This document shows positions 1 through 64,000 of a stretch of 64,000 nt of DNA, piece by piece; position 1 is the first letter of the stretch, and the number at the start of each line of letters is the position of its first letter. This DNA comes from Bacteroidales bacterium (GTDB lineage: Bacteria; Bacteroidota; Bacteroidia; Bacteroidales; VadinHA17), in contig DAOOUQ010000016.1 in assembly GCA_035390825.1 (NCBI GenBank), positions 8,250 through 72,249 on the forward strand, written 5' to 3'. The position numbers and the translations under genes are program-made. A model generated the notes under the pieces. That model was given only the letters and a program-made list of their open reading frames with translations, searched no databases and was not told where the DNA came from.

Positions 1-21
1 CGCCCTGTGCCCTGCGCCTTT

Positions 22-555
22 TCATATCCAGTTTCGTCTGAAAAAGTAGGCAAGTGCGAAAGCCGTCCCGAAGATTCCCATCATGGTTATGAATCCGCCC
101 AGTGAAAGCACGGCCATTCCGCTTAGAGCGGAACCGCTTGTGCATCCTCTTCCGAGCTGCGATCCGAAGCCAAAGAGTATTCCTCCTGCAAGAGCAAAGA
201 CAAGTCTTCGTTTCGATGTGATTTTCGGGGAATGTTCGACTTTCAGCTTTAATCTTCCCGCGAGTGCCCCTGAGAGAAATCCGCCGACAATCACTCCGAG
301 CATTTCAAATACAAGCCACGATTTCATCGGATTACCGCCGTGACTTTGGGCATATTCGGCCATGAAAGGCATGTTTTTTCCACCCTCTCGTCCGACAGCC
401 TGTATTGAGGTGGCAACAACGCTTTTGACCGCACCGCTTGCCCCCAGGCCGCGTCCTGAAATAAAATTGGCTGCTAAAAGCACCAATCCGAGCAGCACCC
501 CTCCAACGTATGGGTTCAGGTACCTGGTTTTTCCTGATTCTTTTGGTTCTGACAT
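22..555 (-). CDS. YeeE/YedE family sulfur-compound transporter, half-size
   Basis: The 177-aa ORF is polytopic and carries the conserved Cys loop GRGCTSG typical of YeeE/YedE. It is about half the length of two-domain YeeE, so a partner half may lie beyond the window edge. Confidence 0.75.
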   Translation of the reverse strand: MSEPKESGKTRYLNPYVGGVLLGLVLLAANFISGRGLGASGAVKSVVATSIQAVGREGGKNMPFMAEYAQSHGGNPMKSWLVFEMLGVIVGGFLSGALAGRLKLKVEHSPKITSKRRLVFALAGGILFGFGSQLGRGCTSGSALSGMAVLSLGGFITMMGIFGTAFALAYFFRRNWI

Positions 556-600
556 TTCTTTTGGTTTTATGCTAGTAATATATTATTTAAGTTATTGTGC

Positions 601-702
601 GGTGTCAGGCGTCCGGCATCCGGTGTTTTACTACCTGCTTCCTGCTTTCTGCTTCCTTTTTCATGCGGCCCGCCGCACGCCTGATGCCTGATGCCGGACG
701 CC
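601..702. repeat. Intergenic inverted repeat enclosing 7-nt tandem repeats
   Basis: A 13-bp perfect inverted repeat pairs GGCGTCCGGCATC (608-620) with GATGCCGGACGCC (690-702). Three CCTGCTT-type heptads lie at 634-654 and NGAYGCC heptads at 676-702. Confidence 0.7.
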
Positions 703-703
703 C

Positions 704-1645
704 TCAATACAGCCACCTGCTCACCTGTCCGGCATATACAATAATGAATCTCAGCATCAGGCTTCCGAAGATCACAAGGACCGGGGGAATGAGTGCCGGT
801 ATATGATATTTTCTCAATTCAAGTATTTCAAGGAATGCAGGGATGAGCAATCCTAGTATCACAACAAATATCCAGAATGACATTGTATAAGGTCCTCCCA
901 GGAACATATTTGCAGCTTCGATCTGCACCTGAGTGCCGGCCAGATATCCCATGAACATATGGATTATCAGGAACAGTTCAATGCCGATGATCACAAGGTC
1001 GATTTTTGCAAAATGTTTTCTCTCATCGGGGTTCTTCGACAAAATGAGAGTTGCGGCTGCCCCTGCTGACAAACCTGATGCCAGAAACAGAGGGCCGAGT
1101 ATGGAAGTGTTCCACAGTGGTCGTGCGTTGAAGGCTGAGAGAAGGATGCCGGTGTAAATCCCGAGTATCAGTCCATAGATAAGCATTATCCATGCTAGCG
1201 TCAGCTTGTATTTATTGAAAAATCTCTCCAGTTCCCTGAGCCATTTGTACTTCCAGTTCCATTCCGGAAAGATGTCTCTTATATGCAGGGCACACCAAAT
1301 GAAAGCGACAGGGGTTATGACCATTAATGTCCATGCACCCCACGACATCGGTGACTGCAGTTTTATGTTGGTATAGAGTTGCCAGAAAAACAGCTTATGG
1401 CGAAGGTCGATGAAAAGAGCCAGCAGTCCTATGACAAGGAGGAATGGTGTGAGAAATGGGGTTATCCTCACGGCAGTATAATATGCTTTGCCTTCTCCCC
1501 TTATGTAATATAGTGCAGCCAGGCAGAGGATACCGGCAGCCATTCCTCCCAGGAACAGGTACAGCGGGATCTGCCAGTGCCATATATGAAGAGTGGGGTC
1601 AATCATGTTGTTCATTCTGCCGCTGACAAACAATTCTTCTTTCAT
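704..1645 (-). CDS. NrfD/PsrC-type polytopic membrane (quinol-interacting) subunit of a molybdopterin oxidoreductase
   Basis: The 313-aa protein has about 8 TM segments and an NrfD-like N-terminus (WHWQIPLYLFLGGMAAG). It lies directly downstream of the PsrB/PsrA-like genes. Confidence 0.8.
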   Translation of the reverse strand: MKEELFVSGRMNNMIDPTLHIWHWQIPLYLFLGGMAAGILCLAALYYIRGEGKAYYTAVRITPFLTPFLLVIGLLALFIDLRHKLFFWQLYTNIKLQSPMSWGAWTLMVITPVAFIWCALHIRDIFPEWNWKYKWLRELERFFNKYKLTLAWIMLIYGLILGIYTGILLSAFNARPLWNTSILGPLFLASGLSAGAAATLILSKNPDERKHFAKIDLVIIGIELFLIIHMFMGYLAGTQVQIEAANMFLGGPYTMSFWIFVVILGLLIPAFLEILELRKYHIPALIPPVLVIFGSLMLRFIIVYAGQVSRWLY

Positions 1646-1666
1646 GGATAATAAAGGTTTATGAAA

Positions 1667-2200
1667 TTAAATCAGGAAATATAACTGTGGATTTGTACCA
1701 GCCTCGGGGATAAGGGTCTTGTATTTTCTTTTCTTCAGTACCACCGAAACATCGCTGTTTGGGTCGTCGAGATCGCCGAAATACATGCATTTTGTCGGGC
1801 AGACCTCAACGCAGGCAGGCTTCATCCCTTTAAGTATACGGTGTTCGCAGAATGTACATTTATCCACATAGCCGTCGGGATGTGGATAGCGGGCATCGTA
1901 TGGACATGACGCGATACATGCTCCACAGCCAATGCATTCAGTCTTTTTCACAAGCACTATTCCTCCTTCAGCAAAATGGCTTGCGCCGGTTGGGCAGCAT
2001 CTTACGCAGGGAGCATTGACGCAATGGTTGCATCTCTCAGACCTTATCTCCATCTCGAGCTGAGGATATGTGCCATCCATTACTTCAACGACCCAGTCGC
2101 GGCAGAAGCCATGAGGCACATTGTTTTCTGTCTGACATGCAACAACACAGTCGCTGCATCCGACACATTTCCTGGTGTCAACAGCCATTGCATACCTCAT
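1667..2200 (-). CDS. 4Fe-4S cluster subunit (PsrB/DmsB/NrfC type)
   Basis: The 177-aa protein has several CxxCxxCxxxC(P) motifs (CVGCSDCVVAC, CNHCVNAPCVRCCP, CIGCGACIASCP, CTFCEHR...CVEVCP). Its start overlaps the upstream stop by 4 nt. Confidence 0.85.
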   Translation of the reverse strand: MRYAMAVDTRKCVGCSDCVVACQTENNVPHGFCRDWVVEVMDGTYPQLEMEIRSERCNHCVNAPCVRCCPTGASHFAEGGIVLVKKTECIGCGACIASCPYDARYPHPDGYVDKCTFCEHRILKGMKPACVEVCPTKCMYFGDLDDPNSDVSVVLKKRKYKTLIPEAGTNPQLYFLI

Positions 2201-4434
2201 AATGCTGCCTCCTGTTCTTCTTTTTCAGTCAGAAATGTAACAAAATTGCTTCTCATCCCCGTTCCTCCCATTATCGGATCGACAAGAACTTTTGTTATGA
2301 GTCCCGTGTCGCTGGCGCCTTTCCCGTAACATCTTGTCATCTGCTTTTGCGTATGTCCGAAACCATGGACCATATATACAGAATCCCATCGTATCCTTTC
2401 TGTTATTCTTACCTTTATCGGAAAGTCGGATACATGCCCGTCCTGGTTCCTGAGCCATATCTCCTGGTCATTCCTGAGTCCCCATTCTCTGGCCACTTTT
2501 GGATTGATCCAGACCTTGTTCTCATCCATCAGTTCTGTCAGGTTGGGATTATTTGAGGTGCGTCCGAAAGTATGCATCGGGGCCCTTCCGTAGATTAGCC
2601 TGTAGAAACCTTCGGGTGGTTCTTCATGAGGAACATATGAGGGCATAGGGTCAAAACCATACTGTTCAAGGTATGAGGAATAGAGTTCTATTTTTCCCGA
2701 GTCGGTTGCAAACTCCGCCTGCTCATCGGGAGCAAAATACAGATCGTCGTACTCCCTTTCAAATGTCTTTACTCCAATGTTTTTCATCTCGGAGAGTGAT
2801 GTTCCAAGTTGTTTTAGCTGCCAGTCGAGCAGGTCTTCCTGCTTTTCATAAGGGAAATATGCTTCGAGCCCGAGCTTTTTTGACAGCTCGCGTGCTATCC
2901 AGTATCCCGGCTTTGTATTATACATTGGCTCTGCTGCAGGCATACGGAGTGCGATCTGTGGTTTTCTGTGAGGACTGGTCCGAATGATATCGTATCTTTC
3001 GAGATATGTGCATTCGGGAAGGACCACATCGGCCCATCCTGTGTACTCCATTGGCATTGTGTCGATGGCTACTATCAGATCGAGGTTCTGTATTGCCTTT
3101 GTCGTTGTGTTTATATCGGGAATTGTCGACAGCAGATTGGTCCCGTTTATAATCCAGCCTTTGACAGGATAACCAGGATTGTTTTCAGGTATTGACGCGT
3201 CTATTAAAATATTTGTTGGCACAGAACCTGCGACGGGATATTTTCCGGGGAACAGATCCTGCCATGTTTTTGAAGGTTCTTTGTATGGAGGGATCCTGGC
3301 GCCGGCTACAGATATCCTGGCAGGTCTGTAGAAGCCGCCCCTTCTTCCCCACGATCCCATGAGGGCGTTCAGGATGGCGATTGCCCTGATGCGCTGCGTG
3401 TCATCGCCATACCAGGTCACGTGGCGTCCGGGATGAATTAGCACTGCAGGAGATGCATTTGCCATTTCCTTCGCTGTTTTCCTTATAAGATCAGGTGCGA
3501 TTGTGGTAATTCCATAAGCCCACTCGGGAGTAAAATCTTTTACATGGTTCCTAAGCTGTTCAAAACCATAGCAATATTTTTCGACATATTTTTTATCGTA
3601 GTATTCTTTACTGATTATTTCATTCATCCAGGCAAGCAGCAAAGCGATATCAGTCGACGGCTTTATGGGCAGCCAGTACTTTGATTTACCGGCCGCGGTG
3701 CTGAACCTTGGATCGACGGTTATTATTGATGCTCCCTTGTCGATGGCATCCGACATTTCCTGGATCTGCCCGTTATGCATGTTTTCACCTATGTGTGAAC
3801 CGATGAGCACAAGGCATCTGGTGTCCCTTATATCTGTAATTTCAGGTGAATATACTTCTTCGCCGAAAGTGGCAAAAAACGCTTCGTCGCGCGGGCCGCG
3901 GCACTGGGCATATGAAGGTTCGGCAATGTTTGCAGTGCCGTATGCATTCATGAGATTTGTGAAATTGCTGCTTCCCGATCCATGAGTAAAAAGAGCCATA
4001 CTCTCCGGGCCATACTGCGAGGCAATAGCCTTCATCTTTGAGGCTATATGGTCGAGGGCCTCGTCCCATGAGGCCTCCCGGAATACCTGCCTGCCACGTT
4101 CTTCAACCCTTATTAGAGGTGTTTTAAGACGATCGGTGTCGTAATACATTCCTACTCCCCCTGTCCCCCTCGGACAGAATCGTCCATTGCAGTGCTGGTC
4201 TTCATCGTTTCCTGTTATTTTCCAGATCCTGCCTTCCGGGGTCTTATATACCCATCCGGCACATTTCCAGAAACATACTTCGCAATAGGTTGGGGTACGC
4301 TTGAGATCGGTAGGCAATATCCCGCTATCGGGAACTGATGAGGACTGCCTGAAAAAACTGTATCCTCCTGCTCCGGCGGCCAGGGCTCCGGCGCCAAGGA
4401 GTGAAATTTTAATGAACTCTCTCCTGTTTGTCAT
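2197..4434 (-). CDS. Mo/W-bis-PGD oxidoreductase catalytic subunit (polysulfide/thiosulfate/tetrathionate reductase-like, PsrA/PhsA family)
   Basis: The 745-aa protein has a twin-arginine signal (NRREFIKISLLGAGALAAGAG) and an N-terminal CxxCxxxC...C 4Fe-4S motif (CEVCFWKCAG...CPRG). Operon context is PsrB and NrfD-type subunits. The substrate cannot be assigned from sequence. Confidence 0.8.
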   Translation of the reverse strand: MTNRREFIKISLLGAGALAAGAGGYSFFRQSSSVPDSGILPTDLKRTPTYCEVCFWKCAGWVYKTPEGRIWKITGNDEDQHCNGRFCPRGTGGVGMYYDTDRLKTPLIRVEERGRQVFREASWDEALDHIASKMKAIASQYGPESMALFTHGSGSSNFTNLMNAYGTANIAEPSYAQCRGPRDEAFFATFGEEVYSPEITDIRDTRCLVLIGSHIGENMHNGQIQEMSDAIDKGASIITVDPRFSTAAGKSKYWLPIKPSTDIALLLAWMNEIISKEYYDKKYVEKYCYGFEQLRNHVKDFTPEWAYGITTIAPDLIRKTAKEMANASPAVLIHPGRHVTWYGDDTQRIRAIAILNALMGSWGRRGGFYRPARISVAGARIPPYKEPSKTWQDLFPGKYPVAGSVPTNILIDASIPENNPGYPVKGWIINGTNLLSTIPDINTTTKAIQNLDLIVAIDTMPMEYTGWADVVLPECTYLERYDIIRTSPHRKPQIALRMPAAEPMYNTKPGYWIARELSKKLGLEAYFPYEKQEDLLDWQLKQLGTSLSEMKNIGVKTFEREYDDLYFAPDEQAEFATDSGKIELYSSYLEQYGFDPMPSYVPHEEPPEGFYRLIYGRAPMHTFGRTSNNPNLTELMDENKVWINPKVAREWGLRNDQEIWLRNQDGHVSDFPIKVRITERIRWDSVYMVHGFGHTQKQMTRCYGKGASDTGLITKVLVDPIMGGTGMRSNFVTFLTEKEEQEAAL

Positions 4435-4539
4435 ACCATGTAAGCGTAAACAGTCTGTAAAACTAATAAAAAATAAATCTGATAATATCTATATAGTTCA
4501 ATATATATTTAATGCCCTCAAACCGGGCATTACAGTTTA

Positions 4540-4557
4540 TTGTTAATAAATTAACAA
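4540..4557. promoter_or_regulatory. Candidate Rex operator (perfect palindrome TTGTTAATAAATTAACAA) upstream of the psr-like operon
   Basis: This is an exact match to the clostridial-type Rex box TTGTTAA-N4-TTAACAA. The palindrome extends to 20 bp (4539-4558) and lies about 106 nt upstream of the psrA-like start at 4434. Confidence 0.5.
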
Positions 4558-4651
4558 TCTGACAAATAGTTTTTATTTATATTCATTCCAAATTATTGAT
4601 TGTGTCAAATATCATAAACTCTGAACATATTCACTGGTTCATGTCTTTTAT

Positions 4652-5527
4652 TCAGCCCGATTTCAGGTCCAGGAAATCTTCAATCCTCTTACCCGGATAA
4701 AACAGTATTCCGGCCGCTGGCCATATTTTTTTCATATACCTGTCCTGTTCCGCTCTTATGGCCAAAACCAGTTCATCGACAGGTCCGGGAGTCACTGACG
4801 GCCTGTATTTATAACCCAGTGTTTTGACCAGAACCGACAGATCATTATATTTCCCAAGATATTGTCCGAGGGTATCAAGTTTCTTTTCCAGTCTTTTTAC
4901 AGGACCCGGATTCAGAGGTCTGAAGAAAAACAGTTGGAACATAAGGTCTTTTATCTTTTTTCTGAGTTCATGTATGTTTTTATCCTTAAGGTAGTTTCGG
5001 GCTTTAAGATAAGCTGATGAAGCAAGGTCCCATGATAAGGCAAGCGATTTCAGGAGAATACTCGGATCTTCAGAATTCATGGCCAAGAACCTTAGTCTGT
5101 ATTCCGATTTTTGGAGAAGGCTGACAATGCTTTCAATATCCTTTCTGATACCTTCGTCAGGCAGAATTTCCTGATCGGGCCTTTTCATGAGTGCAGCTAT
5201 CTTTTCATTTCCGGACAATCCGGAAAAAACAGTCGGATGTTTTTTTTTAAGATCCTTAAGCAGTTTTCTCAGCACGGAAGTCTCGCGCCATGAGCTCATT
5301 ATCCTGCCGGCTTCACGGAGTGAACCATATTCGCGCCTGAATATTTCTTCGCCTGTGGTTATTTTAAGCAATTTTAATGCTGCCCTCGATTTCTTCATGA
5401 GAACCCTGATATCATGGACGGCATCCTCACCAGGAACCTTTGAAGGATCGAGCATATACCGAGCCTCCCTTATGTAACCGCAAAGAACAGGTTTGATATC
5501 CGTCAGTCTGGGATGGGCAGTATCCAT
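4652..5527 (-). CDS. CHAD domain-containing protein
   Basis: The 291-aa protein is predicted all-helical and has a CHAD-like HDIRVxxKKxRAALKL motif. It neighbours ppk1, and CHAD proteins are known to associate with polyphosphate. Confidence 0.6.
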   Translation of the reverse strand: MDTAHPRLTDIKPVLCGYIREARYMLDPSKVPGEDAVHDIRVLMKKSRAALKLLKITTGEEIFRREYGSLREAGRIMSSWRETSVLRKLLKDLKKKHPTVFSGLSGNEKIAALMKRPDQEILPDEGIRKDIESIVSLLQKSEYRLRFLAMNSEDPSILLKSLALSWDLASSAYLKARNYLKDKNIHELRKKIKDLMFQLFFFRPLNPGPVKRLEKKLDTLGQYLGKYNDLSVLVKTLGYKYRPSVTPGPVDELVLAIRAEQDRYMKKIWPAAGILFYPGKRIEDFLDLKSG

Positions 5528-5655
5528 TTGATACCGTGTGTTAACAGCTCCGTAAATTTAACAAAATAATCATTAGGGAAATTACGGAATAACAGAAGAT
5601 TTCATATGAATAATAGCGCCAAAAAACTAATTTTGTTTATGGAACAAAAACGGAT

Positions 5656-6699
5656 GTGATGGGAAAGACATACAAAGGGCAGCGAATAGGAATATTGACA
5701 GCCGGCGGCGATTGCCCCGGAATAAATGCAGCTATACGCGGAGTGGGAAAAACTGCCATAGTGAAATACGGCATGAAGGTCATTGGTATAAGCGACGGTT
5801 TTACCGGACTTATCAACAAGGAATACAGGGAGCTTAACGAACATGACCTTTCAGGCATACTTACACTTGGGGGGACAATACTTGGGACGTCGCGCGAAAA
5901 GCCTTTCAAGAACGACAGGAAAGGCCGCAATGACCTCCGTAAGCCTGTCCTGATAAAGGAACATTACGAGCAGATGGAACTTGACTGCCTCGTCTGCATC
6001 GGGGGTAACGGGACCCTCAAAACGGCCAACCTTCTTGCCCAGGAAGGACTGAATGTGGTCGGCATTCCAAAGACTATCGACAATGATGTATGGGGCACTG
6101 ACCTTACTTTTGGTTTTGATTCTGCTGTAAACATTGCCACCGAGGCCATTGACAGACTTCATTCGACGGCCAACTCCCACAAGAGAATAATGGTAATCGA
6201 GCTGATGGGGCACAATGCCGGATGGATAGCTCTTTATTCCGGCATAGCCGGGGGAGGGGATGTGATACTGATCCCGGAAATACAATACAACGAAAAGATT
6301 ATTGCCGAATACCTTGTTTCGAGGTTCAGGGAAAACAAGGCATATTCTATAATGGTCGTTGCCGAGGGAATAAAAACCCCTGTGAAGGAAGAGCCGGCAG
6401 CAAGATATCTTAGTCGCAGGATAGCTGAACTGACAGGCATCGAGACACGCGAGACGGTACTGGGGTATATCCAGCGCGGAGGAACTCCTTCGCCTATGGA
6501 CAGGGTGCTTGCCACACGTTATGGCGCTGCTGCCGCTGATCTTATAGCAGCTAAAGAGTATGGCAAAATGGTTGCACTCAGGAACAATGAGATAACTTCA
6601 GTGCCATTATCGGAAGTGGCAGGCAGGCTGAAGTTTGTTGATCCTGCCAACCCTTTGGTAATTAAAGCCAAAAACATGGGAACCAGCTTCGGCGACTGA
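5656..6699 (+). CDS. pfkA: 6-phosphofructokinase (PfkA family; phosphoryl-donor specificity ambiguous)
   Basis: The 347-aa protein has GILTAGGDCPGINAAIRG, CIGGNGT, GIPKTIDND and MGHNAGW motifs. Confidence 0.9.
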   Translation: MMGKTYKGQRIGILTAGGDCPGINAAIRGVGKTAIVKYGMKVIGISDGFTGLINKEYRELNEHDLSGILTLGGTILGTSREKPFKNDRKGRNDLRKPVLIKEHYEQMELDCLVCIGGNGTLKTANLLAQEGLNVVGIPKTIDNDVWGTDLTFGFDSAVNIATEAIDRLHSTANSHKRIMVIELMGHNAGWIALYSGIAGGGDVILIPEIQYNEKIIAEYLVSRFRENKAYSIMVVAEGIKTPVKEEPAARYLSRRIAELTGIETRETVLGYIQRGGTPSPMDRVLATRYGAAAADLIAAKEYGKMVALRNNEITSVPLSEVAGRLKFVDPANPLVIKAKNMGTSFGD

Positions 6700-6769
6700 C
6701 CGCACACCGGATGCCTGACACCAGATGCCTTTTTAAAACATGAATGAATAATTATCAGATCTGTTCAAC

Positions 6770-7264
6770 ATGAAACACTTAATTTTCGTTCGCCATGCAA
6801 GAGCCGAAGATGATTCAGGATCATTTCCCGATTTCGAAAGGTCGCTTACATCAAACGGAAAGATAACATCTGAGAAGATGGCAGACAAATTCAGGGAAAA
6901 GGTGAAGGAACCAATGGTGTTCATTACAAGTCCCGCCTTCAGGGCTTATGAGACAGCGCTTGTTTTTGCGAGGGTCCTGAAGTATAAGCCTGAAAATGTC
7001 GTCCTGAAAAATGCGCTTTACACAGATCCCAACCTGAATGCTCTTGGTGATATGCTTTCCGAAGTGGATGATGCAGTTGATACGGTGGTCCTCTTTGGTC
7101 ATAATCCTTCATTTACCGAACTGGCCGACAGGCTCTCAAAGAATGGCTGTGACTTCCTTCCAAAGGCCGGAATTGTATGCCTTGCATTCAGGACAGACAC
7201 GTGGAATGGCATTGTCCGCGAAAGGGGAAGCGTTGAATATTTCCTGAAACCCGAGAAACACTGA
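6770..7264 (+). CDS. Histidine phosphatase family protein (SixA-like)
   Basis: The 164-aa protein has an N-terminal RH motif (LIFVRHARAE) and a later GHNP motif. Its stop overlaps the ppk1 start by 1 nt. Confidence 0.7.
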   Translation: MKHLIFVRHARAEDDSGSFPDFERSLTSNGKITSEKMADKFREKVKEPMVFITSPAFRAYETALVFARVLKYKPENVVLKNALYTDPNLNALGDMLSEVDDAVDTVVLFGHNPSFTELADRLSKNGCDFLPKAGIVCLAFRTDTWNGIVRERGSVEYFLKPEKH

Positions 7265-9324
7265 TGGGAAGAACATATATACCAAAAGAGATAAGCTGGC
7301 TTTCCTTCAATGAACGGGTTTTGCAGGAAGCGGAGAACAAGGATGTTCCGCTGATGGAACGTTTTAAATTCCTTGGTATTTATTCGAATAACCTTGATGA
7401 ATACTTCAGGGTAAGGGTTGCCACCCTAAGGAGATTGTCGCAGCTGGGACAGAAATCAAACGACATACTCGGATACAGTGCAAAGGCAACACTTAAGAAG
7501 ATCCATGAGATAGTCCTTGAACAGAACGTACGGTTTGAGAAGATATTTACAAATCTTCTTGGCGAGCTTGCAAAACATAAAGTACATATTGTCAACGAAA
7601 AGCAACTTAACAAGGCCCAGGCTGATTTCGTAAGGAACTACTTCCTTAAGGAGGTCCGTAACAGGCTGATGCCCTTTCTGATCGGGAAGGCCAGTGAGCT
7701 TCCGAACCTTACTGATGACGCAATTTACTTTGCTATTTATCTTTCAAAAAAAGGTGACCAGAAGAAACGCTATGCCCTTCTTGAAATACCAACTGACATT
7801 CTTCCACGCTTCATAGTGCTTCCGGAAAAAGATGACGGCAGGTATGTCATTTTTCTGGATGACATAATAAGGTTCGGACTCAGGGACATCTTTTTTATTT
7901 TTGATTTTGACGATATAAGGGCTTACACTATTAAGCTGACAAAGGACGCTGAGTTCGAGCTTATTGACGATATCTCGGAGAGCTACATCGAAAAGATTTC
8001 ACGAAGCCTCCAGCAGAGAAGGCATGGCAACCCGGTGCGTTTCATCTATGACAGGGAAATGCCTTCCGATATGCTCAGGATGCTTACAAAAATGCTGAAC
8101 TTTGGTCCTGATGATGTGATAATTCCGGGCGACAGGTATCATAATTTCAAGGACTTCATGCGTTTCCCGCATCTTGGAAAGAAAAAGTATTACTATGAGC
8201 CTCTTGTTCCAGTCGATCACAAGGATATACAGCCGGGCAAAAGCATCCTGTCGGCCATAAAAAAGAAGGACATAATGCTTTTTTTCCCATATCATCCTTT
8301 TGATCATTTTATCGACCTTCTTAGGGAAGCATCAATAGACCCGTATGTGACGTCAATACAGATAACACTTTACCGTCTGGCAGCCAATTCAAGTGTCATA
8401 AACGCTCTTATGAATGCTGTAAGGAACGGCAAGAAGGTGACTACTGTCGTGGAACTGCAGGCCCGCTTTGATGAGGAAGCCAACATCCTGTGGGGCAACA
8501 AGCTGATGGAAGAGGGAGTTAAGGTGATTTATGGTGTCCCCGGTTTAAAAGTTCATGCAAAACTATGTCTTATAACACGTTCCAGGAACGAGATCATTCA
8601 AAGATATGCAGCCGTAGGTACAGGAAACTTCAACGAAGATACTGCAAGGGTGTACACTGATCATCTTCTTCTGACTTCAAACAAAAAGATCACTAATGAG
8701 GTTTTCAAGACCTTCAACTTTTTCAATGTCAATTACCGGAAGGACAATTATTATCATCTTATTCTCTCTCCCTTTTTCATGAGAAACAAGATGAACCTTC
8801 TTATAGAAAATGAGATAAAGAATGCCAAAGAAGGGAAGAAGGCATATATATATCTGAAACTAAATAACATAAGTGATGTTGAAATAATTAACCTTCTATA
8901 TGAAGCCAGTCAGGCAGGAGTCAAAATCAGGATGATAGTCAGAGGCATGTTCTCGCTTGTGACAGGAGTCAGCGGACTGAGTGAAAATATTGAAGCCATA
9001 GGTATAGTCGACAGGTTCCTCGAGCATACGAGGTTCATGATCTTCTGCAATGACGGAAACGAGGAGTGTTACATTTCATCTGCCGACCTTATGACAAGGA
9101 ATATTGAGCACCGGATTGAAGTCACATGCCCGGTTTTTGACAAAAACATTAAAAGCGAACTGAAACGGATATTTGAAATACAGTGGGCCGATAATGTAAA
9201 AGCCAGAAGACTCGATCTGTCTCTCTCGAACAAAATGGTGAAGACAGGAAAGGACCCGGTTCACTCGCAGATGGAAGTTTATAATTATTTTAGGAAGATA
9301 AATGCAAAGTGCAGTGATAAATAG
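7264..9324 (+). CDS. ppk: Polyphosphate kinase 1
   Basis: The 686-aa protein has the typical PPK1 N-terminus (ISWLSFNERVLQEA...PLxERxKFLGIxSxNLDEFF), the autophosphorylated His region (GLKVHAK), and two PLD-like C-terminal domains. Confidence 0.95.
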   Translation: MGRTYIPKEISWLSFNERVLQEAENKDVPLMERFKFLGIYSNNLDEYFRVRVATLRRLSQLGQKSNDILGYSAKATLKKIHEIVLEQNVRFEKIFTNLLGELAKHKVHIVNEKQLNKAQADFVRNYFLKEVRNRLMPFLIGKASELPNLTDDAIYFAIYLSKKGDQKKRYALLEIPTDILPRFIVLPEKDDGRYVIFLDDIIRFGLRDIFFIFDFDDIRAYTIKLTKDAEFELIDDISESYIEKISRSLQQRRHGNPVRFIYDREMPSDMLRMLTKMLNFGPDDVIIPGDRYHNFKDFMRFPHLGKKKYYYEPLVPVDHKDIQPGKSILSAIKKKDIMLFFPYHPFDHFIDLLREASIDPYVTSIQITLYRLAANSSVINALMNAVRNGKKVTTVVELQARFDEEANILWGNKLMEEGVKVIYGVPGLKVHAKLCLITRSRNEIIQRYAAVGTGNFNEDTARVYTDHLLLTSNKKITNEVFKTFNFFNVNYRKDNYYHLILSPFFMRNKMNLLIENEIKNAKEGKKAYIYLKLNNISDVEIINLLYEASQAGVKIRMIVRGMFSLVTGVSGLSENIEAIGIVDRFLEHTRFMIFCNDGNEECYISSADLMTRNIEHRIEVTCPVFDKNIKSELKRIFEIQWADNVKARRLDLSLSNKMVKTGKDPVHSQMEVYNYFRKINAKCSDK

Positions 9325-9330
9325 AATGCA

Positions 9331-9855
9331 ATGAATATTTATACTTTAATAACGGGCACGGTTGCTATAATTTTATTCTCCTGGTTCTTTTCCATAAAGC
9401 ACGGGAGGTATCATGCAATACCAAGGTTTTTTTCATTCGAGAGCATCTTTCTTCTGGTTTTGCTTTGCATTAAAGTATGGTTTCATAATCCTTTTTCATG
9501 GTACCAGACAATTTCGTGGATCCTTCTCCTGGTTTCGGCATATGCAGGGATTGCCGGGTTCATTACCTTGAAAATCAAAGGGAAGCCTGGCGGAAATTTC
9601 GAGAATACGTCCTTTCTGGTGAAATCAGGGATCTATTCTGTGATCAGGCATCCTCTTTACCTGTCGCTGTTTTGTCTGGGTTCAGGTGTTATGATGAAAA
9701 ACCCGGGGAAATATGAGATAATCCTCGGAGTCGTAAATGCCGTCGCGGTCTTTTTTACGGCCCGCATTGAAGAGAAGGAGATGATCGAAAAGTTCGGTGA
9801 GCCTTACAGGGAATATATCAGGGAGACGAAGATGTTTCTGCCGTATATTCTGTGA
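9331..9855 (+). CDS. Isoprenylcysteine carboxyl methyltransferase (ICMT)/phospholipid methyltransferase family membrane protein
   Basis: The 174-aa protein has 4-5 TM segments and a GIYSVIRHPLYLS motif. Confidence 0.7.
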   Translation: MNIYTLITGTVAIILFSWFFSIKHGRYHAIPRFFSFESIFLLVLLCIKVWFHNPFSWYQTISWILLLVSAYAGIAGFITLKIKGKPGGNFENTSFLVKSGIYSVIRHPLYLSLFCLGSGVMMKNPGKYEIILGVVNAVAVFFTARIEEKEMIEKFGEPYREYIRETKMFLPYIL

Positions 9856-10029
9856 TCATTCTCTGTAGTCGTCCCCGGATTTTGGGGGGAATTCTTACTG
9901 TCAACCCTTTTTACGACACGTCACCCCCCCTCGCTCTCCCGTAATCTTCCCGGCATCCTTTGCACAAACTTCCTTCACTTTGCGGTTTAATAAATGATTT
10001 CTATATTTACCTGAACTAAAATATAAATT

Positions 10030-10419
10030 ATGAAAAGCAGAATACTCACGATCTCGGTTCTATTTTTATTCCTGTCGGTTGCACTGTCGGCCCAGAACAC
10101 TGCGAAAAAAGACACTGCCCTCGGCAGATGGAAATTTGAAGCTCCCTATGCCCCGGAAGGATTTACCACCGGAACTATTGAATTCACATTCGCTGACAAC
10201 AGGCACTCATCTTCAATTTCGTTCACCGGGAACGACTACAAGATTCCCGGCGACAAGACCAAAATAGAAAAGGATACAGTCACATTCTCGGTTGTCGTTG
10301 AGGGAAATGAAGTCGCGGTAACACTTAAAATTGAAAGCGACTCGAAAATGACAGGCAAGGCTGTCACGTATGATGGCGAGATCCCTCTTACTCTCACAAG
10401 AGAAATCCGGAATAAATAG
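10030..10419 (+). CDS. Hypothetical secreted protein
   Basis: The 129-aa protein has a signal peptide (LFLFLSVALSAQ). I recognised no family. Confidence 0.5.
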   Translation: MKSRILTISVLFLFLSVALSAQNTAKKDTALGRWKFEAPYAPEGFTTGTIEFTFADNRHSSSISFTGNDYKIPGDKTKIEKDTVTFSVVVEGNEVAVTLKIESDSKMTGKAVTYDGEIPLTLTREIRNK

Positions 10420-10436
10420 TCCAGAAAAGATATCCG

Positions 10437-12404
10437 ATGAAAATCAGGCTGGTTCTTATTATCATCCTCAGTAACATTTTTCTTTCACTTTATCCTCAGA
10501 TAGTCAATAAGAAACCTCTTAGTGAAAGAATTACAGGATACAGGTTTGACGTCAGGCTAAATCCCGACAAACATACCGTGAGCGGCGACATGGAGGCGTT
10601 CTGGGTCAACAGGTCGGCTGACACTGTGCCGGATATTCGACTGCATCTTTACATGAATGCCTTCCGGAGTAACCGGACAACCATGTACAGGGAAATGGGA
10701 GGATCACCGGGAAATGATGAAAAAGACCTGGGATGGATAGAAATTAATTCCTTCAGTGATCAAAACGGCGCTGACCTTATACCCCGTATGCAGTATATAA
10801 GTCCGGATGACGGTAACAAGGACGACAGGACAGTACTGAGGGTGCTTCTTCCGCAGCCGGCGATGCCCGGAGACACTGTATTTATCAAAGTGAATTTTGA
10901 GACCAAACTTCCTTCAAGGATAAGACGTACAGGTTACAGCGGCGATTTTTATTTCGTTGCCCAGTGGTTCCCCAAATTCGGGGTTTATGAACCTGCAGGT
11001 ATGCGCTATGCAACAAAAGGAGGATGGAACTGCCACCAGTTCCATGCCACATCAGAGTTTTACTCCAATCACAGCGTTTATGATGTCAGGATCACCCTTC
11101 CTTCAAGCCACGTCATCGGTTCGGGAGGAATGCTGATATCCGAAAAAGCAGATGGTAATATGAAAACCGTTACATACCGGGCCGAGGATATTGTCGATTT
11201 TGCATGGACAGCCTGGCCGGGTTATGCTGTGTTCAACGACAAGTGGAAACACGTGAATATCACACTGCTTATACCCAAAGACAGGATAAAACAGGCAGAG
11301 CGCCAGCTTAAATCGGTAAAACATGCGCTTGAATATCTTGATACGAATGTCGGGCCTTATCCCTGGCCCCATCTCACCTTCGCTGATCCTCCATCAACAG
11401 GGGCAGGTGCAGGAGGGATGGAATACACAACAATTTTCACCTCCGAATCGTCCTACTTTGTTCCGCCCTTTATACACTTGCCGGAAATGGTGACAGTTCA
11501 TGAGTTCGGACATGCATATTTCATGGGTATCATGGCCAGCAATGAATTTGAGGAACCATGGCTCGATGAGGGAGTCAATTCGTACTGGGAGCAGAGGATA
11601 ATGGATAACTATTACGGGAAAAACTCAGGCCTTCTCAACCACAAATTCCTGGAATTATCTGATATTGCTTCGGCGCGTATTTCATACGTTACTTCACCCT
11701 CGCGTCAGGCTGCCAGCAATAATGAATATTCATGGAACTACCCGCATGACACTTACAGCATGATGTCGTACCAGAAAACCGCAACATGGCTTCATACGCT
11801 CGAAGGTATTATAGGTACCGAAACAATGAATAATGTTTTTCGCGAATATTACAGAAGATGGGCTTTCAGACATCCGTCGGGCCGCGATTTCATAAATGCA
11901 GTCAATGATGTTGTCAGAAAAGAACATGGTCAGAAATTCGGTGCAGATATGAACTGGTTTTTTGATCAGACTTTATATGGGACAGGAATTTGTGATTACA
12001 AGGTAAGCAGGATAGTCAACAGCAAATACAGCAAACCGGAAGGGAAAACCGACACGGCAGATCCGGAAGCCGGGGCATGGAGCAATACAGATTCCCTGTA
12101 TACTTCAAAAGCTCAGCTTGAAAGGGTCGGCGAAGTAAAACTGCCTGTTGAGGTCCTCATCCATTTTGACAACGGAGATGAAGTTCTTGAGAGCTGGGAC
12201 GGGAAAGAAAGATACAAGGATTTTGAATACAAGGGGTACAAACAGATCGTTTGGGTGAAAATTGACCCTGAATACAAAATAAAGATGGATGTGAATTTTA
12301 TTAATAATTCTATGACGACAGAACCATCCAAAGCGCCTCTTCACAGGATAGCAAATAAAATTATGACGTTCACCCAGTTCTTTTTAAGTATCATGTTATT
12401 GTAA
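10437..12404 (+). CDS. M1 family (gluzincin) metallopeptidase
   Basis: The 655-aa protein has an N-terminal signal or anchor. It carries HEFGH followed by WLDEG (HExxH-x18-E). Confidence 0.8.
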   Translation: MKIRLVLIIILSNIFLSLYPQIVNKKPLSERITGYRFDVRLNPDKHTVSGDMEAFWVNRSADTVPDIRLHLYMNAFRSNRTTMYREMGGSPGNDEKDLGWIEINSFSDQNGADLIPRMQYISPDDGNKDDRTVLRVLLPQPAMPGDTVFIKVNFETKLPSRIRRTGYSGDFYFVAQWFPKFGVYEPAGMRYATKGGWNCHQFHATSEFYSNHSVYDVRITLPSSHVIGSGGMLISEKADGNMKTVTYRAEDIVDFAWTAWPGYAVFNDKWKHVNITLLIPKDRIKQAERQLKSVKHALEYLDTNVGPYPWPHLTFADPPSTGAGAGGMEYTTIFTSESSYFVPPFIHLPEMVTVHEFGHAYFMGIMASNEFEEPWLDEGVNSYWEQRIMDNYYGKNSGLLNHKFLELSDIASARISYVTSPSRQAASNNEYSWNYPHDTYSMMSYQKTATWLHTLEGIIGTETMNNVFREYYRRWAFRHPSGRDFINAVNDVVRKEHGQKFGADMNWFFDQTLYGTGICDYKVSRIVNSKYSKPEGKTDTADPEAGAWSNTDSLYTSKAQLERVGEVKLPVEVLIHFDNGDEVLESWDGKERYKDFEYKGYKQIVWVKIDPEYKIKMDVNFINNSMTTEPSKAPLHRIANKIMTFTQFFLSIMLL

Positions 12405-12409
12405 TAAAT

Positions 12410-13348
12410 ATGAAAATATACAGCTCACTGAAATCAGGATTCCTGAGGACGCTGAATGCAGGAAAAAGTATCCTGATCGTCTGGTTTTGCATTTTTATCC
12501 TGGTTCTGGTCTTTGTTTTCCCCCTTCGCCGTTCCCTGACCTCGGCTTTTGGCGACAGCATGATCACTGAAAAACTGGCTGACGGGATAAATATTGAGGC
12601 TTTCACCGACCTTGGACCGGTATTTAAGAATATCATGTCATTCCTCACGGCAGGTTTAATGTTTACTTTTCTTGCGGGGTTCCTTCTTAACTCATTTCTG
12701 ACGGCAGGACTGTTCGGGTCGGTAAAAAATGATTCGATGAAATTTTCTCCTTCTGAATTCTTCAGTGCGGGAGCATTGAATTTCAAGGCATTTCTTTTGA
12801 TTTCTCTGCTTATTACACTGATCATCGACTTTGGATTTATATTGATTGTGGTCGCCCCTGCAGCGATAGTCAGCCTTTCGGAGACGGCATCTGATAAAAG
12901 TCTATTTATGATACTGTTTATCACCGGGGTTGTCTTTCTTCTTGTTATACCTCTGATGCTTCTTGTGGCTGATTATTCGAGGGCATATAAGACATCCGAT
13001 CCGGCTGTTTCAGCTTTCAGCGCTATCGGCAAAGGTTTCAGCCTTGCTTTTTCCGGTTTCCGGAGGTCATATATGATGATGCTTCTTCTGATCGTTGCAC
13101 AGATTATGCTTGGAGTGATCATCGTCCTTTTGCTTCCAGCCTGGAGACCGGTGACCGGAGGAGGGGTGTTTTTACTGTTAATTGTTTCACAGCTGCTCTT
13201 TATACTCAGGCTGTTTCTGAAAACATGGCGCTATGCAAGTGTCTCCTCGATGATGAATGAGATCACTGCGGAAAAAGTGAAAGATTATGTTAAAATTGAC
13301 GTGAATCAGACTGAAACTGTTTTACCCCCTGCCACCGAGGGGGTATAA
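12410..13348 (+). CDS. Hypothetical polytopic membrane protein
   Basis: The 312-aa protein has about 6 hydrophobic segments and starts 6 nt after the M1 peptidase stop. The opposite-strand ORF 12391-12924 is judged a shadow ORF. Confidence 0.5.
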   Translation: MKIYSSLKSGFLRTLNAGKSILIVWFCIFILVLVFVFPLRRSLTSAFGDSMITEKLADGINIEAFTDLGPVFKNIMSFLTAGLMFTFLAGFLLNSFLTAGLFGSVKNDSMKFSPSEFFSAGALNFKAFLLISLLITLIIDFGFILIVVAPAAIVSLSETASDKSLFMILFITGVVFLLVIPLMLLVADYSRAYKTSDPAVSAFSAIGKGFSLAFSGFRRSYMMMLLLIVAQIMLGVIIVLLLPAWRPVTGGGVFLLLIVSQLLFILRLFLKTWRYASVSSMMNEITAEKVKDYVKIDVNQTETVLPPATEGV

Positions 13349-13485
13349 ATTAAGGTTGTTTTACGGTCGCCTTCAGGGGATTCAGGGGGGAGATGAAAAA
13401 AGGGAGGCAGTGATTCTTTGAATAGTTTGGATGGATTTCTAAAGATTTCATTCCTTAATAAAGTAATCTTCATATCAGTCATAAG

Positions 13486-14757
13486 ATGGAAAAGCAGGAA
13501 CTACTAAAGATCCGGGAAGAGGTTCATAATCACCTTGTAAATGAGCTTCTGCCATTCTGGACGGCCAGGATGACGGATAAAACCAACGGCGGGTATCTCA
13601 CTCATTTTGACAAAGATGGCAATGATACCGGCGAAGATGAGAAATCTCTTATAGCCCAGACCAGATGCCTGTATACCGCTTCATCGGCCCACAGGGCAGG
13701 CTATGGAGATGGAAAACTTGAAGCTTTGGCCCGTCATGGAGCCGACTTCCTTTTAAATAAGATGTGGGACACTGAACACCAGGGTTTTTACTGGATGACG
13801 GACCGCAGGGGGAATGTTAAGATCGACAAGAAAATAATATACGGACATAGTTTTGCCATCTATTCACTTAGCGAATATACACTTGCCACGGGCGACAGGA
13901 GGGGGATTGAATATGCAGAAAAGGTCTTCGACCTGATTCAGAAATACTGTACCGACACGATGTACGGAGGTTACTGGGAGATGTTCGAGCGTGACTGGAC
14001 TCTCCGCGGCCCGGGGAGTGCCGGTGGTGACCGCAAGACCCTCGATGTCCATATGCATCTCATGGAAGCCTTTACCACTCTTTACGAATGTACCGGGAAG
14101 GATGTGCATAAACGAAAGCTTAATGAGGTTATTGAGATACTTCAGAAACGCATAAACCATCCGGTTTACAGGACAGGGATACCTCAGTTCTTCAGAGACT
14201 GGACCGTAGCACCGCAGATCAAATTCGAAATAATATGGGGTTGGGACAGGTTTACAGGGGAAGGAACCAAAGCCAATGTCACCGACAATACATGCTTCGG
14301 ACATAATGCAGAGTTTGCCTGGCTGCTGAATCATGCCCTCGGGATACTGAAAGCTGACAAGGCACCATATATGAAGGATTTCCGTACTATTCTCGACCAT
14401 ACCATAAACAATGGTATTGACACCCAGTACGGAGGTGTCTTTGTTGAAGGCCCCCATTCAGGCGGAGTATCCGACCGTGAAAAGGAATTCTGGCAGCAGG
14501 CTGAGGTACTGACCGCAATGCTTGACGGATATCTGATGTTCAGGGACACCGTTTATCTGGAAGCATTTAAAAATGTGCAGCGGTTTGTCTTCGATTATAT
14601 GATAAACAAAGGGGTGGGAGAGTGGTACCCCCTGATGACACGCGACGGCTTACCCATCTGGACCCATATGGGCCATTCATGGAAGATAAACTATCATACT
14701 GTCAGGTCGATGATACTGACATTGCAGAAGCTCGACAGGATCATTTCAGAAATCTGA
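13486..14757 (+). CDS. AGE family epimerase/isomerase (N-acylglucosamine 2-epimerase / cellobiose 2-epimerase-like)
   Basis: The 423-aa protein has an AGE-like N-terminus (LLPFWxxxxxDxxNGGY), (alpha/alpha)6 barrel-type repeats and GHxxExxWLL. Confidence 0.8.
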   Translation: MEKQELLKIREEVHNHLVNELLPFWTARMTDKTNGGYLTHFDKDGNDTGEDEKSLIAQTRCLYTASSAHRAGYGDGKLEALARHGADFLLNKMWDTEHQGFYWMTDRRGNVKIDKKIIYGHSFAIYSLSEYTLATGDRRGIEYAEKVFDLIQKYCTDTMYGGYWEMFERDWTLRGPGSAGGDRKTLDVHMHLMEAFTTLYECTGKDVHKRKLNEVIEILQKRINHPVYRTGIPQFFRDWTVAPQIKFEIIWGWDRFTGEGTKANVTDNTCFGHNAEFAWLLNHALGILKADKAPYMKDFRTILDHTINNGIDTQYGGVFVEGPHSGGVSDREKEFWQQAEVLTAMLDGYLMFRDTVYLEAFKNVQRFVFDYMINKGVGEWYPLMTRDGLPIWTHMGHSWKINYHTVRSMILTLQKLDRIISEI

Positions 14758-14758
14758 T

Positions 14759-16372
14759 ATGAAACTATCACTTTCAGCCCCCGACTGGATTGTTTTGATC
14801 CTCGTCATGGGCGCCAGCCTGGGTTTCGGTATTTATATGTCGTACCGTAAAAAGTCAGGCCGCGACAGTTCAGGTTTCTTCCTGGGCGGGCGTTCAATTA
14901 AATGGCCGGTTGTCGGGGCGTCGCTTTTTGCTACAAACATTGGGGCCGAACATCTTGTGGGACTTTCGGGCGACAGCTACAGGTATGGCCTCTCGGCAGG
15001 TCTTGTGGAATTGACCACAGTGATAACACTAGGGGTTGCCTGCTCGATGCTCTTTCCCTATTACATGAAAAACAAACTGTTCACAATCCCTGAATTCCTT
15101 GAGATAAGATACAACCGGCGGGCAAGGACATTCTTCTCGGGACTTATGCTTATCATAAGCGTGATGACCAAGCTGGCTTTTACCCTTTTTGCCGGCGCCC
15201 TTGTGCTCCGGAGTATTATGGGATGGGAAATAATGCCCACTATATTTTATATCGGAATAATCGTTGCCGTTTTTACAATAATAGGAGGTTTTACGGCTGT
15301 TGCATATACCGATTCCATTCAGGTGATAATCATGATAGCAGGTTCGGTTGTTATGCTGATCTTTGGGCTTGAAAAGGTGGGAGGATGGGACGGACTTATG
15401 GAAAAGGCCCCGCAGATGATGTCGATAGCCAGACCATTTGACGACCCGGTTTATCCGTTCTGGGGAATACTTGCAACAGCATTTTATGCCGGGGTGTTTT
15501 ACTGGGGAATTGACCAGGTAAATGTTCAGAGGGTACTTGCGGCACCGAATCTGAACCATGCACGATGGGGCGCCATGTTCGCAACGTTGCTGAAGCTTCT
15601 GCCTGTCTTTATTTTTGCCCTTCCCGGGGTTATTGCCTTCGCATTGTTCCCCGGGGATCTTCAGGGCGATGACACAAGGCAGACATTTGTGCTGCTGCTC
15701 AACAAGCTTCTGCCAACCGGATTAAGGGGACTTATGATGGCGTCGCTGCTGGCCGCGCTTATTACATCGCTGACAGGAGTGCTTAATTCAGTATCGACAC
15801 TTGTAGTGAGGGATTTCATCGTCGAATTCAAACCTGATATCCCTGAGAAAAAACAGGTGCTTCTCGGCCGTTATGTCATTGTCGCGGTAACACTGCTAGG
15901 TTTCGCTGCTGCATGGATGGTATATAAAAACGAGGAAGGATTATATAAGTATCTCCAGACAATATCCGCCTATCTTGTTGTACCGGTTTTCCCCGCTATA
16001 CTTTTCGGGATTGTCAGCAAAAAGGTCACATACAAAGGAGCCGCGGCTTCTGTCCTGGTCGGGATCATCATTGCCACGGTTTTTGTCACCGACCAGATGC
16101 TTGGTCAGGAGACGGGCAAGACAGTGTTCCCCTTCCTCCATCATAAGCTGACGCTGAATTTCGGTTACCGGGGCCTCTGGGCCGAAATCCTGATTACCGG
16201 GGTGTTGTTTGCAGTCTCGGCATTCACTGAGAAGACCGATGCCCTGAAGCTCGAGCGGACTACAATAGATTATTCAAAGGGCCTGGCTTCTTTCAAAGGT
16301 ATCACCGACTGGCGGCTTCATCTCGTCATTCTTGCTGCAATAACTGTTGCCATCCTTCTCTGGCTGAAGTGA
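14759..16372 (+). CDS. Sodium:solute symporter (SSS) family transporter
   Basis: The 537-aa protein has about 13 TM segments and SSS-like motifs (FFLGGRSIKWPVVGASLFATNIGAEHLVGLSG). It starts 2 nt after the AGE gene. Confidence 0.85.
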   Translation: MKLSLSAPDWIVLILVMGASLGFGIYMSYRKKSGRDSSGFFLGGRSIKWPVVGASLFATNIGAEHLVGLSGDSYRYGLSAGLVELTTVITLGVACSMLFPYYMKNKLFTIPEFLEIRYNRRARTFFSGLMLIISVMTKLAFTLFAGALVLRSIMGWEIMPTIFYIGIIVAVFTIIGGFTAVAYTDSIQVIIMIAGSVVMLIFGLEKVGGWDGLMEKAPQMMSIARPFDDPVYPFWGILATAFYAGVFYWGIDQVNVQRVLAAPNLNHARWGAMFATLLKLLPVFIFALPGVIAFALFPGDLQGDDTRQTFVLLLNKLLPTGLRGLMMASLLAALITSLTGVLNSVSTLVVRDFIVEFKPDIPEKKQVLLGRYVIVAVTLLGFAAAWMVYKNEEGLYKYLQTISAYLVVPVFPAILFGIVSKKVTYKGAAASVLVGIIIATVFVTDQMLGQETGKTVFPFLHHKLTLNFGYRGLWAEILITGVLFAVSAFTEKTDALKLERTTIDYSKGLASFKGITDWRLHLVILAAITVAILLWLK

Positions 16373-16374
16373 TC

Positions 16375-17493
16375 TTACCGGGAACCTTTGTCAGACAGAA
16401 GGTGATATAATTCTGCAAGGAAGTCCCTGTTATCAGCCCGAAGATAATGCATTTCGCCTCCCATCCTGCTGAAGGTCTTGCAGTACCTTAGATAATATGC
16501 AGGGTTATCGGCAGGCGGCTCACCGTCTTTGCTCCAGTCCCATTTGTTTTCAGCAATATCGGCAACAACCATGAAATGATTATCAATATGTCGGCCATTC
16601 TGTAATTCGACATTCTGGCTCATCGACAGGGCTTTTTCAAAAATCATGGGCGACATCACCGCTGATCCGACTGAGAGATAAACGCCGCCTTCAAGCATGC
16701 TGACACTTTTTGTAAAATACAGGAAGTCAGTCAGGGCTGTTCTTCCGATAGCCGCTCCGTTGTTGAGAGGATGGTTGTAGATGATATCGTGGCCGATCAT
16801 CGGATGCCCGGTGAACGGTATCCTCAGGTCGTATGCCCGGCACTGGACAGAACACTCTTTAAAGGGATGCGGAATTTTCATAAAGCCCGGAGGAATATCG
16901 TATTTCCTTATGGTATCGTAAAGGTCTGCTGCAGCGGCAGCATGTTCCGGTTCTTTTTCAATACCCGACCGTATTTCTCTCAACAGCTGATTCCTCCCTG
17001 GAATATGAAGCCCCTCCTGTGAGATCATTTTTCCGACAGATTCTCCGTATCCAAGTCTTTCATATGCCCCGCAGATTATCGAAAGATTGATATAACTGCC
17101 TGTTTCCTCCCATAGTCCGAACTGTCCCCTTGTGACATTTTCCCTGACGCTTTCACCTGTATATCCCTGAAAAGCAAATTCCCAGTCGTGAATAATTCCT
17201 GCCCCGTTTGTAGCCAGGTGCGTTATCCATCCTTCCTTTATAAATTCGGAAAGCAAGGGACCGAGACCGTTTTTTACCGCATGTGCCCCAAAAGCCAGGA
17301 TGACTGGTCTTCCATTCTTCCTTGCGCCGGCGATTTTGTCTGCAGCAAGTCTGATAATTTCACTGCTTGCATCAGGCAGATCTTTGGGCCTGTAGGTAAG
17401 AGCTACCTGCTTTTCCCTGATTGAAACCTGGTTCTTCCTTTCGCTGAGGCTTCGGATCAGAAGTTTGTTTCTGTCGAATTGAGGATGGGGCAT
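16375..17493 (-). CDS. Conserved hypothetical protein, possible deoxyhypusine-synthase-like (DHS) fold
   Basis: This 372-aa ORF is the last gene of the GmhA-like/kinase-HAD operon. The segment ILAFGAHAVKNGLGP...THLATNGAGIIHD resembles the DHS-family nucleotide-binding region. That assignment is from memory only. Confidence 0.35.
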   Translation of the reverse strand: MPHPQFDRNKLLIRSLSERKNQVSIREKQVALTYRPKDLPDASSEIIRLAADKIAGARKNGRPVILAFGAHAVKNGLGPLLSEFIKEGWITHLATNGAGIIHDWEFAFQGYTGESVRENVTRGQFGLWEETGSYINLSIICGAYERLGYGESVGKMISQEGLHIPGRNQLLREIRSGIEKEPEHAAAAADLYDTIRKYDIPPGFMKIPHPFKECSVQCRAYDLRIPFTGHPMIGHDIIYNHPLNNGAAIGRTALTDFLYFTKSVSMLEGGVYLSVGSAVMSPMIFEKALSMSQNVELQNGRHIDNHFMVVADIAENKWDWSKDGEPPADNPAYYLRYCKTFSRMGGEMHYLRADNRDFLAELYHLLSDKGSR

Positions 17494-19394
17494 TATCGTA
17501 TATTTAACAATTCAAGTATTCCTGCAGGTGATGAGAAATCGGGAATTATGAATCCGGCCCCGGCTTTTATGAGCCTGGTGCGTTTGGATTCGCTGAGCCC
17601 AAACCTGCGAAGCTCATTGGTCGCAACTCCAACAGTAATGCCGCCATGCTTGTGTGTTTCCCTTATCTCGACAGGACCATCGCCGAAAGTAACTATTGAG
17701 GGGGCTTCCGAATCTCCTATCTGGTTCAGTAGTCTGTCGAGAACATCTTTTTTTGCTTCCTTCCTGATATCCCCGGTAGCGCCATAGATCCTTCCTTCGA
17801 AAAAGTGATCATAACCAAGAATTGAGGCTTCATGTTTTACATCTTCCTCATCTGTCCCGCTAGTGAGACATAGCTTGATATTTTTATCATAAAGAAGTTT
17901 AAGAAAGCCGACCGATCCCTTGATTGTTAAATCATTAACACTAAGTTCCTTGTTATTCAGCTTGCTCTCCCGCTGCCTGACCATCTTCATTAATTCATCG
18001 TTATATAACTCCTTGTAGCCATGCTCGTCAAGAATCTGATCCTCCGGCACAAGGTCAAAATCCCTTACAAGATCGATAAGAAGCTTCATCTGTCTGAGTG
18101 TCTGAATACCTGTCGTCTTGTCGATAAGATCAAGTACAGCGGCTTTTACCCTCATGTAAAGTGACCTGTCGGCATCATCGTATCTGTCACCCATAACGGC
18201 TTTTATCATCACCGGGGCCATTATCTGTTCCCAGCCTTCACGGAGGGTGGATATTGTACCGTCGTTGTCGAAAATTGCATATCTGATCCGGGGCGGAACG
18301 GTCAATTTACTGATTATCTCTATCTCACTGTTACTGAAATACGAAGCCTGCCTTATGTCGTCGGCAAGATCCGGATTGTAGACATAATCAGGATCAGTGC
18401 CTATCTTAAGGATCTCTTCAGGAGATGCGGTCCCGGTAGTGAAAAGCTTTTGTATTGTAACTCCTGCGACAAAAGTCCCAAGCTCGGCTGCCGTTTCAAG
18501 TGAATATCCTGCCGCTATAGCTGCCGCTATCCCCGCCAGATAGCTGTCTCCTGCACCCACTGTGTCAGTCCGTGACAATATCATCAGCCCGTTCACTTCC
18601 AGAATGCCCTTATCATCAGAAATCAGTGAGCCGCGGCTTCCCCTGGTGATAAAGACAGGCTTCCCGTAACGTTGAAAGAGTCTTTCAGCTGCCTTTGTTA
18701 CTTCCCCGCAGGATGCCTCTTCGCCGGGCTCCTTTGTTATCCTGCATAGCCTTAATGCCTCTATATCATTCATTTTTCTGTAAGCCCCCCTGTATTCATC
18801 GCTGTAATTGCGGCTGTCGGCGATAAATATTTTTCCGGGGAAGAGGCTGATCACCCCGGTAAGGGCTTTTCGCAGATAAGGAGTGTGGATGCCTGAAAGG
18901 ACCTGCTGATTGATTATCACAAGGTCGACTTCCCCTGCTTCCTTTTTAAGATTATCAATGAGCCTGTCGGCAGTGGTGTTATCGAGACTGTTGTAGTTCC
19001 CGAAATCGATCCTGTTCTGTTCTTCATCACCTACATGTGGTTTTATATAGACATGAGTCGACCAGTTGTTCTTCTGGACAAGCATGTTACGGGTGTTGAC
19101 GCCTGTCTGTTCCAGGGTCCTTATCATTTCAGACCCGAACGGGTCCGGGCCGATGACGCCAAATGCCCTTATATCCTTTATTCCGAGAGCTGCCAGGTTG
19201 TTTGTGACATTCCCGGCTCCGCCAGGGGAATATTTCTGATATTTTACGGGTTCAGTCGGACGGCCGGTTTCGATCGATATTTCACTAAGCGCCTTGTCAA
19301 CGAACCAATAAGCATCAAGACAGAAATCGCCTATCACGGCAATTTTTACTTCAGAGATCTTTTTTAGCAGTTGCTCCAATGTTTCTGGTCTCAT
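17493..19394 (-). CDS. Fusion protein: PfkB-family sugar kinase (HldE/RfaE domain-I-like heptose-7-phosphate kinase) plus C-terminal HAD phosphatase
   Basis: In this 633-aa protein the N-terminal half matches the HldE kinase domain (VIGDFCLDAYW, PGGAGNV, DTVGAGDS, GVTIQKLFTTGTAS). The C-terminal half has HAD motifs (FDNDGT, LTSGT, GDGPVE). Confidence 0.75.
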   Translation of the reverse strand: MRPETLEQLLKKISEVKIAVIGDFCLDAYWFVDKALSEISIETGRPTEPVKYQKYSPGGAGNVTNNLAALGIKDIRAFGVIGPDPFGSEMIRTLEQTGVNTRNMLVQKNNWSTHVYIKPHVGDEEQNRIDFGNYNSLDNTTADRLIDNLKKEAGEVDLVIINQQVLSGIHTPYLRKALTGVISLFPGKIFIADSRNYSDEYRGAYRKMNDIEALRLCRITKEPGEEASCGEVTKAAERLFQRYGKPVFITRGSRGSLISDDKGILEVNGLMILSRTDTVGAGDSYLAGIAAAIAAGYSLETAAELGTFVAGVTIQKLFTTGTASPEEILKIGTDPDYVYNPDLADDIRQASYFSNSEIEIISKLTVPPRIRYAIFDNDGTISTLREGWEQIMAPVMIKAVMGDRYDDADRSLYMRVKAAVLDLIDKTTGIQTLRQMKLLIDLVRDFDLVPEDQILDEHGYKELYNDELMKMVRQRESKLNNKELSVNDLTIKGSVGFLKLLYDKNIKLCLTSGTDEEDVKHEASILGYDHFFEGRIYGATGDIRKEAKKDVLDRLLNQIGDSEAPSIVTFGDGPVEIRETHKHGGITVGVATNELRRFGLSESKRTRLIKAGAGFIIPDFSSPAGILELLNIR

Positions 19395-19406
19395 GGACAG
19401 ATTGTT

Positions 19407-20069
19407 TTATTTTCCATAGAAATGATTTTCAACCAACTGGCAAAGGGTGTGCAGCACAGGCAGATGTAGTTCCTGGACAAGGGCAGTGTTGCTTTCGGGA
19501 ACATTGATGAGGATGTCACAAAAATGCCTCATCTTCCCCCCTGATTCGCCGGTCAGTCCAACGACATTCATATTCAGAGCCTTAGCGGTAATGCAGGCAT
19601 TTGTGACATTTGGAGAGTTCCCTGAGGTGCTTATTGCGATCAGAATATCATTCTCGTTGCCATATCCGATTATCTGCTGTGCATAGACCATATCATACCC
19701 GATATCGTTGGATATTGCCGAGGTAAGCGCAGTCTGGGATGAAAGGCAGATTGCCGGCAGGGCATGTTCGAGCTTTGATCCCAGTATCTTTCCACCGGTG
19801 CCGCCGATTTCTTCAAGTCTTTGCTTCAAACTGTCGTCAAGAGGTCTGGGAAGTTCAAAGGTCTTCATCAGCTCTCCTGTTGCATGTTCTGCATCGGAAC
19901 TGCTTCCTCCGTTGCCGCAAAGCAAAATCTTACCGCCTGAAGAATAGCAGGAGATCATCGTATCAGCCGCACGGGAAATTGAATTCATGACAGTTGAAAG
20001 CTTGGGATGTCGCTGAAGCAGCCCCTCTGTTACAGGATCAGTTTTCATACCTTTAGGATTAATCACCAT
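19407..20069 (-). CDS. SIS domain protein, GmhA-like (sedoheptulose-7-phosphate isomerase family)
   Basis: The 220-aa protein has GGKILLCGNGGSSSDAEHATGEL, ISTSGNSPNV, LTGESGGKM and QELHLPVLH motifs. These align with E. coli GmhA, with an insertion of roughly 25 aa. Confidence 0.8.
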   Translation of the reverse strand: MVINPKGMKTDPVTEGLLQRHPKLSTVMNSISRAADTMISCYSSGGKILLCGNGGSSSDAEHATGELMKTFELPRPLDDSLKQRLEEIGGTGGKILGSKLEHALPAICLSSQTALTSAISNDIGYDMVYAQQIIGYGNENDILIAISTSGNSPNVTNACITAKALNMNVVGLTGESGGKMRHFCDILINVPESNTALVQELHLPVLHTLCQLVENHFYGK

Positions 20070-20180
20070 AAATGTATAATTTTATTTTGTGGATTGCTTA
20101 TATTTTTGAGAAAGGCAGTTTTCAGACGGCAGTCAACAAAAGTAATGACAGGGCAGATGGCTCTTGCAAAACCTTCAGCA

Positions 20181-20222
20181 CAAAACACGAAACGAGAAAC
20201 ACAAAACACAAGACACAAAATA
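20181..20222. repeat. Six degenerate 7-nt tandem repeats (CRARACR) in the leader of the DUF3788-like gene
   Basis: The repeats read caaaaca cgaaacg agaaaca caaaaca caagaca caaaata and end 2 nt before the ATG at 20225. Confidence 0.8.
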
Positions 20223-20224
20223 TT

Positions 20225-20656
20225 ATGACTGAAAAATCGACTCCGGTCCTGACCGACAAATCCGTTTACCCAACAGACGACATCCTGTTTTCTGTCACTG
20301 GAGGCAATATGAATACATGGAATAAGATCATCAGAAATGCCGAAGGCAAATACTCTGGCATAACGAAGGAATGGCGCTATTACAACGACGGGAAGCAGTG
20401 GCTTTTCAAACTGCAGCATAAGAAGAAGACAGTCTTCTGGTCGTCAGTTGAGGGCAATACCTTCAGGATAACCTTTTATTTCGGGAACAAGTCGGAACCT
20501 GTCATTGAGGAAAGTGATCTTCCCGGCACAATAAAGGATCAGTTCAGGTCGGCAAAGACCTTCGGCAATATGCGGCCCGTGACGTTCATCATTTCGGATA
20601 ATATGGATATCGATCCGATTCTTAAATTGATTGACCTTAAAACAAGGATTAAATAA
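20225..20656 (+). CDS. DUF3788-like protein
   Basis: The ORF-track frame opens at 20072, but the first 51 codons cover the A/C-rich repeat leader. The ATG at 20225 gives a 143-aa product (WRYYNDGKQWLFKL...TFRITFYFG) typical of the family. Confidence 0.5.
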   Translation: MTEKSTPVLTDKSVYPTDDILFSVTGGNMNTWNKIIRNAEGKYSGITKEWRYYNDGKQWLFKLQHKKKTVFWSSVEGNTFRITFYFGNKSEPVIEESDLPGTIKDQFRSAKTFGNMRPVTFIISDNMDIDPILKLIDLKTRIK

Positions 20657-20716
20657 TACAAGGCATGCAGCGCGCGGTTTGAGATGCCGGTAACGGTTCC
20701 GGGCACTGTTCACGTC

Positions 20717-21541
20717 TCAGGTCTTCAGACTGCCGTCTTCCTTATATGCATCAAGCGCCTTCTTCACTGATCCGTGCAGGAGGAGCAGCTTTCTTGAAGT
20801 TTCAGGATCGAGGCCGAGTTCATCAGAAATCATTTTTATGCCTCGACGGATAAGTTTCTGGTTCGTGAGTTGCATGTTCACCATTTTGTTACCCTTTACC
20901 CTTCCCAGCCTGATCATGGTGGATGTGGTAATCATATTAAGGACAAGTTTCTGTGCTGTTCCTGCCTTCATCCTTGTGCTTCCCGTCACGAATTCAGGTC
21001 CCGTTACAACTTCTATTGCAACATCTGCCTGAGCGGCGACAGGTGTTCCTGTGTTACATGTTATTGCCCCCGTGAATAGTCCGTTGTCCCTTGCCCTTTT
21101 GAGTGCTCCTGCCACATACGGAGTGGTTCCTGATGCAGCTATGCCTACTACTGTATCAAGGGGTGTAGGGTTGAATGCAAGTATGTCTTTCCATCCCAGT
21201 TCTTCGTTGTCTTCAGCCATTTCTACCGCTTTTCTTATTGCTCCGTCGCCTCCGGCGATGAGCCCGATTACGAATCCATGGTCCAGACCGAACGTGGGTG
21301 GTACCTCTGAGGCATCAACTATTCCGAGTCTGCCGCTTGTTCCGGCTCCTATGTAGAACAGTCTTCCGCCCTTTTTCATCCTGGCGACTATTGCCTCAAC
21401 AAGCTTTTCAATCTGCGGTATCGCTTCTCTGACGACTAAAGCGACTTTCTGGTCCTCGGTATTAATTGATTCGAGGAGTTCCCGTACACTCTTTTTTTCA
21501 AGGTCGTTGTATAATGATTCTGATTCTGTGATGCTTATCAT
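20717..21541 (-). CDS. murQ: N-acetylmuramic acid 6-phosphate etherase
   Basis: The protein has a SIS domain with GGRLFYIGAGTSGRLG, DASEVPPTFG and GSTRMKAGTAQK. Family homology starts at M35 of the 308-aa ORF (MISITESE...), and the upstream extension covers an intergenic repeat. Confidence 0.85.
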   Translation of the reverse strand: MISITESESLYNDLEKKSVRELLESINTEDQKVALVVREAIPQIEKLVEAIVARMKKGGRLFYIGAGTSGRLGIVDASEVPPTFGLDHGFVIGLIAGGDGAIRKAVEMAEDNEELGWKDILAFNPTPLDTVVGIAASGTTPYVAGALKRARDNGLFTGAITCNTGTPVAAQADVAIEVVTGPEFVTGSTRMKAGTAQKLVLNMITTSTMIRLGRVKGNKMVNMQLTNQKLIRRGIKMISDELGLDPETSRKLLLLHGSVKKALDAYKEDGSLKT

Positions 21542-21647
21542 ATGTAAAGATTTATGTTGCATGTTCCAGGTTACAGGTTTTGCCAACTGCCCGGGCACCG
21601 TCGCTCCCTCGCTCTCCCGACTCTTCCAGCCTCGTCCATTCAACCTT

Positions 21648-22487
21648 TCAACCTTTATGATACTTTATCAATCCACCTATCGGTCCCTGTGCAATTGTCA
21701 TTATCCTGAATCCATTTTTTTCGAGGACTTCCTCAAGGATCGGCCTGAAATGCCATGCCACCGATCCTGTAACTGCAATTTCAGTTCCTTCAGGAAGGTT
21801 ATAAAGTTTTAGATTCCGGTTAACGAATTCCTGAAGGGAATTTCTGACAAGGTCGCTGCAATATGATTCATTGATGAAATCATTGAGGAACCTGACAAAT
21901 TCACCAATGAAACGGCTGGGGAAGACGCCTCTGTAGACGTGGCTTACAATATCGTCCTTTTCAGCTCCGTATCTTTTCCTGAATTCTTCAGAAAGCCCGG
22001 GAGGCATTATGCCTCTGAGAAAATCGGCAAGCAGGCGTTTCCCAAGGTATGCCCCGCTTCCTTCATCACCGAGAATAAATCCAAGCGGAGGTACATTCTT
22101 CTTGATATTTTTTCCGTCGTAATACCCTGAATTTGATCCTGTGCCAATCATGCAGACAAAGCCTTCGTTATTGCCGAGCAATCCTCTTGCGGCGCCGGTG
22201 AGATCGGAAAAGACAAAAATCTCGGGTCCAGGCAGCGCTGACCTGATGGCATTCCTTACCTTATCTTCCATTGCCTTGCCAGCACATCCCGCACCGTAGA
22301 AAAAAACATCTGAGATTTCAGGATAACGAAGCCCGGGGAGTACTTCGGAGATGATAACCCGACGGAAATCATCTTCCGATACAAAATTGGGATTCAACCC
22401 TATTGTCGGAACAATTTCTGTTTCCTCATTCCTTGAAACAGCACACCATTGAGTCTTTGTTCCTCCGCTTTCTGCTATAAGTTTCAT
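21648..22487 (-). CDS. BadF/BadG/BcrA/BcrD-type ATPase, N-acetylglucosamine/MurNAc kinase-like
   Basis: The 279-aa protein has an N-terminal ESGGTKTQW phosphate-1 motif and GTGSNS. It lies upstream of murQ. Confidence 0.7.
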   Translation of the reverse strand: MKLIAESGGTKTQWCAVSRNEETEIVPTIGLNPNFVSEDDFRRVIISEVLPGLRYPEISDVFFYGAGCAGKAMEDKVRNAIRSALPGPEIFVFSDLTGAARGLLGNNEGFVCMIGTGSNSGYYDGKNIKKNVPPLGFILGDEGSGAYLGKRLLADFLRGIMPPGLSEEFRKRYGAEKDDIVSHVYRGVFPSRFIGEFVRFLNDFINESYCSDLVRNSLQEFVNRNLKLYNLPEGTEIAVTGSVAWHFRPILEEVLEKNGFRIMTIAQGPIGGLIKYHKG

Positions 22488-22831
22488 TAAACAAAAATAA
22501 TAAAAGATGCCATATCCCCTTCAAATCTCACAAACGTTTTCATCAGTGTTCACCAGTGTAATCAGTGGCTCTTTTTTTCATCCATCATTATTGTTTTTGT
22601 CCTAATTCATCTTTTTGGCTTATCGGGTCTATATATATAATTAGTAATGCTAACCAGGATGCTTTGCTGCGAAATATAAATCAGTCTCTATGGTTGGTGA
22701 GACAAATCATTTTGCCGGGTCATGAATATTTTAACAACCCCTTCACTCGGCATGCCATTTACTAAGTATAAATACTCATCCCAAAATGGGTACTAACCCT
22801 CTTACAGTTGTGTGTTGAAAAAAATACTTTT

Positions 22832-22849
22832 GTGTGAATAAATTAACAA
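22832..22849. promoter_or_regulatory. Candidate Rex-type operator GTGTGAATAAATTAACAA upstream of the Hdr-like operon
   Basis: It is identical at 16 of 18 positions to the perfect palindrome at 4540-4557. Its half-sites are GTGTGAA and TTAACAA, and it ends 20 nt before the ATG at 22870. Confidence 0.4.
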
Positions 22850-22869
22850 ACACTGTAGTTCCCGGTCAG

Positions 22870-23580
22870 ATGGAGAATTATCATGAACTTCTGAAGCAGG
22901 ATGTAAGGTTTGAGGAGGGTCTCAATGCATGCATGAATTGCGGGGTATGCACTGCCATATGTCCGGCGGCTGAATTTTACGACTATGATCCGCGGAAAAT
23001 TGTGGATCTTGTTCAGTCCGGCGACAATGCTGAAATTGAAAAGCTTCTTAAATCCGAGACCATCTGGTACTGCGGCGAATGCATGTCGTGCAAGACAAGG
23101 TGTCCAAGGGGAAACACTCCTGCCCTTGTTATTATGGCGCTCCGCACTCTTTCGCAGAAACTCGGTTTTTTCACGGAGTCGGAAAAAGGCCGCCAGCAGT
23201 TTGCCATAAAACGGACAGTGGGTGAAAATATCTTCAAATACGGTTATTGTGTAGCCGCTTATGCCGTTAGCCCTGAATTGCACCCCGAGCAGGGACCAGT
23301 CTGGAAATACGTGATCGAAAATTCGCATGAGGTGTTTGAACGCCTTGGCGGGAAAATAGATGAATACGGCGCAGGTCCTCTACGGAAGATTCCTGAGGAC
23401 GCAAAGGAAGAACTTAAAAAGATATTTGAAGTGACAGGAGGGATGGAAATGTTTGATATGATTGAAGAACATTCAAAGAAGAAAGCTGCGGAAATGGGAT
23501 TGCAGATCGATGATGAAGGAATTGATAACGAGTATTTTATAGAAGTTTATACTGCCAATAACGGCAAGCATACAACCTGA
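22870..23580 (+). CDS. HdrC-like 4Fe-4S dicluster protein with an uncharacterised C-terminal extension
   Basis: CMNCGVCTAICP and CGECMSCKTRCP motifs are followed by about 130 aa of unassigned sequence. The ORF track offers an alternative GTG start at 22834, which lies inside the candidate operator. Confidence 0.7.
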   Translation: MENYHELLKQDVRFEEGLNACMNCGVCTAICPAAEFYDYDPRKIVDLVQSGDNAEIEKLLKSETIWYCGECMSCKTRCPRGNTPALVIMALRTLSQKLGFFTESEKGRQQFAIKRTVGENIFKYGYCVAAYAVSPELHPEQGPVWKYVIENSHEVFERLGGKIDEYGAGPLRKIPEDAKEELKKIFEVTGGMEMFDMIEEHSKKKAAEMGLQIDDEGIDNEYFIEVYTANNGKHTT

Positions 23581-23592
23581 AACTGCTTGACT

Positions 23593-24654
23593 ATGGTAAA
23601 TGAAGGTAAAAAAAGGGTATGGTCTGAATATCAGAAGGAAATTGCTGATGATCATTTCTTTTATGTGAGATCATGCATCAGGCAGAGCTTTTATCCCGGG
23701 TCGGAACAGTTTTTTCTGAATTTCCTGCGCAATGATCTGGGGAAAGATGTGTACGAGAATCCGTCTCATACAACCTGCACAGGGATTGGTTATCATGGTG
23801 ACATAGTCCCGTTTTCAACTACTCAGACAGTGGTGGCACGTCATTTTGCCCTGATGAAGGAATCAGGTTATAAGAATATTGCAATATCATGTGTTACCTC
23901 ATTCGGGATTTATACAGAAATTCTTGAGACCTGGAAGCATTTTCCCGCAGAGCTTGAAAAGACTCGCGAATACCTTTTCAAAGCAACCGGCAGGGAGTTC
24001 GATATTCCTGAAAATATGGCTCATACAAGTGACATAATATATAAATTCAGGAATGAGATAACTGCAAAAATCAAATATCCTCTGATAAACAGGCTGACCG
24101 GAAAACCACTGAAAGTTGTTGAACACATCGGGTGCCATTATGCCAAGATGTTCCCGAAACATGGGGTGGGAGGGGCCGAGTTTCCCCGCGTGTTAAGCGG
24201 TATGGCCGAAGCATGGGGAGGAGAGGTTGTTGATTATCCCGAAAGACGTCATTGCTGCGGATTTGGTTTCCGGCAGTATCTTGTTCAGGCTAACAGGGGC
24301 TATTCACTTTCGAATACGGTGAAGAAGTTCGAGTCGATGAAACCATATGAACCCGACCTGGTACTTACTAATTGCCCGGGTTGCAACATGTTCATGGACA
24401 AATGGCAGTATACTGCAAAGGAAATGGAAGGCATGACCTTCGGCTCAAACGGGCAGTCAATACCGGTGCTGACATATGAAGAGCTGGCCGGGCTTGTCCT
24501 TGGATACAATCCGTGGGATCTAGGGCTTCAGTACCATATGGTCCAGTCGGAACCTCTTCTCAGGAAGATGGGAATAGAAGTCGACAGCGGGGATAAATAC
24601 CGTACCAGGGACGGACGACAGATGCCAATTCCTAAAAATCTCATAAATGCCTGA
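23593..24654 (+). CDS. HdrB-like CCG-domain protein
   Basis: It has a canonical C-terminal CCG domain (RRHCCGFGF ... TNCPGC) and a degenerate N-terminal copy (HTTCTGIG). The ATG at 23593 is preferred over the TTG at 23587. Confidence 0.75.
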   Translation: MVNEGKKRVWSEYQKEIADDHFFYVRSCIRQSFYPGSEQFFLNFLRNDLGKDVYENPSHTTCTGIGYHGDIVPFSTTQTVVARHFALMKESGYKNIAISCVTSFGIYTEILETWKHFPAELEKTREYLFKATGREFDIPENMAHTSDIIYKFRNEITAKIKYPLINRLTGKPLKVVEHIGCHYAKMFPKHGVGGAEFPRVLSGMAEAWGGEVVDYPERRHCCGFGFRQYLVQANRGYSLSNTVKKFESMKPYEPDLVLTNCPGCNMFMDKWQYTAKEMEGMTFGSNGQSIPVLTYEELAGLVLGYNPWDLGLQYHMVQSEPLLRKMGIEVDSGDKYRTRDGRQMPIPKNLINA

Positions 24655-25675
24655 TATGAAAGGAAGTGTTATAGTGGTCGGGGGAGGAACTGCAGGCATG
24701 GAAGCTGCAGGCCGGCTGGCTGAAGAAGGATTTTCAGTGACACTCATCGAAAAGGAAAAAGAACTTGGCGGCCATTTAAGGGAATGGCATCACCTTTTTC
24801 CCGACCGGCGCCCGGGAAGCGAGGTTATGTCGTATCTAAAAAAGCGTATCGAAAAGGTAAATGTTATCACCGGGACAACAGTCGAATCTTTTCACAAAAA
24901 AGGACGTGAATTCATTGTCAGTACAGGCAACGGAAATTCGATTCATGGTGATGCAATGCTTCTTACAACAGGATTCGACCTTTTCAGGAGCGAAAGGAAG
25001 GAAGAATACGGCTATGGTATCTACGAAAACGTCATTACTTCTGCGGACCTCGAGATGATGTTCACCAAAAAAAGCGTCAGGCTGAAAAATGGTGAAAAAC
25101 CGGAAAGGATAGGATTGCTTCACTGTGTGGGGTCGAGAGATGAAAAAGCAGGTAATCTTTATTGTTCAAAATTATGCTGTGTCACTGCCGTGAAGCAGGC
25201 AATAGAGCTCAGGGAAACACTTGGCGACAGCAAGGTCTTCTGCTTCTATATGGATATGAGGATGGGAGGAGCTTTGTATGAAGAGCTTTACAGGGAGGCA
25301 CAGGAGAAATACGGCATTGGATTTATAAGAGGAAAAATATCCGAGGTAAGTACGAACATTAATAACAGACTGGTGGTCAAGGCCGAAGATACTCTTGCGG
25401 GACGACCTCTCAGAATGGAACTCGACATGCTTGTTCTTATGGCAGGAATGGAAATGTCGCAGACAGGGACCAGACTGGCCGAATCGGGGAACCTGAAAAC
25501 CGGTGAAAACAGGTTTTTTGCACCGGCCGACCATCATTTCGGAAGCAATAAAAGCAACGTGAAAGGGATTTTCTATGCCGGGACCTGCACTGCACCAATG
25601 AATATTACCGAAACGATATCCCATGCACGGAGTGCTGCTGCCGATATTGCCGGGTATCTGAAAAACAGCAAATGA
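24647..25675 (+). CDS. HdrA-like FAD-dependent oxidoreductase, short form
   Basis: The 342-aa protein has the VIVVGGGTAGMEAAGRLAEEG dinucleotide fold and the HdrA signature HCVGSRD...YCSKLCC. It lacks the ferredoxin and MvhD-type extra domains. It overlaps the HdrB-like stop by 8 nt. Confidence 0.8.
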   Translation: MPDMKGSVIVVGGGTAGMEAAGRLAEEGFSVTLIEKEKELGGHLREWHHLFPDRRPGSEVMSYLKKRIEKVNVITGTTVESFHKKGREFIVSTGNGNSIHGDAMLLTTGFDLFRSERKEEYGYGIYENVITSADLEMMFTKKSVRLKNGEKPERIGLLHCVGSRDEKAGNLYCSKLCCVTAVKQAIELRETLGDSKVFCFYMDMRMGGALYEELYREAQEKYGIGFIRGKISEVSTNINNRLVVKAEDTLAGRPLRMELDMLVLMAGMEMSQTGTRLAESGNLKTGENRFFAPADHHFGSNKSNVKGIFYAGTCTAPMNITETISHARSAAADIAGYLKNSK

Positions 25676-25676
25676 T

Positions 25677-26021
25677 ATGGAGAAATTTGGCTTTTCACTT
25701 CAGAAGGCACGTGTCATAAACTATGATTCGAACGACAGATCAATTGTTGATTATGTCATCGGGAGGGAACCAAGCCTGAAGCTTTGCATCGAATGCGGAG
25801 GCTGTTCTGCTACATGTACCACAGGCATGTTCACTCATTTCAGCCTGAGGGAAATGAATATTCTCCTGAAGAGGGGAGAGAATAAAGAGGTCAGGAATAA
25901 AATTAAACAATGCATGCTTTGCGGTAAGTGCATTCTTGTATGTCCGCGCGGTGTAAATACACGGAACGTGGTATTTCTTGCAAAACAGGCATTTCAAAAA
26001 TACAGCACCCATGCAGTTTGA
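25677..26021 (+). CDS. Small 2x[4Fe-4S] ferredoxin-like protein (HdrC-type)
   Basis: The 114-aa protein has CIECGGCSATC and CMLCGKCILVCP motifs. Confidence 0.7.
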   Translation: MEKFGFSLQKARVINYDSNDRSIVDYVIGREPSLKLCIECGGCSATCTTGMFTHFSLREMNILLKRGENKEVRNKIKQCMLCGKCILVCPRGVNTRNVVFLAKQAFQKYSTHAV

Positions 26022-27912
26022 TCCTTTTGTTTTGCCGTTTGACATAGGACTCTATTTCATCCTGTTGTATGTGGTAGCCAGGAGCGTTATCTGGTTCAGG
26101 CAGCTGTCAAGGCCCGACAAGCTAAGGCTTCAGCGCGGTTTCTTCGGGCGAGCCTTTGGCCAGAGCCTGAGGGAGATATTCCTTGAAAGCCTGATCCACA
26201 GGAAGATCCTTAAGAAGAATCCAAGACTTGGATATATGCATATGAGCCTTGCCTTCGGCTGGTTCCTCCTTATTCTTTTTGGTACTATTGAGGCTGATAT
26301 TTTCGGGGAAAGCCATCTTAACCCACCCTCGCGTGCAATTTTCTTCAGGTTTTTTAATCCCGATCATGGAAAGACTCTTTTTGAGTCGGCATATGCCTTC
26401 CTGATGGATCTTATTCTGGCATTTATTCTGTCGGGGCTTCTGCTTGCAATCATCAAAAGGTTTTCATCAAGGGTTGTCGGGATGAAGAAGACCACGCGCC
26501 TCAGGATGCTTGACAAGGTGGCGCTTACTGCTCTCTGGCTCATTTTCCCGAGCAGGCTTATAGCCGAAAGCCTGACAAGCGGAGCCTATGGAACCGGGAG
26601 TTTCCTTACGGGGAGCCTCGGGTCGGTGCTGGCTTCATTCCTTCCTGCGAAAGAGGCTGCATACCCGTTCTGGTGGCTGTATTCGCTTTCCCTCGGGACT
26701 TTCTTTGTTCTTCTGCCTCTGACAAGATATATGCATATCCCCACCGAGCTCTTCCTTATTTTCATGAGGAATTCAGGCATTAAAACAGGCGACAGGGCAG
26801 GAACATTCTCGGAGGTTGAAGTTCATTCCTGTTCATCATGCGGTATGTGCATAGATCAGTGCCAGCTTAACTTTTCGGCCGGGATAAATACTATTCAGGC
26901 AACTTACCTGATGAAAGCTGTCAGAAACAATTACGACACCAGAGATATTGCTTACAACTGCCTCATGTGCGGCAGGTGCGACGAAGTGTGCCCAGTGGGA
27001 ATAGAAATCTCTCCGATAAGGATGATAGAGCGGAGAAACTCTGAGTCCGGAATGAGGTATTCAAATATCTGGAAAGGATATTTCAGGACACGTCCGGTCC
27101 AGTCTGCAACCAGACAAAATTCAAAAAACAGCTATGATTTTCTTCCGGCAGCCAATCCGGAAAAAACCGATGTCCTTTATTTTGCCGGTTGCATGACTCA
27201 TCTGACGCCCGCTATAAAGAATGCGATGACTTCCATTCTTGATGCTTCAGGTGTAAACTGGTCATTCATTGACGGGAACGGAGGGGTTTGCTGTGGAAGG
27301 CCTCTTATGCTGGCCGGACAGGATAAAGAGGCAAGGGAACTTATAAACTATAATTCGCAGCTTATATGGAAATCAGGTGCCAGCACGCTTGTTACTTCAT
27401 GCCCGATTTGCTATAAAGTTTTCAGGGAAAGCTATTATCTTGATGTTGAAGTGCTGCATCACTCTCAGTTCATCAAGAGGTGCATCGACGACCATTCGCT
27501 TAAACTGAATTTCATGCATAAGAATGTCACATACCACACCCCTTGCGAGCTTGGGAGGAATTCGGGAGTGTATGAGGAGCCCAAAGCCGTTCTCCGGCAT
27601 GTGGCAAATCTTGAACCTACCGGTTATGACGATGAAAAATCGCTATGCTGCGGAGGCTCGCTTGGCAATATCATGTTGAACCGGGCTGACAGACGGAAAA
27701 TTGCTTCAGATGTCACAAAAGTGCTTACAAAGAGCCATCCCGATTATCTCGCTACGGCATGCCCGTTATGCAAAAAAACACTTGCACCTGTCACCGATAC
27801 ACGAGTTGCCGATATTGCCGAGATCGTGGCGGGCGCAATTGTAAGGCCACAGTTAAAAAAAAATCACTTCAGGGAAAGCAGTAAAATGAAAGAATCAGCA
27901 GGCGTTGCATAA
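26011..27912 (+). CDS. Membrane-anchored Fe-S oxidoreductase: about 5 TM helices, a ferredoxin domain and two CCG domains (EMO / DsrMK / HmeCD-fusion-like)
   Basis: A hydrophobic N-terminal third is followed by CSSCGMCIDQC and CLMCGRCDEVCP. Two canonical CCG domains follow (GCMTH...CCGRP...CPIC; PCELG...CCGGS...CPLC). The likely start is MQFDPF at 26011; the ORF frame opens at 25978. Confidence 0.7.
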   Translation: MQFDPFVLPFDIGLYFILLYVVARSVIWFRQLSRPDKLRLQRGFFGRAFGQSLREIFLESLIHRKILKKNPRLGYMHMSLAFGWFLLILFGTIEADIFGESHLNPPSRAIFFRFFNPDHGKTLFESAYAFLMDLILAFILSGLLLAIIKRFSSRVVGMKKTTRLRMLDKVALTALWLIFPSRLIAESLTSGAYGTGSFLTGSLGSVLASFLPAKEAAYPFWWLYSLSLGTFFVLLPLTRYMHIPTELFLIFMRNSGIKTGDRAGTFSEVEVHSCSSCGMCIDQCQLNFSAGINTIQATYLMKAVRNNYDTRDIAYNCLMCGRCDEVCPVGIEISPIRMIERRNSESGMRYSNIWKGYFRTRPVQSATRQNSKNSYDFLPAANPEKTDVLYFAGCMTHLTPAIKNAMTSILDASGVNWSFIDGNGGVCCGRPLMLAGQDKEARELINYNSQLIWKSGASTLVTSCPICYKVFRESYYLDVEVLHHSQFIKRCIDDHSLKLNFMHKNVTYHTPCELGRNSGVYEEPKAVLRHVANLEPTGYDDEKSLCCGGSLGNIMLNRADRRKIASDVTKVLTKSHPDYLATACPLCKKTLAPVTDTRVADIAEIVAGAIVRPQLKKNHFRESSKMKESAGVA

Positions 27913-28063
27913 ATCTAAGATTCAATTGCTTGCATTTTGTTAATAAATTATCTCCATATTAACATATCTTTCGCATCTTTTTTGTTCTTTCGCAAAAAGA
28001 AACAGATACTGAAATTGTTTTCATTTCGTTCTATTAATGTTGTTAATCAAAATATTCTGATAT

Positions 28064-28600
28064 ATGAGCAGAAAAGTGTTTACTGTCATTGGTATGGTTG
28101 TTCTGTTAGCCTGGTCCTGTGGAAGTAACAAGGTGCCTGTCAGCGTGTCGGAAAATGCGGTTGTTCAGAAAGCTGACGGGACACTGTCTCTCGATGTGGA
28201 CAAGGCGACATGTTACAGCGATAATGTAAATCCTGCAAGCAATACAGCTGAATGGAATGTGATTGTCTCAAAACCAGGAACATTCAGGGTATGGCTTTCC
28301 AGTGCAACGAAGGACACAACTAAACTGAGCTATTCCAATTCGGTGAAACTGAGCCTTTCAGATAAATTTCTGGAAGTCAATCCGGTATGTGACAAGGTGA
28401 TTTTGAATTCAGGCGATGTCTCTCTTCCTTATTACAGGGCTGATTCATATATGGGCTCGCTCTATATCTCCGAACCTGGTGAATACAGCATTCAGGTCAT
28501 AAGCGAGAAGGTAATGCCGAAGGAGGCTGTGCAGAGTGAACCATCAGCTTCAGACGATACCCGTCTTATGTCGGTCATACTTACACCCCTGACACGTTAA
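28064..28600 (+). CDS. Hypothetical lipoprotein
   Basis: The 178-aa protein has a signal peptide with a lipobox-like LLAWSCGS. Its 3' end overlaps the convergent purL by 20 nt. Confidence 0.5.
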   Translation: MSRKVFTVIGMVVLLAWSCGSNKVPVSVSENAVVQKADGTLSLDVDKATCYSDNVNPASNTAEWNVIVSKPGTFRVWLSSATKDTTKLSYSNSVKLSLSDKFLEVNPVCDKVILNSGDVSLPYYRADSYMGSLYISEPGEYSIQVISEKVMPKEAVQSEPSASDDTRLMSVILTPLTR

Positions 28601-31600
28601 TCTTATCTTTTATCCATAGCCGGGCATTTACAAATGCCATGATCCATGGTGTGATTTCATCGTTCCTTTTTTCACGTGGGTAATATCCGCATTGCCACGG
28701 GAAAAATGCTCTTTCAAGATGTGGCATCATTGCAAGGTGCCTTCCGTCGTCAGAACATAAACCAGCAATATCATGATCCGACCCGTTCGGATTTGCCGGG
28801 TACGTGCCCTTGCTGTATTTAAGAACTATATTGTATTTCTCAGGAGCATAAGGCAGGCTGAACCTTCCTTCGCCGTGAGCCACCCAGATACCCAGCTCCA
28901 TTCCCGACATATTTCCCATCATTACCGAATTGTTTTCCGGTATCCTGACTCCAACAAACCCCGATTCAAACTTGTTGGATTTGTTGTGAAGCAGTTTAAC
29001 GCCTTTTTCATGTCCGGGATAGATAAGAGAGAGCTCTGCCATAAGCTGGCAGCCATTGCATACTCCCAGTGATAGTGTATCAGTGCGTTTGTAAAATTCA
29101 TCAAGAGCTTTCCTGGCCTTTTGATTGTATTTGAAAGCGCCTGCCCACCCCTTGGCTGAACCGAGAACATCTGAATTTGAAAATCCTCCGACAAAAACTA
29201 TCATGTTTATGTCCTTCAGGGTCTCACGGCCGCTTATAAGGTCGGTCATGTGGACGTCTTTCACATCAAATCCCGCAAGCCAGAGGGCATAGGCCATTTC
29301 CCTGTCTCCATTAACACCTTTTTCCCTGATGATTGCAGCCCTGATCCCGCTTTTCCTGCGACGTTCCGGTGTTATGCCAAGCGATTTGAATGTTCCTTCA
29401 AAGTTACCTGTGTTGTATCTGACATCATGATCTTTATAGAATCTGAATCTTTCCGAAGCAAGTTTCTCTCCGCTCTGCCTGCGGTCGAGAAGATACGACG
29501 TCCTGAACCACGTATCCCTGAGCCTGTCAATATCAAACACAAAGCTTCCGCCATGCCCTGATATTCTTATGACTCTTTCATTTACAGGATGTCCGATTGA
29601 GAAATAGGAAATTCCATTCTCAAGCAGGATCTCGGCGATCTCATTTTCGTCCTTCACCTGTATAATAATGCCGGGATTCTGGCTGAAAAGCAGCTTTACG
29701 GTATCGTGTTCACCGATGGCTGTCAGGTTAATGTCAAGCCCTCCCGAAATGTTTGAGAAGCACATCTCAAGAAGGGTCGTTATCATTCCTCCGGCGGAAA
29801 TGTCGTGACCGGCAAGTATTTTGTTCCTTGAAATAAGATCCTGAACGGTGTTGAATACTTCCGCAAAATATGCGGGATCCCTGACCGTCGGGACCTCATC
29901 GCCAACTTTGTTCAGAATCTGGGCGAAGCTGCTTCCTCCGGTTTTGAAATCATCCCTGCTCATATCGATATACAGCAGGCTTGTATAAGGATCATTGACA
30001 AGAACAGGTTCAACAATTTTCCTTACGTCGTTGACTTCGCCGGCAGCCGATATTATTACGGTACCAGGGGAGATGACGATCTGGTCATCATATTTTTGAG
30101 TCATCGACAGGCTGTCCTTACCTGTCGGTATGTTTATACCGAGATCAATAGCAAATTTGCTTGCAGCCTGCACTGCAGAATAGAGCCTTGCATCCTCTCC
30201 CTCGTTTCTGCAGGGCCACATCCAGTTGGCTGAAAGTGAAATGCTTCTAATCTTGTCTGTCAGCGGCGCCCATAATATATTTGTCAGGGCTTCGGCTATC
30301 GCGAGAACCGAACCAGCTGCAGGATCTGCAAGCCCGGCGGCAGGGGCATGACCTATTGAGGTTGCCATGCCGTATTTCCCTTTGTAATCGAGTGTGATGG
30401 CTCCCAGGTTGTTAAGAGGAAGCTGAAGCGGTCCGGCACATTGCTGTTTTGCAAGTCTTCCCGTAACCGATCGGTCAACTTTATTTGTAAGCCAGTCTTT
30501 GCATGCCACCTCTTCTATCTGAAGTACATGTTCAATATATTCAGGAAGTTTTTCGATTGAGTATTCAGGCTTCTGATAGCTATGGACCGGATATTTATCA
30601 ACCATTGTGGTACGGGGAGGATCTCCGAAAAGAGCTTCAAGGGTAAGATCAATAGGCTTTTCACCGGTTCTGCTGTTTTCGAACGTGAACTGATGATCAC
30701 CGGTAATCTCACCAATTATGTATATAGGGGCTCTTTCGCGTTCTGCAATCTTTTTCAATTCGTCCACATCGGTTTTTTTCATCACAAGTCCCATTCTTTC
30801 CTGAGATTCGTTACCGATGATCTCCCTGGCCGAGAGTGTTGGATCGCCTATTGGCAGCCTGCTGATGTCTATTTTGCCTCCCGTTGATTCGACAAGTTCC
30901 GACAGGCAGTTCAGATGACCGCCTGCCCCGTGATCATGTATCGAGACTATCGGATTGTTGTCGAGTTCACTCAGGGCCCTTATGGCATTGTAGACTCTTT
31001 TCTGCATTTCAGGGTTTGCCCTCTGGACGGCATTAAGCTCGATGGAACTGTGGAACTGTCCGGTGTCGACCGACGACACTGCACCGCCGCCCATGCCGAT
31101 CCTGTAATTATCGCCCCCGAGCAGGACTATAAGATCGCCTTTCTCCGGTACATCTTTGGTGCTGTCCTTCTTTTTACCGGTTCCGATGCCTCCTGCCAGC
31201 ATAATTACCTTGTCGTAACCATATTTCCTTCCATTTTCAAAGTGTTCAAATGTCAGGACCGAGCCGCAGATAAGAGGCTGGCCGAATTTATTACCGAAAT
31301 CGCTGGCGCCGTTTGATGCTTTTATAAGAATATCCTCAGGAGTCCGGTACAGCCATGGTCTTTCGGGTGTTGCTTTTTCCCAGGGCCGGGCGCCATCGGG
31401 TCTGGGGTAGGAGGTCATGTATACTGCCGTACCTGCAACAGGGAAAGCTCCTTTTCCTCCGGCGATCCTGTCTCTGATTTCACCTCCTGTTCCTGTGGAA
31501 GCGCCGTTGAATGGCTCAACAGTCGTCGGGAAATTGTGTGTCTCTGCTTTTAACGAAAGAACCGATTCGAAATTCTTAATTGAAAAAAAATCCGAACTGT

Positions 31601-32282
31601 CCTGTGAAGCCGGTGCAAATTGTTCAATTACAGGTCCCTGGATGAAGGCGCAGTTGTCCTTGTACGCTGAAACCACCTTGTTCCTGTTGAAATGGGTGGT
31701 GTTCTTTATCAGCTGGAAAAGGGTCGAATCCTTCTCTTCGCCGTCGATTATGAAGATGCCGTTAAAGATCTTATGTCTGCAATGCTCCGAATTCACCTGT
31801 GAAAATCCAAACACTTCGCTGTCGGTGAGCGGTCTTCCGATCGATTTTGCAAGATCTTCGAGATATTTGATCTCATCATTGTTCAGGGCCAGACCTTCTT
31901 TCCTGTTGTAATCTGCAATGTCGCTGATATAGACTATCCCTTCAGGTTTACGGTCAATTGTGAAGATATCCTGCCCGGGATCCCTGTACAAAGCCTGAAG
32001 CATTGGATCAAAGCGGGGATTGTCAGGGTCGGAAGGAAAGAATTCCTCGATCCTTTTGATGCCTGCAACACCCATGTTCTGGGTAATCTCGACAGCATTT
32101 GTGCTCCAGGGTGTTATCATTTCCTTTCTGGGGCCCACAAAAGTGCCTTTGACAGTCTGTTCCTTAAGAAGGGGAGCATCACCGAAGAGCCATGTTAATT
32201 TTTCAATATCTGCCGGCAATAAAGCAGAATCAGTGCCGGCTGCAATCACATTACCGGAACCGCATTTGAAAAAAAGAATCAT
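28581..32282 (-). CDS. purL: Phosphoribosylformylglycinamidine synthase, single-chain large type
   Basis: The 1233-aa protein has AIR-synthase-like repeats and a C-terminal glutamine amidotransferase domain (GVCNGCQ catalytic Cys). Confidence 0.95.
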   Translation of the reverse strand: MILFFKCGSGNVIAAGTDSALLPADIEKLTWLFGDAPLLKEQTVKGTFVGPRKEMITPWSTNAVEITQNMGVAGIKRIEEFFPSDPDNPRFDPMLQALYRDPGQDIFTIDRKPEGIVYISDIADYNRKEGLALNNDEIKYLEDLAKSIGRPLTDSEVFGFSQVNSEHCRHKIFNGIFIIDGEEKDSTLFQLIKNTTHFNRNKVVSAYKDNCAFIQGPVIEQFAPASQDSSDFFSIKNFESVLSLKAETHNFPTTVEPFNGASTGTGGEIRDRIAGGKGAFPVAGTAVYMTSYPRPDGARPWEKATPERPWLYRTPEDILIKASNGASDFGNKFGQPLICGSVLTFEHFENGRKYGYDKVIMLAGGIGTGKKKDSTKDVPEKGDLIVLLGGDNYRIGMGGGAVSSVDTGQFHSSIELNAVQRANPEMQKRVYNAIRALSELDNNPIVSIHDHGAGGHLNCLSELVESTGGKIDISRLPIGDPTLSAREIIGNESQERMGLVMKKTDVDELKKIAERERAPIYIIGEITGDHQFTFENSRTGEKPIDLTLEALFGDPPRTTMVDKYPVHSYQKPEYSIEKLPEYIEHVLQIEEVACKDWLTNKVDRSVTGRLAKQQCAGPLQLPLNNLGAITLDYKGKYGMATSIGHAPAAGLADPAAGSVLAIAEALTNILWAPLTDKIRSISLSANWMWPCRNEGEDARLYSAVQAASKFAIDLGINIPTGKDSLSMTQKYDDQIVISPGTVIISAAGEVNDVRKIVEPVLVNDPYTSLLYIDMSRDDFKTGGSSFAQILNKVGDEVPTVRDPAYFAEVFNTVQDLISRNKILAGHDISAGGMITTLLEMCFSNISGGLDINLTAIGEHDTVKLLFSQNPGIIIQVKDENEIAEILLENGISYFSIGHPVNERVIRISGHGGSFVFDIDRLRDTWFRTSYLLDRRQSGEKLASERFRFYKDHDVRYNTGNFEGTFKSLGITPERRRKSGIRAAIIREKGVNGDREMAYALWLAGFDVKDVHMTDLISGRETLKDINMIVFVGGFSNSDVLGSAKGWAGAFKYNQKARKALDEFYKRTDTLSLGVCNGCQLMAELSLIYPGHEKGVKLLHNKSNKFESGFVGVRIPENNSVMMGNMSGMELGIWVAHGEGRFSLPYAPEKYNIVLKYSKGTYPANPNGSDHDIAGLCSDDGRHLAMMPHLERAFFPWQCGYYPREKRNDEITPWIMAFVNARLWIKDKINVSGV

Positions 32283-32361
32283 TGGAAAGATTTAATATAT
32301 TGATTAATAATGGATTGCGTGAAGCCGTGGAGCCTCCGGATCCAATGGTCAAAGATAAACA

Positions 32362-34437
32362 TTAGTTTTTATCATCGCGCTTCAGGCCGCTCCTTTTAAG
32401 GAAGGCTTCCATCGAAGGTTCCTTTCCCCTGAATTTTTTATACAGCTCCATTGGCTTTTCAGTGTCTCCCTTTTCAAGGATGTTTTTCCTGAATGAGTCG
32501 GCAACAGAAGGATTGAAGATACCTGATTCCCTGAAAAAACTGAAGGCATCGGCGTCGAGGACCTCGGCCCATTTGTAACCGTAATATCCTGCTGCATATC
32601 CTCCTCCGAACAGGTGGGTGAAAGAGCAGCTCATGTTCAGAGATCTGTCGGGTCTGAAAAGTTCTGTTTTTGAAAATGCTGCGGCCTCAAAATCACTTAC
32701 ATCTCCTTCAAAAGGTTCATAAAGTGAGTGCCATGCCATATCCAGAAAGCCAAATCCGAGCTGCCTGTTGCAGGCATAGCCTTCATTGAAGGTTTCGGCA
32801 TCCCTTATCCGCCAAATATATTCCGCGGGGATTTTCTCTCCGGTCAGGTAATGCTCTGCCCATTTGTCAAGCCAGTCTTTCTCAAAGGCCCAGTTCTCCA
32901 TGAACTGCGACGGAAGTTCGACGAAATCACGGGCTACATTTGTTCCCGAGAGGCTTTCATAATTGCATTTCGAGAGCATCCCGTGAAGGGCATGACCAAA
33001 TTCATGAAGCAATGTTGTCAGTTCGCTGAAAGTAAGAAGGGATGGTTTGTCACCGTTGGGACGTGTGAAATTTGTAACAATCGAAATGAAGGGGATTATT
33101 CTTTTACCGTTAGCATTTCTTTGTTCCCTGTAACTTGTCATCCATGCTCCTCCCTGTTTCCCTTCCCTCGGATGGAAATCAGTGTAAAATATTGCCAGCA
33201 GCGAATTGTCACTGTCGCTTACTTCCCATGCGGTAACATCGGGATGGTAGACAGGAATTTCCGGCGCGGGTCTGAACTGAAGGCCATAAAGAGTTCCGGC
33301 CAGTCCGAAAACGGCATCCCTGACTTTTTCAAGCCGGAAATATGGTTTTAGCAGTTCATCATCGATATTGTGTCTTTTAAGCTTGAGCTTTTCGGAATAA
33401 AAGGCCCAGTCCCATCTTTCTATTTTTCCATGATGTCCCGACTCTGAAGCAAATTCCTGGAGATCTTTGAGATCTTCGAGTGCCGCGTTGTGTGAGGCAG
33501 AGAACAGATCATTCAGGAATTTCTCAACATTTGACTGGTTTTCGGCCATCCTGTCCTCGAGAACCATTTGAGCGAAGTTTTTGTAACCGAGTATTCCTGC
33601 GATCTCAAGTCTGAGATTCACCATTTTTGAGACAATTTCCCTGTTGTCTTTTTCATCATTATGAAAAGCTCTTGAATTGTAAGCCCTGAACATTTTTTCA
33701 CGCAGCTCTCTTTTTGTCGAATATTGCATGAAAGGCATGTAGCTTGGATAGTGAAGCGTGAAAACCCATCCTTCGATGTTCCGTTTTTTTGCTTCATTTG
33801 CTGCCATTTCAACAACATCCGGAGGGAGGCCGTCAAGGTCTTCCGGATTTGTTATTTCGAGCACGAATGAATTTGTTTCGTTAAGAACATTCTCCTCAAA
33901 TTTAAGGGCAAGCTTTGAAAGCTCTTCGGAGATCTCCCTGAATCTTACCCGGTCCTTGTCAGGGATACCGGCTCCTCCAATTATAAAGTGTCTGTACTTT
34001 TTATAAAGTAATCTGCCCTGTTCAGGGGTCAGTCCGAGAGTATCCCTTGTTTCATACAGAGTTCTTATTCTTTCGAACAACTTCCTGTTCAGGGTAATAT
34101 CGTTGGAAAACCTTGCCAGCAAAGGTGATGTCTCCTGTGCTGCCGCCTGCAGTCCCTTTGAAGTCTCGGCACTGTTGAGATTGAAAAGTATGAGGGAAAT
34201 GTCGCCCAGTATTTCGCCACAGTGTTCAAGAGCTTCGACCGTGTTGCTGAAAGTCGGTGCTTCGGGATTTTCTGCAATAGAATCTATCTCTGCTGAAGCC
34301 AGTTTTATCGCTTCCTCTATGGCGGGCCTGAAATGTTCGGCCCTTATCAGATGGAACGGCGGAGTGCCGTGCGGAGTGTTGCGGCTTTCAAGCAACGGGT
34401 TTGTCATGCTTCCTGTAATAGAATTATTATCAGTCAT
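32362..34437 (-). CDS. dcp: M3 family peptidyl-dipeptidase (Dcp-like)
   Basis: It has the HEFGHALH zinc motif and M3-family length. The start is uncertain: the ORF opens at 34500, but that extension overlaps the upstream gene, so Met22 (34437) or Met32 (34407) is more likely. Confidence 0.85.
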   Translation of the reverse strand: MTDNNSITGSMTNPLLESRNTPHGTPPFHLIRAEHFRPAIEEAIKLASAEIDSIAENPEAPTFSNTVEALEHCGEILGDISLILFNLNSAETSKGLQAAAQETSPLLARFSNDITLNRKLFERIRTLYETRDTLGLTPEQGRLLYKKYRHFIIGGAGIPDKDRVRFREISEELSKLALKFEENVLNETNSFVLEITNPEDLDGLPPDVVEMAANEAKKRNIEGWVFTLHYPSYMPFMQYSTKRELREKMFRAYNSRAFHNDEKDNREIVSKMVNLRLEIAGILGYKNFAQMVLEDRMAENQSNVEKFLNDLFSASHNAALEDLKDLQEFASESGHHGKIERWDWAFYSEKLKLKRHNIDDELLKPYFRLEKVRDAVFGLAGTLYGLQFRPAPEIPVYHPDVTAWEVSDSDNSLLAIFYTDFHPREGKQGGAWMTSYREQRNANGKRIIPFISIVTNFTRPNGDKPSLLTFSELTTLLHEFGHALHGMLSKCNYESLSGTNVARDFVELPSQFMENWAFEKDWLDKWAEHYLTGEKIPAEYIWRIRDAETFNEGYACNRQLGFGFLDMAWHSLYEPFEGDVSDFEAAAFSKTELFRPDRSLNMSCSFTHLFGGGYAAGYYGYKWAEVLDADAFSFFRESGIFNPSVADSFRKNILEKGDTEKPMELYKKFRGKEPSMEAFLKRSGLKRDDKN

Positions 34438-37114
34438 CCAGTTCTTCTTTTTCATCTTCTTCTCCGGAAGTTCCGGCATACCTGGCCGGATAAGGAGCAT
34501 TGCCCTTTTCTGCGAACCAAAGTATCCTGTTCAGGAGATCATCATTGCCGGAATCCACTCCGTCAAATTCGGGAAGGAGGCTCTTCCTTGCATAATGGAG
34601 TGCTTTTCCTTTAAGTGATGACAGTTGCGGGTTCATCTCGTCCAACGGGATGTTCGATGGCAAGGCCTTGTATGGGGTCATGTCGGGTTCTGAGGTAAAG
34701 CAGTCAGTCATGGGGTTTGCTATTGCGTCCTGTATGTTCATCGGAGGCAACCCGAGGATCTGTTCTATTGTACGAACCATGGAAGGCTGTGTATACCAGG
34801 TGCTTATTGTTTTTTTAAGTCTCGAATAAGGACTTATAACAAGGGCCACTGTCCGGTATGCTGACACATGGTCCCATCCTCCCTGGGAATCATCTTCCAT
34901 GACGAAGATCACCGTATTTTCCCAGAATCTGCTCCGTGAAAAGGCCTCCACAATTCTTCCGAGTGCAGCATCATTATCGGCGACCATTGCCCTTGGTGTT
35001 GGATATCCGGGCCTTACCCCGGCGGTATGATCATTCGGGAGTGCGATTATCATGAGTTCGGGCAGACGATCGCCCGGCATGCGTTCATAATCTTGAAGTT
35101 CCTTAATTAATGCATCCGCCCTCATTGCATCGGTGAACTCATGGTTTCCATAGGAAGGATAGGTCTGTGACAGGATAGGCCTCACAGGGTCGATAGTCGT
35201 ATGGTTATAAAACTTAACTCTTTCACCGTTAATGTATTTCCTGTAAACATCGGCCCATTTGAGTTTTTCTTCAAGAACAGGCACAGATGCTTCACCATAG
35301 ATTTGTACCGATTTACCATGGCTCAGGGCATTATCCCAGAGAAATCCTGTGGGAGCATAAACAAGGGCGTCAGTCTGAACATGTGCATAGCTTCTGAACC
35401 AGGCTCTCATGTTTTTTTCAATATAATCAGTGACAATGGAAGCATCGGTCCATTGGTGTCCTTCGGCGGAACATTTGCCGGAAGCCATGAAATTATCGAG
35501 CAGGAGGAATTCCCTTGCAAGCTTGTGTGTGTTGGGAGTGATGTTTTCGCCGTAAGTACAAAGGGCCGGATCTCCGTTTCCCTCCTTCATGTCGCCAAGT
35601 ATCTGGTCATATGTCCTGTTCTCCTTGATAATATAAACAACATGGCGGAAGACCGAAGGCTCCCCGATTCGGTCAGGGACTGTTTTCGGCAAGGTGCCGG
35701 GCCGGGGAGTTTCTCTTGCGAGGGCAGCTCTGGCCAGATCGTTTACTGCGATGACGGTGTCGGTATATTCTTTCAGATTTTTAAATACTGACGGAGGAAT
35801 AACGGATACCGAGGCCTCCATGCTGTGGGAATTGTAAATAAGGTTTTGGGTTGTTGCGTAGTTGAGCCCAAGTCTTGCCCCGTTAGCCTCGATATTTGCC
35901 ACATACACAACGCCTTCCCTTGTAACTGCAAGTCCTGAAGGATAGGCTCCTGTCGGGATAAACCCGCGGATGACGCTTTTTGTTCCTGAGCCTTTTCTTG
36001 CCGCTCTCCTCGAAAGCTGAACAACAGCCAGTGCATTATCCATGCCGTTTGCTACATAAAGATACTTCTGGTCGCTGGAAAGACACAATCCGTCAGGGGA
36101 ATCACCGAAATAGGGGTTTATTTCCGGCTGCAGCCTCACGCTTATCGTTTCGGTTATCTCATCGATAAGCGTATTTATGACTGTGACATTATCGCTGTTA
36201 GAATTTGTCACATAGACATATCTTCCCGACTTGTCACTTATTATTTCATTTGGATGCAGACCAACAACAATTTCTTTAACAAGTGTGCCTGTTCGCGGAT
36301 CAATAACAGCAACACTGCCCTCGCGGGTGGATCCGCCGGCTTTGTTATTTACTCTTGCAATTCCCCATGGTACGCCGGCAACATCTTTATCGCCGGAAAG
36401 CGGATGCCGCCCCGCCCAGTTTGTGACATACAGCTTTCCTGCTGCCAATGTAAGGCCATAGGGAGCAACGCCCGGATCAGCAACCCAGATTGTGTCTCCG
36501 GTTGCCAGATCCTGTTTTATGACTTTATTGTTACCGTTGAGAACGACATAAAGGTATGCCTTTTCCGGTTCCTTACTGATAAGTATCTCGTTTGGAAGGG
36601 CCATTTCAGCAGGAGGATTCTTTTTATACTCGAATAATCTTCCGAATTCGGCTTTCGTTCCATCCCAACTGGCGGAAGCGACATACGACCTGTCATCGAT
36701 TCCTACAACACTCCAGTATATTTCAGGTTTACCATTGTTGTTGTACCAGGTCAGTCCTGAATAGGTGTTCATGGCACCTCTGAGGGCTGTATGAAGGCTG
36801 TTCCTCAGAATGTATCTGATCGTATTATCGGTGGTGCTTATAAATACGATGCTGGAACGTTCAAGAACGGCAAGCCACTTTCTGTCGGGAGAGACAGCCA
36901 CTTCCATGGCATGGCTTTCATTTGATGCATCACCGAACAGGATCTGTTTGCCGGCCGGCTGTATGAGCCTGTTGTAAGGCAGCTGCACCTGTCTGGTTCC
37001 GATCTTCACCTCTTCCTGTTGAAGAACCTGTCCGTTTAGTGTGCTAAGGAGCCCCCAGAATATCACGACCGGCAAATACCGACGACCATAATGGAACCTG
37101 TCTGTAAACTTCAT
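34430..37114 (-). CDS. Secreted fusion protein: N-terminal YVTN/beta-propeller repeats plus a C-terminal phosphoesterase domain (phospholipase C / acid phosphatase AcpA family)
   Basis: The 894-aa protein has a signal peptide and propeller-like repeats (YLYVANG, YVYVTNS, LYVTNW). Phosphoesterase-family motifs YIIKENRTYDQILGD and EDDSQGGWDHV follow. Confidence 0.75.
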   Translation of the reverse strand: MKFTDRFHYGRRYLPVVIFWGLLSTLNGQVLQQEEVKIGTRQVQLPYNRLIQPAGKQILFGDASNESHAMEVAVSPDRKWLAVLERSSIVFISTTDNTIRYILRNSLHTALRGAMNTYSGLTWYNNNGKPEIYWSVVGIDDRSYVASASWDGTKAEFGRLFEYKKNPPAEMALPNEILISKEPEKAYLYVVLNGNNKVIKQDLATGDTIWVADPGVAPYGLTLAAGKLYVTNWAGRHPLSGDKDVAGVPWGIARVNNKAGGSTREGSVAVIDPRTGTLVKEIVVGLHPNEIISDKSGRYVYVTNSNSDNVTVINTLIDEITETISVRLQPEINPYFGDSPDGLCLSSDQKYLYVANGMDNALAVVQLSRRAARKGSGTKSVIRGFIPTGAYPSGLAVTREGVVYVANIEANGARLGLNYATTQNLIYNSHSMEASVSVIPPSVFKNLKEYTDTVIAVNDLARAALARETPRPGTLPKTVPDRIGEPSVFRHVVYIIKENRTYDQILGDMKEGNGDPALCTYGENITPNTHKLAREFLLLDNFMASGKCSAEGHQWTDASIVTDYIEKNMRAWFRSYAHVQTDALVYAPTGFLWDNALSHGKSVQIYGEASVPVLEEKLKWADVYRKYINGERVKFYNHTTIDPVRPILSQTYPSYGNHEFTDAMRADALIKELQDYERMPGDRLPELMIIALPNDHTAGVRPGYPTPRAMVADNDAALGRIVEAFSRSRFWENTVIFVMEDDSQGGWDHVSAYRTVALVISPYSRLKKTISTWYTQPSMVRTIEQILGLPPMNIQDAIANPMTDCFTSEPDMTPYKALPSNIPLDEMNPQLSSLKGKALHYARKSLLPEFDGVDSGNDDLLNRILWFAEKGNAPYPARYAGTSGEEDEKEELDD

Positions 37115-37215
37115 ATCTCAATGGTTTTTTACATTAACTATGTCAACAGTGCGCTCCTAAGATAGCTTAAAAATGAAAAGGCTGTATCATAAGTTAAGTT
37201 CTGATAACATTTCCC

Positions 37216-37311
37216 TTTGTGAAAATTTGTGAGAACTTTGTTATCCTTTGTGGTTAAAGAAAATCAGATTTTCCCACAGGGGAGCCAAAGGATTCACAAA
37301 TGATTCACAAA
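37216..37311. repeat. Helically phased TTTGTGA repeats (4 direct, then 2 inverted) upstream of the phosphoesterase gene
   Basis: TTTGTGA lies at 37216 and 37226, TTTGTTA at 37237 and TTTGTGG at 37247, a spacing of 10-11 nt. The inverted copies GATTCACAAA lie at 37291-37300 and 37302-37311. Confidence 0.75.
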
Positions 37312-37347
37312 GGTGATTATTTGACTTACAATACAGCTTCTTATAAT

Positions 37348-37725
37348 TCAGAACGGAAGATCGGTCATCTCATCTTCCGGTGGTATGTCATCAAAGGTAC
37401 TATGCGGCGGAACATTCTGGGCCTTTCCCGAATCAGCGACTTTTTCAATTTTCCAGGCATCGAGGTTCGTGAAATAATTGACTTTGCCATCACGTTCCCA
37501 TTTATTGCCTTTCAGATTAAATGAAACCCTTACCTCTTCGTTGAGATATGACTCGTTGATAAGGTCGCATTTATCCTGAATAAGCTGGAATTTGATATAG
37601 TCAATAAAGACTGCATTTCCGCCAGTCTCTTTTTTCTCAATTACAAATTCGCGTTTTCTGAATTTGTCACTGACCTGGTTTACAGGCATTATGTCAATTA
37701 CTTTGCCTGAAATTTCGAAAGCCAT
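37348..37725 (-). CDS. DUF3127 domain protein
   Basis: The 125-aa protein has an N-terminus (MAFEISGKVIDIMPVNQVS...KREFVIE) typical of this Bacteroidota family. Confidence 0.6.
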   Translation of the reverse strand: MAFEISGKVIDIMPVNQVSDKFRKREFVIEKKETGGNAVFIDYIKFQLIQDKCDLINESYLNEEVRVSFNLKGNKWERDGKVNYFTNLDAWKIEKVADSGKAQNVPPHSTFDDIPPEDEMTDLPF

Positions 37726-37726
37726 A

Positions 37727-38185
37727 TTATTCCTCCTTAATAACTATCTTTTCGATTCTGTCGCCCTGTTTTATAAGGTCAATTACATCAAGTCCCGAAG
37801 TCACTTTGCCGAAGCACGTGTGCTGCCTGTCGAGATGCTTTGTATTTGCACGGTTATGACAGATGAAGAACTGGGATCCACCGGTGTTTCTTCCGGCGTG
37901 TGCCATTGAAAGAACTCCGCGGTCGTGATACTGGTTTCCGCCTGTAAGTTCGCATTTGATGTGGTATCCCGGACCGCCTGTTCCGACTCTTGGATCATTC
38001 ATATCCTTTGAGTAGGGGCAACCTCCCTGGATTACGAAGTCAGGGATTACCCTATGGAATGCCAGGCCGTCATAAAAACCTTCCTTTGCAAGCTTAACAA
38101 AGTTCTCCACAGTATTTGGTGCATCTTCCTGGTAAAAGCTTATCTCCATCACACCTTTGGATGTATGTATCTCGGCAGTTCTCAT
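37727..38185 (-). CDS. Cyclophilin-type peptidyl-prolyl isomerase
   Basis: The 152-aa protein has FHRVIPDFVIQGG, GxLSMAHAG and GSQFFI motifs. Confidence 0.9.
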   Translation of the reverse strand: MRTAEIHTSKGVMEISFYQEDAPNTVENFVKLAKEGFYDGLAFHRVIPDFVIQGGCPYSKDMNDPRVGTGGPGYHIKCELTGGNQYHDRGVLSMAHAGRNTGGSQFFICHNRANTKHLDRQHTCFGKVTSGLDVIDLIKQGDRIEKIVIKEE

Positions 38186-38899
38186 TTACTGGACGATCTC
38201 AAGCAGTTCAACATCAAAAACAAGTGTCGAGAAGGGTTTGATCACGTCGCCTGCCTGGTTTGCACCGTAAGCGAGATTCTCAGGAATGTAAAGCTTGAAT
38301 TTTGAACCCACCGGCATAAGCTGCAAGGCTTCTGTCCATCCCGGAATAACACCTGATACGGGGAACTGGACAGGTTCGCCTCTTTTAACCGACGAATCAA
38401 ATTCGGTTCCGTCGATAAGAGTTCCGGTATAATGCACTTTTACCGTACTGCTGGCAGTCGGCCTGGGGCCTGTTCCCATTTTGATAACCTCATACTGGAG
38501 CCCGCTCGGGGTGACAGTCACTCCGCTTTTATCCTTGTTCTTTGCAAGGAATGCTTCGTTCTCGGCTATATAATCCTTATAAAGGATCTTGTCCTGCTCC
38601 GCTTTCCGTGCCTGCTGCTGTGCCTGCCTCTCGGTTACGAACTGCATGATGAATCCTCTTGCTATTTCATCCGACATCTCAGGTTTCTCGTTTTCTCCGT
38701 CGAGCATTGCTTTGGCAACCAGTCTCGCGTCAAGTTTAAGACTGTCGCTTTTCAGAGCATTGAAATTAACGATACCGAAAGCATAGGAAAGAGAGTCTTC
38801 TCTTGTTTTCATTTTTGCACCTGATATGTTGTTCTTGGAACAGGAGGTCAGCATAATTGCAACTGTGCCTGCAAGAACAATTAATCCTTTGATTTTCAT
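38186..38899 (-). CDS. FKBP-type peptidyl-prolyl isomerase (FkpA/Mip-like), lipoprotein
   Basis: The 237-aa protein has a signal peptide and lipobox (LTSCS). Its C-terminal FKBP domain has [16 protein letters not shown] and LVFDVELL. Confidence 0.9.
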
Positions 38900-38976
38900 T
38901 TGATATAGTTTTAAATTTAAAAATTAGCGCAAAGATAATACTTTGGCTTCAGCAAAAAAGTGATGGTGATAAATTT

Positions 38977-39633
38977 TTAACTTTTTATGGCACGAAGGAT
39001 CTGCCTCTTTCCGGGAGGTCCCGGAAGCAATGTGATGTTGAATCCCGATCTTTTCAGGCTTCTCTGAACGCTGCCTTTCACACTGTAGGTCACAAGTATC
39101 CCACCCCTGCAGGTTGCTGCCCCAATCATGGCGAAAATATCATCGCTCCACATCCCGGGTTGCTTGTCGGGTCCGAATGCATCGAAATATACAAGATCGA
39201 AAGTTCCGTCAATGTTTAGGGACAAAAGGTCGCCTTCAATTTTGTTGAGTGTAAAATTCCGGGTCAGCTGTACAAGTGAATTCCAGCGGCATCCGTGTAT
39301 TTTGTCAAAAAGAAGCCTGCTGTCACCCTTCAGCATATCCGGATAGTTGAGTGATGAGGTAATCTCAGGCGGAAGCGGATACTTTTCAACTGATGAATAA
39401 TATACTTTTCTGTTCAGCTTTTCAGAATGGATGCAGGTAAGCAACGCGTTAAGCCCTGTTCCGAACCCTATCTCAAGTATCCTTATAGGGTTGGCTTCCG
39501 AAAAGTCGAATCCTGAATTTATGAAGATATGCTCTGACTCCTGTATTGCCCCGTGAACCGAATGATAATGTTCATCAAGTTCGCTGACATAAAGTGTGTC
39601 TGATCCGTCTTCCGTTCTGACTATTTCTGCCAT
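38977..39633 (-). CDS. mnmD: tRNA (mnm5s2U34) methyltransferase MnmD (MnmC methyltransferase-domain homologue)
   Basis: It has YHSVHGAIQES, ILEIGFGTGLN and DLVYFDAFGPDKQPGMW motifs. The start is taken at Met9 to avoid overlap with the upstream HAD gene. Confidence 0.7.
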   Translation of the reverse strand: MAEIVRTEDGSDTLYVSELDEHYHSVHGAIQESEHIFINSGFDFSEANPIRILEIGFGTGLNALLTCIHSEKLNRKVYYSSVEKYPLPPEITSSLNYPDMLKGDSRLLFDKIHGCRWNSLVQLTRNFTLNKIEGDLLSLNIDGTFDLVYFDAFGPDKQPGMWSDDIFAMIGAATCRGGILVTYSVKGSVQRSLKRSGFNITLLPGPPGKRQILRAIKS

Positions 39634-39650
39634 TTTTTCCCGTTTGCCGG

Positions 39651-40253
39651 CTACCATTCCGAATCATACCACGACCTGACATCTGTTACCTTCATTCCGG
39701 CTTTCAAAGCAGCCTCGATACCGAGGTCGCCGTCTTCAAAGACCTCAATAAACCGTGGTTCAATGTCCATCATTTCAGCACATTTCAGGAAGGTTTCAGG
39801 GTGTGGCTTAAAATTATTCACATCGTTGGCGGTGACAATTATCTCAAAATACTTCCTGAGGTCAGTAATTTCCAGTGTCCTTTCCACAGCTTCCCGGTGT
39901 CCACCTGTTCCGACGGCCATGGGAAGAATTCCATGGTAGTTTTTAACAATGTCTGTGACAGGCTTGATGGGTTTGACAAGATGCTGGTATTTATTAAACT
40001 CCTGCATCTTTTCCCCGACGATCTGATCGATGCTTACATTGCCATCCAGCTTGCAGTCGCTAATGATTTCCTTTGCAATGAACCACCCGGGGCTGCCGGT
40101 ATGTTTTCTCAGGAATTTGTTGTCGATATGGGCGCCGTACTTTGCACAGGCAGTCTTCCAGGCCCTGAAATGATAAGGCATTGTATCGGCAAGCGTGCCG
40201 TCAAGATCAAAGATAAGACCCGCGACCCCGGGTTGAATATCGTATTTCATCAT
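39651..40253 (-). CDS. HAD family hydrolase (beta-phosphoglucomutase-like subfamily)
   Basis: The 200-aa protein has the GLIFDLDGTLADT motif I and a C-terminal EDGDLG motif. Confidence 0.8.
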   Translation of the reverse strand: MMKYDIQPGVAGLIFDLDGTLADTMPYHFRAWKTACAKYGAHIDNKFLRKHTGSPGWFIAKEIISDCKLDGNVSIDQIVGEKMQEFNKYQHLVKPIKPVTDIVKNYHGILPMAVGTGGHREAVERTLEITDLRKYFEIIVTANDVNNFKPHPETFLKCAEMMDIEPRFIEVFEDGDLGIEAALKAGMKVTDVRSWYDSEW

Positions 40254-40317
40254 TGAAAATTAGGGGGCAAAGATATAAAAAAAGATTAAGCCTGATTTTA
40301 ACGACACTGAAAGGGAT

Positions 40318-41409
40318 TCAGCGGACCCTGAGGTTTGCCTGTCTTTCAAACCAGCTGCAATCGGTTTTCAGATATGAAAGTATTGTATTTCTTTTGTTTA
40401 TCAGGGCGAAAAAGCCATCAAGGAATGTAGTCATATCCTTCCTGGATCTTGGACTCAGGTAAGGAAAATCATTTATTACCTTGTACAATGCATCCTTCTT
40501 CTGAACAAACTCATTTATGGTATTCATAAATGTTTCGTCGCTCCTGCATACTGCCATATAAAGCCTTTGCCTTGTATTTTCGATGGGAAGGTTTTCAAAG
40601 GGGATGGCATAGTCTGTATTCACTATTCCGGAGTAATCAAAATCGTATGGTATTGCAAGATTTGCCTGGTTGTCAGGAGCCCCCTGCTGATACATAAGCT
40701 GAATATTATGGCCTATTGGTACCGACCAGTCGGTGTTCCCGATCATGTAGTTGAACAATGCGGCCCTGTCGAGCATGTCAGGCCTGAGATTCCGCTGGGT
40801 AAGACCAGGGTATGTAATCTCCTGTGTTTTTGTTCGTTTTTCGAGATGACTGATGGGTTCAATTGCAAAGCCGTATTGTGCAATTGGCTTTTTTTCTTTT
40901 GCAGTGTTAATGTAATTTATCTTGAAAAGCCTGACCCTGAAGCTGTAATCCGTTATTACATTGTAAAGCTTGTAAACGAGGTATTCCCTGAGGATATAAT
41001 CTTCAAATCCCAGCTTGCAATAAGTAACGAACTTCAACTTGTTTATACCCGCGAATTTCGAATCGGCCGGATCCTTCATCCGGAAGTTGAGCATAAGAGG
41101 AGGGAAATCACAAATAGCCGAACGCCTTATGTTTCCTCTGGGCCTGACTTTGATTTTTTTTTCAATCGTATCGTTTATGTTTTCGACATATTTGAGTCTG
41201 GCATCAAGGTAATTGTCACTCATTTTTTCTTTTTTGTACTTTGTTATATCAAAGCTCAGAAAAATCTCAAACAGGTCATCTGAATCAAAAAGTGTAACCT
41301 TTACGTCCTGTGTATCCGCAATTGTAAGGTCTTTCAGCATGGTATCGGCCTGTCCGGATGCTGATATTTCCAACAGGCAAAGCAGCGGCACTGTTAAGAA
41401 CTTCTTCAT
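40318..41409 (-). CDS. Hypothetical secreted protein, possibly a remote CotH-like fold
   Basis: The 363-aa protein has a signal peptide. The motif series RPRGNIRR / REYLVYKLYN / GNTDWSVPIGHN / IPYDFDYSG loosely resembles the CotH kinase-family pattern. Support is weak and from memory only. Confidence 0.3.
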   Translation of the reverse strand: MKKFLTVPLLCLLEISASGQADTMLKDLTIADTQDVKVTLFDSDDLFEIFLSFDITKYKKEKMSDNYLDARLKYVENINDTIEKKIKVRPRGNIRRSAICDFPPLMLNFRMKDPADSKFAGINKLKFVTYCKLGFEDYILREYLVYKLYNVITDYSFRVRLFKINYINTAKEKKPIAQYGFAIEPISHLEKRTKTQEITYPGLTQRNLRPDMLDRAALFNYMIGNTDWSVPIGHNIQLMYQQGAPDNQANLAIPYDFDYSGIVNTDYAIPFENLPIENTRQRLYMAVCRSDETFMNTINEFVQKKDALYKVINDFPYLSPRSRKDMTTFLDGFFALINKRNTILSYLKTDCSWFERQANLRVR

Positions 41410-41468
41410 GGGTGCGGTTTTTTCAGGGATAAACCCTGATCTAATTTACGAAAGAGAATCCGGAAATG

Positions 41469-41500
41469 AAAAAAAAACAGGCCGCTGATGAGGCGGCCTG
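41469..41500 (-). terminator. Rho-independent terminator downstream of tkt
   Basis: The 8-bp GC-rich stem pairs CAGGCCGC (41478-41485) with GCGGCCTG (41493-41500). On the minus strand it is followed by a 9-nt T run (A run at 41469-41477). Confidence 0.75.
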
Positions 41501-41521
41501 AACGAATGATCATAATGTTTA

Positions 41522-43567
41522 TCATTTATATTGAGCCAGGCAGGATTTTACCTGGTGATAAACATTCTCTGCGGTGAAACCGAGTTTTTCATCAAGTACC
41601 TTGTATGGAGCCGAATATCCGAAGCTTGTAACGCCCCACACCATTCCCTTTGGTCCGGCAAGGCCCTGAAGGGTTACAGGCAGCCCGGCAGTCAGTCCGA
41701 ATACCGGAACGTCATCAGGAATCACAGATTTCCTGTATGCTTCGGGTTGATTCCTGAAGAGTCCTTCCGAGGGGGCCGACACAATCCTTATTTTCAAGCC
41801 GTCCTTTTCAAGCAAACCTGCTCCTTCAACAAGGGTGGACACTTCGGAACCGCTTGCAATAAGAACAACATCAGGCCTGCCTTCACAGTCGCTTACTATA
41901 TAGGCTCCTTTTTCCATTTTCAGCGCATCGGAGTACCTGTCATTGCCCCGCGATGGAAGATCCCTGATGTTTTGCCGCGACAATATCAGCGCAGTGGGTG
42001 TGAGTCTGTTCCCTAGTGCAAGTTTCCATGCAACTGTTGTTTCATTGGAATCGGCCGGACGAAGGACAAGCATGCTGTTCTTTCCGTGGTGGTTCCTGAG
42101 CTGCTCCATTAACCTTATCTGGGCTTCCTGTTCGACAGGCTGATGTGTGGGTCCGTCTTCACCGACCCTGAAGGCGTCATGGGTCCAGATATATATAACA
42201 GGCAGGCCCATAAGGCAGGCCAGCCTGACAGCCGGTTTCATATAATCGGAAAAAACGAAAAAGGTACCGCATGCAGGGATCACACCGCCGTGGAGTGCCA
42301 TCCCGTTCATAACCGCTGCCATTGTCAGTTCCGATACTCCTGCCTGAAGGAAGGCTCCTGTGAAATCGCCTTTTGAAAATGCTCTGGTGTTTTTAAGGAA
42401 TCCATCAGTTTTGTCAGAGTTGGAAAGGTCGGCAGATGCAACAACCATGTTTTCCATCTTTGTCGCAAGAACTCCGAGAACGGCAGCAGATGCTGCCCTT
42501 GTTGCTGATCCTTCCTTTTGTTTTATTTCCCTGAAATCAATGTCCGGAAATTCACCTGACCAGAACATATGAAGCTTTTTATCAGCTTCCCTGTTCCTTT
42601 CGGCCCATTCATTTTTCCTGCGCTTCCATTCTGATGCAGCCTTTCGTTTGTTTTTGAGGATTTCAGAATAAAGTTGTCTGACATCATCGAATACCGCGAA
42701 AGGATCGTCAATGTTACCGCCAAGGTTGACCAGTGATTTTTCGAACGATCCTCCGGCCTCGCTAACAGGCATGCCATGGGTCGATGTCCTCCTTTCAAAA
42801 CTGTTCCCGTCGCTGTCGAGGAGCCCTTTACCCATTATTGTCTTTCCTATGATTATGGTGGGCCTTTCTTTTTCATCAAGGGCTTCGGTGAGAGCTTTTC
42901 TTATCTGATCATGGTCATTGCCGTCAATTTTAATTACGTTCCATCCCCACGACCTGTATTTCATGGCGGTATCCTCTGAAGTGACTGCCCTTGTTTCCGT
43001 GGAAAGCTGTATGTCGTTCGAGTCATAGAACATAACAAGGTTATTCAGCCCGAGATGGCCTGCCAGCCGGCCTGCACCCTGTGATATCTCCTCCTGTATT
43101 CCTCCATCGGAGATGAAGGCATAGGTTTTATGTGAGAACAATTCGCCGAAACGGGCTGCCAGGAACCTTTCCGCGATAGCTGCGCCCACAGCCATAGCAT
43201 GTCCCTGTCCCAGAGGACCCGATGTGTTCTCGATGCCTCTCATGACATCAAGTTCCGGGTGACCGGGGGTGGGGCTTCCCCATTGCCTGAAACTTTTAAG
43301 TTCTTCAGTTGTGAAACGTCCGGCAAGCGTAAGTACAGAATAGAGCATAGGCGACATATGCCCGGGATCAAGGAAAAACCTGTCACGGTTTATCCATGCA
43401 GGATCGTCGGGATCAAAATTCAGGAATTCCGAAAAGAGGATATGAATAAAATCTGCTCCACCCATTGCACCTCCGGGATGTCCCGATCTGGCTTTCTCAA
43501 CCATTGCCATCGAAAGTATCCTGATGTTGTCTGCCGCTCTCTTATGAACTTCAAGATTCATCTGCAT
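41522..43567 (-). CDS. tkt: Transketolase
   Basis: The 681-aa protein has an N-terminus with SGHPGGAMG, the ThDP motif GDGGIQEE and a C-terminal transketolase domain. Confidence 0.95.
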   Translation of the reverse strand: MQMNLEVHKRAADNIRILSMAMVEKARSGHPGGAMGGADFIHILFSEFLNFDPDDPAWINRDRFFLDPGHMSPMLYSVLTLAGRFTTEELKSFRQWGSPTPGHPELDVMRGIENTSGPLGQGHAMAVGAAIAERFLAARFGELFSHKTYAFISDGGIQEEISQGAGRLAGHLGLNNLVMFYDSNDIQLSTETRAVTSEDTAMKYRSWGWNVIKIDGNDHDQIRKALTEALDEKERPTIIIGKTIMGKGLLDSDGNSFERRTSTHGMPVSEAGGSFEKSLVNLGGNIDDPFAVFDDVRQLYSEILKNKRKAASEWKRRKNEWAERNREADKKLHMFWSGEFPDIDFREIKQKEGSATRAASAAVLGVLATKMENMVVASADLSNSDKTDGFLKNTRAFSKGDFTGAFLQAGVSELTMAAVMNGMALHGGVIPACGTFFVFSDYMKPAVRLACLMGLPVIYIWTHDAFRVGEDGPTHQPVEQEAQIRLMEQLRNHHGKNSMLVLRPADSNETTVAWKLALGNRLTPTALILSRQNIRDLPSRGNDRYSDALKMEKGAYIVSDCEGRPDVVLIASGSEVSTLVEGAGLLEKDGLKIRIVSAPSEGLFRNQPEAYRKSVIPDDVPVFGLTAGLPVTLQGLAGPKGMVWGVTSFGYSAPYKVLDEKLGFTAENVYHQVKSCLAQYK

Positions 43568-43650
43568 TTAATTTGTTTTTAAAGGTCTGAAGGAACGGCC
43601 ATGAAGGTAACATTCATCAGAGAATGTGTGTTACTTGACAGGGCCGATCC

Positions 43651-43680
43651 ATAAAAAAGTACTGTGCCGTATAATACGGC
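43651..43680 (-). terminator. Possible terminator of the hydrogenase operon
   Basis: On the minus strand the hairpin GCCGTA-TTA-TACGGC is followed, after 7 nt, by TTTTTT. It lies 69 nt past the last ORF. The spacer makes it non-canonical. Confidence 0.35.
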
Positions 43681-43748
43681 TACGGTAACAAAAGTATAAT
43701 TTATTGGTTATTGAACAAAATCAGGAAGCCGGTGAAGCAGCAAAATTA

Positions 43749-44162
43749 TCACAGATATTTCCTGTCCTCTTCCGGAACATCAAAGTATTTGTCATATTTT
43801 ACGGAATCGGGACCTATCTTTTCAACTGATGTACCGCTGATCTTGTAAGTGCATTTTTCCCCGACTATATCAGAGAAGTAGATATCATACTGTTTGCCCT
43901 TTTCGTCGATCATAAGTATCCTTACCAGGTGGTCATACTTCAGACTGTTCAGATGGGCATGACATATCGGACAGTTAATGATGTATTCCTCACCTTCTTC
44001 AATAACGAAGGTTGGGTGGGTTGTCACAGTGTAATTGCCCAGCTCCGGATTAAGGAAAATAAGACCCTTCTTTGAGCTGTTTACCTTCGTGGCCGAAAGG
44101 ACAATAGAAGTTTTCACGTTCAGGACGCCTTTACATGCCTTGCACAAGTATTCAGTTGCCAT
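43749..44162 (-). CDS. Hypothetical zinc-ribbon protein, last gene of the hydrogenase operon
   Basis: The 137-aa protein has CKAC near the N-terminus and CPIC about 60 residues later. It has no HypA-type MHE N-terminus. Confidence 0.5.
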   Translation of the reverse strand: MATEYLCKACKGVLNVKTSIVLSATKVNSSKKGLIFLNPELGNYTVTTHPTFVIEEGEEYIINCPICHAHLNSLKYDHLVRILMIDEKGKQYDIYFSDIVGEKCTYKISGTSVEKIGPDSVKYDKYFDVPEEDRKYL

Positions 44163-44178
44163 GTGTTACCTCCTCCTT

Positions 44179-44649
44179 TTAATATGTATTGATAAATGAT
44201 ATGATTTTATCGGCCGTATTCTTTACAAGGTACGACATTTTTTCGCCAAAATCAATATTCTCAGGTTGAATTCCAAGTAAATATACAGGCATCTTAAAAA
44301 AATCTGAAACCCTTCTGAGCGAGATATTGTGCGTGTTGAATGTCATGTCTTCTGTCTGGTTGATATTTAGCAGCTTGTAATCTCCGGGGACAGAGCACAT
44401 ATCCAATGCATCGATGATTACAAGTATGTCAGGGCCGATCCTGTTTATCTTTCCGATGTAATTTTCGATGCTTACCTCGACAGTCAGTGCTGATACTGTC
44501 CCCGATCCTTTTATCCCTGAGCTTATGTAAGCGCCTGCCCCGTCGTCTTTCCTGAGGAGATTGCCTATCCCGACAAAAAGGATCTTTTTATCTCTTTGCG
44601 AAAGAAGGTTGATGAGTTCTTCAGACACTTTTTGAAAGGTATTTGACAA
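44179..44649 (-). CDS. Hydrogenase maturation endopeptidase (HycI/HyaD family)
   Basis: The 156-aa protein has the ILFVGIGNLLRKDDGAG motif. Confidence 0.8.
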   Translation of the reverse strand: MSNTFQKVSEELINLLSQRDKKILFVGIGNLLRKDDGAGAYISSGIKGSGTVSALTVEVSIENYIGKINRIGPDILVIIDALDMCSVPGDYKLLNINQTEDMTFNTHNISLRRVSDFFKMPVYLLGIQPENIDFGEKMSYLVKNTADKIISFINTY

Positions 44650-45241
44650 GAACCTGCCTAAGGCAGTTTGGACATATTATATTGAACATGTCTTTACGCT
44701 TAAGCCCGTCGCGGACTTCGGCCTCCAGATCATGGCCCTCTGCGAGGCGGAGTTCCCTGTTAAGGATATTCAGGTTCAGTATTGATGAAAATGCTTTCGG
44801 GCCAAGCTTTTTGTGAAGGTATGAAAGATGCTCCCTTGTAGTTATTACGGCACCGCAATGCCGGCAGACAAGAAGCTCTTTTTCCTGGTATTCAACATTG
44901 ATTTTCCTGTCAAACACTGCAAGGTCAAAAAGCTTGTCTGAGAGAGCCACTCCTTTTCCTGTAATACAATGTTCCTGGCAAAGCCCGCAGAAAATACATT
45001 TGCCGTAATCCCTTGTTATAGTCCTGATCCCCTTTTCCCTGTCGTCTGAAAATGTTATGGCATGGGGCGGACATACGTTGGTGCATGTCTCGCAGCCAAC
45101 GCAGTTGTCGTCGTCGACGACGGGTCTGCCCCTGTAATTTTCAAACGGTACATGCGGCTCTGCCGGATACCTCGAAGTATATGCAGGAGTAAACATTGAA
45201 ACCACGGCTTCCCTTAATTCCCTTAATTTCGGATATTTCAT
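44621..45241 (-). CDS. NuoI/MbhN-like 2x[4Fe-4S] subunit with a C-terminal CxxC...CxxC extension
   Basis: The 206-aa protein has CVGCETCTNVCP and CIFCGLCQEHC motifs. An additional CRHC ... CPNC pair lies in a tail of about 80 aa. Confidence 0.75.
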   Translation of the reverse strand: MKYPKLRELREAVVSMFTPAYTSRYPAEPHVPFENYRGRPVVDDDNCVGCETCTNVCPPHAITFSDDREKGIRTITRDYGKCIFCGLCQEHCITGKGVALSDKLFDLAVFDRKINVEYQEKELLVCRHCGAVITTREHLSYLHKKLGPKAFSSILNLNILNRELRLAEGHDLEAEVRDGLKRKDMFNIICPNCLRQVLVKYLSKSV

Positions 45242-45564
45242 TTCACAGCCTCCTTGTAATCATCTTTTACTGTCCGTTTATCGAGCGGTGTGCCGAACCT
45301 GTAGGTTCCTCTGATCAGGGCATGAGCAGCAACTGTCGCGGTGAAGAAAAGTACGGGAATTGCCACAATGGCTTTTATGCCGGCGTCCGAAATGCCGAAA
45401 TGGAACAATACCCCGATAAGGATGCTGCAACACCCAAGCGTCACACATTTGGTGGCCGCCTGAAGCCTGTTATAAACATCCGGGAGCCGGATCAGTCCGA
45501 TACATCCGAAAATATTGAATAAAACACCAATGCAGATAAAAATAATTGCGATCATCTCATTCAT
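45238..45564 (-). CDS. Mrp/Mnh antiporter subunit G-like
   Basis: The 108-aa protein has a GLIRLPDVYNRLQAATK motif typical of MnhG. Confidence 0.8.
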   Translation of the reverse strand: MNEMIAIIFICIGVLFNIFGCIGLIRLPDVYNRLQAATKCVTLGCCSILIGVLFHFGISDAGIKAIVAIPVLFFTATVAAHALIRGTYRFGTPLDKRTVKDDYKEAVK

Positions 45565-45823
45565 TAAGTTTTTTTCCGCTGAGATATTTAGCCAGTGTAA
45601 GTGTCCCGATAAAACTCAGGATTATCCATGCAATGCCAATGTCGAGAATGAACGATCGTTCCGTCTGAACGGCGATAATGGCACAGATCCCGACAACAAG
45701 TATTCCGAAGATGTCTATTCCCACCATTCTGTCGGGAATCGTCGGACCGGCAATTATCCTGTAGAGGCAAACAGCGCTTAAGCCGATCTGAATGTAAAGC
45801 AGTATTGAAAGCCAGTCGCTCAT
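45557..45823 (-). CDS. Mrp/Mnh antiporter subunit F-like
   Basis: The 88-aa protein has 3 TM segments and an RIIAGPTIPDRMVGID motif. Confidence 0.8.
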   Translation of the reverse strand: MSDWLSILLYIQIGLSAVCLYRIIAGPTIPDRMVGIDIFGILVVGICAIIAVQTERSFILDIGIAWIILSFIGTLTLAKYLSGKKLNE

Positions 45824-46317
45824 TCTGCAAATCTTTTTATGTATTTTTCAAATGCTCCGGTGATAATCCGGGTATATTCCTCCGGATCTTCCGAACTGAC
45901 ATATATCCAGTGTATGTAAAGGCAATCATCAATAATATCCACAGTTATTGTACCCGGAGTCATCGTTATTGAATTGGCCAGAAGCGTCCTGGCAAATTCT
46001 GACTTAAGAGTTGTTTTAAGCTTCACAATCCCAGGCTTAATAGGCATTGAAGGATGAAGAACCCTGTATGCCACATCAAGATTGGCCTTAATGCATTCAA
46101 CCGTGAAAACTGCCAGGTAGACCATGAGCCAGAAATACCTGACGGGTTGAAGGAACTTATAAATGCCGGTAAAGTAATTGCGGGCAAAGAGAGCCGAACA
46201 AAGAGCCGATGCAACGGAACCAGTGACCAGGTTCGGGACTGTCAGGCTGAAGGTCAGGAGAAGCCAGAAAACCATTGATAATATAAATACAGCAACGTAT
46301 TTCATGTTATAATCCAA
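45820..46317 (-). CDS. Mrp/Mnh antiporter subunit E-like
   Basis: The call rests on the 165-aa size, two N-terminal TM segments, and the position between the MrpD-like and MrpF-like genes. Confidence 0.65.
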   Translation of the reverse strand: MDYNMKYVAVFILSMVFWLLLTFSLTVPNLVTGSVASALCSALFARNYFTGIYKFLQPVRYFWLMVYLAVFTVECIKANLDVAYRVLHPSMPIKPGIVKLKTTLKSEFARTLLANSITMTPGTITVDIIDDCLYIHWIYVSSEDPEEYTRIITGAFEKYIKRFAE

Positions 46318-47845
46318 TTACCAAATCTTTATATTTTACCGGATCTGTCAGGATATCGGTCGCCGGTGTCAGTATTGCATCCCTGATCCCCGGAAAAGCG
46401 AGAAGACTCAGTATTAAGCAAAGCAAACTCATAACCACCATGCTGAAAACCATTGGAAAGGGTACCTCTTTTACCACCCTTTCTTCCTTTCCCTCTTTCC
46501 GGTTAAAAAAGGCATATCTCTGGAATTTCAGAAATGATGCCAGTGTTATTATGCTGACAAGGATTGCCAGAAATGCAAGGAAATAGAATCCGGCCATCAC
46601 AGCTGCAATAATTATTATAAGCTTGCTGAAAAAACCATTGAACGGAGGTATCCCGGAAATTGACATCGATGCAATAAATGATGTAGCCGAGGTGGCAGGC
46701 ATCGATTTTCGCAGTCCTCCCATCTCTTTGAGATCGCGTGTGCCCAGCGTGTATTCGATGGCCCCTGCATTAAGGAAAAGAAGTCCCTTGAATGCAGCAT
46801 GGTTGACAAGATGGTATAACCCTCCCGCGACTGCAAGCATGGCAATTTCGTGTTTCAAGCCGCGCGATATCAGTATCATTCCCATCCCGACCGAAAGCAC
46901 GACATATCCCATCTGGCTTATGCTGTGGTAGGCAAGCAGCCGTTTGATATCCCATTGTCCGATGGCAAGGAAAACACCTATGACCATCGAAAGTGCCCCG
47001 AGTGTCGTGATGAGGACTGCGATGCTTTCATTTATTTCAAACAGGTTGAAGAAGAGCCTTATCATCACATAAATACCTGCTGCTTTGATAAGTACTCCGG
47101 AAAGCATTGCAGAAATCGGGGAAGGAGCCGAGGAGTGCGCATCAGGAAGCCAGGCATGGAATGGTATAATTGCTGCCTTAAGGCCAAAGCCGCAAAGTAT
47201 GAGAAGCTCGACAAAAATGTAGAAAGGCCTGTCGTGTCCTGCTTTCAGCATTTCGCGGATATCGGCAATATTAAGGGTTTTTGTTTTCCAATATATAAGG
47301 GCTATGCCGGCCAGAATGAAGAATGATGCAAGCGACCCGAGAACCTGGTACTTGAATGATGCTTCCAGCTCATTTTTTTCCACACCGAATGCTACCAGGG
47401 CATAGGCAGAGATAACAGAAATCTCCAGAAATACAAAAATGTTGAATAGGTCACCGCCGAGCACAACACCGTTCATGCCTGCTGTCATAAGGCAGAAAAG
47501 GGCATAGTAGAAGTTTTCAGACGTGAATCTTTTTATATATGACAAAGAATAAAATGCCGAAAGGAACCCGACGATGTTTATGATGCAGAGCATCAGAACT
47601 GTAAAACCATCCATTACCATACAGATCCCGACAGGTATCCCGTTTACGGGCTCCCAGCCGCCGACATAATAAACTGACGGATTTGTACCGGTTGTGGCCG
47701 CGGAATAAATGCTCATTGACGCGAGCGCGAGAATTATTACCTGAGTGAAACACCTGCTGAATCCTTTGATGAAGCTTCCCAGGATCATATCAATAAACGC
47801 CCCGGTCAGAGGGATCGCGACAAATAAGGGGATCAGAGGATTCAT
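46307..47845 (-). CDS. MrpD/NuoN/MbhH-like proton-conducting antiporter subunit
   Basis: The 512-aa protein has about 14 TM segments and complex I antiporter-like motifs (WLPDAHSSAPSPISA). Confidence 0.85.
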   Translation of the reverse strand: MNPLIPLFVAIPLTGAFIDMILGSFIKGFSRCFTQVIILALASMSIYSAATTGTNPSVYYVGGWEPVNGIPVGICMVMDGFTVLMLCIINIVGFLSAFYSLSYIKRFTSENFYYALFCLMTAGMNGVVLGGDLFNIFVFLEISVISAYALVAFGVEKNELEASFKYQVLGSLASFFILAGIALIYWKTKTLNIADIREMLKAGHDRPFYIFVELLILCGFGLKAAIIPFHAWLPDAHSSAPSPISAMLSGVLIKAAGIYVMIRLFFNLFEINESIAVLITTLGALSMVIGVFLAIGQWDIKRLLAYHSISQMGYVVLSVGMGMILISRGLKHEIAMLAVAGGLYHLVNHAAFKGLLFLNAGAIEYTLGTRDLKEMGGLRKSMPATSATSFIASMSISGIPPFNGFFSKLIIIIAAVMAGFYFLAFLAILVSIITLASFLKFQRYAFFNRKEGKEERVVKEVPFPMVFSMVVMSLLCLILSLLAFPGIRDAILTPATDILTDPVKYKDLVIGL

Positions 47846-47848
47846 TTT

Positions 47849-48187
47849 CTATCCTTTCAGGTTTTTGATTTCTCTTATGTCAAATGTGCCGTACTTCCTG
47901 TAAAGCCTGATTATTGTTGCCATAAGCATTGCAGTGGTAGCCAGTCCGATCACGATAGCTGTCAGTACAAGAGCCTGTGGCAGGGGATCAACATATACCT
48001 TTGCCGGACCGGTAGGGTCAACTATAGGAGCAACGCCTCCGTCGGTATAGCCGATAAGCGCAAACAGGAGAAACATGCTGAATTCCATTACCGACAGGGA
48101 GATAGCTATTTTGATCAGGTTCCTCCTTGTTATGACACCGTACAGACCTGCAAGGAATAATATGAAACAAAGAATGTATGCCGTCAT
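47849..48187 (-). CDS. MrpC/NuoK-like subunit
   Basis: The 112-aa protein has 3 TM segments and NuoK/MnhC-type architecture. Confidence 0.75.
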   Translation of the reverse strand: MTAYILCFILFLAGLYGVITRRNLIKIAISLSVMEFSMFLLFALIGYTDGGVAPIVDPTGPAKVYVDPLPQALVLTAIVIGLATTAMLMATIIRLYRKYGTFDIREIKNLKG

Positions 48188-48621
48188 TCTGCCAACTCCT
48201 CCTTAAAAATCACAAGTGCAAGAAATATTGTAAGCACTGAAGCAGCAACCTCGATGCCGACAAAAATGTTGTAAAGCGGAATAATACCCGCGCTGACAAG
48301 TTCACCCGGAGTTCCCTTAGGAATCCAGTTCAGAAAGAAAATCCTTCCGGCTGCAAGCAGGCCGGAGACCGCGAGAAAGACGACGATCAGAATGGCAAGA
48401 TTCTCATATAATGTCGATCCGGCCTCTTCCCTGGCCAGCCCGGGAAAATCACTTCCGAAAGCAAGGATCAGCAGGATGAATGATCCGGCAATTATCACTC
48501 CGCCTGCAAACCCTCCTCCTGGTGTCAGATGTCCATGCGTTATTATATATATGCCGTAAAGAAATACCAGCCCGGATATGAGCCGGGTGGTTTTCTTTAC
48601 TATTATGGTCATTCCCTTCAT
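48184..48621 (-). CDS. MrpB (MnhB domain) subunit
   Basis: The 145-aa protein has the GHLTPGGGFAGGVI motif. Confidence 0.75.
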   Translation of the reverse strand: MKGMTIIVKKTTRLISGLVFLYGIYIITHGHLTPGGGFAGGVIIAGSFILLILAFGSDFPGLAREEAGSTLYENLAILIVVFLAVSGLLAAGRIFFLNWIPKGTPGELVSAGIIPLYNIFVGIEVAASVLTIFLALVIFKEELAE

Positions 48622-48649
48622 TTGTCTGTTGTAATTTAATGTGTGTGTT

Positions 48650-49177
48650 TCATCTTCTTCCTTTTATCCTGAGGATGGTAATCACCCCGAGAACAGCTGT
48701 GACAAGAACTGTGGCCTCTCCCAGGGTGTCATAGCCCCTGAAATCAAAAACAACACCTGTTACAAGATTAACACTTCCTGTAAGCTCCACAGCGCCATTG
48801 ATATACTGTGAGGCCATCCTCAGGGAACCTGAGCCAAAAGGATCAAGCATCGCAACCGAGAGGATGAAGAAATAAAGAAGTACTGCTGTCATTACTACGG
48901 CGGCGGCCATTGACATATATCCCTTTCGGTCGGGTTTTACAAAATGTTCTTCCCTCGATGAATCGAGAACAACAGCAACCATGATTATCAGTGTTATGGT
49001 CTCAACAACTATCTGAACGATTGCCAGATCGGGGGCCTTCAGCAGCAGAAAGCAAATGACAAGGCCATAACCAACAATGCCGCATGCGATCACGGCTGAA
49101 AGAAGATCCTTTGCATGGATCGCATACAAGGCTCCTGTTATCATCAGCCCGGCTATTATGCATATTGCGGTTTCCAT
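48650..49177 (-). CDS. MbhD / MrpA C-terminal-domain-like (DUF4040) membrane subunit
   Basis: The 175-aa protein is polytopic and lies between the MrpA/NuoL-like and MnhB-like genes, as in Mbh-type operons. Confidence 0.6.
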   Translation of the reverse strand: METAICIIAGLMITGALYAIHAKDLLSAVIACGIVGYGLVICFLLLKAPDLAIVQIVVETITLIIMVAVVLDSSREEHFVKPDRKGYMSMAAAVVMTAVLLYFFILSVAMLDPFGSGSLRMASQYINGAVELTGSVNLVTGVVFDFRGYDTLGEATVLVTAVLGVITILRIKGRR

Positions 49178-49191
49178 AACTTACACTCTTG

Positions 49192-51054
49192 TCAGGTCAT
49201 CATAATGAGCAGCATAATTATAAGTCCGGCACATGCCCAGATCACATAACCGGAAAGGACACCGGCATGGGCTGAACTGAACAAATGGCTGATATTGAGG
49301 ATACTCCTTTTGGAAAGATCATAAATGTCAAAAAGCCTGTTCTCAGCCTTCCTGAAAATCCATGAAAAGAACCTGAATTCACTTATGGTCTTATAAAACC
49401 CGGAAGCAGGATATTCTGTTTCATCCTGGTTCTTTTCACCTCCTGTGAAGCTGTCCGCGGTCCTGAATTTCCTGATTCCGCTAAGCAGATAGATAAGCGC
49501 GCCCAGTAAAATCGATACCAGCACCAAAAATGATACAAGAGAGGAATCCCAGAACCCTGGCAGATGAAATGCACCTGATGCGGGCATGAAAAATCGGGGT
49601 ATCACGTATCCGGTGGCAAAAACACCGGTGAGCACGCATGCCAGAGCCAGGATAATTGACGGCACCTGCATGAGCGACGGTACTTCTTTTATCCTTTCGG
49701 ATTCGGATCTTACCCTGCCAAGAAAAATCCCGCCTGCGAATTTTATGAAACTTGCAAGGGTCAGCGCCGAACCCAGCACTGCAATCCCGAGCCAGACAAT
49801 CCATAACTTGCTGGTGAAATACGGTCCTGTCCCAAATTCAATGATCCCCTGATATATCATCCATTTTGAAGCGAAACCGTTGAAAGGCGGGACTCCCGAT
49901 ATCGACATGGCAAATATGAGTGAACAGATAAATGTTACAGGCATTGATCCTGCGAGTCCTCCAAGATCATCAATATTATTCTTTCCTGTTCTTATTTCCA
50001 CAGATCCGGCTGAAAGGAACAGACCTGTTTTGTAAATGGCATTGTTTGCCATATGGAACAGCCCTGCTGCCAGACCCAAAGGTGAACCGAGAGCAAATCC
50101 GAGTATCATGTAGCCGACCTGTGATACGGCATGAAATCCGAGAAGCCGCCTGTAATCATGCTGTAACAGGGCCATCATCACTGCGGTAATTATTGTGATC
50201 GCACCTGCAAGCAGAAGTATGAATGTTATCCACTTCCCCGGGATAAACATTCCGGAGGTCAGGCGTGCAAGAAAGTATATTCCGAGGAGCTTGTCGAGCG
50301 ATGCCGGAAGCAGAGCTGACGATGATGCAGGGGCACATTGGGTGTAATCAGGCACCCAGGTATGGAACGGAAATGCTCCGGCCTTTGTGAAACTGCCGAC
50401 AGCCAGGGCTGCAAATGCTGTAACCGTCAAAGGATTATCCGTTGCAAGGTTTAAACCGCTCATGTCAAGCGATCCCGTCATCTTCCAGATTATTGCAATA
50501 CCTGCCAGCATTATCGAGTCAGAAGCGCCGATAAGGATGAGAGTCTTTTTGGCTGCAGCTGAACTCTCTTCATCATTTCCGGGGATAAGCTTGTACAATG
50601 TTATTCCAAGGATACCCCAGAAGATTATGAATAATAGCAGGTTGTCGGAGAATACTGCTCCCGCAGAGCATCCTGTTGTGATGAGGAACCAGGGATAAAA
50701 ATTCCTTGTTTTCAACTTCCTGACATAAACAAGAGAATAAATGATAATCAGCAAAGAGATGGTTCCGGACAGAAGGATTATCAGACGGGTCAGATTGTCA
50801 GCATGCAATTTTGCATATTTCACGGCATCGGCTGCAAGACTGGTTCCCAAAAGGTCAAATGCTGAACCCTTTGACAATTGGTCAGATGCAACCGGTTCGA
50901 GGCGTCCGGTAAATATGACAACCGACAGATACGCAGTAACAAGGCTTATGGCAAGCGCAACAACGGATTTAAAACTCCTGAACTTTTCCGGGACCGTCAG
51001 GAGCAGAAGTCCCGCGGCTACGGGCAATAATATTATTGTTGAAATCTCTTTCAT
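49192..51054 (-). CDS. MrpA/NuoL-like proton-conducting antiporter subunit
   Basis: The 620-aa protein has about 16 TM segments and an antiporter-like motif (HTWVPDYTQCAPASSSALL). Confidence 0.8.
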   Translation of the reverse strand: MKEISTIILLPVAAGLLLLTVPEKFRSFKSVVALAISLVTAYLSVVIFTGRLEPVASDQLSKGSAFDLLGTSLAADAVKYAKLHADNLTRLIILLSGTISLLIIIYSLVYVRKLKTRNFYPWFLITTGCSAGAVFSDNLLLFIIFWGILGITLYKLIPGNDEESSAAAKKTLILIGASDSIMLAGIAIIWKMTGSLDMSGLNLATDNPLTVTAFAALAVGSFTKAGAFPFHTWVPDYTQCAPASSSALLPASLDKLLGIYFLARLTSGMFIPGKWITFILLLAGAITIITAVMMALLQHDYRRLLGFHAVSQVGYMILGFALGSPLGLAAGLFHMANNAIYKTGLFLSAGSVEIRTGKNNIDDLGGLAGSMPVTFICSLIFAMSISGVPPFNGFASKWMIYQGIIEFGTGPYFTSKLWIVWLGIAVLGSALTLASFIKFAGGIFLGRVRSESERIKEVPSLMQVPSIILALACVLTGVFATGYVIPRFFMPASGAFHLPGFWDSSLVSFLVLVSILLGALIYLLSGIRKFRTADSFTGGEKNQDETEYPASGFYKTISEFRFFSWIFRKAENRLFDIYDLSKRSILNISHLFSSAHAGVLSGYVIWACAGLIIMLLIMMT

Positions 51055-52256
51055 TTGTTGAAGTTAAATTCCTTGTTCAGCCCGGCCGTCATGGCGGCTG
51101 ATCTTTCGATCAGTTCCTTAGCGTTCATCAGCTTCTTGCCCGAGCGGGCGTCACATACAACGGCAAGCCGTTCGGTGCAGCAATAGCACGGATCGACACC
51201 GGCCAGCGTGATGGTGGCATCGGCGATGGTCTGCCCGATGCATGACTTTTTAAACGTGGCGATATTGACATAGCTCGGAGCCCTGATCTTATGCCTGGCC
51301 GGTGAGTTTGATCCGTCAGAGACAACAAAATGGAAAACCTCACCCCTGGGGGCTTCGGCTCTCCCGTTACCAATACCTTCAGGTATCTCGGTTACCTTCA
51401 CATTAATATCACCCTCTTTTTCTTTTTCAAGCCCTTTCAGGCACTGCTCAATTATTGAGATTGATTCATATATTTCAAGAAGTCTTACCTCGGCTTTGGC
51501 AAAGACATCACCTGCTTCGGAAGTTATCACTTTCCAGTCCACAAGAGGGTAGGCAGCATAAGGATCATCTTTCCTTACATCGATGGCAACACCTGATGCC
51601 CTTGCTGTCGGTCCCACTGCTCCGTAATCGATGACATCCTGCCTGGTCAGTACTCCTACACCTTTTGTCCTTGAATGTATAACAGGATCGTCCATCACGG
51701 CCCCTGTAAGAAGATCGGTTTTTGATTTCACCTCTCCCAGAACTCTTAGTATTTCAGGTATTTTATGGTTTTCGATATCACGCCTGACACCTCCGATCCT
51801 GAACATTGCATAGCTGTTCCTGTTACCGGTGATCATCTCGAATAGGTCAAGGACAGGTTCCCTGTATTTCCAGGCCCACATGAAGACAGTATTGTATCCC
51901 AGGAAATGTCCGGCGAGGCCAACCCACAGCAGATGGCTGTGTATCCTTTCAAGCTCACCGATTATAGATCTGATATATTTGGCCCTGTCAGTGATTTCAA
52001 TACCTGCAATTTCTTCCACCGCATTTGCAAAAGCGAAAGGGTGGGAGGTGGAGCAGATTCCGCAAATCCTTTCGACAAGGAAAAATACCTGTTCATAGGT
52101 TTTCGATTCGCTGAGCTTTTCTATGCTCCGGTGATTGTAGCCGGTAACCCACCGGATATCCTTTACAATTTCGCCATCGCAATACAACTTGAACAGTTCA
52201 GGCTCTTCCTGAAGAGGATGATAAGGACCTATCGGTATTAATGTCTTTCTGCTCAT
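51051..52256 (-). CDS. Group-4 [NiFe]-hydrogenase large subunit (NuoD/MbhL/HycE-like)
   Basis: The 401-aa protein has the N-terminal L1 motif RICGICSTSH and the C-terminal L2 motif DPCYCCTER. About 37 further residues follow L2. Confidence 0.9.
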   Translation of the reverse strand: MSRKTLIPIGPYHPLQEEPELFKLYCDGEIVKDIRWVTGYNHRSIEKLSESKTYEQVFFLVERICGICSTSHPFAFANAVEEIAGIEITDRAKYIRSIIGELERIHSHLLWVGLAGHFLGYNTVFMWAWKYREPVLDLFEMITGNRNSYAMFRIGGVRRDIENHKIPEILRVLGEVKSKTDLLTGAVMDDPVIHSRTKGVGVLTRQDVIDYGAVGPTARASGVAIDVRKDDPYAAYPLVDWKVITSEAGDVFAKAEVRLLEIYESISIIEQCLKGLEKEKEGDINVKVTEIPEGIGNGRAEAPRGEVFHFVVSDGSNSPARHKIRAPSYVNIATFKKSCIGQTIADATITLAGVDPCYCCTERLAVVCDARSGKKLMNAKELIERSAAMTAGLNKEFNFNK

Positions 52257-52711
52257 TTTTTCTCTTCAGAAACTGATTTGAATTCCTTTCTGTACGGGTA
52301 AACGCCTTCTGCCCAGTTACCTTCCGAAATCAGCTTGTCCTGGTTCGGATGGTTCAGGAAGTTGATGCCAAAAAGTTCATGCATCTCCCTTTCGATCCAG
52401 TTGGAGGCGTTGAACATGTTTGAGAGAGATTCTATCTCAGGCCTGACACTGTCGAGGATCACGTGCAGATTCAGGATGAGGCCGGCAGAGTCAAGACTGA
52501 AATGGTAGTGTATTTCAAATCCCTTCTTTGTATGCAGCGCCGATGCAATAATGAACCTGAATCCTGCTTCCTTGAACAGGTATTCTGCCGTCCGGAGAAT
52601 CGCCTCAGGCTTTACGGTAATGACCGCACGCTTCTGATTTTTCCTGGCGACCTCCAGAATATCAGGCTTGAATTTTGTTGTAAACTCAGATATGATCGAT
52701 TCTTCTGTCAT
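52253..52711 (-). CDS. NuoC/MbhK-like subunit
   Basis: The 152-aa protein has a 30-kDa-subunit-like C-terminus (NWxEREMHELFGINF). Confidence 0.8.
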   Translation of the reverse strand: MTEESIISEFTTKFKPDILEVARKNQKRAVITVKPEAILRTAEYLFKEAGFRFIIASALHTKKGFEIHYHFSLDSAGLILNLHVILDSVRPEIESLSNMFNASNWIEREMHELFGINFLNHPNQDKLISEGNWAEGVYPYRKEFKSVSEEKK

Positions 52712-52748
52712 CTTTTTCCCGAGCTCTCCTCTTTAACCTTTAGTCTTT

Positions 52749-53168
52749 CTACTTTTTACTTTTATTCACCAGCTTCACAATCCCCGCGATTATTGCTTCC
52801 GGCTTGGGAGGGCAGCCGGGTACGTAAGCATCCACCGGTATTACTTTGTCGACCGGACCAGCGAATGTGATGCTTTCGGCAAATAATCCTCCCGTGCATC
52901 CGCATGCCCCGATTGCAACCACCAGGATCGGCCTTGGAGCCTGATTGTAGATCTCAACAAGCCTTTCCCTGTCGTGTTTATTGATGGAACCATTGACAAG
53001 AAGCACATCGGCATGTCTTATACTGCCAACCAGCAATATACCGAACCTTTCAAGGTCGTGTCGCGGTGTGAGACAATCCAGTATCTCTATATCGCAGTTA
53101 TTGCATGAAGCTCCTCCGAAATGGAAGACCCAGAGTGATTTTCTGAAGCAATAATTTTTGAATCCCAC
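52749..53168 (-). CDS. [NiFe]-hydrogenase small subunit, NuoB/MbhJ-like
   Basis: The 139-aa protein has Cys ligands for the proximal cluster (CNNC, GACGCTGG, PGCPP). Confidence 0.85.
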   Translation of the reverse strand: MGFKNYCFRKSLWVFHFGGASCNNCDIEILDCLTPRHDLERFGILLVGSIRHADVLLVNGSINKHDRERLVEIYNQAPRPILVVAIGACGCTGGLFAESITFAGPVDKVIPVDAYVPGCPPKPEAIIAGIVKLVNKSKK

Positions 53169-53350
53169 GACAGCCTGTTTTTAAATTAGAATTAATGCTC
53201 AGTTTTTTGCAGAAGTCCCCCTTTCCCGTTTTCCCCAAAGGGCAAATGCTCCTGGTTGAATTCCTTTCCTTCCGGTGTAAGGCCAGTGGGGGGGCATGTA
53301 TATTTTTATTCGACTGTTCTTCAACCTTGTATTATATCAATTTTCCACAG

Positions 53351-54283
53351 CTAAAATCCAATGAATGCAAGTACTATAGCGGCAATAGCCACCAGGTTCA
53401 TCCATACAAGGAAGAAGCTGACGGCCTGTTTTATCTTAATCCTCGGATTTGTATTTTTAATCAGCGTAAGAAGCAATACAATGACCGGGACTTTCAGAAT
53501 ACTCCATAAGATGTTTATCCCCTCAAATCTGAAGCCTCCTAAGAGTAATGCCGTGATGAATGAAGGGAGAACCAGCAGCATTATGTATTTTGTAAGTTTA
53601 ATAAGGGCATAGGCTGCTCCTGAATACTCGATGAAGATACCTTCCGTTATCTCTGCCTCCGCTTCGGGCATGTCGAAAGGGACCATGCCCATTTTTGCCT
53701 GGAGGCAGAATGTTCCTGCAATGAACAGCAGTACTCCCGATACACTTCCTATATTGGACGATGTGGCATGTTGGGTAAGGATTATGCCACGCAGGTCGGT
53801 CTGCCCGCCGCTTTTAAGTATAACTCCGGCAACTACAAGCAGGAATGTCAGCTCATAGCTCATAATAAGCTTCATTTCCCTTGAGCCTCCGACAGCAGCA
53901 AGCGGGTTCCCGGAAGCTAGGGAGCCTGTTATATAGGCAAATGATGGTATTGTCAGCAGGTAGAAGATCACAATAATGTCGCCCCTGAACCCGGTGGTTA
54001 TGTTGAACAGCGGTAAGAGGATGAAAACTGCGGCCAGAACCGCTCCCGTGAGTGAAAAGACGGGCGACAGGAGAAAGAGAAGTGGAGAACCGTGTTTTGG
54101 CAGAATGGTTTCCTTTACAAGCAGAAGCTTAAAGAAATCGTAGAAAGGCTGCAGGAAAGGCGGTCCTTTTCTGAACTGGACCCTGGCAGTTATCTTCCTG
54201 TCGAACCACGAAAGCAATCCGCCGGTTATTCCGCTGAAAAGCAGACCCGGGAAAACAAGAAAATAAAAGAGGGCAGCACCCAT
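53351..54283 (-). CDS. NuoH/MbhM/HycD-like membrane subunit
   Basis: The 310-aa protein has about 8 TM segments and a NuoH-type N-terminus (RKITARVQFRKGPP). Confidence 0.85.
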   Translation of the reverse strand: MGAALFYFLVFPGLLFSGITGGLLSWFDRKITARVQFRKGPPFLQPFYDFFKLLLVKETILPKHGSPLLFLLSPVFSLTGAVLAAVFILLPLFNITTGFRGDIIVIFYLLTIPSFAYITGSLASGNPLAAVGGSREMKLIMSYELTFLLVVAGVILKSGGQTDLRGIILTQHATSSNIGSVSGVLLFIAGTFCLQAKMGMVPFDMPEAEAEITEGIFIEYSGAAYALIKLTKYIMLLVLPSFITALLLGGFRFEGINILWSILKVPVIVLLLTLIKNTNPRIKIKQAVSFFLVWMNLVAIAAIVLAFIGF

Positions 54284-54287
54284 GTCA

Positions 54288-54854
54288 CTAAGGTTGTTTC
54301 TGTTCAGCGAAATACATGTAATCTCTTATGAGGATCCTGTCGTTAAGCCTGTAAATGTTTTCCTCCGGCTTTTCATCCATCTCGGTGAATGAAGCAACTC
54401 CGTCAGGGCAGGCCCTTACAAACAGTTCACGCTCATTTTCGTCGTTCAGATCATAAAAAAGATCCTTGTTCCTGTGATACCTGAAAAAGTCAGTCATCAT
54501 TGTTCCGAAAGGACAAGCAGTAACACACGATTTGCAGGCGACACAGAGGTTAAGGTGCCTGTCAATGATACCTTCACTGTCCTTATCAATGGCATCTGCC
54601 GGACAAACTGCGATACAAGGAGCATCCTCACATCTCCGGCAGGCAAACCTGAATACTGCCAGTTCCCGTAAAGGCTTTAATACGCCCTTTGTGTCTTTGT
54701 CCTTAAAGAATCCTTCAGGCAAAGCCACATCCGGGTTTCGCGACATTACCGCCCGCAGACTGATCATATCCAGAAGTATTCTTTTACCCATTCCGGTTTT
54801 TTGTTTTGGCCCGACTCTATTTCCAGATATCAGGAGTATCCTTAATTTCATCAT
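54288..54854 (-). CDS. 2x[4Fe-4S] connector protein (HycB/CooF-like position)
   Basis: It has CRRCEDAPCIAVCP and CVACKSCVTACP motifs. The alternative start Met22 (54791) would remove a 38-nt overlap with the upstream gene. Confidence 0.7.
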   Translation of the reverse strand: MMKLRILLISGNRVGPKQKTGMGKRILLDMISLRAVMSRNPDVALPEGFFKDKDTKGVLKPLRELAVFRFACRRCEDAPCIAVCPADAIDKDSEGIIDRHLNLCVACKSCVTACPFGTMMTDFFRYHRNKDLFYDLNDENERELFVRACPDGVASFTEMDEKPEENIYRLNDRILIRDYMYFAEQKQP

Positions 54855-55641
54855 AAGTGAACACGGGACCGTCCTTGCAGACGAAGTATTTTCCCATCAT
54901 GCAGTGGCCGCATTTCCCGAGTCCGCACGACATGTTTTTTTCCATCGAGAGGTATATTTCTTCATCCTTGTATCCCATCTCAAGGAACTTCATTGTCCCG
55001 AACTTCATCATGATCGGCGGTCCGCATACCACTGCAACCGAGTTACCAGGCTTCACCTTCACTTTGTTGAGAAGCGTTGTTGCCACTCCTACTGGCCCGT
55101 CCCAATCATCATCTCCCTTGTCGACAGTTCTGTATGCTTCAAATTTCTCTGTGCTGTTAAGCCTGTTGAAAAGCGGTTTATAAACGCAGTCAGCCGGTGT
55201 TTTTGAACCATAGCACAGGACAACCCTGTCGAGCTTATCCTTTACATGTTCAAGTGCGTAAAGAAGCGACCTTATCGGTGCCAGGCCGCATCCTCCTCCC
55301 AGGATAATCACCTCCTTCCCGAAAAAATTTTCGACAGGGTATCCTCGTCCGTATGGACCCCTGATTCCCATAAAGGCACCGGGCTTAAGGTTATGCATAT
55401 ATTCTGTCACATAACCCGTTTTCATAACGGTGACTTCAAGCTTGTCGGTCACATGAGGAGACGAGGAAGGGGTGAAGGGTGCTTCGCCGATACCGTCAAC
55501 TGACAATTCGATGAACTGGCCGGTGCCGAATGAGAATTCAGTCTCAGGGATAAGGACAAAAGTCTTTATCAGCGGTGATTCTTCAATGACCTCTGTGAGC
55601 TTTGCCCTGACGGGCTTGTAAATGTTCATCATCCCGTTCAT
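54817..55641 (-). CDS. FAD/NAD(P)-binding oxidoreductase with C-terminal [2Fe-2S] (AsrB / HydG / PyrK family)
   Basis: The 274-aa protein has a ferredoxin-reductase-type fold (GQFIELS, GGGCGLAPI). Its C-terminus reads CGLGKCGHCMMGKYFVCKDGPVF. Confidence 0.8.
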   Translation of the reverse strand: MNGMMNIYKPVRAKLTEVIEESPLIKTFVLIPETEFSFGTGQFIELSVDGIGEAPFTPSSSPHVTDKLEVTVMKTGYVTEYMHNLKPGAFMGIRGPYGRGYPVENFFGKEVIILGGGCGLAPIRSLLYALEHVKDKLDRVVLCYGSKTPADCVYKPLFNRLNSTEKFEAYRTVDKGDDDWDGPVGVATTLLNKVKVKPGNSVAVVCGPPIMMKFGTMKFLEMGYKDEEIYLSMEKNMSCGLGKCGHCMMGKYFVCKDGPVFTYDEIKDTPDIWK

Positions 55642-55647
55642 GGCATA

Positions 55648-56637
55648 CTATTTTGCCAGTTCCATGAACAATTCGTTTTTGTTTATTTTACCGATGCATG
55701 CCTCGATGCAGCGCCCGCACCCCGTGCATGCAACAGAACTGAATTTACCGGGCTTCCAGATATATTTGCACATATATCTGTTCCTGAATCTCCTTGGCAA
55801 TTCGAACAATGAATCTTCCCCTCCGGCAACCCTTTGAAATCCGGGGTACTGGCAGGCATCCATCTGCCTTATCTTTTCAAAACCGGGTTTGTCAATGAGA
55901 AGAAAACAGGAGCAGGTAGGACATATTGTTGTGCATGCACCGCAAGAAACGCAACGGGAAGAGTATCTGGCCCAGATTTCATCACCGGCTTTTTGCAGAA
56001 GCATGCCGGTAGTCTCAAAGCCGGGAAGGCCCTTCACGGCTTCCGATAGTTTGCTTAAAGCCGTTTTGTGAGCTTCATCAATTACAGCAAGTGTCTTGTC
56101 ATCAATCATCTCCCGAGTGACGGAAAAATGATTTGCAAAACCATTTCCTTTTTCCGTTGCCACCCTCAGCAGAATCATGTCTTCAACTCTGATGACAGAG
56201 AGATCGGCACTTTCAGACCATGGGTTTATGCCGTAAGAAGTGCAATGGCAATGTTCCTGCCTTTCAAAGCAGTCAAATGATATGATAACTGTGTTTTCAC
56301 GATGCTGTTGGTAATAAATGTCGATGTAATCCCTGTCGAGGTATATCTCATCAAGAAGCTTCAATCCTTCAACATCACAACCCGGCACTCCCATAATTAC
56401 ACGCTGTCTGTTGCGGACCTGTCCGGAGGTAACATTTTCCTTTACCGGGAGAAAGAAAGTTTTCAGAGGTGTGGCCGGTTTCGCCCTGTTGTATGCTATT
56501 CTGCTGATATTCGATGAATTAAGCTCTTCATAATCAATCCCAAAATCGTTTTCCACCGCGGCGAAAATGGTAAAGGACAACTGAATCTGCTCAAGTGCTT
56601 TGTCCCATTCTTCCTTGTTTATGCTTAAGTAATGCAT
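55648..56637 (-). CDS. Fe-S protein of the AsrA / sulfhydrogenase-beta (HydB) family
   Basis: The 329-aa protein has CVSCGACTTICPTCSCF and CTGCGRCIEAC motifs. It is the first gene of the operon. Confidence 0.75.
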   Translation of the reverse strand: MHYLSINKEEWDKALEQIQLSFTIFAAVENDFGIDYEELNSSNISRIAYNRAKPATPLKTFFLPVKENVTSGQVRNRQRVIMGVPGCDVEGLKLLDEIYLDRDYIDIYYQQHRENTVIISFDCFERQEHCHCTSYGINPWSESADLSVIRVEDMILLRVATEKGNGFANHFSVTREMIDDKTLAVIDEAHKTALSKLSEAVKGLPGFETTGMLLQKAGDEIWARYSSRCVSCGACTTICPTCSCFLLIDKPGFEKIRQMDACQYPGFQRVAGGEDSLFELPRRFRNRYMCKYIWKPGKFSSVACTGCGRCIEACIGKINKNELFMELAK

Positions 56638-56639
56638 TT

Positions 56640-56657
56640 ATGTGAGAAGATTCACAT
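56640..56657. promoter_or_regulatory. Candidate Rex operator ATGTGAGAAGATTCACAT abutting the start of the hydrogenase operon
   Basis: The core is TGTGA-N6-TCACA with 7-bp palindromic arms (56639-56658). Each half matches the consensus TTGTGAA-N4-TTCACAA at 5 of 7 positions. It lies 3-20 nt upstream of the ATG at 56637. Confidence 0.55.
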
Positions 56658-56822
56658 ATAAAAATATAATCAATTAAAGAATAAATCAATGAAAACATGA
56701 GGAAATTTACTTAAGAAAAATTTGCAAAAAACATAACATGCATGAAATCAATGATATATAAATTATTTCTTCAATAACAAAAAAATGTTTAAATTGCAAA
56801 ACAATTGAAAATAAAAAATTTG

Positions 56823-56840
56823 ATGTGAAACAAATCACAA
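56823..56840. promoter_or_regulatory. Candidate Rex operator ATGTGAAACAAATCACAA overlapping the rex start codon
   Basis: The core is TGTGA-N6-TCACA, and each half matches the consensus at 6 of 7 positions. It overlaps the GTG start at 56825, which suggests autoregulation. Confidence 0.55.
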
Positions 56841-57508
56841 AATACGTTATAAAAAACAGCCTGAAGAGAATATTCCTTTACAGGGCTTGTCTGGTCAGGC
56901 TGAAGCTGATGGGTGTGAAAAAGGTCTTTTCATATACTCTTGCAAACGAAACCGGTGTGACAGCCGACCAGGTCAGAAAGGATTTTTCAGAGTTCGGAAT
57001 AAAAGGGAATAAGCGAGGTGGTTACGAAGTGGAGGAGCTTCTTGAAATAATGGAAAACATCTTCCACCGGAACAAGGACCATAACCTGGTACTGATCGGC
57101 ATGGGAAACCTTGGTCTTGCATTGTCGAAATACAGCAGGTTTGTACAGCGGAACATGAATATTGTGGCAACATTTGACATAGATCCTTTCAAGCAGAAAC
57201 TCAGGTCCGATATCCCTGTCTATTCGATGGGCAGGCTCAAAGAGATAATCGACAGGTTCAGGGTTAAGGTGGCAATTCTGGCTGTGCCCGAGATCTCGGC
57301 GCAGGAGGTTGCTGATGAGCTTATACGTTTCGGCATAAAAGGTATAGTGAATTTTGCCCCTGTCCTTCTGAAAGTCCCGGCAGATGTAGTGGTGAATAAT
57401 GTCAACCTGTGTGATGAACTTGAAAGCGTGATCTATTACGTCCATAAAATGATGAAGGATGACGGTCTTAAAAACATTGAGATATTATACAGGGATATGA
57501 AATACTGA
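56825..57508 (+). CDS. rex: Redox-sensing transcriptional repressor Rex
   Basis: The 227-aa protein has an N-terminal winged-helix region (KRIFLYRACL...SYTLANETGVTADQVRKDFSEFG) and a Rossmann motif (LIGMGNLGLAL). It uses a GTG start. Confidence 0.85.
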   Translation: MKQITKYVIKNSLKRIFLYRACLVRLKLMGVKKVFSYTLANETGVTADQVRKDFSEFGIKGNKRGGYEVEELLEIMENIFHRNKDHNLVLIGMGNLGLALSKYSRFVQRNMNIVATFDIDPFKQKLRSDIPVYSMGRLKEIIDRFRVKVAILAVPEISAQEVADELIRFGIKGIVNFAPVLLKVPADVVVNNVNLCDELESVIYYVHKMMKDDGLKNIEILYRDMKY

Positions 57509-57606
57509 TCAGGGGGCTGGTTCAGGGAGTCGGATTCCGCCCTTTTATCTGCCGACTTGCTGCAAAATATGGCCTTTCCGGTGAGGTCGATAACCGGACC
57601 GACGGG

Positions 57607-59751
57607 GTGTATGTTGTTGTACAGGGTGATCCGTCTGATATTGACAGGTTCAGCAATGACATATTGAAGCTTGCACCTCCTGCCTCAAGAATAAAATCTA
57701 TCGATGTCTTCCCTTCCATTGTCGGTGAATATGACAGGTTTACCGTAACGGCAAGCAGGGAAATAAACGATCATGTAACAGAAATAAGCCCTGATATTGC
57801 GGTGTGCGGCCAATGCCTGGAAGATATGTCATCAGATCCCGGAAGAATCGATTACCCTTTCATAAACTGTACAAACTGCGGTCCGAGGTTTACCATAATA
57901 AAAGGATTGCCGTACGACAGGCCGCTCACCACTATGAGCGGTTTCAGCATGTGCCCGAAATGCAGAAGGGAATATAATGATATCGATGACCGCCGCTTTC
58001 ATGCACAGCCCATCGCATGCAATTCGTGCGGGCCATCCTGCAGGTTTACCGATGGCAGGGCCGTCATAACAGATCTCCGCGAGATACTTGTTAAAACCTC
58101 GGCGATAATCGACGGGGGAGGATCAGTTGCCCTTAAGGGTGTCGGGGGATATCATCTTGCATGTGATGCCCTGAACAATGATGCCGTTGTCAGGCTCAGG
58201 CAAGTAAAAAAGCGCGACATGAAGCCATTTGCCGTTATGTTCAGGGACCTTGCGGCATTGAAGGAATATTGCCATACTGACTTCAGCGAAGAGAAGGAAC
58301 TCCTGTCGTGGATCAGACCCGTTGTTTTGCTCAGGAGCAAGCGATCTCTGGCCCGGCAGGTAAGTAACGGCCTCATGACAACCGGCGCTTTCCTGCCCTT
58401 CATGCCTTTTCATTACCTGCTTTTCAGACATCTCAAAACTCCTGTAATGGTTCTTACAAGCGGAAATATTTCGGAAGAACCGGTTATTAAAGATGACGGC
58501 GAGGCGATGGACAAACTTTTGAAAACGGCAGATGCTCTCGTCAGCTATAACAGGGATATAAGCAACAGGGCCGATGATTCTGTAATAATGGTGACAAAGC
58601 CCGGGATCATTGTAATACGCCGGTCAAGAGGCTATGTCCCGCGGCCTGTCGACCTGGCCTTTGATGCTGAAGGCATTCTGGCCCTGGGAGCCGAACAGAA
58701 AAACACGTTTTCAATAGGAAGAAAGAATCAGGCAATCATCAGCCAGTATACAGGTGATCTCAAAAATGCCGGGGTCTTTAATTTCTACAAGGAATCAATC
58801 GAAAACTTCTCTTCACTCTTCAGGTTCACTCCCCGCTATATTGCACACGATCTTCACCCCGATTATTATTCGGCTTTATATGCATCATTTCTCAGTGAGA
58901 AATATGATATTCCTTCCGTTGCCGTTCAGCATCAGCATGCACATATAGCATCATGCCTTGCAGAACATTGCCTTGATGAGATGGTTGCCGGTGTCTGTCT
59001 CGATGGTACCGGCTTTGGTTCTGACGGCAATGCATGGGGAGGAGAATTCATGATCGCCGATACCGGAAGCTTTGAACGATACTGCCATTTCGATTATGTG
59101 CCTATGCCCGGAGGAGACAGGGTTGTGTATGAACCATGGCGCATGGCATTTTCATTTCTTTATAAATACCTGGGCGATTCCTTCGATTATGACTCACTTG
59201 AAGTCTTCAGGAGAACCGGCATCCAAAAGCTCGCTCTTGTAAATGAAATGCTGAAGAAGAATATTAATTCCCCTCTCTCATCCGGTGCCGGGAGACTCTT
59301 TGATGCCGTTTCGGCACTTACCGGATTATGCTATGAAACCTCATTTGATTCGGAAGCACCAATGAGGCTTGAATCGGCAATAAAACATAACTGCGATGGC
59401 TGCTACCCGTTCAGTATAACTGAGACTGTAATTTTTGCAGATATGTTCCTCGGAATTCTCGATGACCTCATGAACAAGGCCGATATATCTGAAATATCGG
59501 CCAGATTTCACAATACAATTGTGCAGGTGATCGTGGAAGTGGCTGAAAGGATACGTAGCTCCCGGGGCATCGGGAAAGTGGTTCTTTCGGGAGGGGTGTT
59601 CCAGAACAGGTATCTTCTGGAAAGGACTTTTGAAAAGCTTGAAAAGAAAGGCTTCCGGGTTTATACAAATCATCAGGTCCCGGTCAATGACGGGGGCATT
59701 TCCCTTGGTCAGACGGCTGTGGCATCAAAACATTTCGGCTTATGTGTCTGA
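57607..59751 (+). CDS. hypF: Carbamoyltransferase HypF (annotated start truncates the conserved N-terminus)
   Basis: It has zinc-finger pairs (CGQC...CTNCGPRFTII; CPKC...CNSCGP), a YrdC-like domain and a Kae1-like domain. The acylphosphatase motif VQGVGFRPF is encoded in frame upstream at 57520-57546, with no ATG, GTG or TTG before 57607. Confidence 0.85.
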   Translation: MYVVVQGDPSDIDRFSNDILKLAPPASRIKSIDVFPSIVGEYDRFTVTASREINDHVTEISPDIAVCGQCLEDMSSDPGRIDYPFINCTNCGPRFTIIKGLPYDRPLTTMSGFSMCPKCRREYNDIDDRRFHAQPIACNSCGPSCRFTDGRAVITDLREILVKTSAIIDGGGSVALKGVGGYHLACDALNNDAVVRLRQVKKRDMKPFAVMFRDLAALKEYCHTDFSEEKELLSWIRPVVLLRSKRSLARQVSNGLMTTGAFLPFMPFHYLLFRHLKTPVMVLTSGNISEEPVIKDDGEAMDKLLKTADALVSYNRDISNRADDSVIMVTKPGIIVIRRSRGYVPRPVDLAFDAEGILALGAEQKNTFSIGRKNQAIISQYTGDLKNAGVFNFYKESIENFSSLFRFTPRYIAHDLHPDYYSALYASFLSEKYDIPSVAVQHQHAHIASCLAEHCLDEMVAGVCLDGTGFGSDGNAWGGEFMIADTGSFERYCHFDYVPMPGGDRVVYEPWRMAFSFLYKYLGDSFDYDSLEVFRRTGIQKLALVNEMLKKNINSPLSSGAGRLFDAVSALTGLCYETSFDSEAPMRLESAIKHNCDGCYPFSITETVIFADMFLGILDDLMNKADISEISARFHNTIVQVIVEVAERIRSSRGIGKVVLSGGVFQNRYLLERTFEKLEKKGFRVYTNHQVPVNDGGISLGQTAVASKHFGLCV

Positions 59752-59969
59752 GCATTCCTGCACGAATAGTAAAAATTGATGGTACGACAGCGGATGTCTC
59801 TGTCGGGGGGGCGCTTTTTAAGGCCGGACTTCAGCTTCTGGATGATGTCAAAGAAGGTGATTATGTTCTGCTTCATGCAGGTTTTGCCATTCAGAAGGTA
59901 TCCGAAAAGGATGCACAGGAAACACTGGATATCCTGAATGAATTGTGCAATGACAGTGGAAGGGCTTAA
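59742..59969 (+). CDS. hypC: Hydrogenase assembly chaperone HypC/HupF
   Basis: The 75-aa protein has the MCLSIPARIV N-terminus with the conserved Cys2. Confidence 0.9.
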   Translation: MCLSIPARIVKIDGTTADVSVGGALFKAGLQLLDDVKEGDYVLLHAGFAIQKVSEKDAQETLDILNELCNDSGRA

Positions 59970-59971
59970 TT

Positions 59972-61048
59972 ATGAGATTCATTGAGGAATACAGGAACGG
60001 CGATCTGATTGGCAGGCTTGCTGAAACCATAAGGAAAACGGCTGCCGGCAACTATGATTTCATGGAGGTGTGCGGCGGACATACTGCCGCAATACGAAGG
60101 TTCGGCCTGACTTCTATTTTACCGCCTGGCATAAACCTGATTTCAGGGCCGGGCTGCCCGGTCTGCGTAACATCAATCGATTTTATTGACAGGCTTGTTG
60201 CTTATTCCAGGCTTCATGATACGGTAATTGCAACATTCGGAGATCTTCTTAGGGTACCCGGATCACAATCATCGCTTGAGAGCGAAAGATCGGCAGGTGC
60301 TGATATCAGAATAGTCTTTTCGGGTTTCGAAGCACTTCGTATGGCAGAATCTGAACCGTTAAAAACCGTAATATTTCCTGGCATCGGATTTGAGACCACC
60401 GCTCCGGGAACCGCAGTTGTAATTAAGCAGGCGGCAGCAATGCGACTTAAAAACTTTCTTGTTCTTTCCGCTCATAAGGTTATGCCGCCAGCCATGGAAG
60501 TTGTTGCAGGTGATGGCGCCAATATTGACGGATTCATTTGTCCGGGCCATGTTGCCTCAGTCACAGGTTCGGATCCATACAGGTTCCTGCCTGAGAAGTA
60601 CAAAATTGGCTGTGTCGTATCAGGATTCGAACCACTCGATCTCCTGCAGTCGGTGCTGATGCTTGTGAACCAGAAAAACTGCCGGAAGCCTTTAGTGGAG
60701 ATTCAGTATTCCCGTGCCGTGACTCCTGAGGGAAACACTAAAGCACAAAGGCTGCTCTGTGAGGTCTTTGAATCCTGTAATGCAACATGGCGGGGCTTCG
60801 GGACAATACCCGGAAGCGGGCTCAAAATCCGTGATTTGTTCGCATCCTTCGACGCTGAAGCAGTCATACCTCTTGATTTGAAATCACCCGCTGAAAACAT
60901 CTCCTGCATATGCGGTGAGATACTCCGGGGAATTAAAAAACCCTGCGACTGCATGCTTTTCAGAAATGCATGCACACCTGACAATCCTGTCGGGGCATGC
61001 ATGGTATCATCTGAAGGCAGCTGTAACACTTTTTTCAGATTTTCATGA
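59972..61048 (+). CDS. hypD: Hydrogenase formation protein HypD
   Basis: The 358-aa protein has CGGHT, GPGCPVCV and a C-terminal Cys-rich motif. Confidence 0.9.
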   Translation: MRFIEEYRNGDLIGRLAETIRKTAAGNYDFMEVCGGHTAAIRRFGLTSILPPGINLISGPGCPVCVTSIDFIDRLVAYSRLHDTVIATFGDLLRVPGSQSSLESERSAGADIRIVFSGFEALRMAESEPLKTVIFPGIGFETTAPGTAVVIKQAAAMRLKNFLVLSAHKVMPPAMEVVAGDGANIDGFICPGHVASVTGSDPYRFLPEKYKIGCVVSGFEPLDLLQSVLMLVNQKNCRKPLVEIQYSRAVTPEGNTKAQRLLCEVFESCNATWRGFGTIPGSGLKIRDLFASFDAEAVIPLDLKSPAENISCICGEILRGIKKPCDCMLFRNACTPDNPVGACMVSSEGSCNTFFRFS

Positions 61049-61049
61049 T

Positions 61050-62057
61050 ATGAATAAGGTAATTACATTAAACCACGGGAGCGGCGGCCGACAGTCACAT
61101 GATTTGATCGGCGGACTTTTTGCCGGCCGGTTTGGCATGGATAAGCCCCTGACAGATTCGGCTGTGTTACCAGGGGAAGGATACATCCTTGCCTTTACAA
61201 CAGATTCATATGTGGTGGAACCGCTGTTTTTCCCGGGGGGAAATATCGGAAAACTTGCGGTTTGCGGAACAGTAAATGATCTGGCAGTATCCGGAGCGGT
61301 ACCTTTGTATATCTCTGCTGCATTTATCATGGAAGAAGGATTCGGATTTCAGGAGCTTGAGCTTATCGTTGATACGATGGCAGATGAGGCAAAAAGGGCA
61401 GGTGTAAGGATTGTAACAGGCGACACGAAAGTCGTTGGCAGGGGAAAATGCGACAGGCTCTTCATTACCACATCAGGAACAGGTTCCCTTAAATCATCCT
61501 TTGCACACCTCAGTTCAGCCGTCAGGGTCCGGTCAGGCGACGATGTAATTGTCAGCGGTCCCCTGGGAAATCACGCCATTGCGGTTCTGGGTGCACGTAA
61601 CAATCTTGGCTTCAGTTCACCGGTTGAATCAGACTGCGCCTGTCTGAATCACATGATAAAAGACGTTCTTGATTCCGGTGCTGACGTTCACTTCATGCGC
61701 GACCTGACGCGTGGCGGACTTGCCTCGGTGCTTCATGAGCTTTGGGTGATGACGGGATATTGTATGGTCATCCAAGAGAAGTCGGTCCCGGTTGATGAAC
61801 CTGTCAGGGGACTGTGCGAAGTGCTTGGATTTGATCCGCTTTATCTTGCCAATGAAGGCAAGATCGTATTAATCGCAGATGAGAATGATTCTCCGAAAAT
61901 AATCGATATCCTCCAGTCACATTTATCAGGAAAGAACGCCTCTGTTATAGGAAAAATAACAGGTAAGAAAACCGGCGGTATCATAATTGAAACATCAGGA
62001 GGAGGCAGAAGAATGCTCGATCTTCCGTCAGGGATACAGCTGCCAAGAATCTGCTGA
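61050..62057 (+). CDS. hypE: Hydrogenase expression/formation protein HypE
   Basis: The AIR-synthase-like protein has a C-terminal PRIC motif. The start MNKVITLNHGSGG at 61050 directly follows the hypD stop, and the longer ORF from 60915 overlaps hypD. Confidence 0.9.
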   Translation: MNKVITLNHGSGGRQSHDLIGGLFAGRFGMDKPLTDSAVLPGEGYILAFTTDSYVVEPLFFPGGNIGKLAVCGTVNDLAVSGAVPLYISAAFIMEEGFGFQELELIVDTMADEAKRAGVRIVTGDTKVVGRGKCDRLFITTSGTGSLKSSFAHLSSAVRVRSGDDVIVSGPLGNHAIAVLGARNNLGFSSPVESDCACLNHMIKDVLDSGADVHFMRDLTRGGLASVLHELWVMTGYCMVIQEKSVPVDEPVRGLCEVLGFDPLYLANEGKIVLIADENDSPKIIDILQSHLSGKNASVIGKITGKKTGGIIIETSGGGRRMLDLPSGIQLPRIC

Positions 62058-62067
62058 TCACATGGTT

Positions 62068-62793
62068 TTAGAATCTGAAACCGAATTTTATTTCAAGACG
62101 GTTGTAGTTGTTCTTGTATGTATATGTCACATCATTATAGTTCCTTTGCTTGTAGCTTGTCTGGGCGTACCGGTAACCGAACGACAGATAAGTATCAATG
62201 TCTTCTTTGGCCCATGAAATACCCGTGCCGACAAGGAAAGAGCCGCCACCCCTGTACGACCTTGGGTAATAATATGGATTATATGGATCTTCGTCATCAT
62301 CGCCTCCTGTATGAATGAGGGCACCACCCCTGAAGAAAACGAAAGGAGCCGTCTTCTTCTCATTAATAAGCCGTTTAAATTCGATGAAAACCGGAGAGAA
62401 TGTGGAGCCGAGAAATTCGACACCCGATCCGATACCAAAAATATTCTTTGCCGAAGATGTCAGGTTAAGTATGATATTAAAACTGAATGGAGCAACAACT
62501 TCACTGTTCTGCGAGCCTGCCAGCAATCCTCCTTCAAGTGCAAATCCCGCACCATTCGTTTTCCTTGATTCAAACTTCGGGGCTTCCTTTACTAACCTGT
62601 CGACTTCATCGGCATTAAAGTTGAAAATACTGCCGTCAGATGTCTGTACCCTGTATACGTTTTCAGATATCTCAAGGAGTTTCCCGTATATTATACTTCC
62701 GGTCTTAAGGTAAACGGCATCTTTTACTTTTTGGGAAAATGCCGGTGTGACAAGAACTGAGACAAGTATCAGTAAAACAAAATGCTTTTTCAT
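62068..62793 (-). CDS. Hypothetical outer-membrane beta-barrel-like protein
   Basis: The 241-aa protein has a signal peptide (VLVTPAFSQ), alternating beta-strand-like C-terminal segments and a terminal F residue. Confidence 0.45.
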   Translation of the reverse strand: MKKHFVLLILVSVLVTPAFSQKVKDAVYLKTGSIIYGKLLEISENVYRVQTSDGSIFNFNADEVDRLVKEAPKFESRKTNGAGFALEGGLLAGSQNSEVVAPFSFNIILNLTSSAKNIFGIGSGVEFLGSTFSPVFIEFKRLINEKKTAPFVFFRGGALIHTGGDDDEDPYNPYYYPRSYRGGGSFLVGTGISWAKEDIDTYLSFGYRYAQTSYKQRNYNDVTYTYKNNYNRLEIKFGFRF

Positions 62794-62866
62794 GAGTATT
62801 CCAGGTTAGGTTTCAGGTAGTTTTGCATGATTTTTGATTGAGTCTAAAAAGCTAAATCTAAACCTC

Positions 62867-64000
62867 ATGGACTCAAAAATCATTCCAAACCTTATAATGT
62901 TTGTCTTCACAGCAATCTTTATTTCTTCATGTGAAGATTCAACATACAGGGAATACAGGGGTTATGCGCCTGTATATATGTCGTACGAGGATCTCCGGGC
63001 CTCCGTTGCAACAAGGCAGAATGTTGATCTTGTAAACCCCGGGAAAATTTATTACAAGGACAATTTTATATTTATTGTTGAAGAACTGAAAGGCATCCAT
63101 GTATTTGACAATACCAATCCGGCTTCACCTGTAAAGAAAGTCTTTATCAGTCTTCCCGGTGTTGTTGATATCTCAATTGCGGACCATTTTCTTTACGCTG
63201 ACAGCTTTGTGGATCTTGTGATACTTGACGTGGAGAATATTGATAACATACATGAAGCAGGGCGCGTGAAAGACATACTTCCATATACTGTTCCTCCTGT
63301 TGAGGAGGATTACCCGATGGCGTATGTCGACGAGAAAAGAGGAGTAGTGATTGACTGGGATCTGAAAACAATAAAGGAAAAGATTCATAACGAGCCTTAT
63401 CCATGGCCAATATATTTTGACGGAGGCATTGCCTTTATGGATGCAAAGAACGCTTCGGGCGCTTCTTCGGGTGTCAGCGGAAGCGGGACCGGCTTCGGAG
63501 GATCGATGGCCCGCTTCGGAATAAAGGGGAATGTGCTTTATATAGTCGACAAGAATACATTGAAGGTCTTTGACATCACCAGCAGGACCAGGCCTTACAA
63601 CATGGGTGATTTTTATCCTGGCTGGAATGTTGAGACAATGTTCCTGACCGAAAACAATATGTTTTTGGGAACCACAACGGGAATGGTAATCTTCGATATA
63701 TCGAACCCTCTGGTTCCGTCATTGAAGACGTTTTTCAACCACGCAAGGAGTTGCGATCCTGTTGTGGTTGATGATACCATTGCTTACATAACCCTTCGTT
63801 CAGGTACCACATGCGGCGGTACAGTCAATTGCCTTGATGTCGTAAATATAAAAAAGATAAACTCACCATCAATCGTAGCAACTTTTGGAATGACAAATCC
63901 GCACGGGCTTGGTAAAAAGGGTGATATGCTCTTTGTCTGTGACGGAGATGCCGGGTTGAAAATTTACGATGCATCCGATCCGCGAACTGTCGGAAACAGG
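62867..64000 (+). CDS. LVIVD-repeat lipoprotein (partial; continues past the window end)
   Basis: This ORF is absent from the ORF track because it has no stop in the window. My own translation from the ATG at 62867 is open for 378 codons. It shows a lipobox (FISSCED) and repeats of the type GIHVFDNTNP / LKVFDITS / MVIFDISNP / LKIYDASDP. Confidence 0.7.
   Translation, partial: MDSKIIPNLIMFVFTAIFISSCEDSTYREYRGYAPVYMSYEDLRASVATRQNVDLVNPGKIYYKDNFIFIVEELKGIHVFDNTNPASPVKKVFISLPGVVDISIADHFLYADSFVDLVILDVENIDNIHEAGRVKDILPYTVPPVEEDYPMAYVDEKRGVVIDWDLKTIKEKIHNEPYPWPIYFDGGIAFMDAKNASGASSGVSGSGTGFGGSMARFGIKGNVLYIVDKNTLKVFDITSRTRPYNMGDFYPGWNVETMFLTENNMFLGTTTGMVIFDISNPLVPSLKTFFNHARSCDPVVVDDTIAYITLRSGTTCGGTVNCLDVVNIKKINSPSIVATFGMTNPHGLGKKGDMLFVCDGDAGLKIYDASDPRTVGNR

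Follow-up and report, generated by a model that had tools for sequence, protein, structure and literature searches.

The window that we analyzed, a 64,000-nucleotide stretch of a Bacteroidales genome of the VadinHA17 lineage, carries on its forward strand (22,870–27,912) five genes that encode HdrC-, HdrB-, and HdrA-like proteins, a 2x[4Fe-4S] protein, and a 633-amino-acid (aa) membrane Fe-S protein. From which donor to which acceptor would the products of such a gene set move electrons? A sequence-only reading had described the locus as an Hdr-like cluster whose last gene encodes a membrane protein of the EMO type, and our analysis bore this out for both the five open reading frames (ORFs) and their domain content.

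A conserved, co-transcribed gene set

The five genes overlap or abut, their junctions measuring, in order, +6, −8, +1, and −11 bases. A survey of synteny in related Bacteroidota, as proposed in the sequence-only reading, revealed the identical order in ~100 distinct Bacteroidia loci at 40–97% identity. It occurs in loci L001–L029 and, of another 80 loci, in 74; contig ends cut the remaining 6. The hosts belong to Rikenellaceae, Alistipes (gut), Prolixibacteraceae, and Marinilabiliaceae. Two membrane-protein motifs are matched by at least 566 genome stretches, of which only the best 80 were fetched and checked. The operon extends to at least about 100 Bacteroidia species, and probably to several hundred. 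The flanks vary between loci, with no recurring neighbor family among the ~100 orthologous loci, and the Fe-S cysteines of all five proteins are 100% conserved (94–102 distinct orthologues).

In addition, RNA contigs from two sludge metatranscriptomes cross all four gene junctions; for an 11-kb stretch, 16 metatranscriptome pieces are listed, of which 15 lie inside the operon. The operon is transcribed as one unit. Given the fixed gene order, the changing flanks, the invariant Fe-S cysteines, and the RNA across the junctions, the five-gene set is a real unit under selection, far beyond chance.

Start sites and a candidate operator

A candidate −7 promoter element, TACTTTTG (22,825–22,832, forward strand), matches the Bacteroidetes consensus TAnnTTTG and is the sole such match within the 383-bp upstream region. 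It directly abuts, and overlaps by its last base, an operator-like candidate palindrome resembling a Rex box, GTGTGAATAAATTAACAA (22,832–22,849), which differs from TTGTGAANNNNTTCACAA at two positions. The ORFs lie where the sequence-only reading had placed them, but two of the starts had to be moved. The hdrC-like ORF opens at GTG 22,834; since homologue alignments begin at residue 12–13 and the TAnnTTTG box and palindrome occupy 22,825–22,849, the true start is probably ATG 22,870 (M13). The ORF of the membrane protein opens at TTG 25,978, and gene callers start it at ATG 26,011.

In most loci of the clade, [TG]TGTTAAT-N4-TTAACA[AG] is kept at −35 to −46 relative to M13, and 28% of upstream regions, versus 4% of background windows, contain a palindrome that scores 10–12 out of 12. 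A box identical to the operon palindrome is also found upstream of psrA. The earlier suggestion was one of co-regulation with the psr and hydrogenase genes through Rex; in the same two metatranscriptomes, the hdr operon is expressed, whereas psr and hydrogenase are barely detected. On the strength of the operator-like sites, Rex control of the operon appears plausible, and it would be limited to this clade.

An sHdr-type core

The hdrC-like gene (22,870–23,580, forward strand) encodes a 236-aa protein in which the CX2CX2CX3C motif occurs twice. Residues 15–214 align with profile positions 13–195 of 198 in the NCBIfam HdrC model (E = 4.5e-26, below the cut-off), and identity to Hyphomicrobium sHdrC1, a protein of 247 aa, reaches 40%. 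What had been taken for an unassigned extension of ~130 aa turns out, from this alignment and the length of sHdrC1, to be mostly the ordinary HdrC C-terminal arm; only ~34 residues are truly extra. The protein also has an additional, invariant cysteine (Cys139).

As described previously, the 355-aa HdrB-like protein (23,587–24,654, forward strand) combines a canonical CCG domain (C183, CC223/224, C263, and C266) with a degenerate N-terminal one (C30, C64, and C102), and all of these cysteines are invariant. It shares three derived motifs, T[ST]C[ST], CxTSF[GA], and CCGFGFR, with sHdrB1 only; none of them is present in methanogen HdrB, sHdrB2, or the 13 other HdrB-like proteins compared. Overall, it is only 26% identical to type I sHdrB1. 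Among the fetched loci, L215 has the HdrB and HdrC that come closest outside Bacteroidia; there, the hdr genes adjoin genes for DsrE, DsrH, and a GcvH-like LbpA. Its HdrB1-like protein is 36% identical to ours (E = 3e-49), and its HdrC 32%.

The short, 342-aa HdrA-like Fe-S flavoprotein (24,647–25,675, forward strand) bears the HCVGSRD...CSKLCC signature, and its C160, C173, C177, and C178 are invariant. It has no N-terminal, inserted, or C-terminal ferredoxin domain and no MvhD domain. Its best solved relative is sHdrA (6TJR), which aligns unbroken over residues 8–332 (E = 1.4e-57), in keeping with the sHdrA-like size noted earlier, whereas methanogen HdrA aligns in two separated pieces only; per residue, the similarity is about equal (163.9 bits over 233 residues for methanogen HdrA and 198 bits over 325 for sHdrA). 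Because the derived HdrB motifs are shared with sHdrB1 and the alignment of HdrA with 6TJR runs from one end to the other, genes 1–3 are assigned by homology to an sHdrC1-B1-A-type core.

A small Fe-S protein and a mono-heme membrane protein

The fourth gene (25,677–26,021, forward strand) encodes an HdrC-type 2x[4Fe-4S] protein of 114 aa that lacks the C-terminal arm. All eight cysteines of its two CX2CX2CX3C motifs are invariant, and it is equally close to sHdrC1 and sHdrC2 (33–36% identity, E = 1e-9). Judged by these similarities, it is an HdrC-type helical module and not a clostridial ferredoxin.

The fifth gene (26,011–27,912, forward strand) encodes the 633-aa EtfD/EMO-type membrane protein, in which Pfam and NCBIfam models and the sequence locate five transmembrane (TM) helices, a NarI-family mono-heme b domain, two cubane motifs, and two CCG domains. 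Loop charges are consistent with an N-out, C-in topology. The family profile of the soluble part matches EtfD (9OJN; E = 6.6e-38), and a profile limited to the TM region finds NarI (1Q16_C; E = 2.3e-8) and aligns H242 with NarI His205. H63, H77, H242, and 18 of 18 Fe-S cysteines are invariant. H77 and H242 correspond to EtfD His78 and His241, the proximal heme b ligands, where the equivalence of the TM2 histidine with His78 comes from family alignments, the pairwise alignment not being significant. Similarly, the invariant F85, F231, and K149/R150 correspond to EtfD Phe85, Phe230, and Arg137. These heme and quinone residues, together with the NarI match, uphold the menaquinone (MK) link that had been proposed. 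Where NarI (His187) and bridge proteins carry the distal-heme histidine, the Bacteroidia proteins have an invariant tyrosine, as does mono-heme MsEtfD, which has been described as an electron donor to the MK pool on the cytoplasmic side without proton motive force (pmf) coupling. These alignments indicate that only the proximal heme b site is retained. The predicted structure model (pLDDT 53.5) is too poor for judging cofactor geometry.

Comparison with described systems

sHdrH, sHdrB2/B3, EtfAB, LbpA, lipoate ligase, and DsrE/TusA are linked to the operon in none of the ~100 loci, and Mvh is adjacent neither in the window nor in any fetched orthologous locus; the absence of EtfAB, LbpA, DsrE/TusA, and Mvh noted for the window thus extends to all fetched orthologous loci. 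Since sHdrH, sHdrB2/B3, EtfAB, LbpA, lipoate ligase, and DsrE/TusA are never present, the operon belongs to neither of the two sHdr types (I and II). Unlike the Bacteroidia operon, every sHdr system is reported to come with LbpA and sulfur transferases. Where type II systems employ EtfAB, sHdrH, and sHdrB3, these would be bypassed here, the Hdr core leading straight to an EMO-like anchor. The distal CCG cluster of EtfD/EMO is degenerate and non-catalytic, whereas the membrane protein has two canonical CCG motifs (ten of ten cysteines). The operon fits no described gene arrangement, as had been claimed, but it is not unrelated to sHdr, given the type of genes 1–3 and their nearest relatives in L215. 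Nowhere in the literature did we find the direct combination of an sHdr-type core with a cytochrome b quinone reductase of the EtfD/EMO type.

Proposed function and alternatives

From the gene set, its conservation and co-transcription, the cofactor-binding motifs, the resemblance of HdrB to sHdrB1 and of HdrA to sHdrA, and the mono-heme membrane domain of NarI/EtfD type, we infer a stand-alone membrane-bound complex that would use a thiol, persulfide, or lipoyl-type donor in the cytoplasm to reduce menaquinone, with a probability of roughly 45% for this complex, direction, and type of substrate taken together. The five products would form one respiratory complex. In its core, an sHdrB1-like subunit would be the catalytic one and an sHdrC1-like subunit would serve as a two-cluster wire, alongside a short, probably dimeric FAD/[4Fe-4S] sHdrA-like flavoprotein. 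The 114-aa protein would link this core to the membrane protein, where electrons may travel from the non-cubane (CCG) clusters through the two cubane clusters and the single proximal heme b to a menaquinone site at the cytoplasmic side of the membrane. The net reaction would most likely be oxidation of a cytoplasmic thiol-based carrier, such as a persulfide/sulfane-sulfur carrier or a dihydrolipoyl-type dithiol protein, with reduction of menaquinone and no direct pmf coupling. Menaquinol could then be re-oxidized by quinol-consuming reductases such as PsrABC of this genome. We favor this direction because thiol/dithiol couples are far more negative (lipoamide, about −290 mV) than MK/MKH2 (−74 mV). 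The hosts are fermentative anaerobes that are not known as sulfur oxidizers, which counts against this proposal, as do the absence of linked LbpA and sulfur-transferase genes from the ~100 loci, the low overall identity of HdrB to type I sHdrB1, the comparable per-residue similarity of HdrA to methanogen HdrA, and the canonical CCG domains of the membrane protein.

Run in reverse, the same complex would be a menaquinol-dependent disulfide, persulfide, or polysulfide reductase, like HdrDE or DsrMK, in which the HdrD-like CCG site of the membrane protein and/or HdrB would reduce a cytoplasmic sulfur compound in sulfur respiration or thiol homeostasis. The membrane protein could work in this way because its fully canonical CCG domains resemble those of catalytic HdrB/HdrD and not those of EtfD/EMO. 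Partial NCBIfam matches to DsrK (E = 8e-20) and TfrB (E = 1e-34) and the presence of PsrABC and a YeeE-type sulfur transporter in this genome point the same way, and the Rex-like candidate operator would suit electron disposal. However, menaquinol lacks the reducing power that ordinary thiol/disulfide couples require, a proximal heme only offers no evident redox loop or pmf assistance, no fetched locus has a linked DsrC/DsrAB or other acceptor gene, and the DsrK, TfrB, and HdrD matches all lie far below curated cut-offs, so that we regard reversal as unlikely. Rather improbable, too, is that two enzymes are merely co-transcribed, the membrane protein being a genuine ETF:menaquinone oxidoreductase that serves EtfAB encoded elsewhere, and HdrCBA with the small Fe-S protein a separate soluble enzyme or just an alternative input module. 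EtfD and EMO do act as single polypeptides docking soluble ETF, the membrane protein has their full architecture, heme and quinone residues included, and the wider TM-HdrD family has members without Hdr neighbors (e.g., L195–L206). Yet in all untruncated loci (~100 fetched) the membrane gene is linked to hdrCBA-fd and never to etfAB, its first 11 bases lie within the fd gene, and its canonical distal CCG cluster is not EtfD/EMO-like.

Flavin-based bifurcation or confurcation, also raised by the sequence-only reading, would place the HdrA FAD between a menaquinone branch (ferredoxin-like and membrane proteins) and an HdrC-HdrB branch, in parallel with a proposal for QmoABC. HdrA belongs to the classical bifurcating flavoprotein family, two Fe-S branches lead from it to a quinone and a CCG site, and the NCBIfam QmoC model partially matches the HdrC-like protein (E = 6e-13), in line with the Qmo analogy. 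Nevertheless, the minimal HdrA offers no evident site for a low-potential partner, the 114-aa protein is of the HdrC type, and a hydrogenase, formate dehydrogenase, NAD(P)H module, or free ferredoxin is linked in none of the ~100 loci. We found no positive support for bifurcation, as HdrA lacks every ferredoxin-interacting domain, and we hold it to be quite improbable. As for a methanogen-type CoM-S-S-CoB heterodisulfide reductase, database names of HdrA homologues (“heterodisulfide reductase subunit A” or “A2”) suggest it and the NCBIfam HdrA, HdrB, and HdrC models are the top matches, but it is effectively refuted by bit scores far under the equivalog cut-offs (237 versus 1,100, 144 versus 450, and 92 versus 350), the lack of four of the methanogen HdrA domains, and the degenerate N-terminal CCG site of HdrB. 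Bacteroidia, moreover, are not known to make CoM or CoB.

For thiol oxidation by the proposed complex, a lead to the substrate comes from the relatives of the membrane protein, of which the nearest outside Bacteroidia share 27–31% identity over the full length. Among 22 such non-Bacteroidia loci, 7, spread over five phyla, have a GcvH-like neighbor, and 9 have a lipoate ligase neighbor.

A five-gene operon and its boundaries

The five plus-strand open reading frames (ORFs) that the sequence-only reading had placed here are all present at the positions it assigned, and they form an operon (22870-27912) encoding HdrC-, HdrB-, and HdrA-like proteins, a 114-amino acid (aa) protein, and a membrane protein. 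The genes abut or overlap, with junctions of +6, -8, +1, and -11 bases. Pfam and NCBIfam annotated the products, in order, as an HdrC-like two-cluster protein, an HdrB-like protein in which a single CCG domain is recognised, an HdrA-like flavoprotein, the 114-aa protein with its two clusters, and a large protein that combines a ferredoxin domain with two CCG domains. In addition, motif inspection located two CX2CX2CX3C motifs in each of the HdrC, the small protein, and the large membrane protein. Since the scores against the NCBIfam Hdr equivalogs all fall far under the cut-offs (237 bits vs 1100 for HdrA2, 144 vs 450 for HdrB, and 92 vs 350 for HdrC), we consider these proteins to be Hdr-like and not heterodisulfide reductase proper.

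Some of the earlier gene boundaries required revision. The start first read for hdrC does not hold, since alignments of HdrC homologues begin only at ORF residue 12-13 and a promoter-like element occupies 22825-22849, so the true start is probably the ATG at 22870. Gene callers choose the ATG at 26011 for the membrane protein gene (26011-27912), giving 633 aa in place of the 634-644 aa first proposed. What had been taken for an unassigned C-terminal extension of HdrC is mostly the normal HdrC arm, as the NCBIfam HdrC model spans residues 15-214. The neighboring genes are unrelated to the operon: BadF/MurQ/SIS-type sugar genes lie on the opposite strand on its 5' side, and a small lipoprotein-like ORF followed by purL lies on its 3' side.

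Conservation, spread, and transcription of the operon

A genome scan with the membrane protein as query found 29 loci, all from uncultured Bacteroidales/'Rikenellaceae' MAGs, in which the five genes keep the same flanks. A search of 1.84 billion cluster representatives revealed ~30 full-length relatives of the membrane protein with 37-49% identity, below which the matches fell to generic proteins at ~30% identity. Using an alignment of such relatives (two motifs of the membrane protein), we matched at least 566 genome stretches, from which the operon is probably present in several hundred species. The best 80 of these stretches all belong to Bacteroidia, namely Alistipes (with A. senegalensis among them, as well as MAGs from the human gut), Rikenellaceae, Prolixibacteraceae, and Marinilabiliaceae; all five genes occur in the same order in 74 of them, and the remaining 6 are interrupted by contig ends. 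Our homology searches with the membrane protein and HdrA returned only relatives at least 66% identical and thus informed on abundance and not on distant context, which came instead from the search of representatives clustered at 50% and the alignment-based locus scans. Collectively, the operon was confirmed in ~100 distinct Bacteroidia loci. Its sources are anaerobic digesters, sediments, and animal guts, and they include cultured human-gut Alistipes.

The genes flanking the operon vary between lineages, and clustering of all neighbors in ~75 loci uncovered no recurrent partner family beside it and none that names a substrate. Across 94-102 distinct orthologues (40-97% identity), the Fe-S cysteines of the operon proteins and three membrane-domain histidines are 100% conserved.

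The operon is also the most strongly represented part of the 64-kb window in two digester metatranscriptomes (the sludge runs X11 and X14), which alone were taken as RNA. Among the RNA pieces listed on an 11-kb stretch, 15 of 16 lie inside 22997-27826, and only 7 and 2 pieces are listed elsewhere in the window, over 39 kb. Single pieces cross each of the four gene junctions. Given that the gene order is kept while the flanks vary, and that RNA crosses all junctions, the five genes are a conserved, co-transcribed, and actively expressed unit. Other sludge runs catalogued as 'RNA-Seq' (X1-X6, X1 and X5 among them) are evidently DNA, as they yield single contigs of 55-67 kb with flat depth over the whole stretch.

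The first three genes resemble the core of sHdr

The sHdrA structure 6TJR, from Hyphomicrobium denitrificans, is the best solved relative of the 342-aa HdrA-like protein, whose residues 8-332 align unbroken to 6TJR residues 4-334 (E 1.4e-57). Methanogen HdrA, by comparison, aligns in two separated blocks only (3-53 and 103-335), from which we conclude that the N-terminal, the inserted ferredoxin, and the C-terminal ferredoxin domains are missing here. The likeness to the HdrA of sHdr complexes that had been noted earlier is therefore upheld, in that the protein is short, has no ferredoxin or MvhD domains, and matches 6TJR end to end. Its four cluster cysteines are invariant in the orthologue set. 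Identity to sHdrA is 35% over the full length, although per residue the protein is about as near to methanogen HdrA as to sHdrA, which tempers its sHdr affinity.

With the 6TJR sequence, we fetched 80 type I shdr loci. One of them, L112 (99% identical to 6TJR), encodes in order sHdrC1 (247 aa, at 7738), sHdrB1 (475 aa, at 8500), sHdrA (at 9992), sHdrH, sHdrC2, sHdrB2, and LbpA, and its shdrC1-shdrB1-shdrA order is that of HdrC-HdrB-HdrA in the window and the ~100 loci. HdrC has the same length as sHdrC1 and is 40% identical to it in the N-terminal cluster domain; HdrB is 26% identical overall to type I sHdrB1. The C-terminal CCG set of HdrB is canonical (C183, CC223/224, C263, and C266), and its N-terminal half contains only three cysteines, C30, C64, and C102. 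In HdrB, T[ST]C[ST] replaces the first 'CC' and CxTSF[GA] replaces the first 'CxxC', and the protein also contains CCGFGFR. Pairwise alignment and a 45-sequence motif table showed that these three motifs are common to 8 type I sHdrB1 proteins and the protein of an actinobacterial locus (L215), and in the same table they are missing from 2 methanogen HdrB, 8 sHdrB2, and 13 other HdrB-like proteins, all of which retain CC(G/P), CxxC, and CCG(A/G/S).

Among the fetched loci, this actinobacterial locus also hosts the closest non-Bacteroidia HdrB (36%, E 3e-49) and HdrC (32% over residues 20-205). Its gene order (215-6111) is DsrE, DsrE/H, DsrH, a GcvH-like lipoate-binding protein, DsrE, HdrC1-like, HdrB1-like, and a soluble protein with a ferredoxin and two CCG domains. 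The C1-B1-A core is the part common to both described sHdr types (PMC11094781). Based on the HdrA architecture, the HdrB synapomorphies, and the contexts of the nearest relatives, and not on a full phylogeny, we assign genes 1-3 to an sHdrC1-B1-A-type core. Hence, the earlier statement that the cluster is not an sHdr-LbpA arrangement applies to its gene content and does not extend to the kinship of these three genes.

In the same Actinomycetota MAG, no hdrA lies between the B1-like gene and that of the CCG protein, the contig stops at 6178, and the first cysteine of the C-terminal CCG domain of the HdrB1-like protein is absent (GDHY). Within our orthologues, HdrC carries an extra cysteine in its C-terminal arm, Cys139 (window ~23248-23250), which, like C30, C64, and C102 of the degenerate CCG domain of HdrB, is 100% conserved over 94 sequences; Hyphomicrobium sHdrC1 has no cysteine at the matching position. 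By analogy with the four-cysteine linear [3Fe-4S] cluster of EtfD, these four residues could be the ligands of an unconventional cluster at the HdrB-HdrC interface.

The product of gene 4 is a bare HdrC-type two-cluster module that would act as an electron wire. It sits where sHdrH and sHdrC2 stand in type I and is not an sHdrH homologue. A specific identity as sHdrC2 was ruled out, since the protein is equally close to sHdrC1 and sHdrC2 (33-36%, E 1e-9).

The membrane protein carries predicted EtfD-type heme and quinone sites

The only solved relative of the membrane protein found by sequence is 9OJN (E 1.8e-17 with the single sequence and 6.6e-38 with the family profile), the M. smegmatis EtfD, an ETF:menaquinone oxidoreductase (PMC13083937). 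EtfD spans the membrane with five transmembrane (TM) helices and binds a single heme b through His78 and His241, its propionates lying at Arg137, Arg150, and Arg306. Its menaquinone site includes Phe85 and Phe230, and its Fe-S centers are two cubanes plus two clusters of the CCG domains (PMC13083937). The membrane domain of the related EMO is NarI-like, and SaEMO has three hemes whereas MsEtfD has the proximal heme only (Syntrophus EMO preprint).

In the Bacteroidia membrane proteins, H63, H77, F85, K149, F231, and H242 never vary, and R150 and R306 almost never do. The profile alignment to EtfD places H242 on His241, F231 on Phe230, and K149/R150 on Arg137. We also built a TM-only profile from 4 Bacteroidia proteins and 7 'bridge' proteins, in which H77, R150, E186, P236, and H242 are invariant across both groups. 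This profile matches E. coli NarI (1Q16_C, E 2.3e-8), with H242 on NarI His205; the 'WW.H' histidine of the bridge proteins falls on NarI His187, where the Bacteroidia proteins have an invariant Tyr. From the profile matches to NarI and EtfD and the invariant residues at ligand and quinone positions, the membrane protein is predicted to have mono-heme EtfD-type heme- and quinone-binding features. The earlier claim was to fail if the membrane protein were without such features, and this outcome did not arise.

Five TM helices are apparent from the helix boundaries of an AlphaFold2 model and agree with the loop charges. The model was built with 26 close homologues and is poor (pLDDT 53.5, pTM 0.41), so only its helix boundaries were used, and profile-to-PDB sequence searches took the place of a fold search. 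Lysines and arginines number 10 and 5 in loops 1 and 3 and 3 and 0 in loops 2 and 4, which puts the N-terminus outside and the Fe-S domains, along with H77 and H242, at the cytoplasmic face. The soluble part contains Pfam Fer4_8 and two CCG domains, and both CCG motifs are complete, with five cysteines each, all invariant, which resembles catalytic HdrB/HdrD and may matter. In EtfD, the CCG motifs deviate at Thr539 and His583 and there is a linear [3Fe-4S] cluster (PMC13083937), and the distal site of SaEMO holds a [4Fe-5S] cluster (Syntrophus EMO preprint).

Other identities were also considered for this protein. An sHdrB2 fused to a membrane anchor was ruled out, as there was no match at E <= 1e-3 and relaxed tblastn gave only E 0.006-0.01. 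GlcF, LutA, GlpC, TfrB, SdhE, and LdhH gave partial matches far under the cut-offs, and their partner flavoproteins are absent; the concern that the protein might belong with GlcF/LutA-type oxidase subunits was accordingly not borne out.

A combination of modules distinct from described systems

The nearest described system is sHdr type II, which in the definition of the Dahl laboratory is the single syntenic cluster shdrC1B1AHB3-etfAB-emo (PMC11094781). Our operon shares with it the C1-B1-A order, the sHdrB1-type motifs, the short sHdrA-type flavoprotein, and a terminal EMO-type membrane Fe-S/heme protein thought to feed menaquinone. Unlike type II, however, it has no sHdrH, sHdrB3, or etfAB (in ~75 clustered loci; Pfam shows no ETF domain in the window), and genes for LbpA, lipoate ligase, and sulfur transferases are absent both from the cluster and from the surrounding 10 kb in ~100 loci. 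It also has the 114-aa HdrC-type protein between hdrA and the membrane gene, and its hosts are anaerobic Bacteroidia, not known sulfur oxidisers.

With type I (shdrC1B1AHC2B2 of Hyphomicrobium denitrificans and Aquifex aeolicus; 6TJR), the operon has in common the overall logic of a core plus a second HdrC-like/CCG arm. Here, in contrast, the second arm is membrane-bound and unrelated to sHdrB2, HdrB is 120 residues shorter and has CPGC where type I sHdrB1 has DTGC, sHdrH is missing, LbpA is unlinked, and the series sHdrH-sHdrC2-sHdrB2 does not follow hdrA. Lacking sHdrH, C2B2, B3, and etfAB, the operon falls outside the published synteny definitions of both sHdr types (PMC11094781), and judged by its gene content and motifs it pairs the sHdr C1-B1-A core with a terminus that resembles the EMO of type II.

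The membrane protein resembles EtfD/EMO in uniting within one polypeptide a NarI-like domain of five TM helices, two cubanes, and two CCG domains, and in keeping the heme b ligand pair and the quinone-site aromatics; its predicted heme content is one, as in MsEtfD. It differs in that, in all loci examined, it never occurs with etfAB and is joined instead into the hdrCBA-fd operon, that its CCG sites are canonical and do not form a variable non-catalytic distal cluster, and that the long disordered C-terminus of EtfD is absent. Identity to EtfD is low, and only the soluble part aligns significantly. Methanogen HdrABC (5ODC, 9SFI, and others) has three homologous subunit families (matches to solved structures: HdrB, E 5e-29; HdrC, E 8e-13), whereas in our operon HdrA is without the N-terminal, inserted, and C-terminal Fe-S domains, the N-terminal CCG domain of HdrB is degenerate, there is no Mvh/Fdh partner, and all equivalog cut-offs are missed.

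Indeed, the gene content of the operon differs from each of the Hdr/Mvh, Qmo, sHdr-LbpA, and Etf-EMO arrangements, just as the sequence-only reading had claimed. In the article texts compared, those on sHdr, EtfD, and EMO among them, we found neither a description of this arrangement nor one of sHdr-like genes in Bacteroidia or Alistipes. The arrangement thus appears to be a previously undescribed combination of an sHdr core with an EtfD/EMO-type anchor, and any function given to it is deduced from its parts. It joins two modules, sHdr and EtfD/EMO, that have only recently been characterised structurally, and it does so in a widespread, expressed operon that is experimentally approachable in cultured Alistipes. 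Automatic annotation labels the operon genes 'heterodisulfide reductase A/A2, B, C', and surveys of gut metagenomes count such heterodisulfide reductase KOs as methane metabolism (e.g., PMC9515963). Bacteroidia, and not methanogens, may be the source of some of this signal.

Relatives outside Bacteroidia hint at a possible lipoate-binding partner

With the aim of gaining insight into the substrate, we turned to the nearest non-Bacteroidia relatives of the membrane protein, which are 27-31% identical, align from TM1 to the C-terminus, and come from Anaerolineae, Brocadiales, Desulfobacterales, Actinomycetes, Desulfurococcales, and Hydrothermarchaeota. We examined 22 loci, taking from L192-L212 the 20 in which the match was complete or nearly so in length, together with L220, L232, L245, and L249 from 59 further ones. 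An adjacent GcvH-like protein (Pfam GCV_H, E 1.7e-40) was found in 7 of the 22 loci and a lipoate-protein ligase (LplA-B_cat, E 2.9e-37) in 9; several contain a two-CCG HdrB-like protein, and four contain a weak DsrE-like protein. These contexts suggest that TM-HdrD proteins of this class often act on lipoate-binding proteins. Such a partner would agree with published work on sHdr, where LbpA is essential (PMC11094781).

In L192, L198, L207, L212, L220, L245, and L249, a full-length TM-HdrD adjoins GcvH-like proteins and LplA-type ligases, and the hosts of these seven loci include Brocadiales (an anammox lineage), Anaerolineae, Desulfobacterales, and a Desulfurococcales archaeon. No ETF genes occur in L212, the one locus annotated in full, and GcvH-like or ligase neighbors are absent from the Thermodesulfobacteriota subgroup L195-L206. 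In the Bacteroidia loci (L001-L111), GcvH/LbpA, lipoate ligase, DsrE, and TusA genes were found neither in the 64-kb window nor within 10 kb of the operon, with the sole exception of a gcvH-like gene ~8 kb away in L075. An sHdrH homologue was likewise found neither in the window nor in L001-L111.

A putative electron route to menaquinone

Cofactor motifs in the operon proteins account for an FAD and one [4Fe-4S] cluster in HdrA and for two cubanes each in HdrC, the small protein, and the membrane protein. HdrB has a CCG site with all its cysteines and another with three, and the membrane protein has two full CCG sites and a single predicted bis-His site for heme b. Given these motifs, we favor, at a probability of about 0.45, a single membrane-bound complex that would carry electrons from a thiol-type carrier to menaquinone. 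An asymmetric sHdrAA'C1B1C2B2 complex has been predicted for sHdr (PMC11094781), and by analogy an HdrA dimer might bind HdrC-HdrB on one side and the ferredoxin-like protein with the membrane protein on the other. The sHdrB1-like site would take up electrons from a thiol-type substrate and hand them on through HdrC, HdrA, and the small protein to the CCG domain of the membrane protein, which in EMO is the entry point of ETF (Syntrophus EMO preprint). From there they would reach menaquinone through the cubanes and heme bP. 

The five genes are co-transcribed and strictly co-inherited, and we postulate that their products form one complex; that they instead encode two enzymes sharing no more than a transcript is rather unlikely. 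As for direction, thiol/dithiol couples are far more negative in potential than menaquinone. Since the proximal heme alone is kept, and hence there is no redox loop, and since the thiol/dithiol potentials lie so far below that of menaquinone, electrons would be expected to run toward the quinone. These points speak against operation in reverse, as a quinol:disulfide reductase working at the canonical HdrD-like site, which we hold to be rather unlikely. The membrane protein resembles HdrDE (Methanosarcina) and DsrMK(JOP) (sulfate reducers), which combine a cytochrome b with an HdrD/DsrK-type protein bearing two cubanes and canonical CCG cysteines and link a quinone-like pool to a cytoplasmic disulfide/trisulfide. 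Unlike in those systems, however, cytochrome and Fe-S parts are fused here, there is one heme site, and the distal-heme His is an invariant Tyr. In addition, the DsrK model scores 71 bits against a cut-off of 400, the HdrD model is also far below its own, an extra HdrCBA module is present, and there is no DsrC, DsrAB, or methanogenesis context, nor any dsr gene in the window.

A Qmo-like confurcation would draw on the fact that QmoABC, too, connects HdrA-like flavoprotein(s) and an HdrC-like Fe-S/cytochrome b membrane subunit to menaquinone. Qmo has two HdrA-like proteins and no HdrB/CCG subunit and is tied to aprAB, whereas our operon has one short HdrA, an HdrB1-type subunit, and CCG domains, and the QmoC model gives 49 bits against a cut-off of 300; we regard this explanation as very unlikely.

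On top of the single thiol-to-menaquinone complex, we put forward a broader and more doubtful proposal. The operon might be a third, self-contained sHdr-like type, in which the small HdrC-type protein wires an sHdrC1B1A core to a mono-heme quinone reductase like EtfD/EMO. The substrate would be a dithiol or persulfide bound to a protein, such as a dihydrolipoyl GcvH/LbpA-type or a sulfane-sulfur carrier encoded elsewhere, and its oxidation would pass electrons directly to menaquinone. The system would be switched on at high NADH/NAD+ and would serve as a hitherto unrecognised respiratory entry in fermentative Bacteroidia, including human-gut Alistipes. If the proposed function is true, the operon would be a new electron route into the Bacteroidia menaquinone pool that bears on redox balance and sulfur handling in Rikenellaceae and Alistipes, in gut and digesters alike. 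It would also offer a minimal, Etf-free, and genetically approachable model for the role of the sHdrB1-type site and for Hdr-core/quinone coupling.

A candidate operator and other loci in the window

Co-regulation of the operon with the hydrogenase and psr genes through Rex, which had been suggested earlier, receives mixed support. Rex-type operators (TTGTGAANNNNTTCACAA, up to 3 mismatches) occur 14 times in the window against 5.5 expected, and 1 of 100 shuffles reached 14. Four of these sites deserve note, namely those at 22832-22849, 4540-4557, 56640-56657, and 56823-56840. A Rex-box-like 18-bp palindrome lies at 22832-22849, directly 3' of the sole TAnnTTTG box in the hdr upstream region, and most species of the clade keep [TG]TGTTAAT-N4-TTAACA[AG] at -35 to -46 from the start codon. 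The same type of box recurs as a perfect 18-bp palindrome, TTGTTAATAAATTAACAA, at 4540-4557, ~106 bp upstream of psrA, and a partial copy, TTGTTAATAAATTATC, occupies 27930-27960, just 3' of the membrane gene and 5' of the lipoprotein-like ORF at 28064. In clostridia, the Rex box takes the form TTGTTAANNNNTTAACAA. Sites of the form TGTGA-N6-TCACA lie at 56640-56657 and 56823-56840, flanking the divergent region between the hydrogenase genes and rex (56825-57508).

The conserved palindrome in the clade and the box before psrA thus speak for co-regulation. Against it, comparison of orthologous loci showed that the palindrome is missing in Alistipes and other distant lineages, and no co-expression of psr or hydrogenase genes with the operon was seen in X11 and X14, at a coverage too low to mean absence. 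Because the half-sites differ (TGTTA before hdrC vs TGTGA beside rex and the hydrogenase), a regulator other than Rex is possible at the candidate operator at 22832-22849.

The psr genes belong to a minus-strand locus (22-4434) in which a YeeE/YedE-type transporter fragment (Pfam Sulf_transp) adjoins psrC (NrfD), psrB (Fer4_11), and psrA (molybdopterin). This locus resembles one for sulfur/polysulfide respiration, lies 18 kb from the operon, and does not keep that linkage in other lineages. The hydrogenase region (44179-57508) holds a group-4 Mbh/Mrp-type [NiFe] hydrogenase operon with MnhE, Proton_antipo_M, MbhD/E, and NuoD/NuoC/NuoH-like subunits, as well as additional FAD/NAD-binding and Fer4_22 subunits (54817-56637); it is divergent from rex, after which come hypF, hypD, and hypE.

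RNA pieces in X14 also cover 9772-10498, between the PEMT-like and M1 peptidase genes, where one piece leaves out 178 bases (10166-10345); Rfam gave no match anywhere in the window, this region included. Between the psr and peptidase genes, a polyphosphate-related cluster (4652-9324) encodes a CHAD-domain protein, an ATP-/PPi-type phosphofructokinase, and polyphosphate kinase 1.

What the first reader, a model, noticed from the sequence alone, without database searches (positions are those of the whole stretch)
43749..56637. Group-4 [NiFe]-hydrogenase with a full Mrp module whose donor position is occupied by an AsrA/AsrB (HydB/HydG)-like NAD(P)H-type module
This is a run of 19 tightly spaced or overlapping minus-strand genes. 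In transcription order they are: an AsrA/HydB-like Fe-S protein (CPTCSCF motif); an AsrB/HydG/PyrK-like FAD/NAD(P)-binding protein with a C-terminal 2Fe-2S motif (CGLGKCGHC); a 2x[4Fe-4S] connector; NuoH-, NuoB- and NuoC-like subunits; a large subunit with both NiFe Cys pairs (RICGICSTSH and DPCYCCTER); MrpA/NuoL-like, MbhD-like and MrpB, C, D, E, F, G subunits; a NuoI-like subunit; a HycI-type protease; and a Zn-ribbon protein. From established knowledge, group-4 hydrogenases receive electrons from ferredoxin, formate (FdhH/HycB) or CO (CooS/CooF). The AsrAB-like beta/gamma pair is the NAD(P)H-interacting module of the soluble group-3b sulfhydrogenase of Pyrococcus. Here that pair plus a polyferredoxin sits exactly where formate or CO modules sit in FHL/Coo systems, and a divergent rex (an NADH/NAD+ sensor) flanks the operon. 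My inference is a membrane complex that couples NAD(P)H:H+ oxidoreduction to ion translocation. NADH to H2 is endergonic under standard conditions, so coupling to the Mrp module would be meaningful in either direction. I cannot establish from memory whether this architecture has been characterised.
Basis: partly seen in the sequence, partly recalled or inferred. Interest (0 to 1): 0.8.

Follow-up and report, generated by a model that had tools for sequence, protein, structure and literature searches.

The report
NAD(P)H-linked membrane hydrogenase with Mrp module
An anaerobic-digester Bacteroidales bacterium carries an operon for a membrane-bound, ion-pumping [NiFe] hydrogenase whose electron-input end is an NAD(P)H-binding flavoprotein pair; the design is conserved in at least twelve phyla, is controlled by the NADH sensor Rex, and has been noticed in genome surveys but never tested biochemically.

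Summary
18 (not 19) co-directional minus-strand genes at 56637-43749 encode:
- an SHI-beta/AsrA-like Fe-S protein and an SHI-gamma/AsrB-like FAD/NAD(P)/[2Fe-2S] protein;
- a HycB-like 2x[4Fe-4S] connector;
- a group-4 [NiFe] hydrogenase core and a complete Mrp module;
- a HycF-like subunit, a HycI protease and a Bacteroidales-only Zn-ribbon protein.

In 143 of 143 testable related loci from three scans, AsrA and AsrB sit directly upstream of the hydrogenase. These loci span Bacteroidota, Planctomycetota, Omnitrophota, Thermotogota, Calditrichota and others. Two Cloacimonadota loci in a fourth scan lack the pair. Flavin, NAD(P) and Fe-S ligand motifs are invariant across sequences only 25-35% (AsrA) or 34-59% (AsrB) identical.

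Two exact Rex boxes lie in the rex-asrA intergenic region. They are conserved in relatives and almost absent elsewhere.

The large subunits form their own clade, apart from Mbh and HycE. The peripheral arm is FHL-like, with the formate dehydrogenase replaced by the SHI-beta/gamma pair.

The best reading is a Rex-induced, reversible, ion-coupled NAD(P)H:H+ oxidoreductase.

Prior art is in silico only (2019, 2020, 2026). Interest 0.6.

The parts
56641..56656 (.). Rex operator 1 (TGTGAGAAGATTCACA), 4 nt upstream of the asrA-like start codon
   Evidence: Exact TGTGA-N6-TCACA. It is one of only two exact matches in the 64 kb. A box sits at the same relative position, about -20 nt, in most related Bacteroidales loci.
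56824..56839 (.). Rex operator 2 (TGTGAAACAAATCACA), overlapping the rex start codon (probable autoregulation)
   Evidence: It is conserved about 185-200 nt from box 1 in about 55 Bacteroidales loci.
56825..57508 (+). rex, the redox-sensing NADH/NAD+ repressor; divergent from the hydrogenase operon and heading rex-hypFCDE
   Evidence: Pfam Put_DNA-bind_N + CoA_binding. NCBIfam Rex scores 208 bits against a cut-off of 138.
55648..56637 (-). SHI-beta/AsrA-like multi-[4Fe-4S] protein, 329 aa
   Evidence: PF17179. Full-length alignment to P. furiosus sulfhydrogenase 1 beta, 9nez_B, at 2e-34. 14-15 cysteines are invariant in 125 homologues. It scores below every NCBIfam equivalog cut-off.
54817..55641 (-). 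SHI-gamma/AsrB/PyrK-like flavoprotein, 274 aa: FAD site, NAD(P)H site and a C-terminal [2Fe-2S]
   Evidence: Pfam FAD_binding_6, NAD_binding_1 and DHODB_Fe-S_bind. Matches 9nez_C at 2e-48 with the motifs aligned. The motifs are invariant in 146 homologues.
54288..54791 (-). HycB-like 2x[4Fe-4S] connector. Probable start M22, 167 aa; the ORF extends to 54854.
   Evidence: Fer4_11. Best solved relatives are HDCR HycB4/HycB3 and FHL HycB. The start is inferred from the L004 orthologue.
53351..54283 (-). NuoH/HycD/MbhM-like membrane anchor, 310 aa
   Evidence: PF00146, 5e-62.
52749..53168 (-). NuoB/HycG/MbhJ-like hydrogenase small subunit, 139 aa
   Evidence: PF01058, 2e-30. NCBIfam NuoB subfamily, above its cut-off.
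52253..52711 (-). NuoC/MbhK-like subunit, 152 aa
   Evidence: PF00329.
51051..52256 (-). [NiFe] large subunit, 401 aa, with a 38-residue C-terminal extension after DPCYCCTER
   Evidence: Complex1_49kDa + NiFeSe_Hases. 6cfw_L (MbhL) 1e-82; 7z0s_E (HycE) 6e-78, with the alignment running into the extension. It sits in its own clade in the NJ tree.
49192..51054 (-). MrpA-N/NuoL-like antiporter subunit, 620 aa
   Evidence: Proton_antipo_M; NCBIfam hits.
48650..49177 (-). MbhD + MbhE domains (MrpA C-terminal part), 175 aa
   Evidence: PF13244 + PF20501.
48184..48621 (-). MrpB/MnhB-like, 145 aa
   Evidence: PF04039.
47849..48187 (-). MrpC/NuoK-like, 112 aa
   Evidence: PF00420.
46307..47845 (-). MrpD/MbhH-like antiporter subunit, 512 aa
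   Evidence: PF00361, 4e-65.
45820..46317 (-). MrpE, 165 aa
   Evidence: PF01899.
45557..45823 (-). MrpF, 88 aa
   Evidence: PF04066.
45238..45564 (-). MrpG, 108 aa
   Evidence: PF03334.
44621..45241 (-). HycF/NuoI-like 2x[4Fe-4S] subunit, 206 aa, with a C-terminal CxxC...CxxC tail
   Evidence: Best solved relative is FHL HycF, 7z0s_F, at 1.4e-19; MbhN scores 3.8e-11. Top NCBIfam hit is the FHL iron-sulfur subunit.
44179..44649 (-). HycI-type maturation endopeptidase, 156 aa
   Evidence: PF01750. TIGR00072 scores 72.9 bits against a cut-off of 47.
43749..44162 (-). Conserved 137-aa protein with two CxxC pairs (Zn-ribbon-like), function unknown. Last gene of the operon, and found in Bacteroidales only.
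   Evidence: No Pfam or NCBIfam hit. 549 homologues, all named 'hypothetical' and all from Bacteroidales. Present at the operon end in Bacteroidales loci only. The AF2 model is poor, pLDDT 52.
57607..62057 (+). hypF, hypC, hypD and hypE maturation genes downstream of rex
   Evidence: Pfam HypF domains, HupF_HypC, HypD and AIRS/AIRS_C. hypF is syntenic in relatives.

Best explanation
The operon encodes one membrane complex: a reversible, ion-translocating NAD(P)H:H+ oxidoreductase, in effect a 'proton-reducing complex I'.

Proposed electron path:
1. NAD(P)H is oxidised at the FAD of the SHI-gamma/AsrB-like subunit.
2. Electrons pass through its [2Fe-2S] cluster.
3. They cross the [4Fe-4S] clusters of the SHI-beta/AsrA-like subunit.
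4. They continue through the HycB-like connector (2 clusters), the HycF-like subunit (2 clusters) and the NuoB-like small subunit (1 cluster).
5. They reach the [NiFe] site, where protons are reduced to H2.

The NuoH-like anchor and a full Mrp module, with two antiporter-like subunits plus the Na+/H+ part, couple this near-equilibrium redox step to H+/Na+ movement. The ion gradient can therefore push H2 formation from NAD(P)H when H2 is not extremely low. Alternatively, H2 oxidation or very low H2 can build a gradient.

Rex represses the operon, and itself, at low NADH/NAD+ and releases it when NADH accumulates. The physiological role in this fermentative digester bacterium is therefore most likely disposal of excess NAD(P)H as H2.

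Shown: gene content, cofactor motifs, conserved synteny, a distinct large-subunit clade, and conserved Rex operators.
Inferred: physical assembly, NAD(P)H as substrate, nucleotide specificity, direction, and ion coupling.
For: - Domain content and closest solved relatives: SHI-beta and SHI-gamma (9nez_B 2e-34, 9nez_C 2e-48), HycB, HycF, and MbhL/HycE.
- AsrA-AsrB-connector-hydrogenase order in 143 of 143 testable loci from three scans; Mrp present in 121 of 123. The phyla include Bacteroidota, Planctomycetota, Omnitrophota, Elusimicrobiota, Spirochaetota, Thermotogota, Calditrichota, KSB1, Cloacimonadota and Aegiribacteria.
- The flavin motif, the NAD(P) motif, RGPYG, the four [2Fe-2S] cysteines and 14-15 AsrA cysteines are invariant although overall identity falls to 25-35%.
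- The AsrAB-linked large subunits form one clade, separate from MbhL and HycE.
- Rex evidence: two exact operators in the 190-bp rex-asrA spacer and none elsewhere in 64 kb. They are conserved in about 55 Bacteroidales loci. Outside Bacteroidales, all 29 exact boxes in 1.5 Mb lie within 800 bp upstream of asrA. rex is adjacent in 56 of 61 Bacteroidales loci, and co-directional immediately upstream in many Planctomycetota, Aegiribacteria and Omnitrophota loci.
- There is no Fdh, CooS or AsrC gene in the operon.
- Takano et al. 2026 (PMC13582414) independently link SHI-beta/gamma homologues in group-4b clusters to NADP(H), citing the SHI structure paper.
Against: - There is no biochemical, proteomic or transcript evidence for assembly or activity.
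- NADH to H2 is endergonic at standard conditions, so the direction depends on H2 pressure and the ion gradient.
- The nucleotide specificity (NADH or NADPH) cannot be read from the sequence. SHI uses NADPH, whereas Rex senses NADH.
- From my own knowledge, Rex regulons also include ferredoxin-dependent and bifurcating hydrogenases in other organisms, so Rex control does not prove NADH is the substrate.
- The surface Fe-S clusters of the AsrA-like or HycB-like subunits might also accept ferredoxin.
- The AsrA and AsrB homologues score below every NCBIfam equivalog cut-off, so they form a distinct subfamily of untested function.
- Two Cloacimonadota relatives lack the pair.
- The NJ tree has no support values.
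Confidence: 0.55

Rival explanations
1. The reverse physiological direction. The complex is an H2-uptake, ion-pumping H2:NAD(P)+ oxidoreductase. It makes NAD(P)H from H2 and conserves the roughly 18 kJ/mol as an ion gradient.
For: - The architecture is the same as in the best explanation.
- H2 to NAD+ is exergonic at standard conditions (established thermodynamics).
- SHI is described as reversible (the title of Xiao 2025, cited in PMC13582414).
- Digester and sediment habitats contain H2.
Against: - Rex derepresses when NADH is already high. That fits an NADH-consuming enzyme, not an NADH-producing one (the Rex logic is established knowledge).
- From my own knowledge, group-4 enzymes characterised so far are mainly H2-evolving.
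- H2 in methanogenic habitats is kept very low.
Confidence: 0.2
2. A ferredoxin-driven Mbh/FHL-type hydrogenase in which the AsrAB-like pair is a second outlet or inlet. The complex would partition electrons between H+ and NAD(P)+, acting as an energy-conserving Fd:NAD(P)+ oxidoreductase plus hydrogenase. Alternatively it would confurcate Fd and NAD(P)H to H2, as Takano et al. propose for the Fdh-like-containing relatives.
For: - PMC13582414: an AlphaFold3 model of related group-4b clusters shows a three-branched Fe-S network, and the authors suggest bifurcation or confurcation.
- Phycisphaerae-type relatives carry an extra degenerate Fdh/NuoG-like 539-aa subunit between asrB and the connector.
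- Characterised Mbh enzymes use ferredoxin (PMC8165549).
Against: - The window's operon has no Fdh-like third branch. The chain has only two termini, FAD and NiFe.
- From my own knowledge, the PyrK/SHI-gamma-type FAD is not a known bifurcating flavin.
- In FHL, HycB covers HycF. If this complex is built like FHL, the HycF-like subunit is capped by the HycB-like connector, where Mbh docks ferredoxin on MbhN. This is a structural analogy, not something shown here.
Confidence: 0.2
3. The AsrAB-like pair serves a sulfur-related or other unknown redox reaction. Examples are sulfhydrogenase-like S0/polysulfide reduction, or sulfite reduction with a partner encoded elsewhere. NAD(P)H:H+ exchange would not be its role.
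For: - The family names: anaerobic sulfite reductase AsrA/AsrB, and sulfhydrogenase beta/gamma.
- From my own knowledge, the beta/gamma pair of SHI was historically linked to S0 reduction.
Against: - There is no AsrC or siroheme subunit in the operon.
- Scores are below the AsrA and AsrB equivalog cut-offs.
- The NAD(P) site is strictly conserved.
- Rex control is present.
- The linkage is to a hydrogenase in more than 140 loci.
Confidence: 0.06
4. AsrAB-like proteins form a separate soluble enzyme. They are only co-transcribed with a ferredoxin-dependent Mrp-Mbh and are not part of the complex.
For: No direct evidence of assembly exists. AsrA is the least conserved component: 25-35% identity between phyla, against 55-66% for the large subunit.
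Against: - The order and adjacency are invariant across at least twelve phyla, always followed by a HycB-type connector. In FHL and HDCR, HycB is the subunit that wires a donor enzyme to the hydrogenase.
- A two-subunit AsrAB with no catalytic partner has no obvious function.
Confidence: 0.08

Closest known systems
Formate hydrogenlyase and Mrp-linked formate/CO-respiring hydrogenases (HydDB groups 4a/4b; E. coli FHL, PDB 7z0s)
   Same: - The peripheral arm is wired the same way: donor module, then HycB-like ferredoxin, HycF-like subunit, small subunit and large subunit.
- The large subunit has a C-terminal extension removed by a HycI-type protease.
- HycF and HycB are the best solved matches for two subunits.
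- In group 4b, the Mrp module is also shared.
   Different: - There is no formate dehydrogenase or CO dehydrogenase. Their position is taken by an SHI-beta/gamma (AsrAB-like) flavoprotein pair.
- The large subunit lies outside the HycE clade.
Membrane-bound hydrogenase Mbh of Pyrococcus furiosus (group 4d; PDB 6cfw)
   Same: - Best solved match for the large subunit (1e-82).
- Mrp-derived membrane arm with MbhA-H equivalents, and a NuoH-like anchor.
   Different: - Mbh takes electrons directly from ferredoxin at MbhN and has no HycB or SHI-beta/gamma subunits.
- Mbh has one antiporter-like subunit, whereas this complex has two, which is Mbs/Mrp-like.
- The large-subunit clade is distinct.
Soluble sulfhydrogenase I (SHI, group 3b) of P. 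furiosus (PDB 9nez)
   Same: The beta and gamma subunits are the only or best solved homologues of the 329-aa and 274-aa proteins. The alignments are full length, and the Fe-S, FAD and NAD(P) motifs are conserved.
   Different: - SHI is cytoplasmic, with a group-3 alpha/delta hydrogenase.
- Here the pair is attached to a membrane-bound group-4 enzyme.
- Scores are far below the HydB/HydG and ShyB/ShyC equivalog cut-offs.
The 'Mbh-Mrp-oxidoreductase type' / SHI-beta/gamma-associated group-4 clusters noted in genome surveys (Matheus Carnevali 2019, PMC6349859; Meheust 2020, bioRxiv 10.1101/765248; Takano 2026, PMC13582414)
   Same: A group-4 large subunit, antiporter subunits and asrA/asrB (SHI-beta/gamma) homologues plus a CooF/HycB-type ferredoxin. 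The function is stated as unknown, or as possibly NADP(H)-linked.
   Different: - The described Saganbacteria and group-4b examples include a molybdopterin/Fdh-like protein, often without the catalytic Cys/Sec.
- The window's Bacteroidales form has none, so it is a two-terminus chain.
- In the papers I could search and read, I found no mention of the Rex operators, the Bacteroidales clade or the Zn-ribbon gene.
Respiratory complex I (NuoEFG N-module on a NuoBCDHI Q-module)
   Same: An NADH-oxidising flavoprotein module is wired through Fe-S clusters to a NuoB/NuoD-type catalytic pair and to Mrp-derived ion-translocating subunits. Phycisphaerae relatives even carry a degenerate molybdopterin/NuoG-C-terminal-like subunit.
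   Different: - The flavoprotein module is of the PyrK/SHI-gamma type (FAD), not the NuoF type (FMN).
- The acceptor is H+ at an intact NiFe site, not quinone.
- The resemblance is analogy, not common descent of the N-module.

Membership tests
Group 4 (energy-converting) [NiFe] hydrogenase | Large subunit with N-terminal RxCGxCxxxH and C-terminal DPCxxCxxR NiFe-ligand motifs | tested here: met
   RICGICSTSH and DPCYCCTER. Pfam Complex1_49kDa + NiFeSe_Hases. MbhL 1e-82 and HycE 6e-78.
Group 4 (energy-converting) [NiFe] hydrogenase | NuoB-type small subunit, NuoC-, NuoI- and NuoH-type partners encoded together | tested here: met
Group 4 (energy-converting) [NiFe] hydrogenase | H2 evolution or uptake activity coupled to ion translocation | not testable with these tools
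   Requires biochemistry.
Group 4 (energy-converting) [NiFe] hydrogenase | HydDB subgroup assignment (4a-4i) | not tested
   No HydDB classifier was available. One lead only: a Cloacimonadota relative whose large subunit is 58% identical (Ca. Celaenobacter antarcticus, L214) was called Group 4g in PMC8542988. Takano's SHI-beta/gamma-linked clusters were called 4b.
Mbh-type, ferredoxin-coupled Mrp-linked hydrogenase (group 4d) | Mrp-derived membrane subunits (MrpA-G / MbhA-H equivalents) | tested here: met
   Pfam Proton_antipo_M x2, MbhD, MbhE, MnhB, Oxidored_q2, MNHE, MrpF_PhaF and PhaG_MnhG.
Mbh-type, ferredoxin-coupled Mrp-linked hydrogenase (group 4d) | No dedicated donor module, with ferredoxin docking at the NuoI-like subunit | tested here: not met
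   Three extra redox subunits (HycB-like, SHI-beta-like and SHI-gamma-like) are encoded at the head of the operon and are conserved.
Mbh-type, ferredoxin-coupled Mrp-linked hydrogenase (group 4d) | Large subunit clusters with MbhL | tested here: not met
   In the NJ tree MbhL falls in a different clade. The tree is approximate and has no bootstrap values.
Formate hydrogenlyase / group 4a-4b | HycB-type connector, HycF-type subunit, large-subunit C-terminal extension and HycI protease | tested here: met
Formate hydrogenlyase / group 4a-4b | Catalytic formate dehydrogenase (or CooS) as donor | tested here: not met
   No molybdopterin or CODH gene lies in the operon or its flanks.
Sulfhydrogenase (group 3b) beta/gamma module | Beta subunit: full-length homology with conserved Fe-S cysteines | tested here: met
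   9nez_B residues 1-326 align to query residues 1-318. The cysteines are invariant.
Sulfhydrogenase (group 3b) beta/gamma module | Gamma subunit: FAD motif, NAD(P) motif and [2Fe-2S] cysteines | tested here: met
Sulfhydrogenase (group 3b) beta/gamma module | Passes the NCBIfam HydB/HydG or ShyB/ShyC equivalog cut-offs, and is partnered with group-3 alpha/delta subunits | tested here: not met
   Scores are 125-169 bits against cut-offs of 600-750. The partner is a group-4 enzyme.
Anaerobic sulfite reductase AsrABC | AsrA and AsrB equivalog scores, plus the AsrC siroheme catalytic subunit | tested here: not met
   TIGR02910 scores 128 against 323, and TIGR02911 scores 200 against 289. No AsrC-like gene is in the operon.
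Rex regulon | A Rex protein and Rex operators (TGTGA-N6-TCACA core) upstream of the target genes | tested here: met
   Rex is above the NCBIfam cut-off. Two exact boxes are present, conserved across relatives and essentially restricted to this position.
Rex regulon | NADH-responsive binding of Rex to these sites | not testable with these tools
   Requires EMSA or in vivo assays.
SHI-beta/gamma-linked group-4 clusters (Takano 2026) / 'Mbh-Mrp-oxidoreductase type' (Meheust 2020) | Group-4 hydrogenase plus antiporter subunits plus SHI-beta/gamma (asrAB) homologues plus a ferredoxin subunit | tested here: met
   descriptions.
SHI-beta/gamma-linked group-4 clusters (Takano 2026) / 'Mbh-Mrp-oxidoreductase type' (Meheust 2020) | Fdh-like/molybdopterin subunit as a third branch | tested here: not met
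   It is absent in the window and in most loci. It is present, as a 539-aa degenerate protein, in 11 Phycisphaerae-type loci.

The most novel reading that the evidence does not exclude
This is a widespread, independently evolved 'proton-reducing complex I'. An SHI-gamma/beta-type NAD(P)H dehydrogenase module has replaced the formate dehydrogenase of an FHL-Mrp ancestor; some Planctomycetota retain a degenerate Fdh/NuoG-like relic. The result would be a Rex-controlled, reversible, ion-coupled NAD(P)H:H+ oxidoreductase. Using the ion-motive force, it would let fermenters in at least twelve phyla make H2 directly from NAD(P)H without ferredoxin or flavin-based bifurcation. That would add a fourth donor class (NAD(P)H) to group-4 hydrogenases. 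It would also give a living analogue of the step by which an NADH module was grafted onto the ancestor of complex I.
Probability: 0.45. Interest if true: 0.8.

Novelty: new variant of a known kind. Interest (0 to 1): 0.6.

Why it matters
- **H2 from NADH.** Making H2 from NADH is a central thermodynamic problem of anaerobic fermentation and syntrophy. From my own knowledge, the accepted solutions are electron-confurcating [FeFe] hydrogenases, or Rnf combined with ferredoxin-dependent hydrogenases.
- **A third solution.** A membrane enzyme that couples NAD(P)H:H+ exchange directly to the ion gradient would be a third route. It would change how H2 and energy budgets are modelled for abundant uncultured Bacteroidales, Planctomycetota, Omnitrophota, Cloacimonadota and others in digesters, wetlands and sediments.
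- **Evolution of complex I.** The system also offers a natural experiment on how NADH-oxidising modules become attached to Mrp-hydrogenase cores, which is the origin of complex I.
- **Current annotation.** Genome surveys I read annotate Mrp-linked group-4 enzymes of this kind as ferredoxin-coupled Mbh or 'group 4g' (PMC8542988, bioRxiv 10.1101/765248). That annotation may be wrong.

Tried and rejected
1. A 19th gene. No plausible ORF of 20 aa or more lies in the only sizeable gap.
2. The 182-nt nuoH-nuoB spacer as an RNA or a repeat. There is no Rfam hit in the whole window. Its folding is no better than shuffles, z = +1.55. It has no other copy in the window. It is present only in the closest relatives. 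It remains unexplained.
3. Sigma-70 promoter and terminator scans. The counts are close to those from shuffled sequence, the scans do not cover Bacteroidota promoter types, and they were not used.
4. Structure of the 137-aa Zn-ribbon protein. The AF2 model from a 25-sequence alignment gave pLDDT 52, so I ran no fold search.
5. The sulfite-reductase reading. I rejected it because AsrC is absent and the scores are below cut-off.
6. A plain Mbh (group 4d) reading. I rejected it because of the conserved extra redox subunits and the separate large-subunit clade.
7. The SHI structure paper (Xiao 2025) could not be read, because it is not held. The supplements of Takano 2026 are also not held.
8. The Caldithrix abyssi and Staphylothermus marinus genome papers were checked and hold nothing relevant.
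9. A cultured carrier. Every locus retrieved from the GTDB species representatives is a MAG or SAG.
10. NADH versus NADPH specificity. I inspected the region after the second strand of the NAD domain by eye (YGSKT here, NTARY in SHI-gamma, GFASE in PyrK). I judged it not decisive.

Full report
**What is there**

The minus strand from 56637 to 43749 carries 18 co-directional ORFs. They overlap or sit 37 nt or less apart, apart from one 182-nt spacer.

Pfam, NCBIfam and PDB sequence searches assign them in transcription order:
- A 329-aa multi-cluster Fe-S protein. It carries PF17179. Its only solved homologue is P. furiosus sulfhydrogenase-1 beta (9nez_B, 2e-34), aligned over its full length.
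- A 274-aa FAD_binding_6 / NAD_binding_1 / DHODB_Fe-S protein. Its best solved homologue is SHI gamma (9nez_C, 2e-48).
- A HycB-type 2x[4Fe-4S] connector.
- NuoH-, NuoB- and NuoC-like subunits.
- A 401-aa [NiFe] large subunit with RICGICSTSH and DPCYCCTER. MbhL scores 1e-82 and HycE 6e-78.
- A complete Mrp set: a 620-aa MrpA-N-like protein, a 175-aa MbhD/E protein, and MrpB, C, D, E, F and G.
- A HycF-like 2x[4Fe-4S] subunit. FHL HycF scores 1.4e-19, better than MbhN at 3.8e-11.
- A HycI-type protease.
- A 137-aa protein with two CxxC pairs and no family hit.

rex lies divergently at 56825-57508 and scores above NCBIfam's Rex cut-off. It heads a rex-hypF-hypC-hypD-hypE string.

- There are 18 genes, not 19.
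- The connector probably starts at M22 (54791), judged from the 165-aa orthologue in L004.

The host is an uncultured Bacteroidales bacterium. Its nearest species-level relative in the genome collection, with a 96% identical large subunit, is the MAG AS27yjCOA_179. The isolate name suggests a biogas-reactor study; I did not verify the habitat. The exact AsrA-like protein occurs in JGI, ENA and Logan assemblies.

**Conservation**

The window's large subunit retrieved 80 Bacteroidales species-level loci at 81-96% identity, out of more than 555 candidates.

A search of 1.8 billion 50%-identity representatives showed a sharp drop beyond two clusters at about 60% identity. I used one of those, then a 46% representative, then a Kosmotogaceae sequence as new queries. 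These brought in loci from Planctomycetota (Phycisphaerae, Sedimentisphaerales), Omnitrophota, Aegiribacteria, Elusimicrobiota/Endomicrobiia, Spirochaetota, Bipolaricaulota, Ca. Mcinerneyibacterium, Thermotogota, Calditrichota, KSB1, Cloacimonadota and Bacillota-labelled MAGs.

tblastn of the 18 proteins gave these results:
- AsrA-like and AsrB-like genes lie immediately upstream of the connector and hydrogenase in 143 of 143 loci with enough upstream sequence.
- The Mrp genes follow in 121 of 123 loci.
- The two loci without Mrp (L161, L162) have AsrAB plus a smaller hydrogenase.

In the fourth set, two Cloacimonadota loci (L208, L214) lack AsrAB. L214 has instead a CBS protein and a NuoI-GltD-like NAD(P)-binding fusion upstream. 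These may belong to a neighbouring complex.

In an NJ tree, all AsrAB-linked large subunits form one clade, distinct from P. furiosus MbhL and E. coli HycE. The tree is approximate and has no support values.

**Are the cofactor sites intact?**

The following positions are invariant or nearly so across 146 non-identical AsrB-like sequences (34-90% identity):
- the flavin motif (GE.PF..SS, which aligns with GEVPISICSSP of SHI gamma);
- RGPYG;
- the GG.G..P NAD(P) motif;
- all four [2Fe-2S] cysteines.

Across 125 AsrA-like sequences (25-81% identity), 14-15 cysteines are invariant. The module is therefore under strong purifying selection for its redox cofactors. Nucleotide specificity cannot be read from the sequence.

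**Regulation**

The pattern TGTGA-N6-TCACA, the core of the Rex operator, occurs exactly twice in the 64-kb window. Both copies are in the 190-bp rex-asrA spacer:
- one at 56641-56656, 4 nt upstream of the asrA-like ATG;
- one at 56824-56839, over the rex start codon.

Both boxes recur at the same relative positions in about 55 of the roughly 60 Bacteroidales loci that cover the spacer. Only one other hit occurs in about 1.2 Mb.

Outside Bacteroidales, all 29 exact boxes in 1.5 Mb lie within 800 bp upstream of asrA. These are in Omnitrophota, Calditrichota and unclassified lineages.

rex itself is adjacent in 56 of 61 Bacteroidales loci, where it is divergent. In many Planctomycetota, Aegiribacteria and Omnitrophota loci it sits immediately upstream on the same strand. 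This is strong comparative evidence that the operon responds to the NADH/NAD+ ratio.

**Mechanism**

The peripheral arm is built like formate hydrogenlyase. A donor feeds HycB, then HycF, then the small subunit, then a large subunit whose C-terminal extension is processed by HycI.

The donor position is filled by the SHI-beta/gamma pair, which in SHI carries out NADPH oxidation (PMC13582414, citing Xiao 2025). The membrane arm is Mrp/Mbs-like, with two antiporter-like subunits.

The most economical reading is a linear chain: NAD(P)H to FAD, [2Fe-2S], the AsrA clusters, HycB-like, HycF-like, NuoB-like, and then NiFe. The chain would be coupled through NuoH and Mrp to H+/Na+ movement.

Thermodynamics (own calculation from standard potentials):
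- NADH/H2 is about 94 mV uphill at 1 bar H2.
- It is roughly at equilibrium at 1-10 Pa H2.
- An ion-coupled, reversible enzyme therefore makes sense in either direction.

Rex logic, derepression when NADH is high, favours NAD(P)H disposal as H2. Assembly, substrate, direction and coupling are all inferred.

**Rivals**
- H2 uptake: the same enzyme working in reverse.
- A ferredoxin-driven enzyme with NAD(P)+ as a second outlet, or a confurcating enzyme.
- A sulfur-related role for AsrAB.
- Mere co-transcription of a separate soluble enzyme.

The window's variant lacks the Fdh-like third branch on which the bifurcation proposal of Takano et al. rests. It also lacks AsrC.

**Relation to known work**

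I found no biochemical study in the searchable library. Three genome surveys mention the architecture:
- Saganbacteria RX5A: an 'enigmatic' group-4 enzyme with Mrp, an unclassifiable molybdopterin protein, cooF, asrA and asrB (PMC6349859).
- Group-4b clusters in which Fdh lacks its catalytic residue and SHI-gamma/beta homologues co-occur. The authors suggest H2/NADP(H)/unknown-substrate bifurcation (PMC13582414).

I found the Fdh-like variant in 11 Phycisphaerae-type loci. It is a 539-aa protein whose only, very weak, similarity is to the NuoG C-terminal/molybdopterin fold.

The window's form has no such subunit. In the papers I could search and read, I did not find described the Rex operators, the large Bacteroidales clade, the terminal Zn-ribbon gene, or the cNMP-binding gene that 33 of 61 Bacteroidales relatives carry between asrB and the connector.

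Other surveys annotate related Mrp-linked enzymes as ferredoxin-coupled 'group 4g' Mbh (PMC8542988). One MAG from that study (L214) is in my fourth set, but it happens to lack AsrAB.

**Verdict**

The interpretation survives its own refutation tests and gains support from the Rex evidence, but it remains an inference. The system is a new variant (Fdh-less, Rex-controlled, full Mrp) of a kind already noticed in silico and never characterised.

Interest is 0.6. It is a concrete, widely distributed candidate for a long-standing bioenergetic question, H2 from NAD(P)H. The score is tempered by the prior in-silico reports and by the lack of any cultured host among the loci retrieved.

Noticed in passing
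window 53169-53350: There is a 182-nt spacer between the nuoH-like and nuoB-like genes. It is present only in the window and its two closest relatives (L001, L002). Most relatives have about 15 nt here. It is C-run/G-run rich, but it has no Rfam hit, no significant fold (z = +1.55) and no second copy in the window.
   Followed up: yes
L004:7098-7553 (and 33 of 61 Bacteroidales loci): A stand-alone 151-aa cyclic-nucleotide-binding-domain protein (PF00027) is inserted between asrB and the HycB-like connector in about half of the Bacteroidales relatives. It is absent from the window. It may be an extra regulatory or ligand-sensing subunit of the complex.
   Followed up: partly
L082:6292-7911 (11 Phycisphaerae-type loci): A 539-aa protein lies between asrB and the connector. 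It has an N-terminal CxxCxxxC motif and only sub-threshold similarity to Molydop_binding and the NuoG C-terminal domain. It looks like a degenerate formate-dehydrogenase/NuoG-like relic. It matches the 'unclassifiable molybdopterin oxidoreductase' of Saganbacteria and the catalytically dead Fdh of Takano 2026.
   Followed up: partly
L161 and L162: The nearest outgroup large subunits (46% identical) also have AsrA/AsrB plus a connector upstream, but no Mrp E/F/G module; they encode a smaller Ech/Hyf-like enzyme. The link to AsrAB therefore seems older or broader than the link to Mrp. L161 also carries a second AsrA/AsrB pair at its start.
   Followed up: partly
L214:78-3461 (Ca. Celaenobacter antarcticus) and L208: Two Cloacimonadota relatives lack AsrAB. 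L214 has instead, upstream of the connector, a NuoD-like protein without NiFe cysteines, a 619-aa NuoI-like + GltD/NfnB-like NAD(P)-binding fusion, and a CBS-domain protein. This may be a displacement by another pyridine-nucleotide module, or the tail of a neighbouring Ehr/Mbx-like complex.
   Followed up: partly
window 22833-27912 (+): A heterodisulfide-reductase-like cluster: an HdrC-like Fer4 protein (248 aa), an HdrB-like CCG protein (355 aa), a Pyr_redox_2 flavoprotein (342 aa) and a 644-aa Fer4 + 2xCCG HdrD-like protein. A one-mismatch Rex-box-like site (TGTGAATAAATTAACA, 22833-22848) sits exactly at the first gene's start, so this may be a second Rex target.
   Followed up: partly
window 43749-44162 (-): The last gene of the operon encodes a 137-aa protein that is highly conserved (70-100% identity over 549 homologues) and found only in Bacteroidales. 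It has two invariant CxxC pairs, belongs to no known family and gave a poor AF2 model. It is the same length as E. coli HycH (from memory) and also lies next to the HycI gene, though after it rather than before, but it shows no sequence similarity to HycH.
   Followed up: partly
window 57607-62057 (+): hypF, hypC, hypD and hypE follow rex, but no hypA or hypB was seen in the part of the window I annotated. The nickel-insertion genes are presumably elsewhere in the genome.
   Followed up: no
L137 (contig labelled Thiohalospira sp.) and L085-L087 (labelled Anaerolineales): The taxon labels disagree with the sequence. L137 is 81% identical in the large subunit and fully syntenic with Bacteroidales loci. 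L085-L087 cluster with Phycisphaerae. These are probably mis-binned or mislabelled MAG contigs.
   Followed up: no
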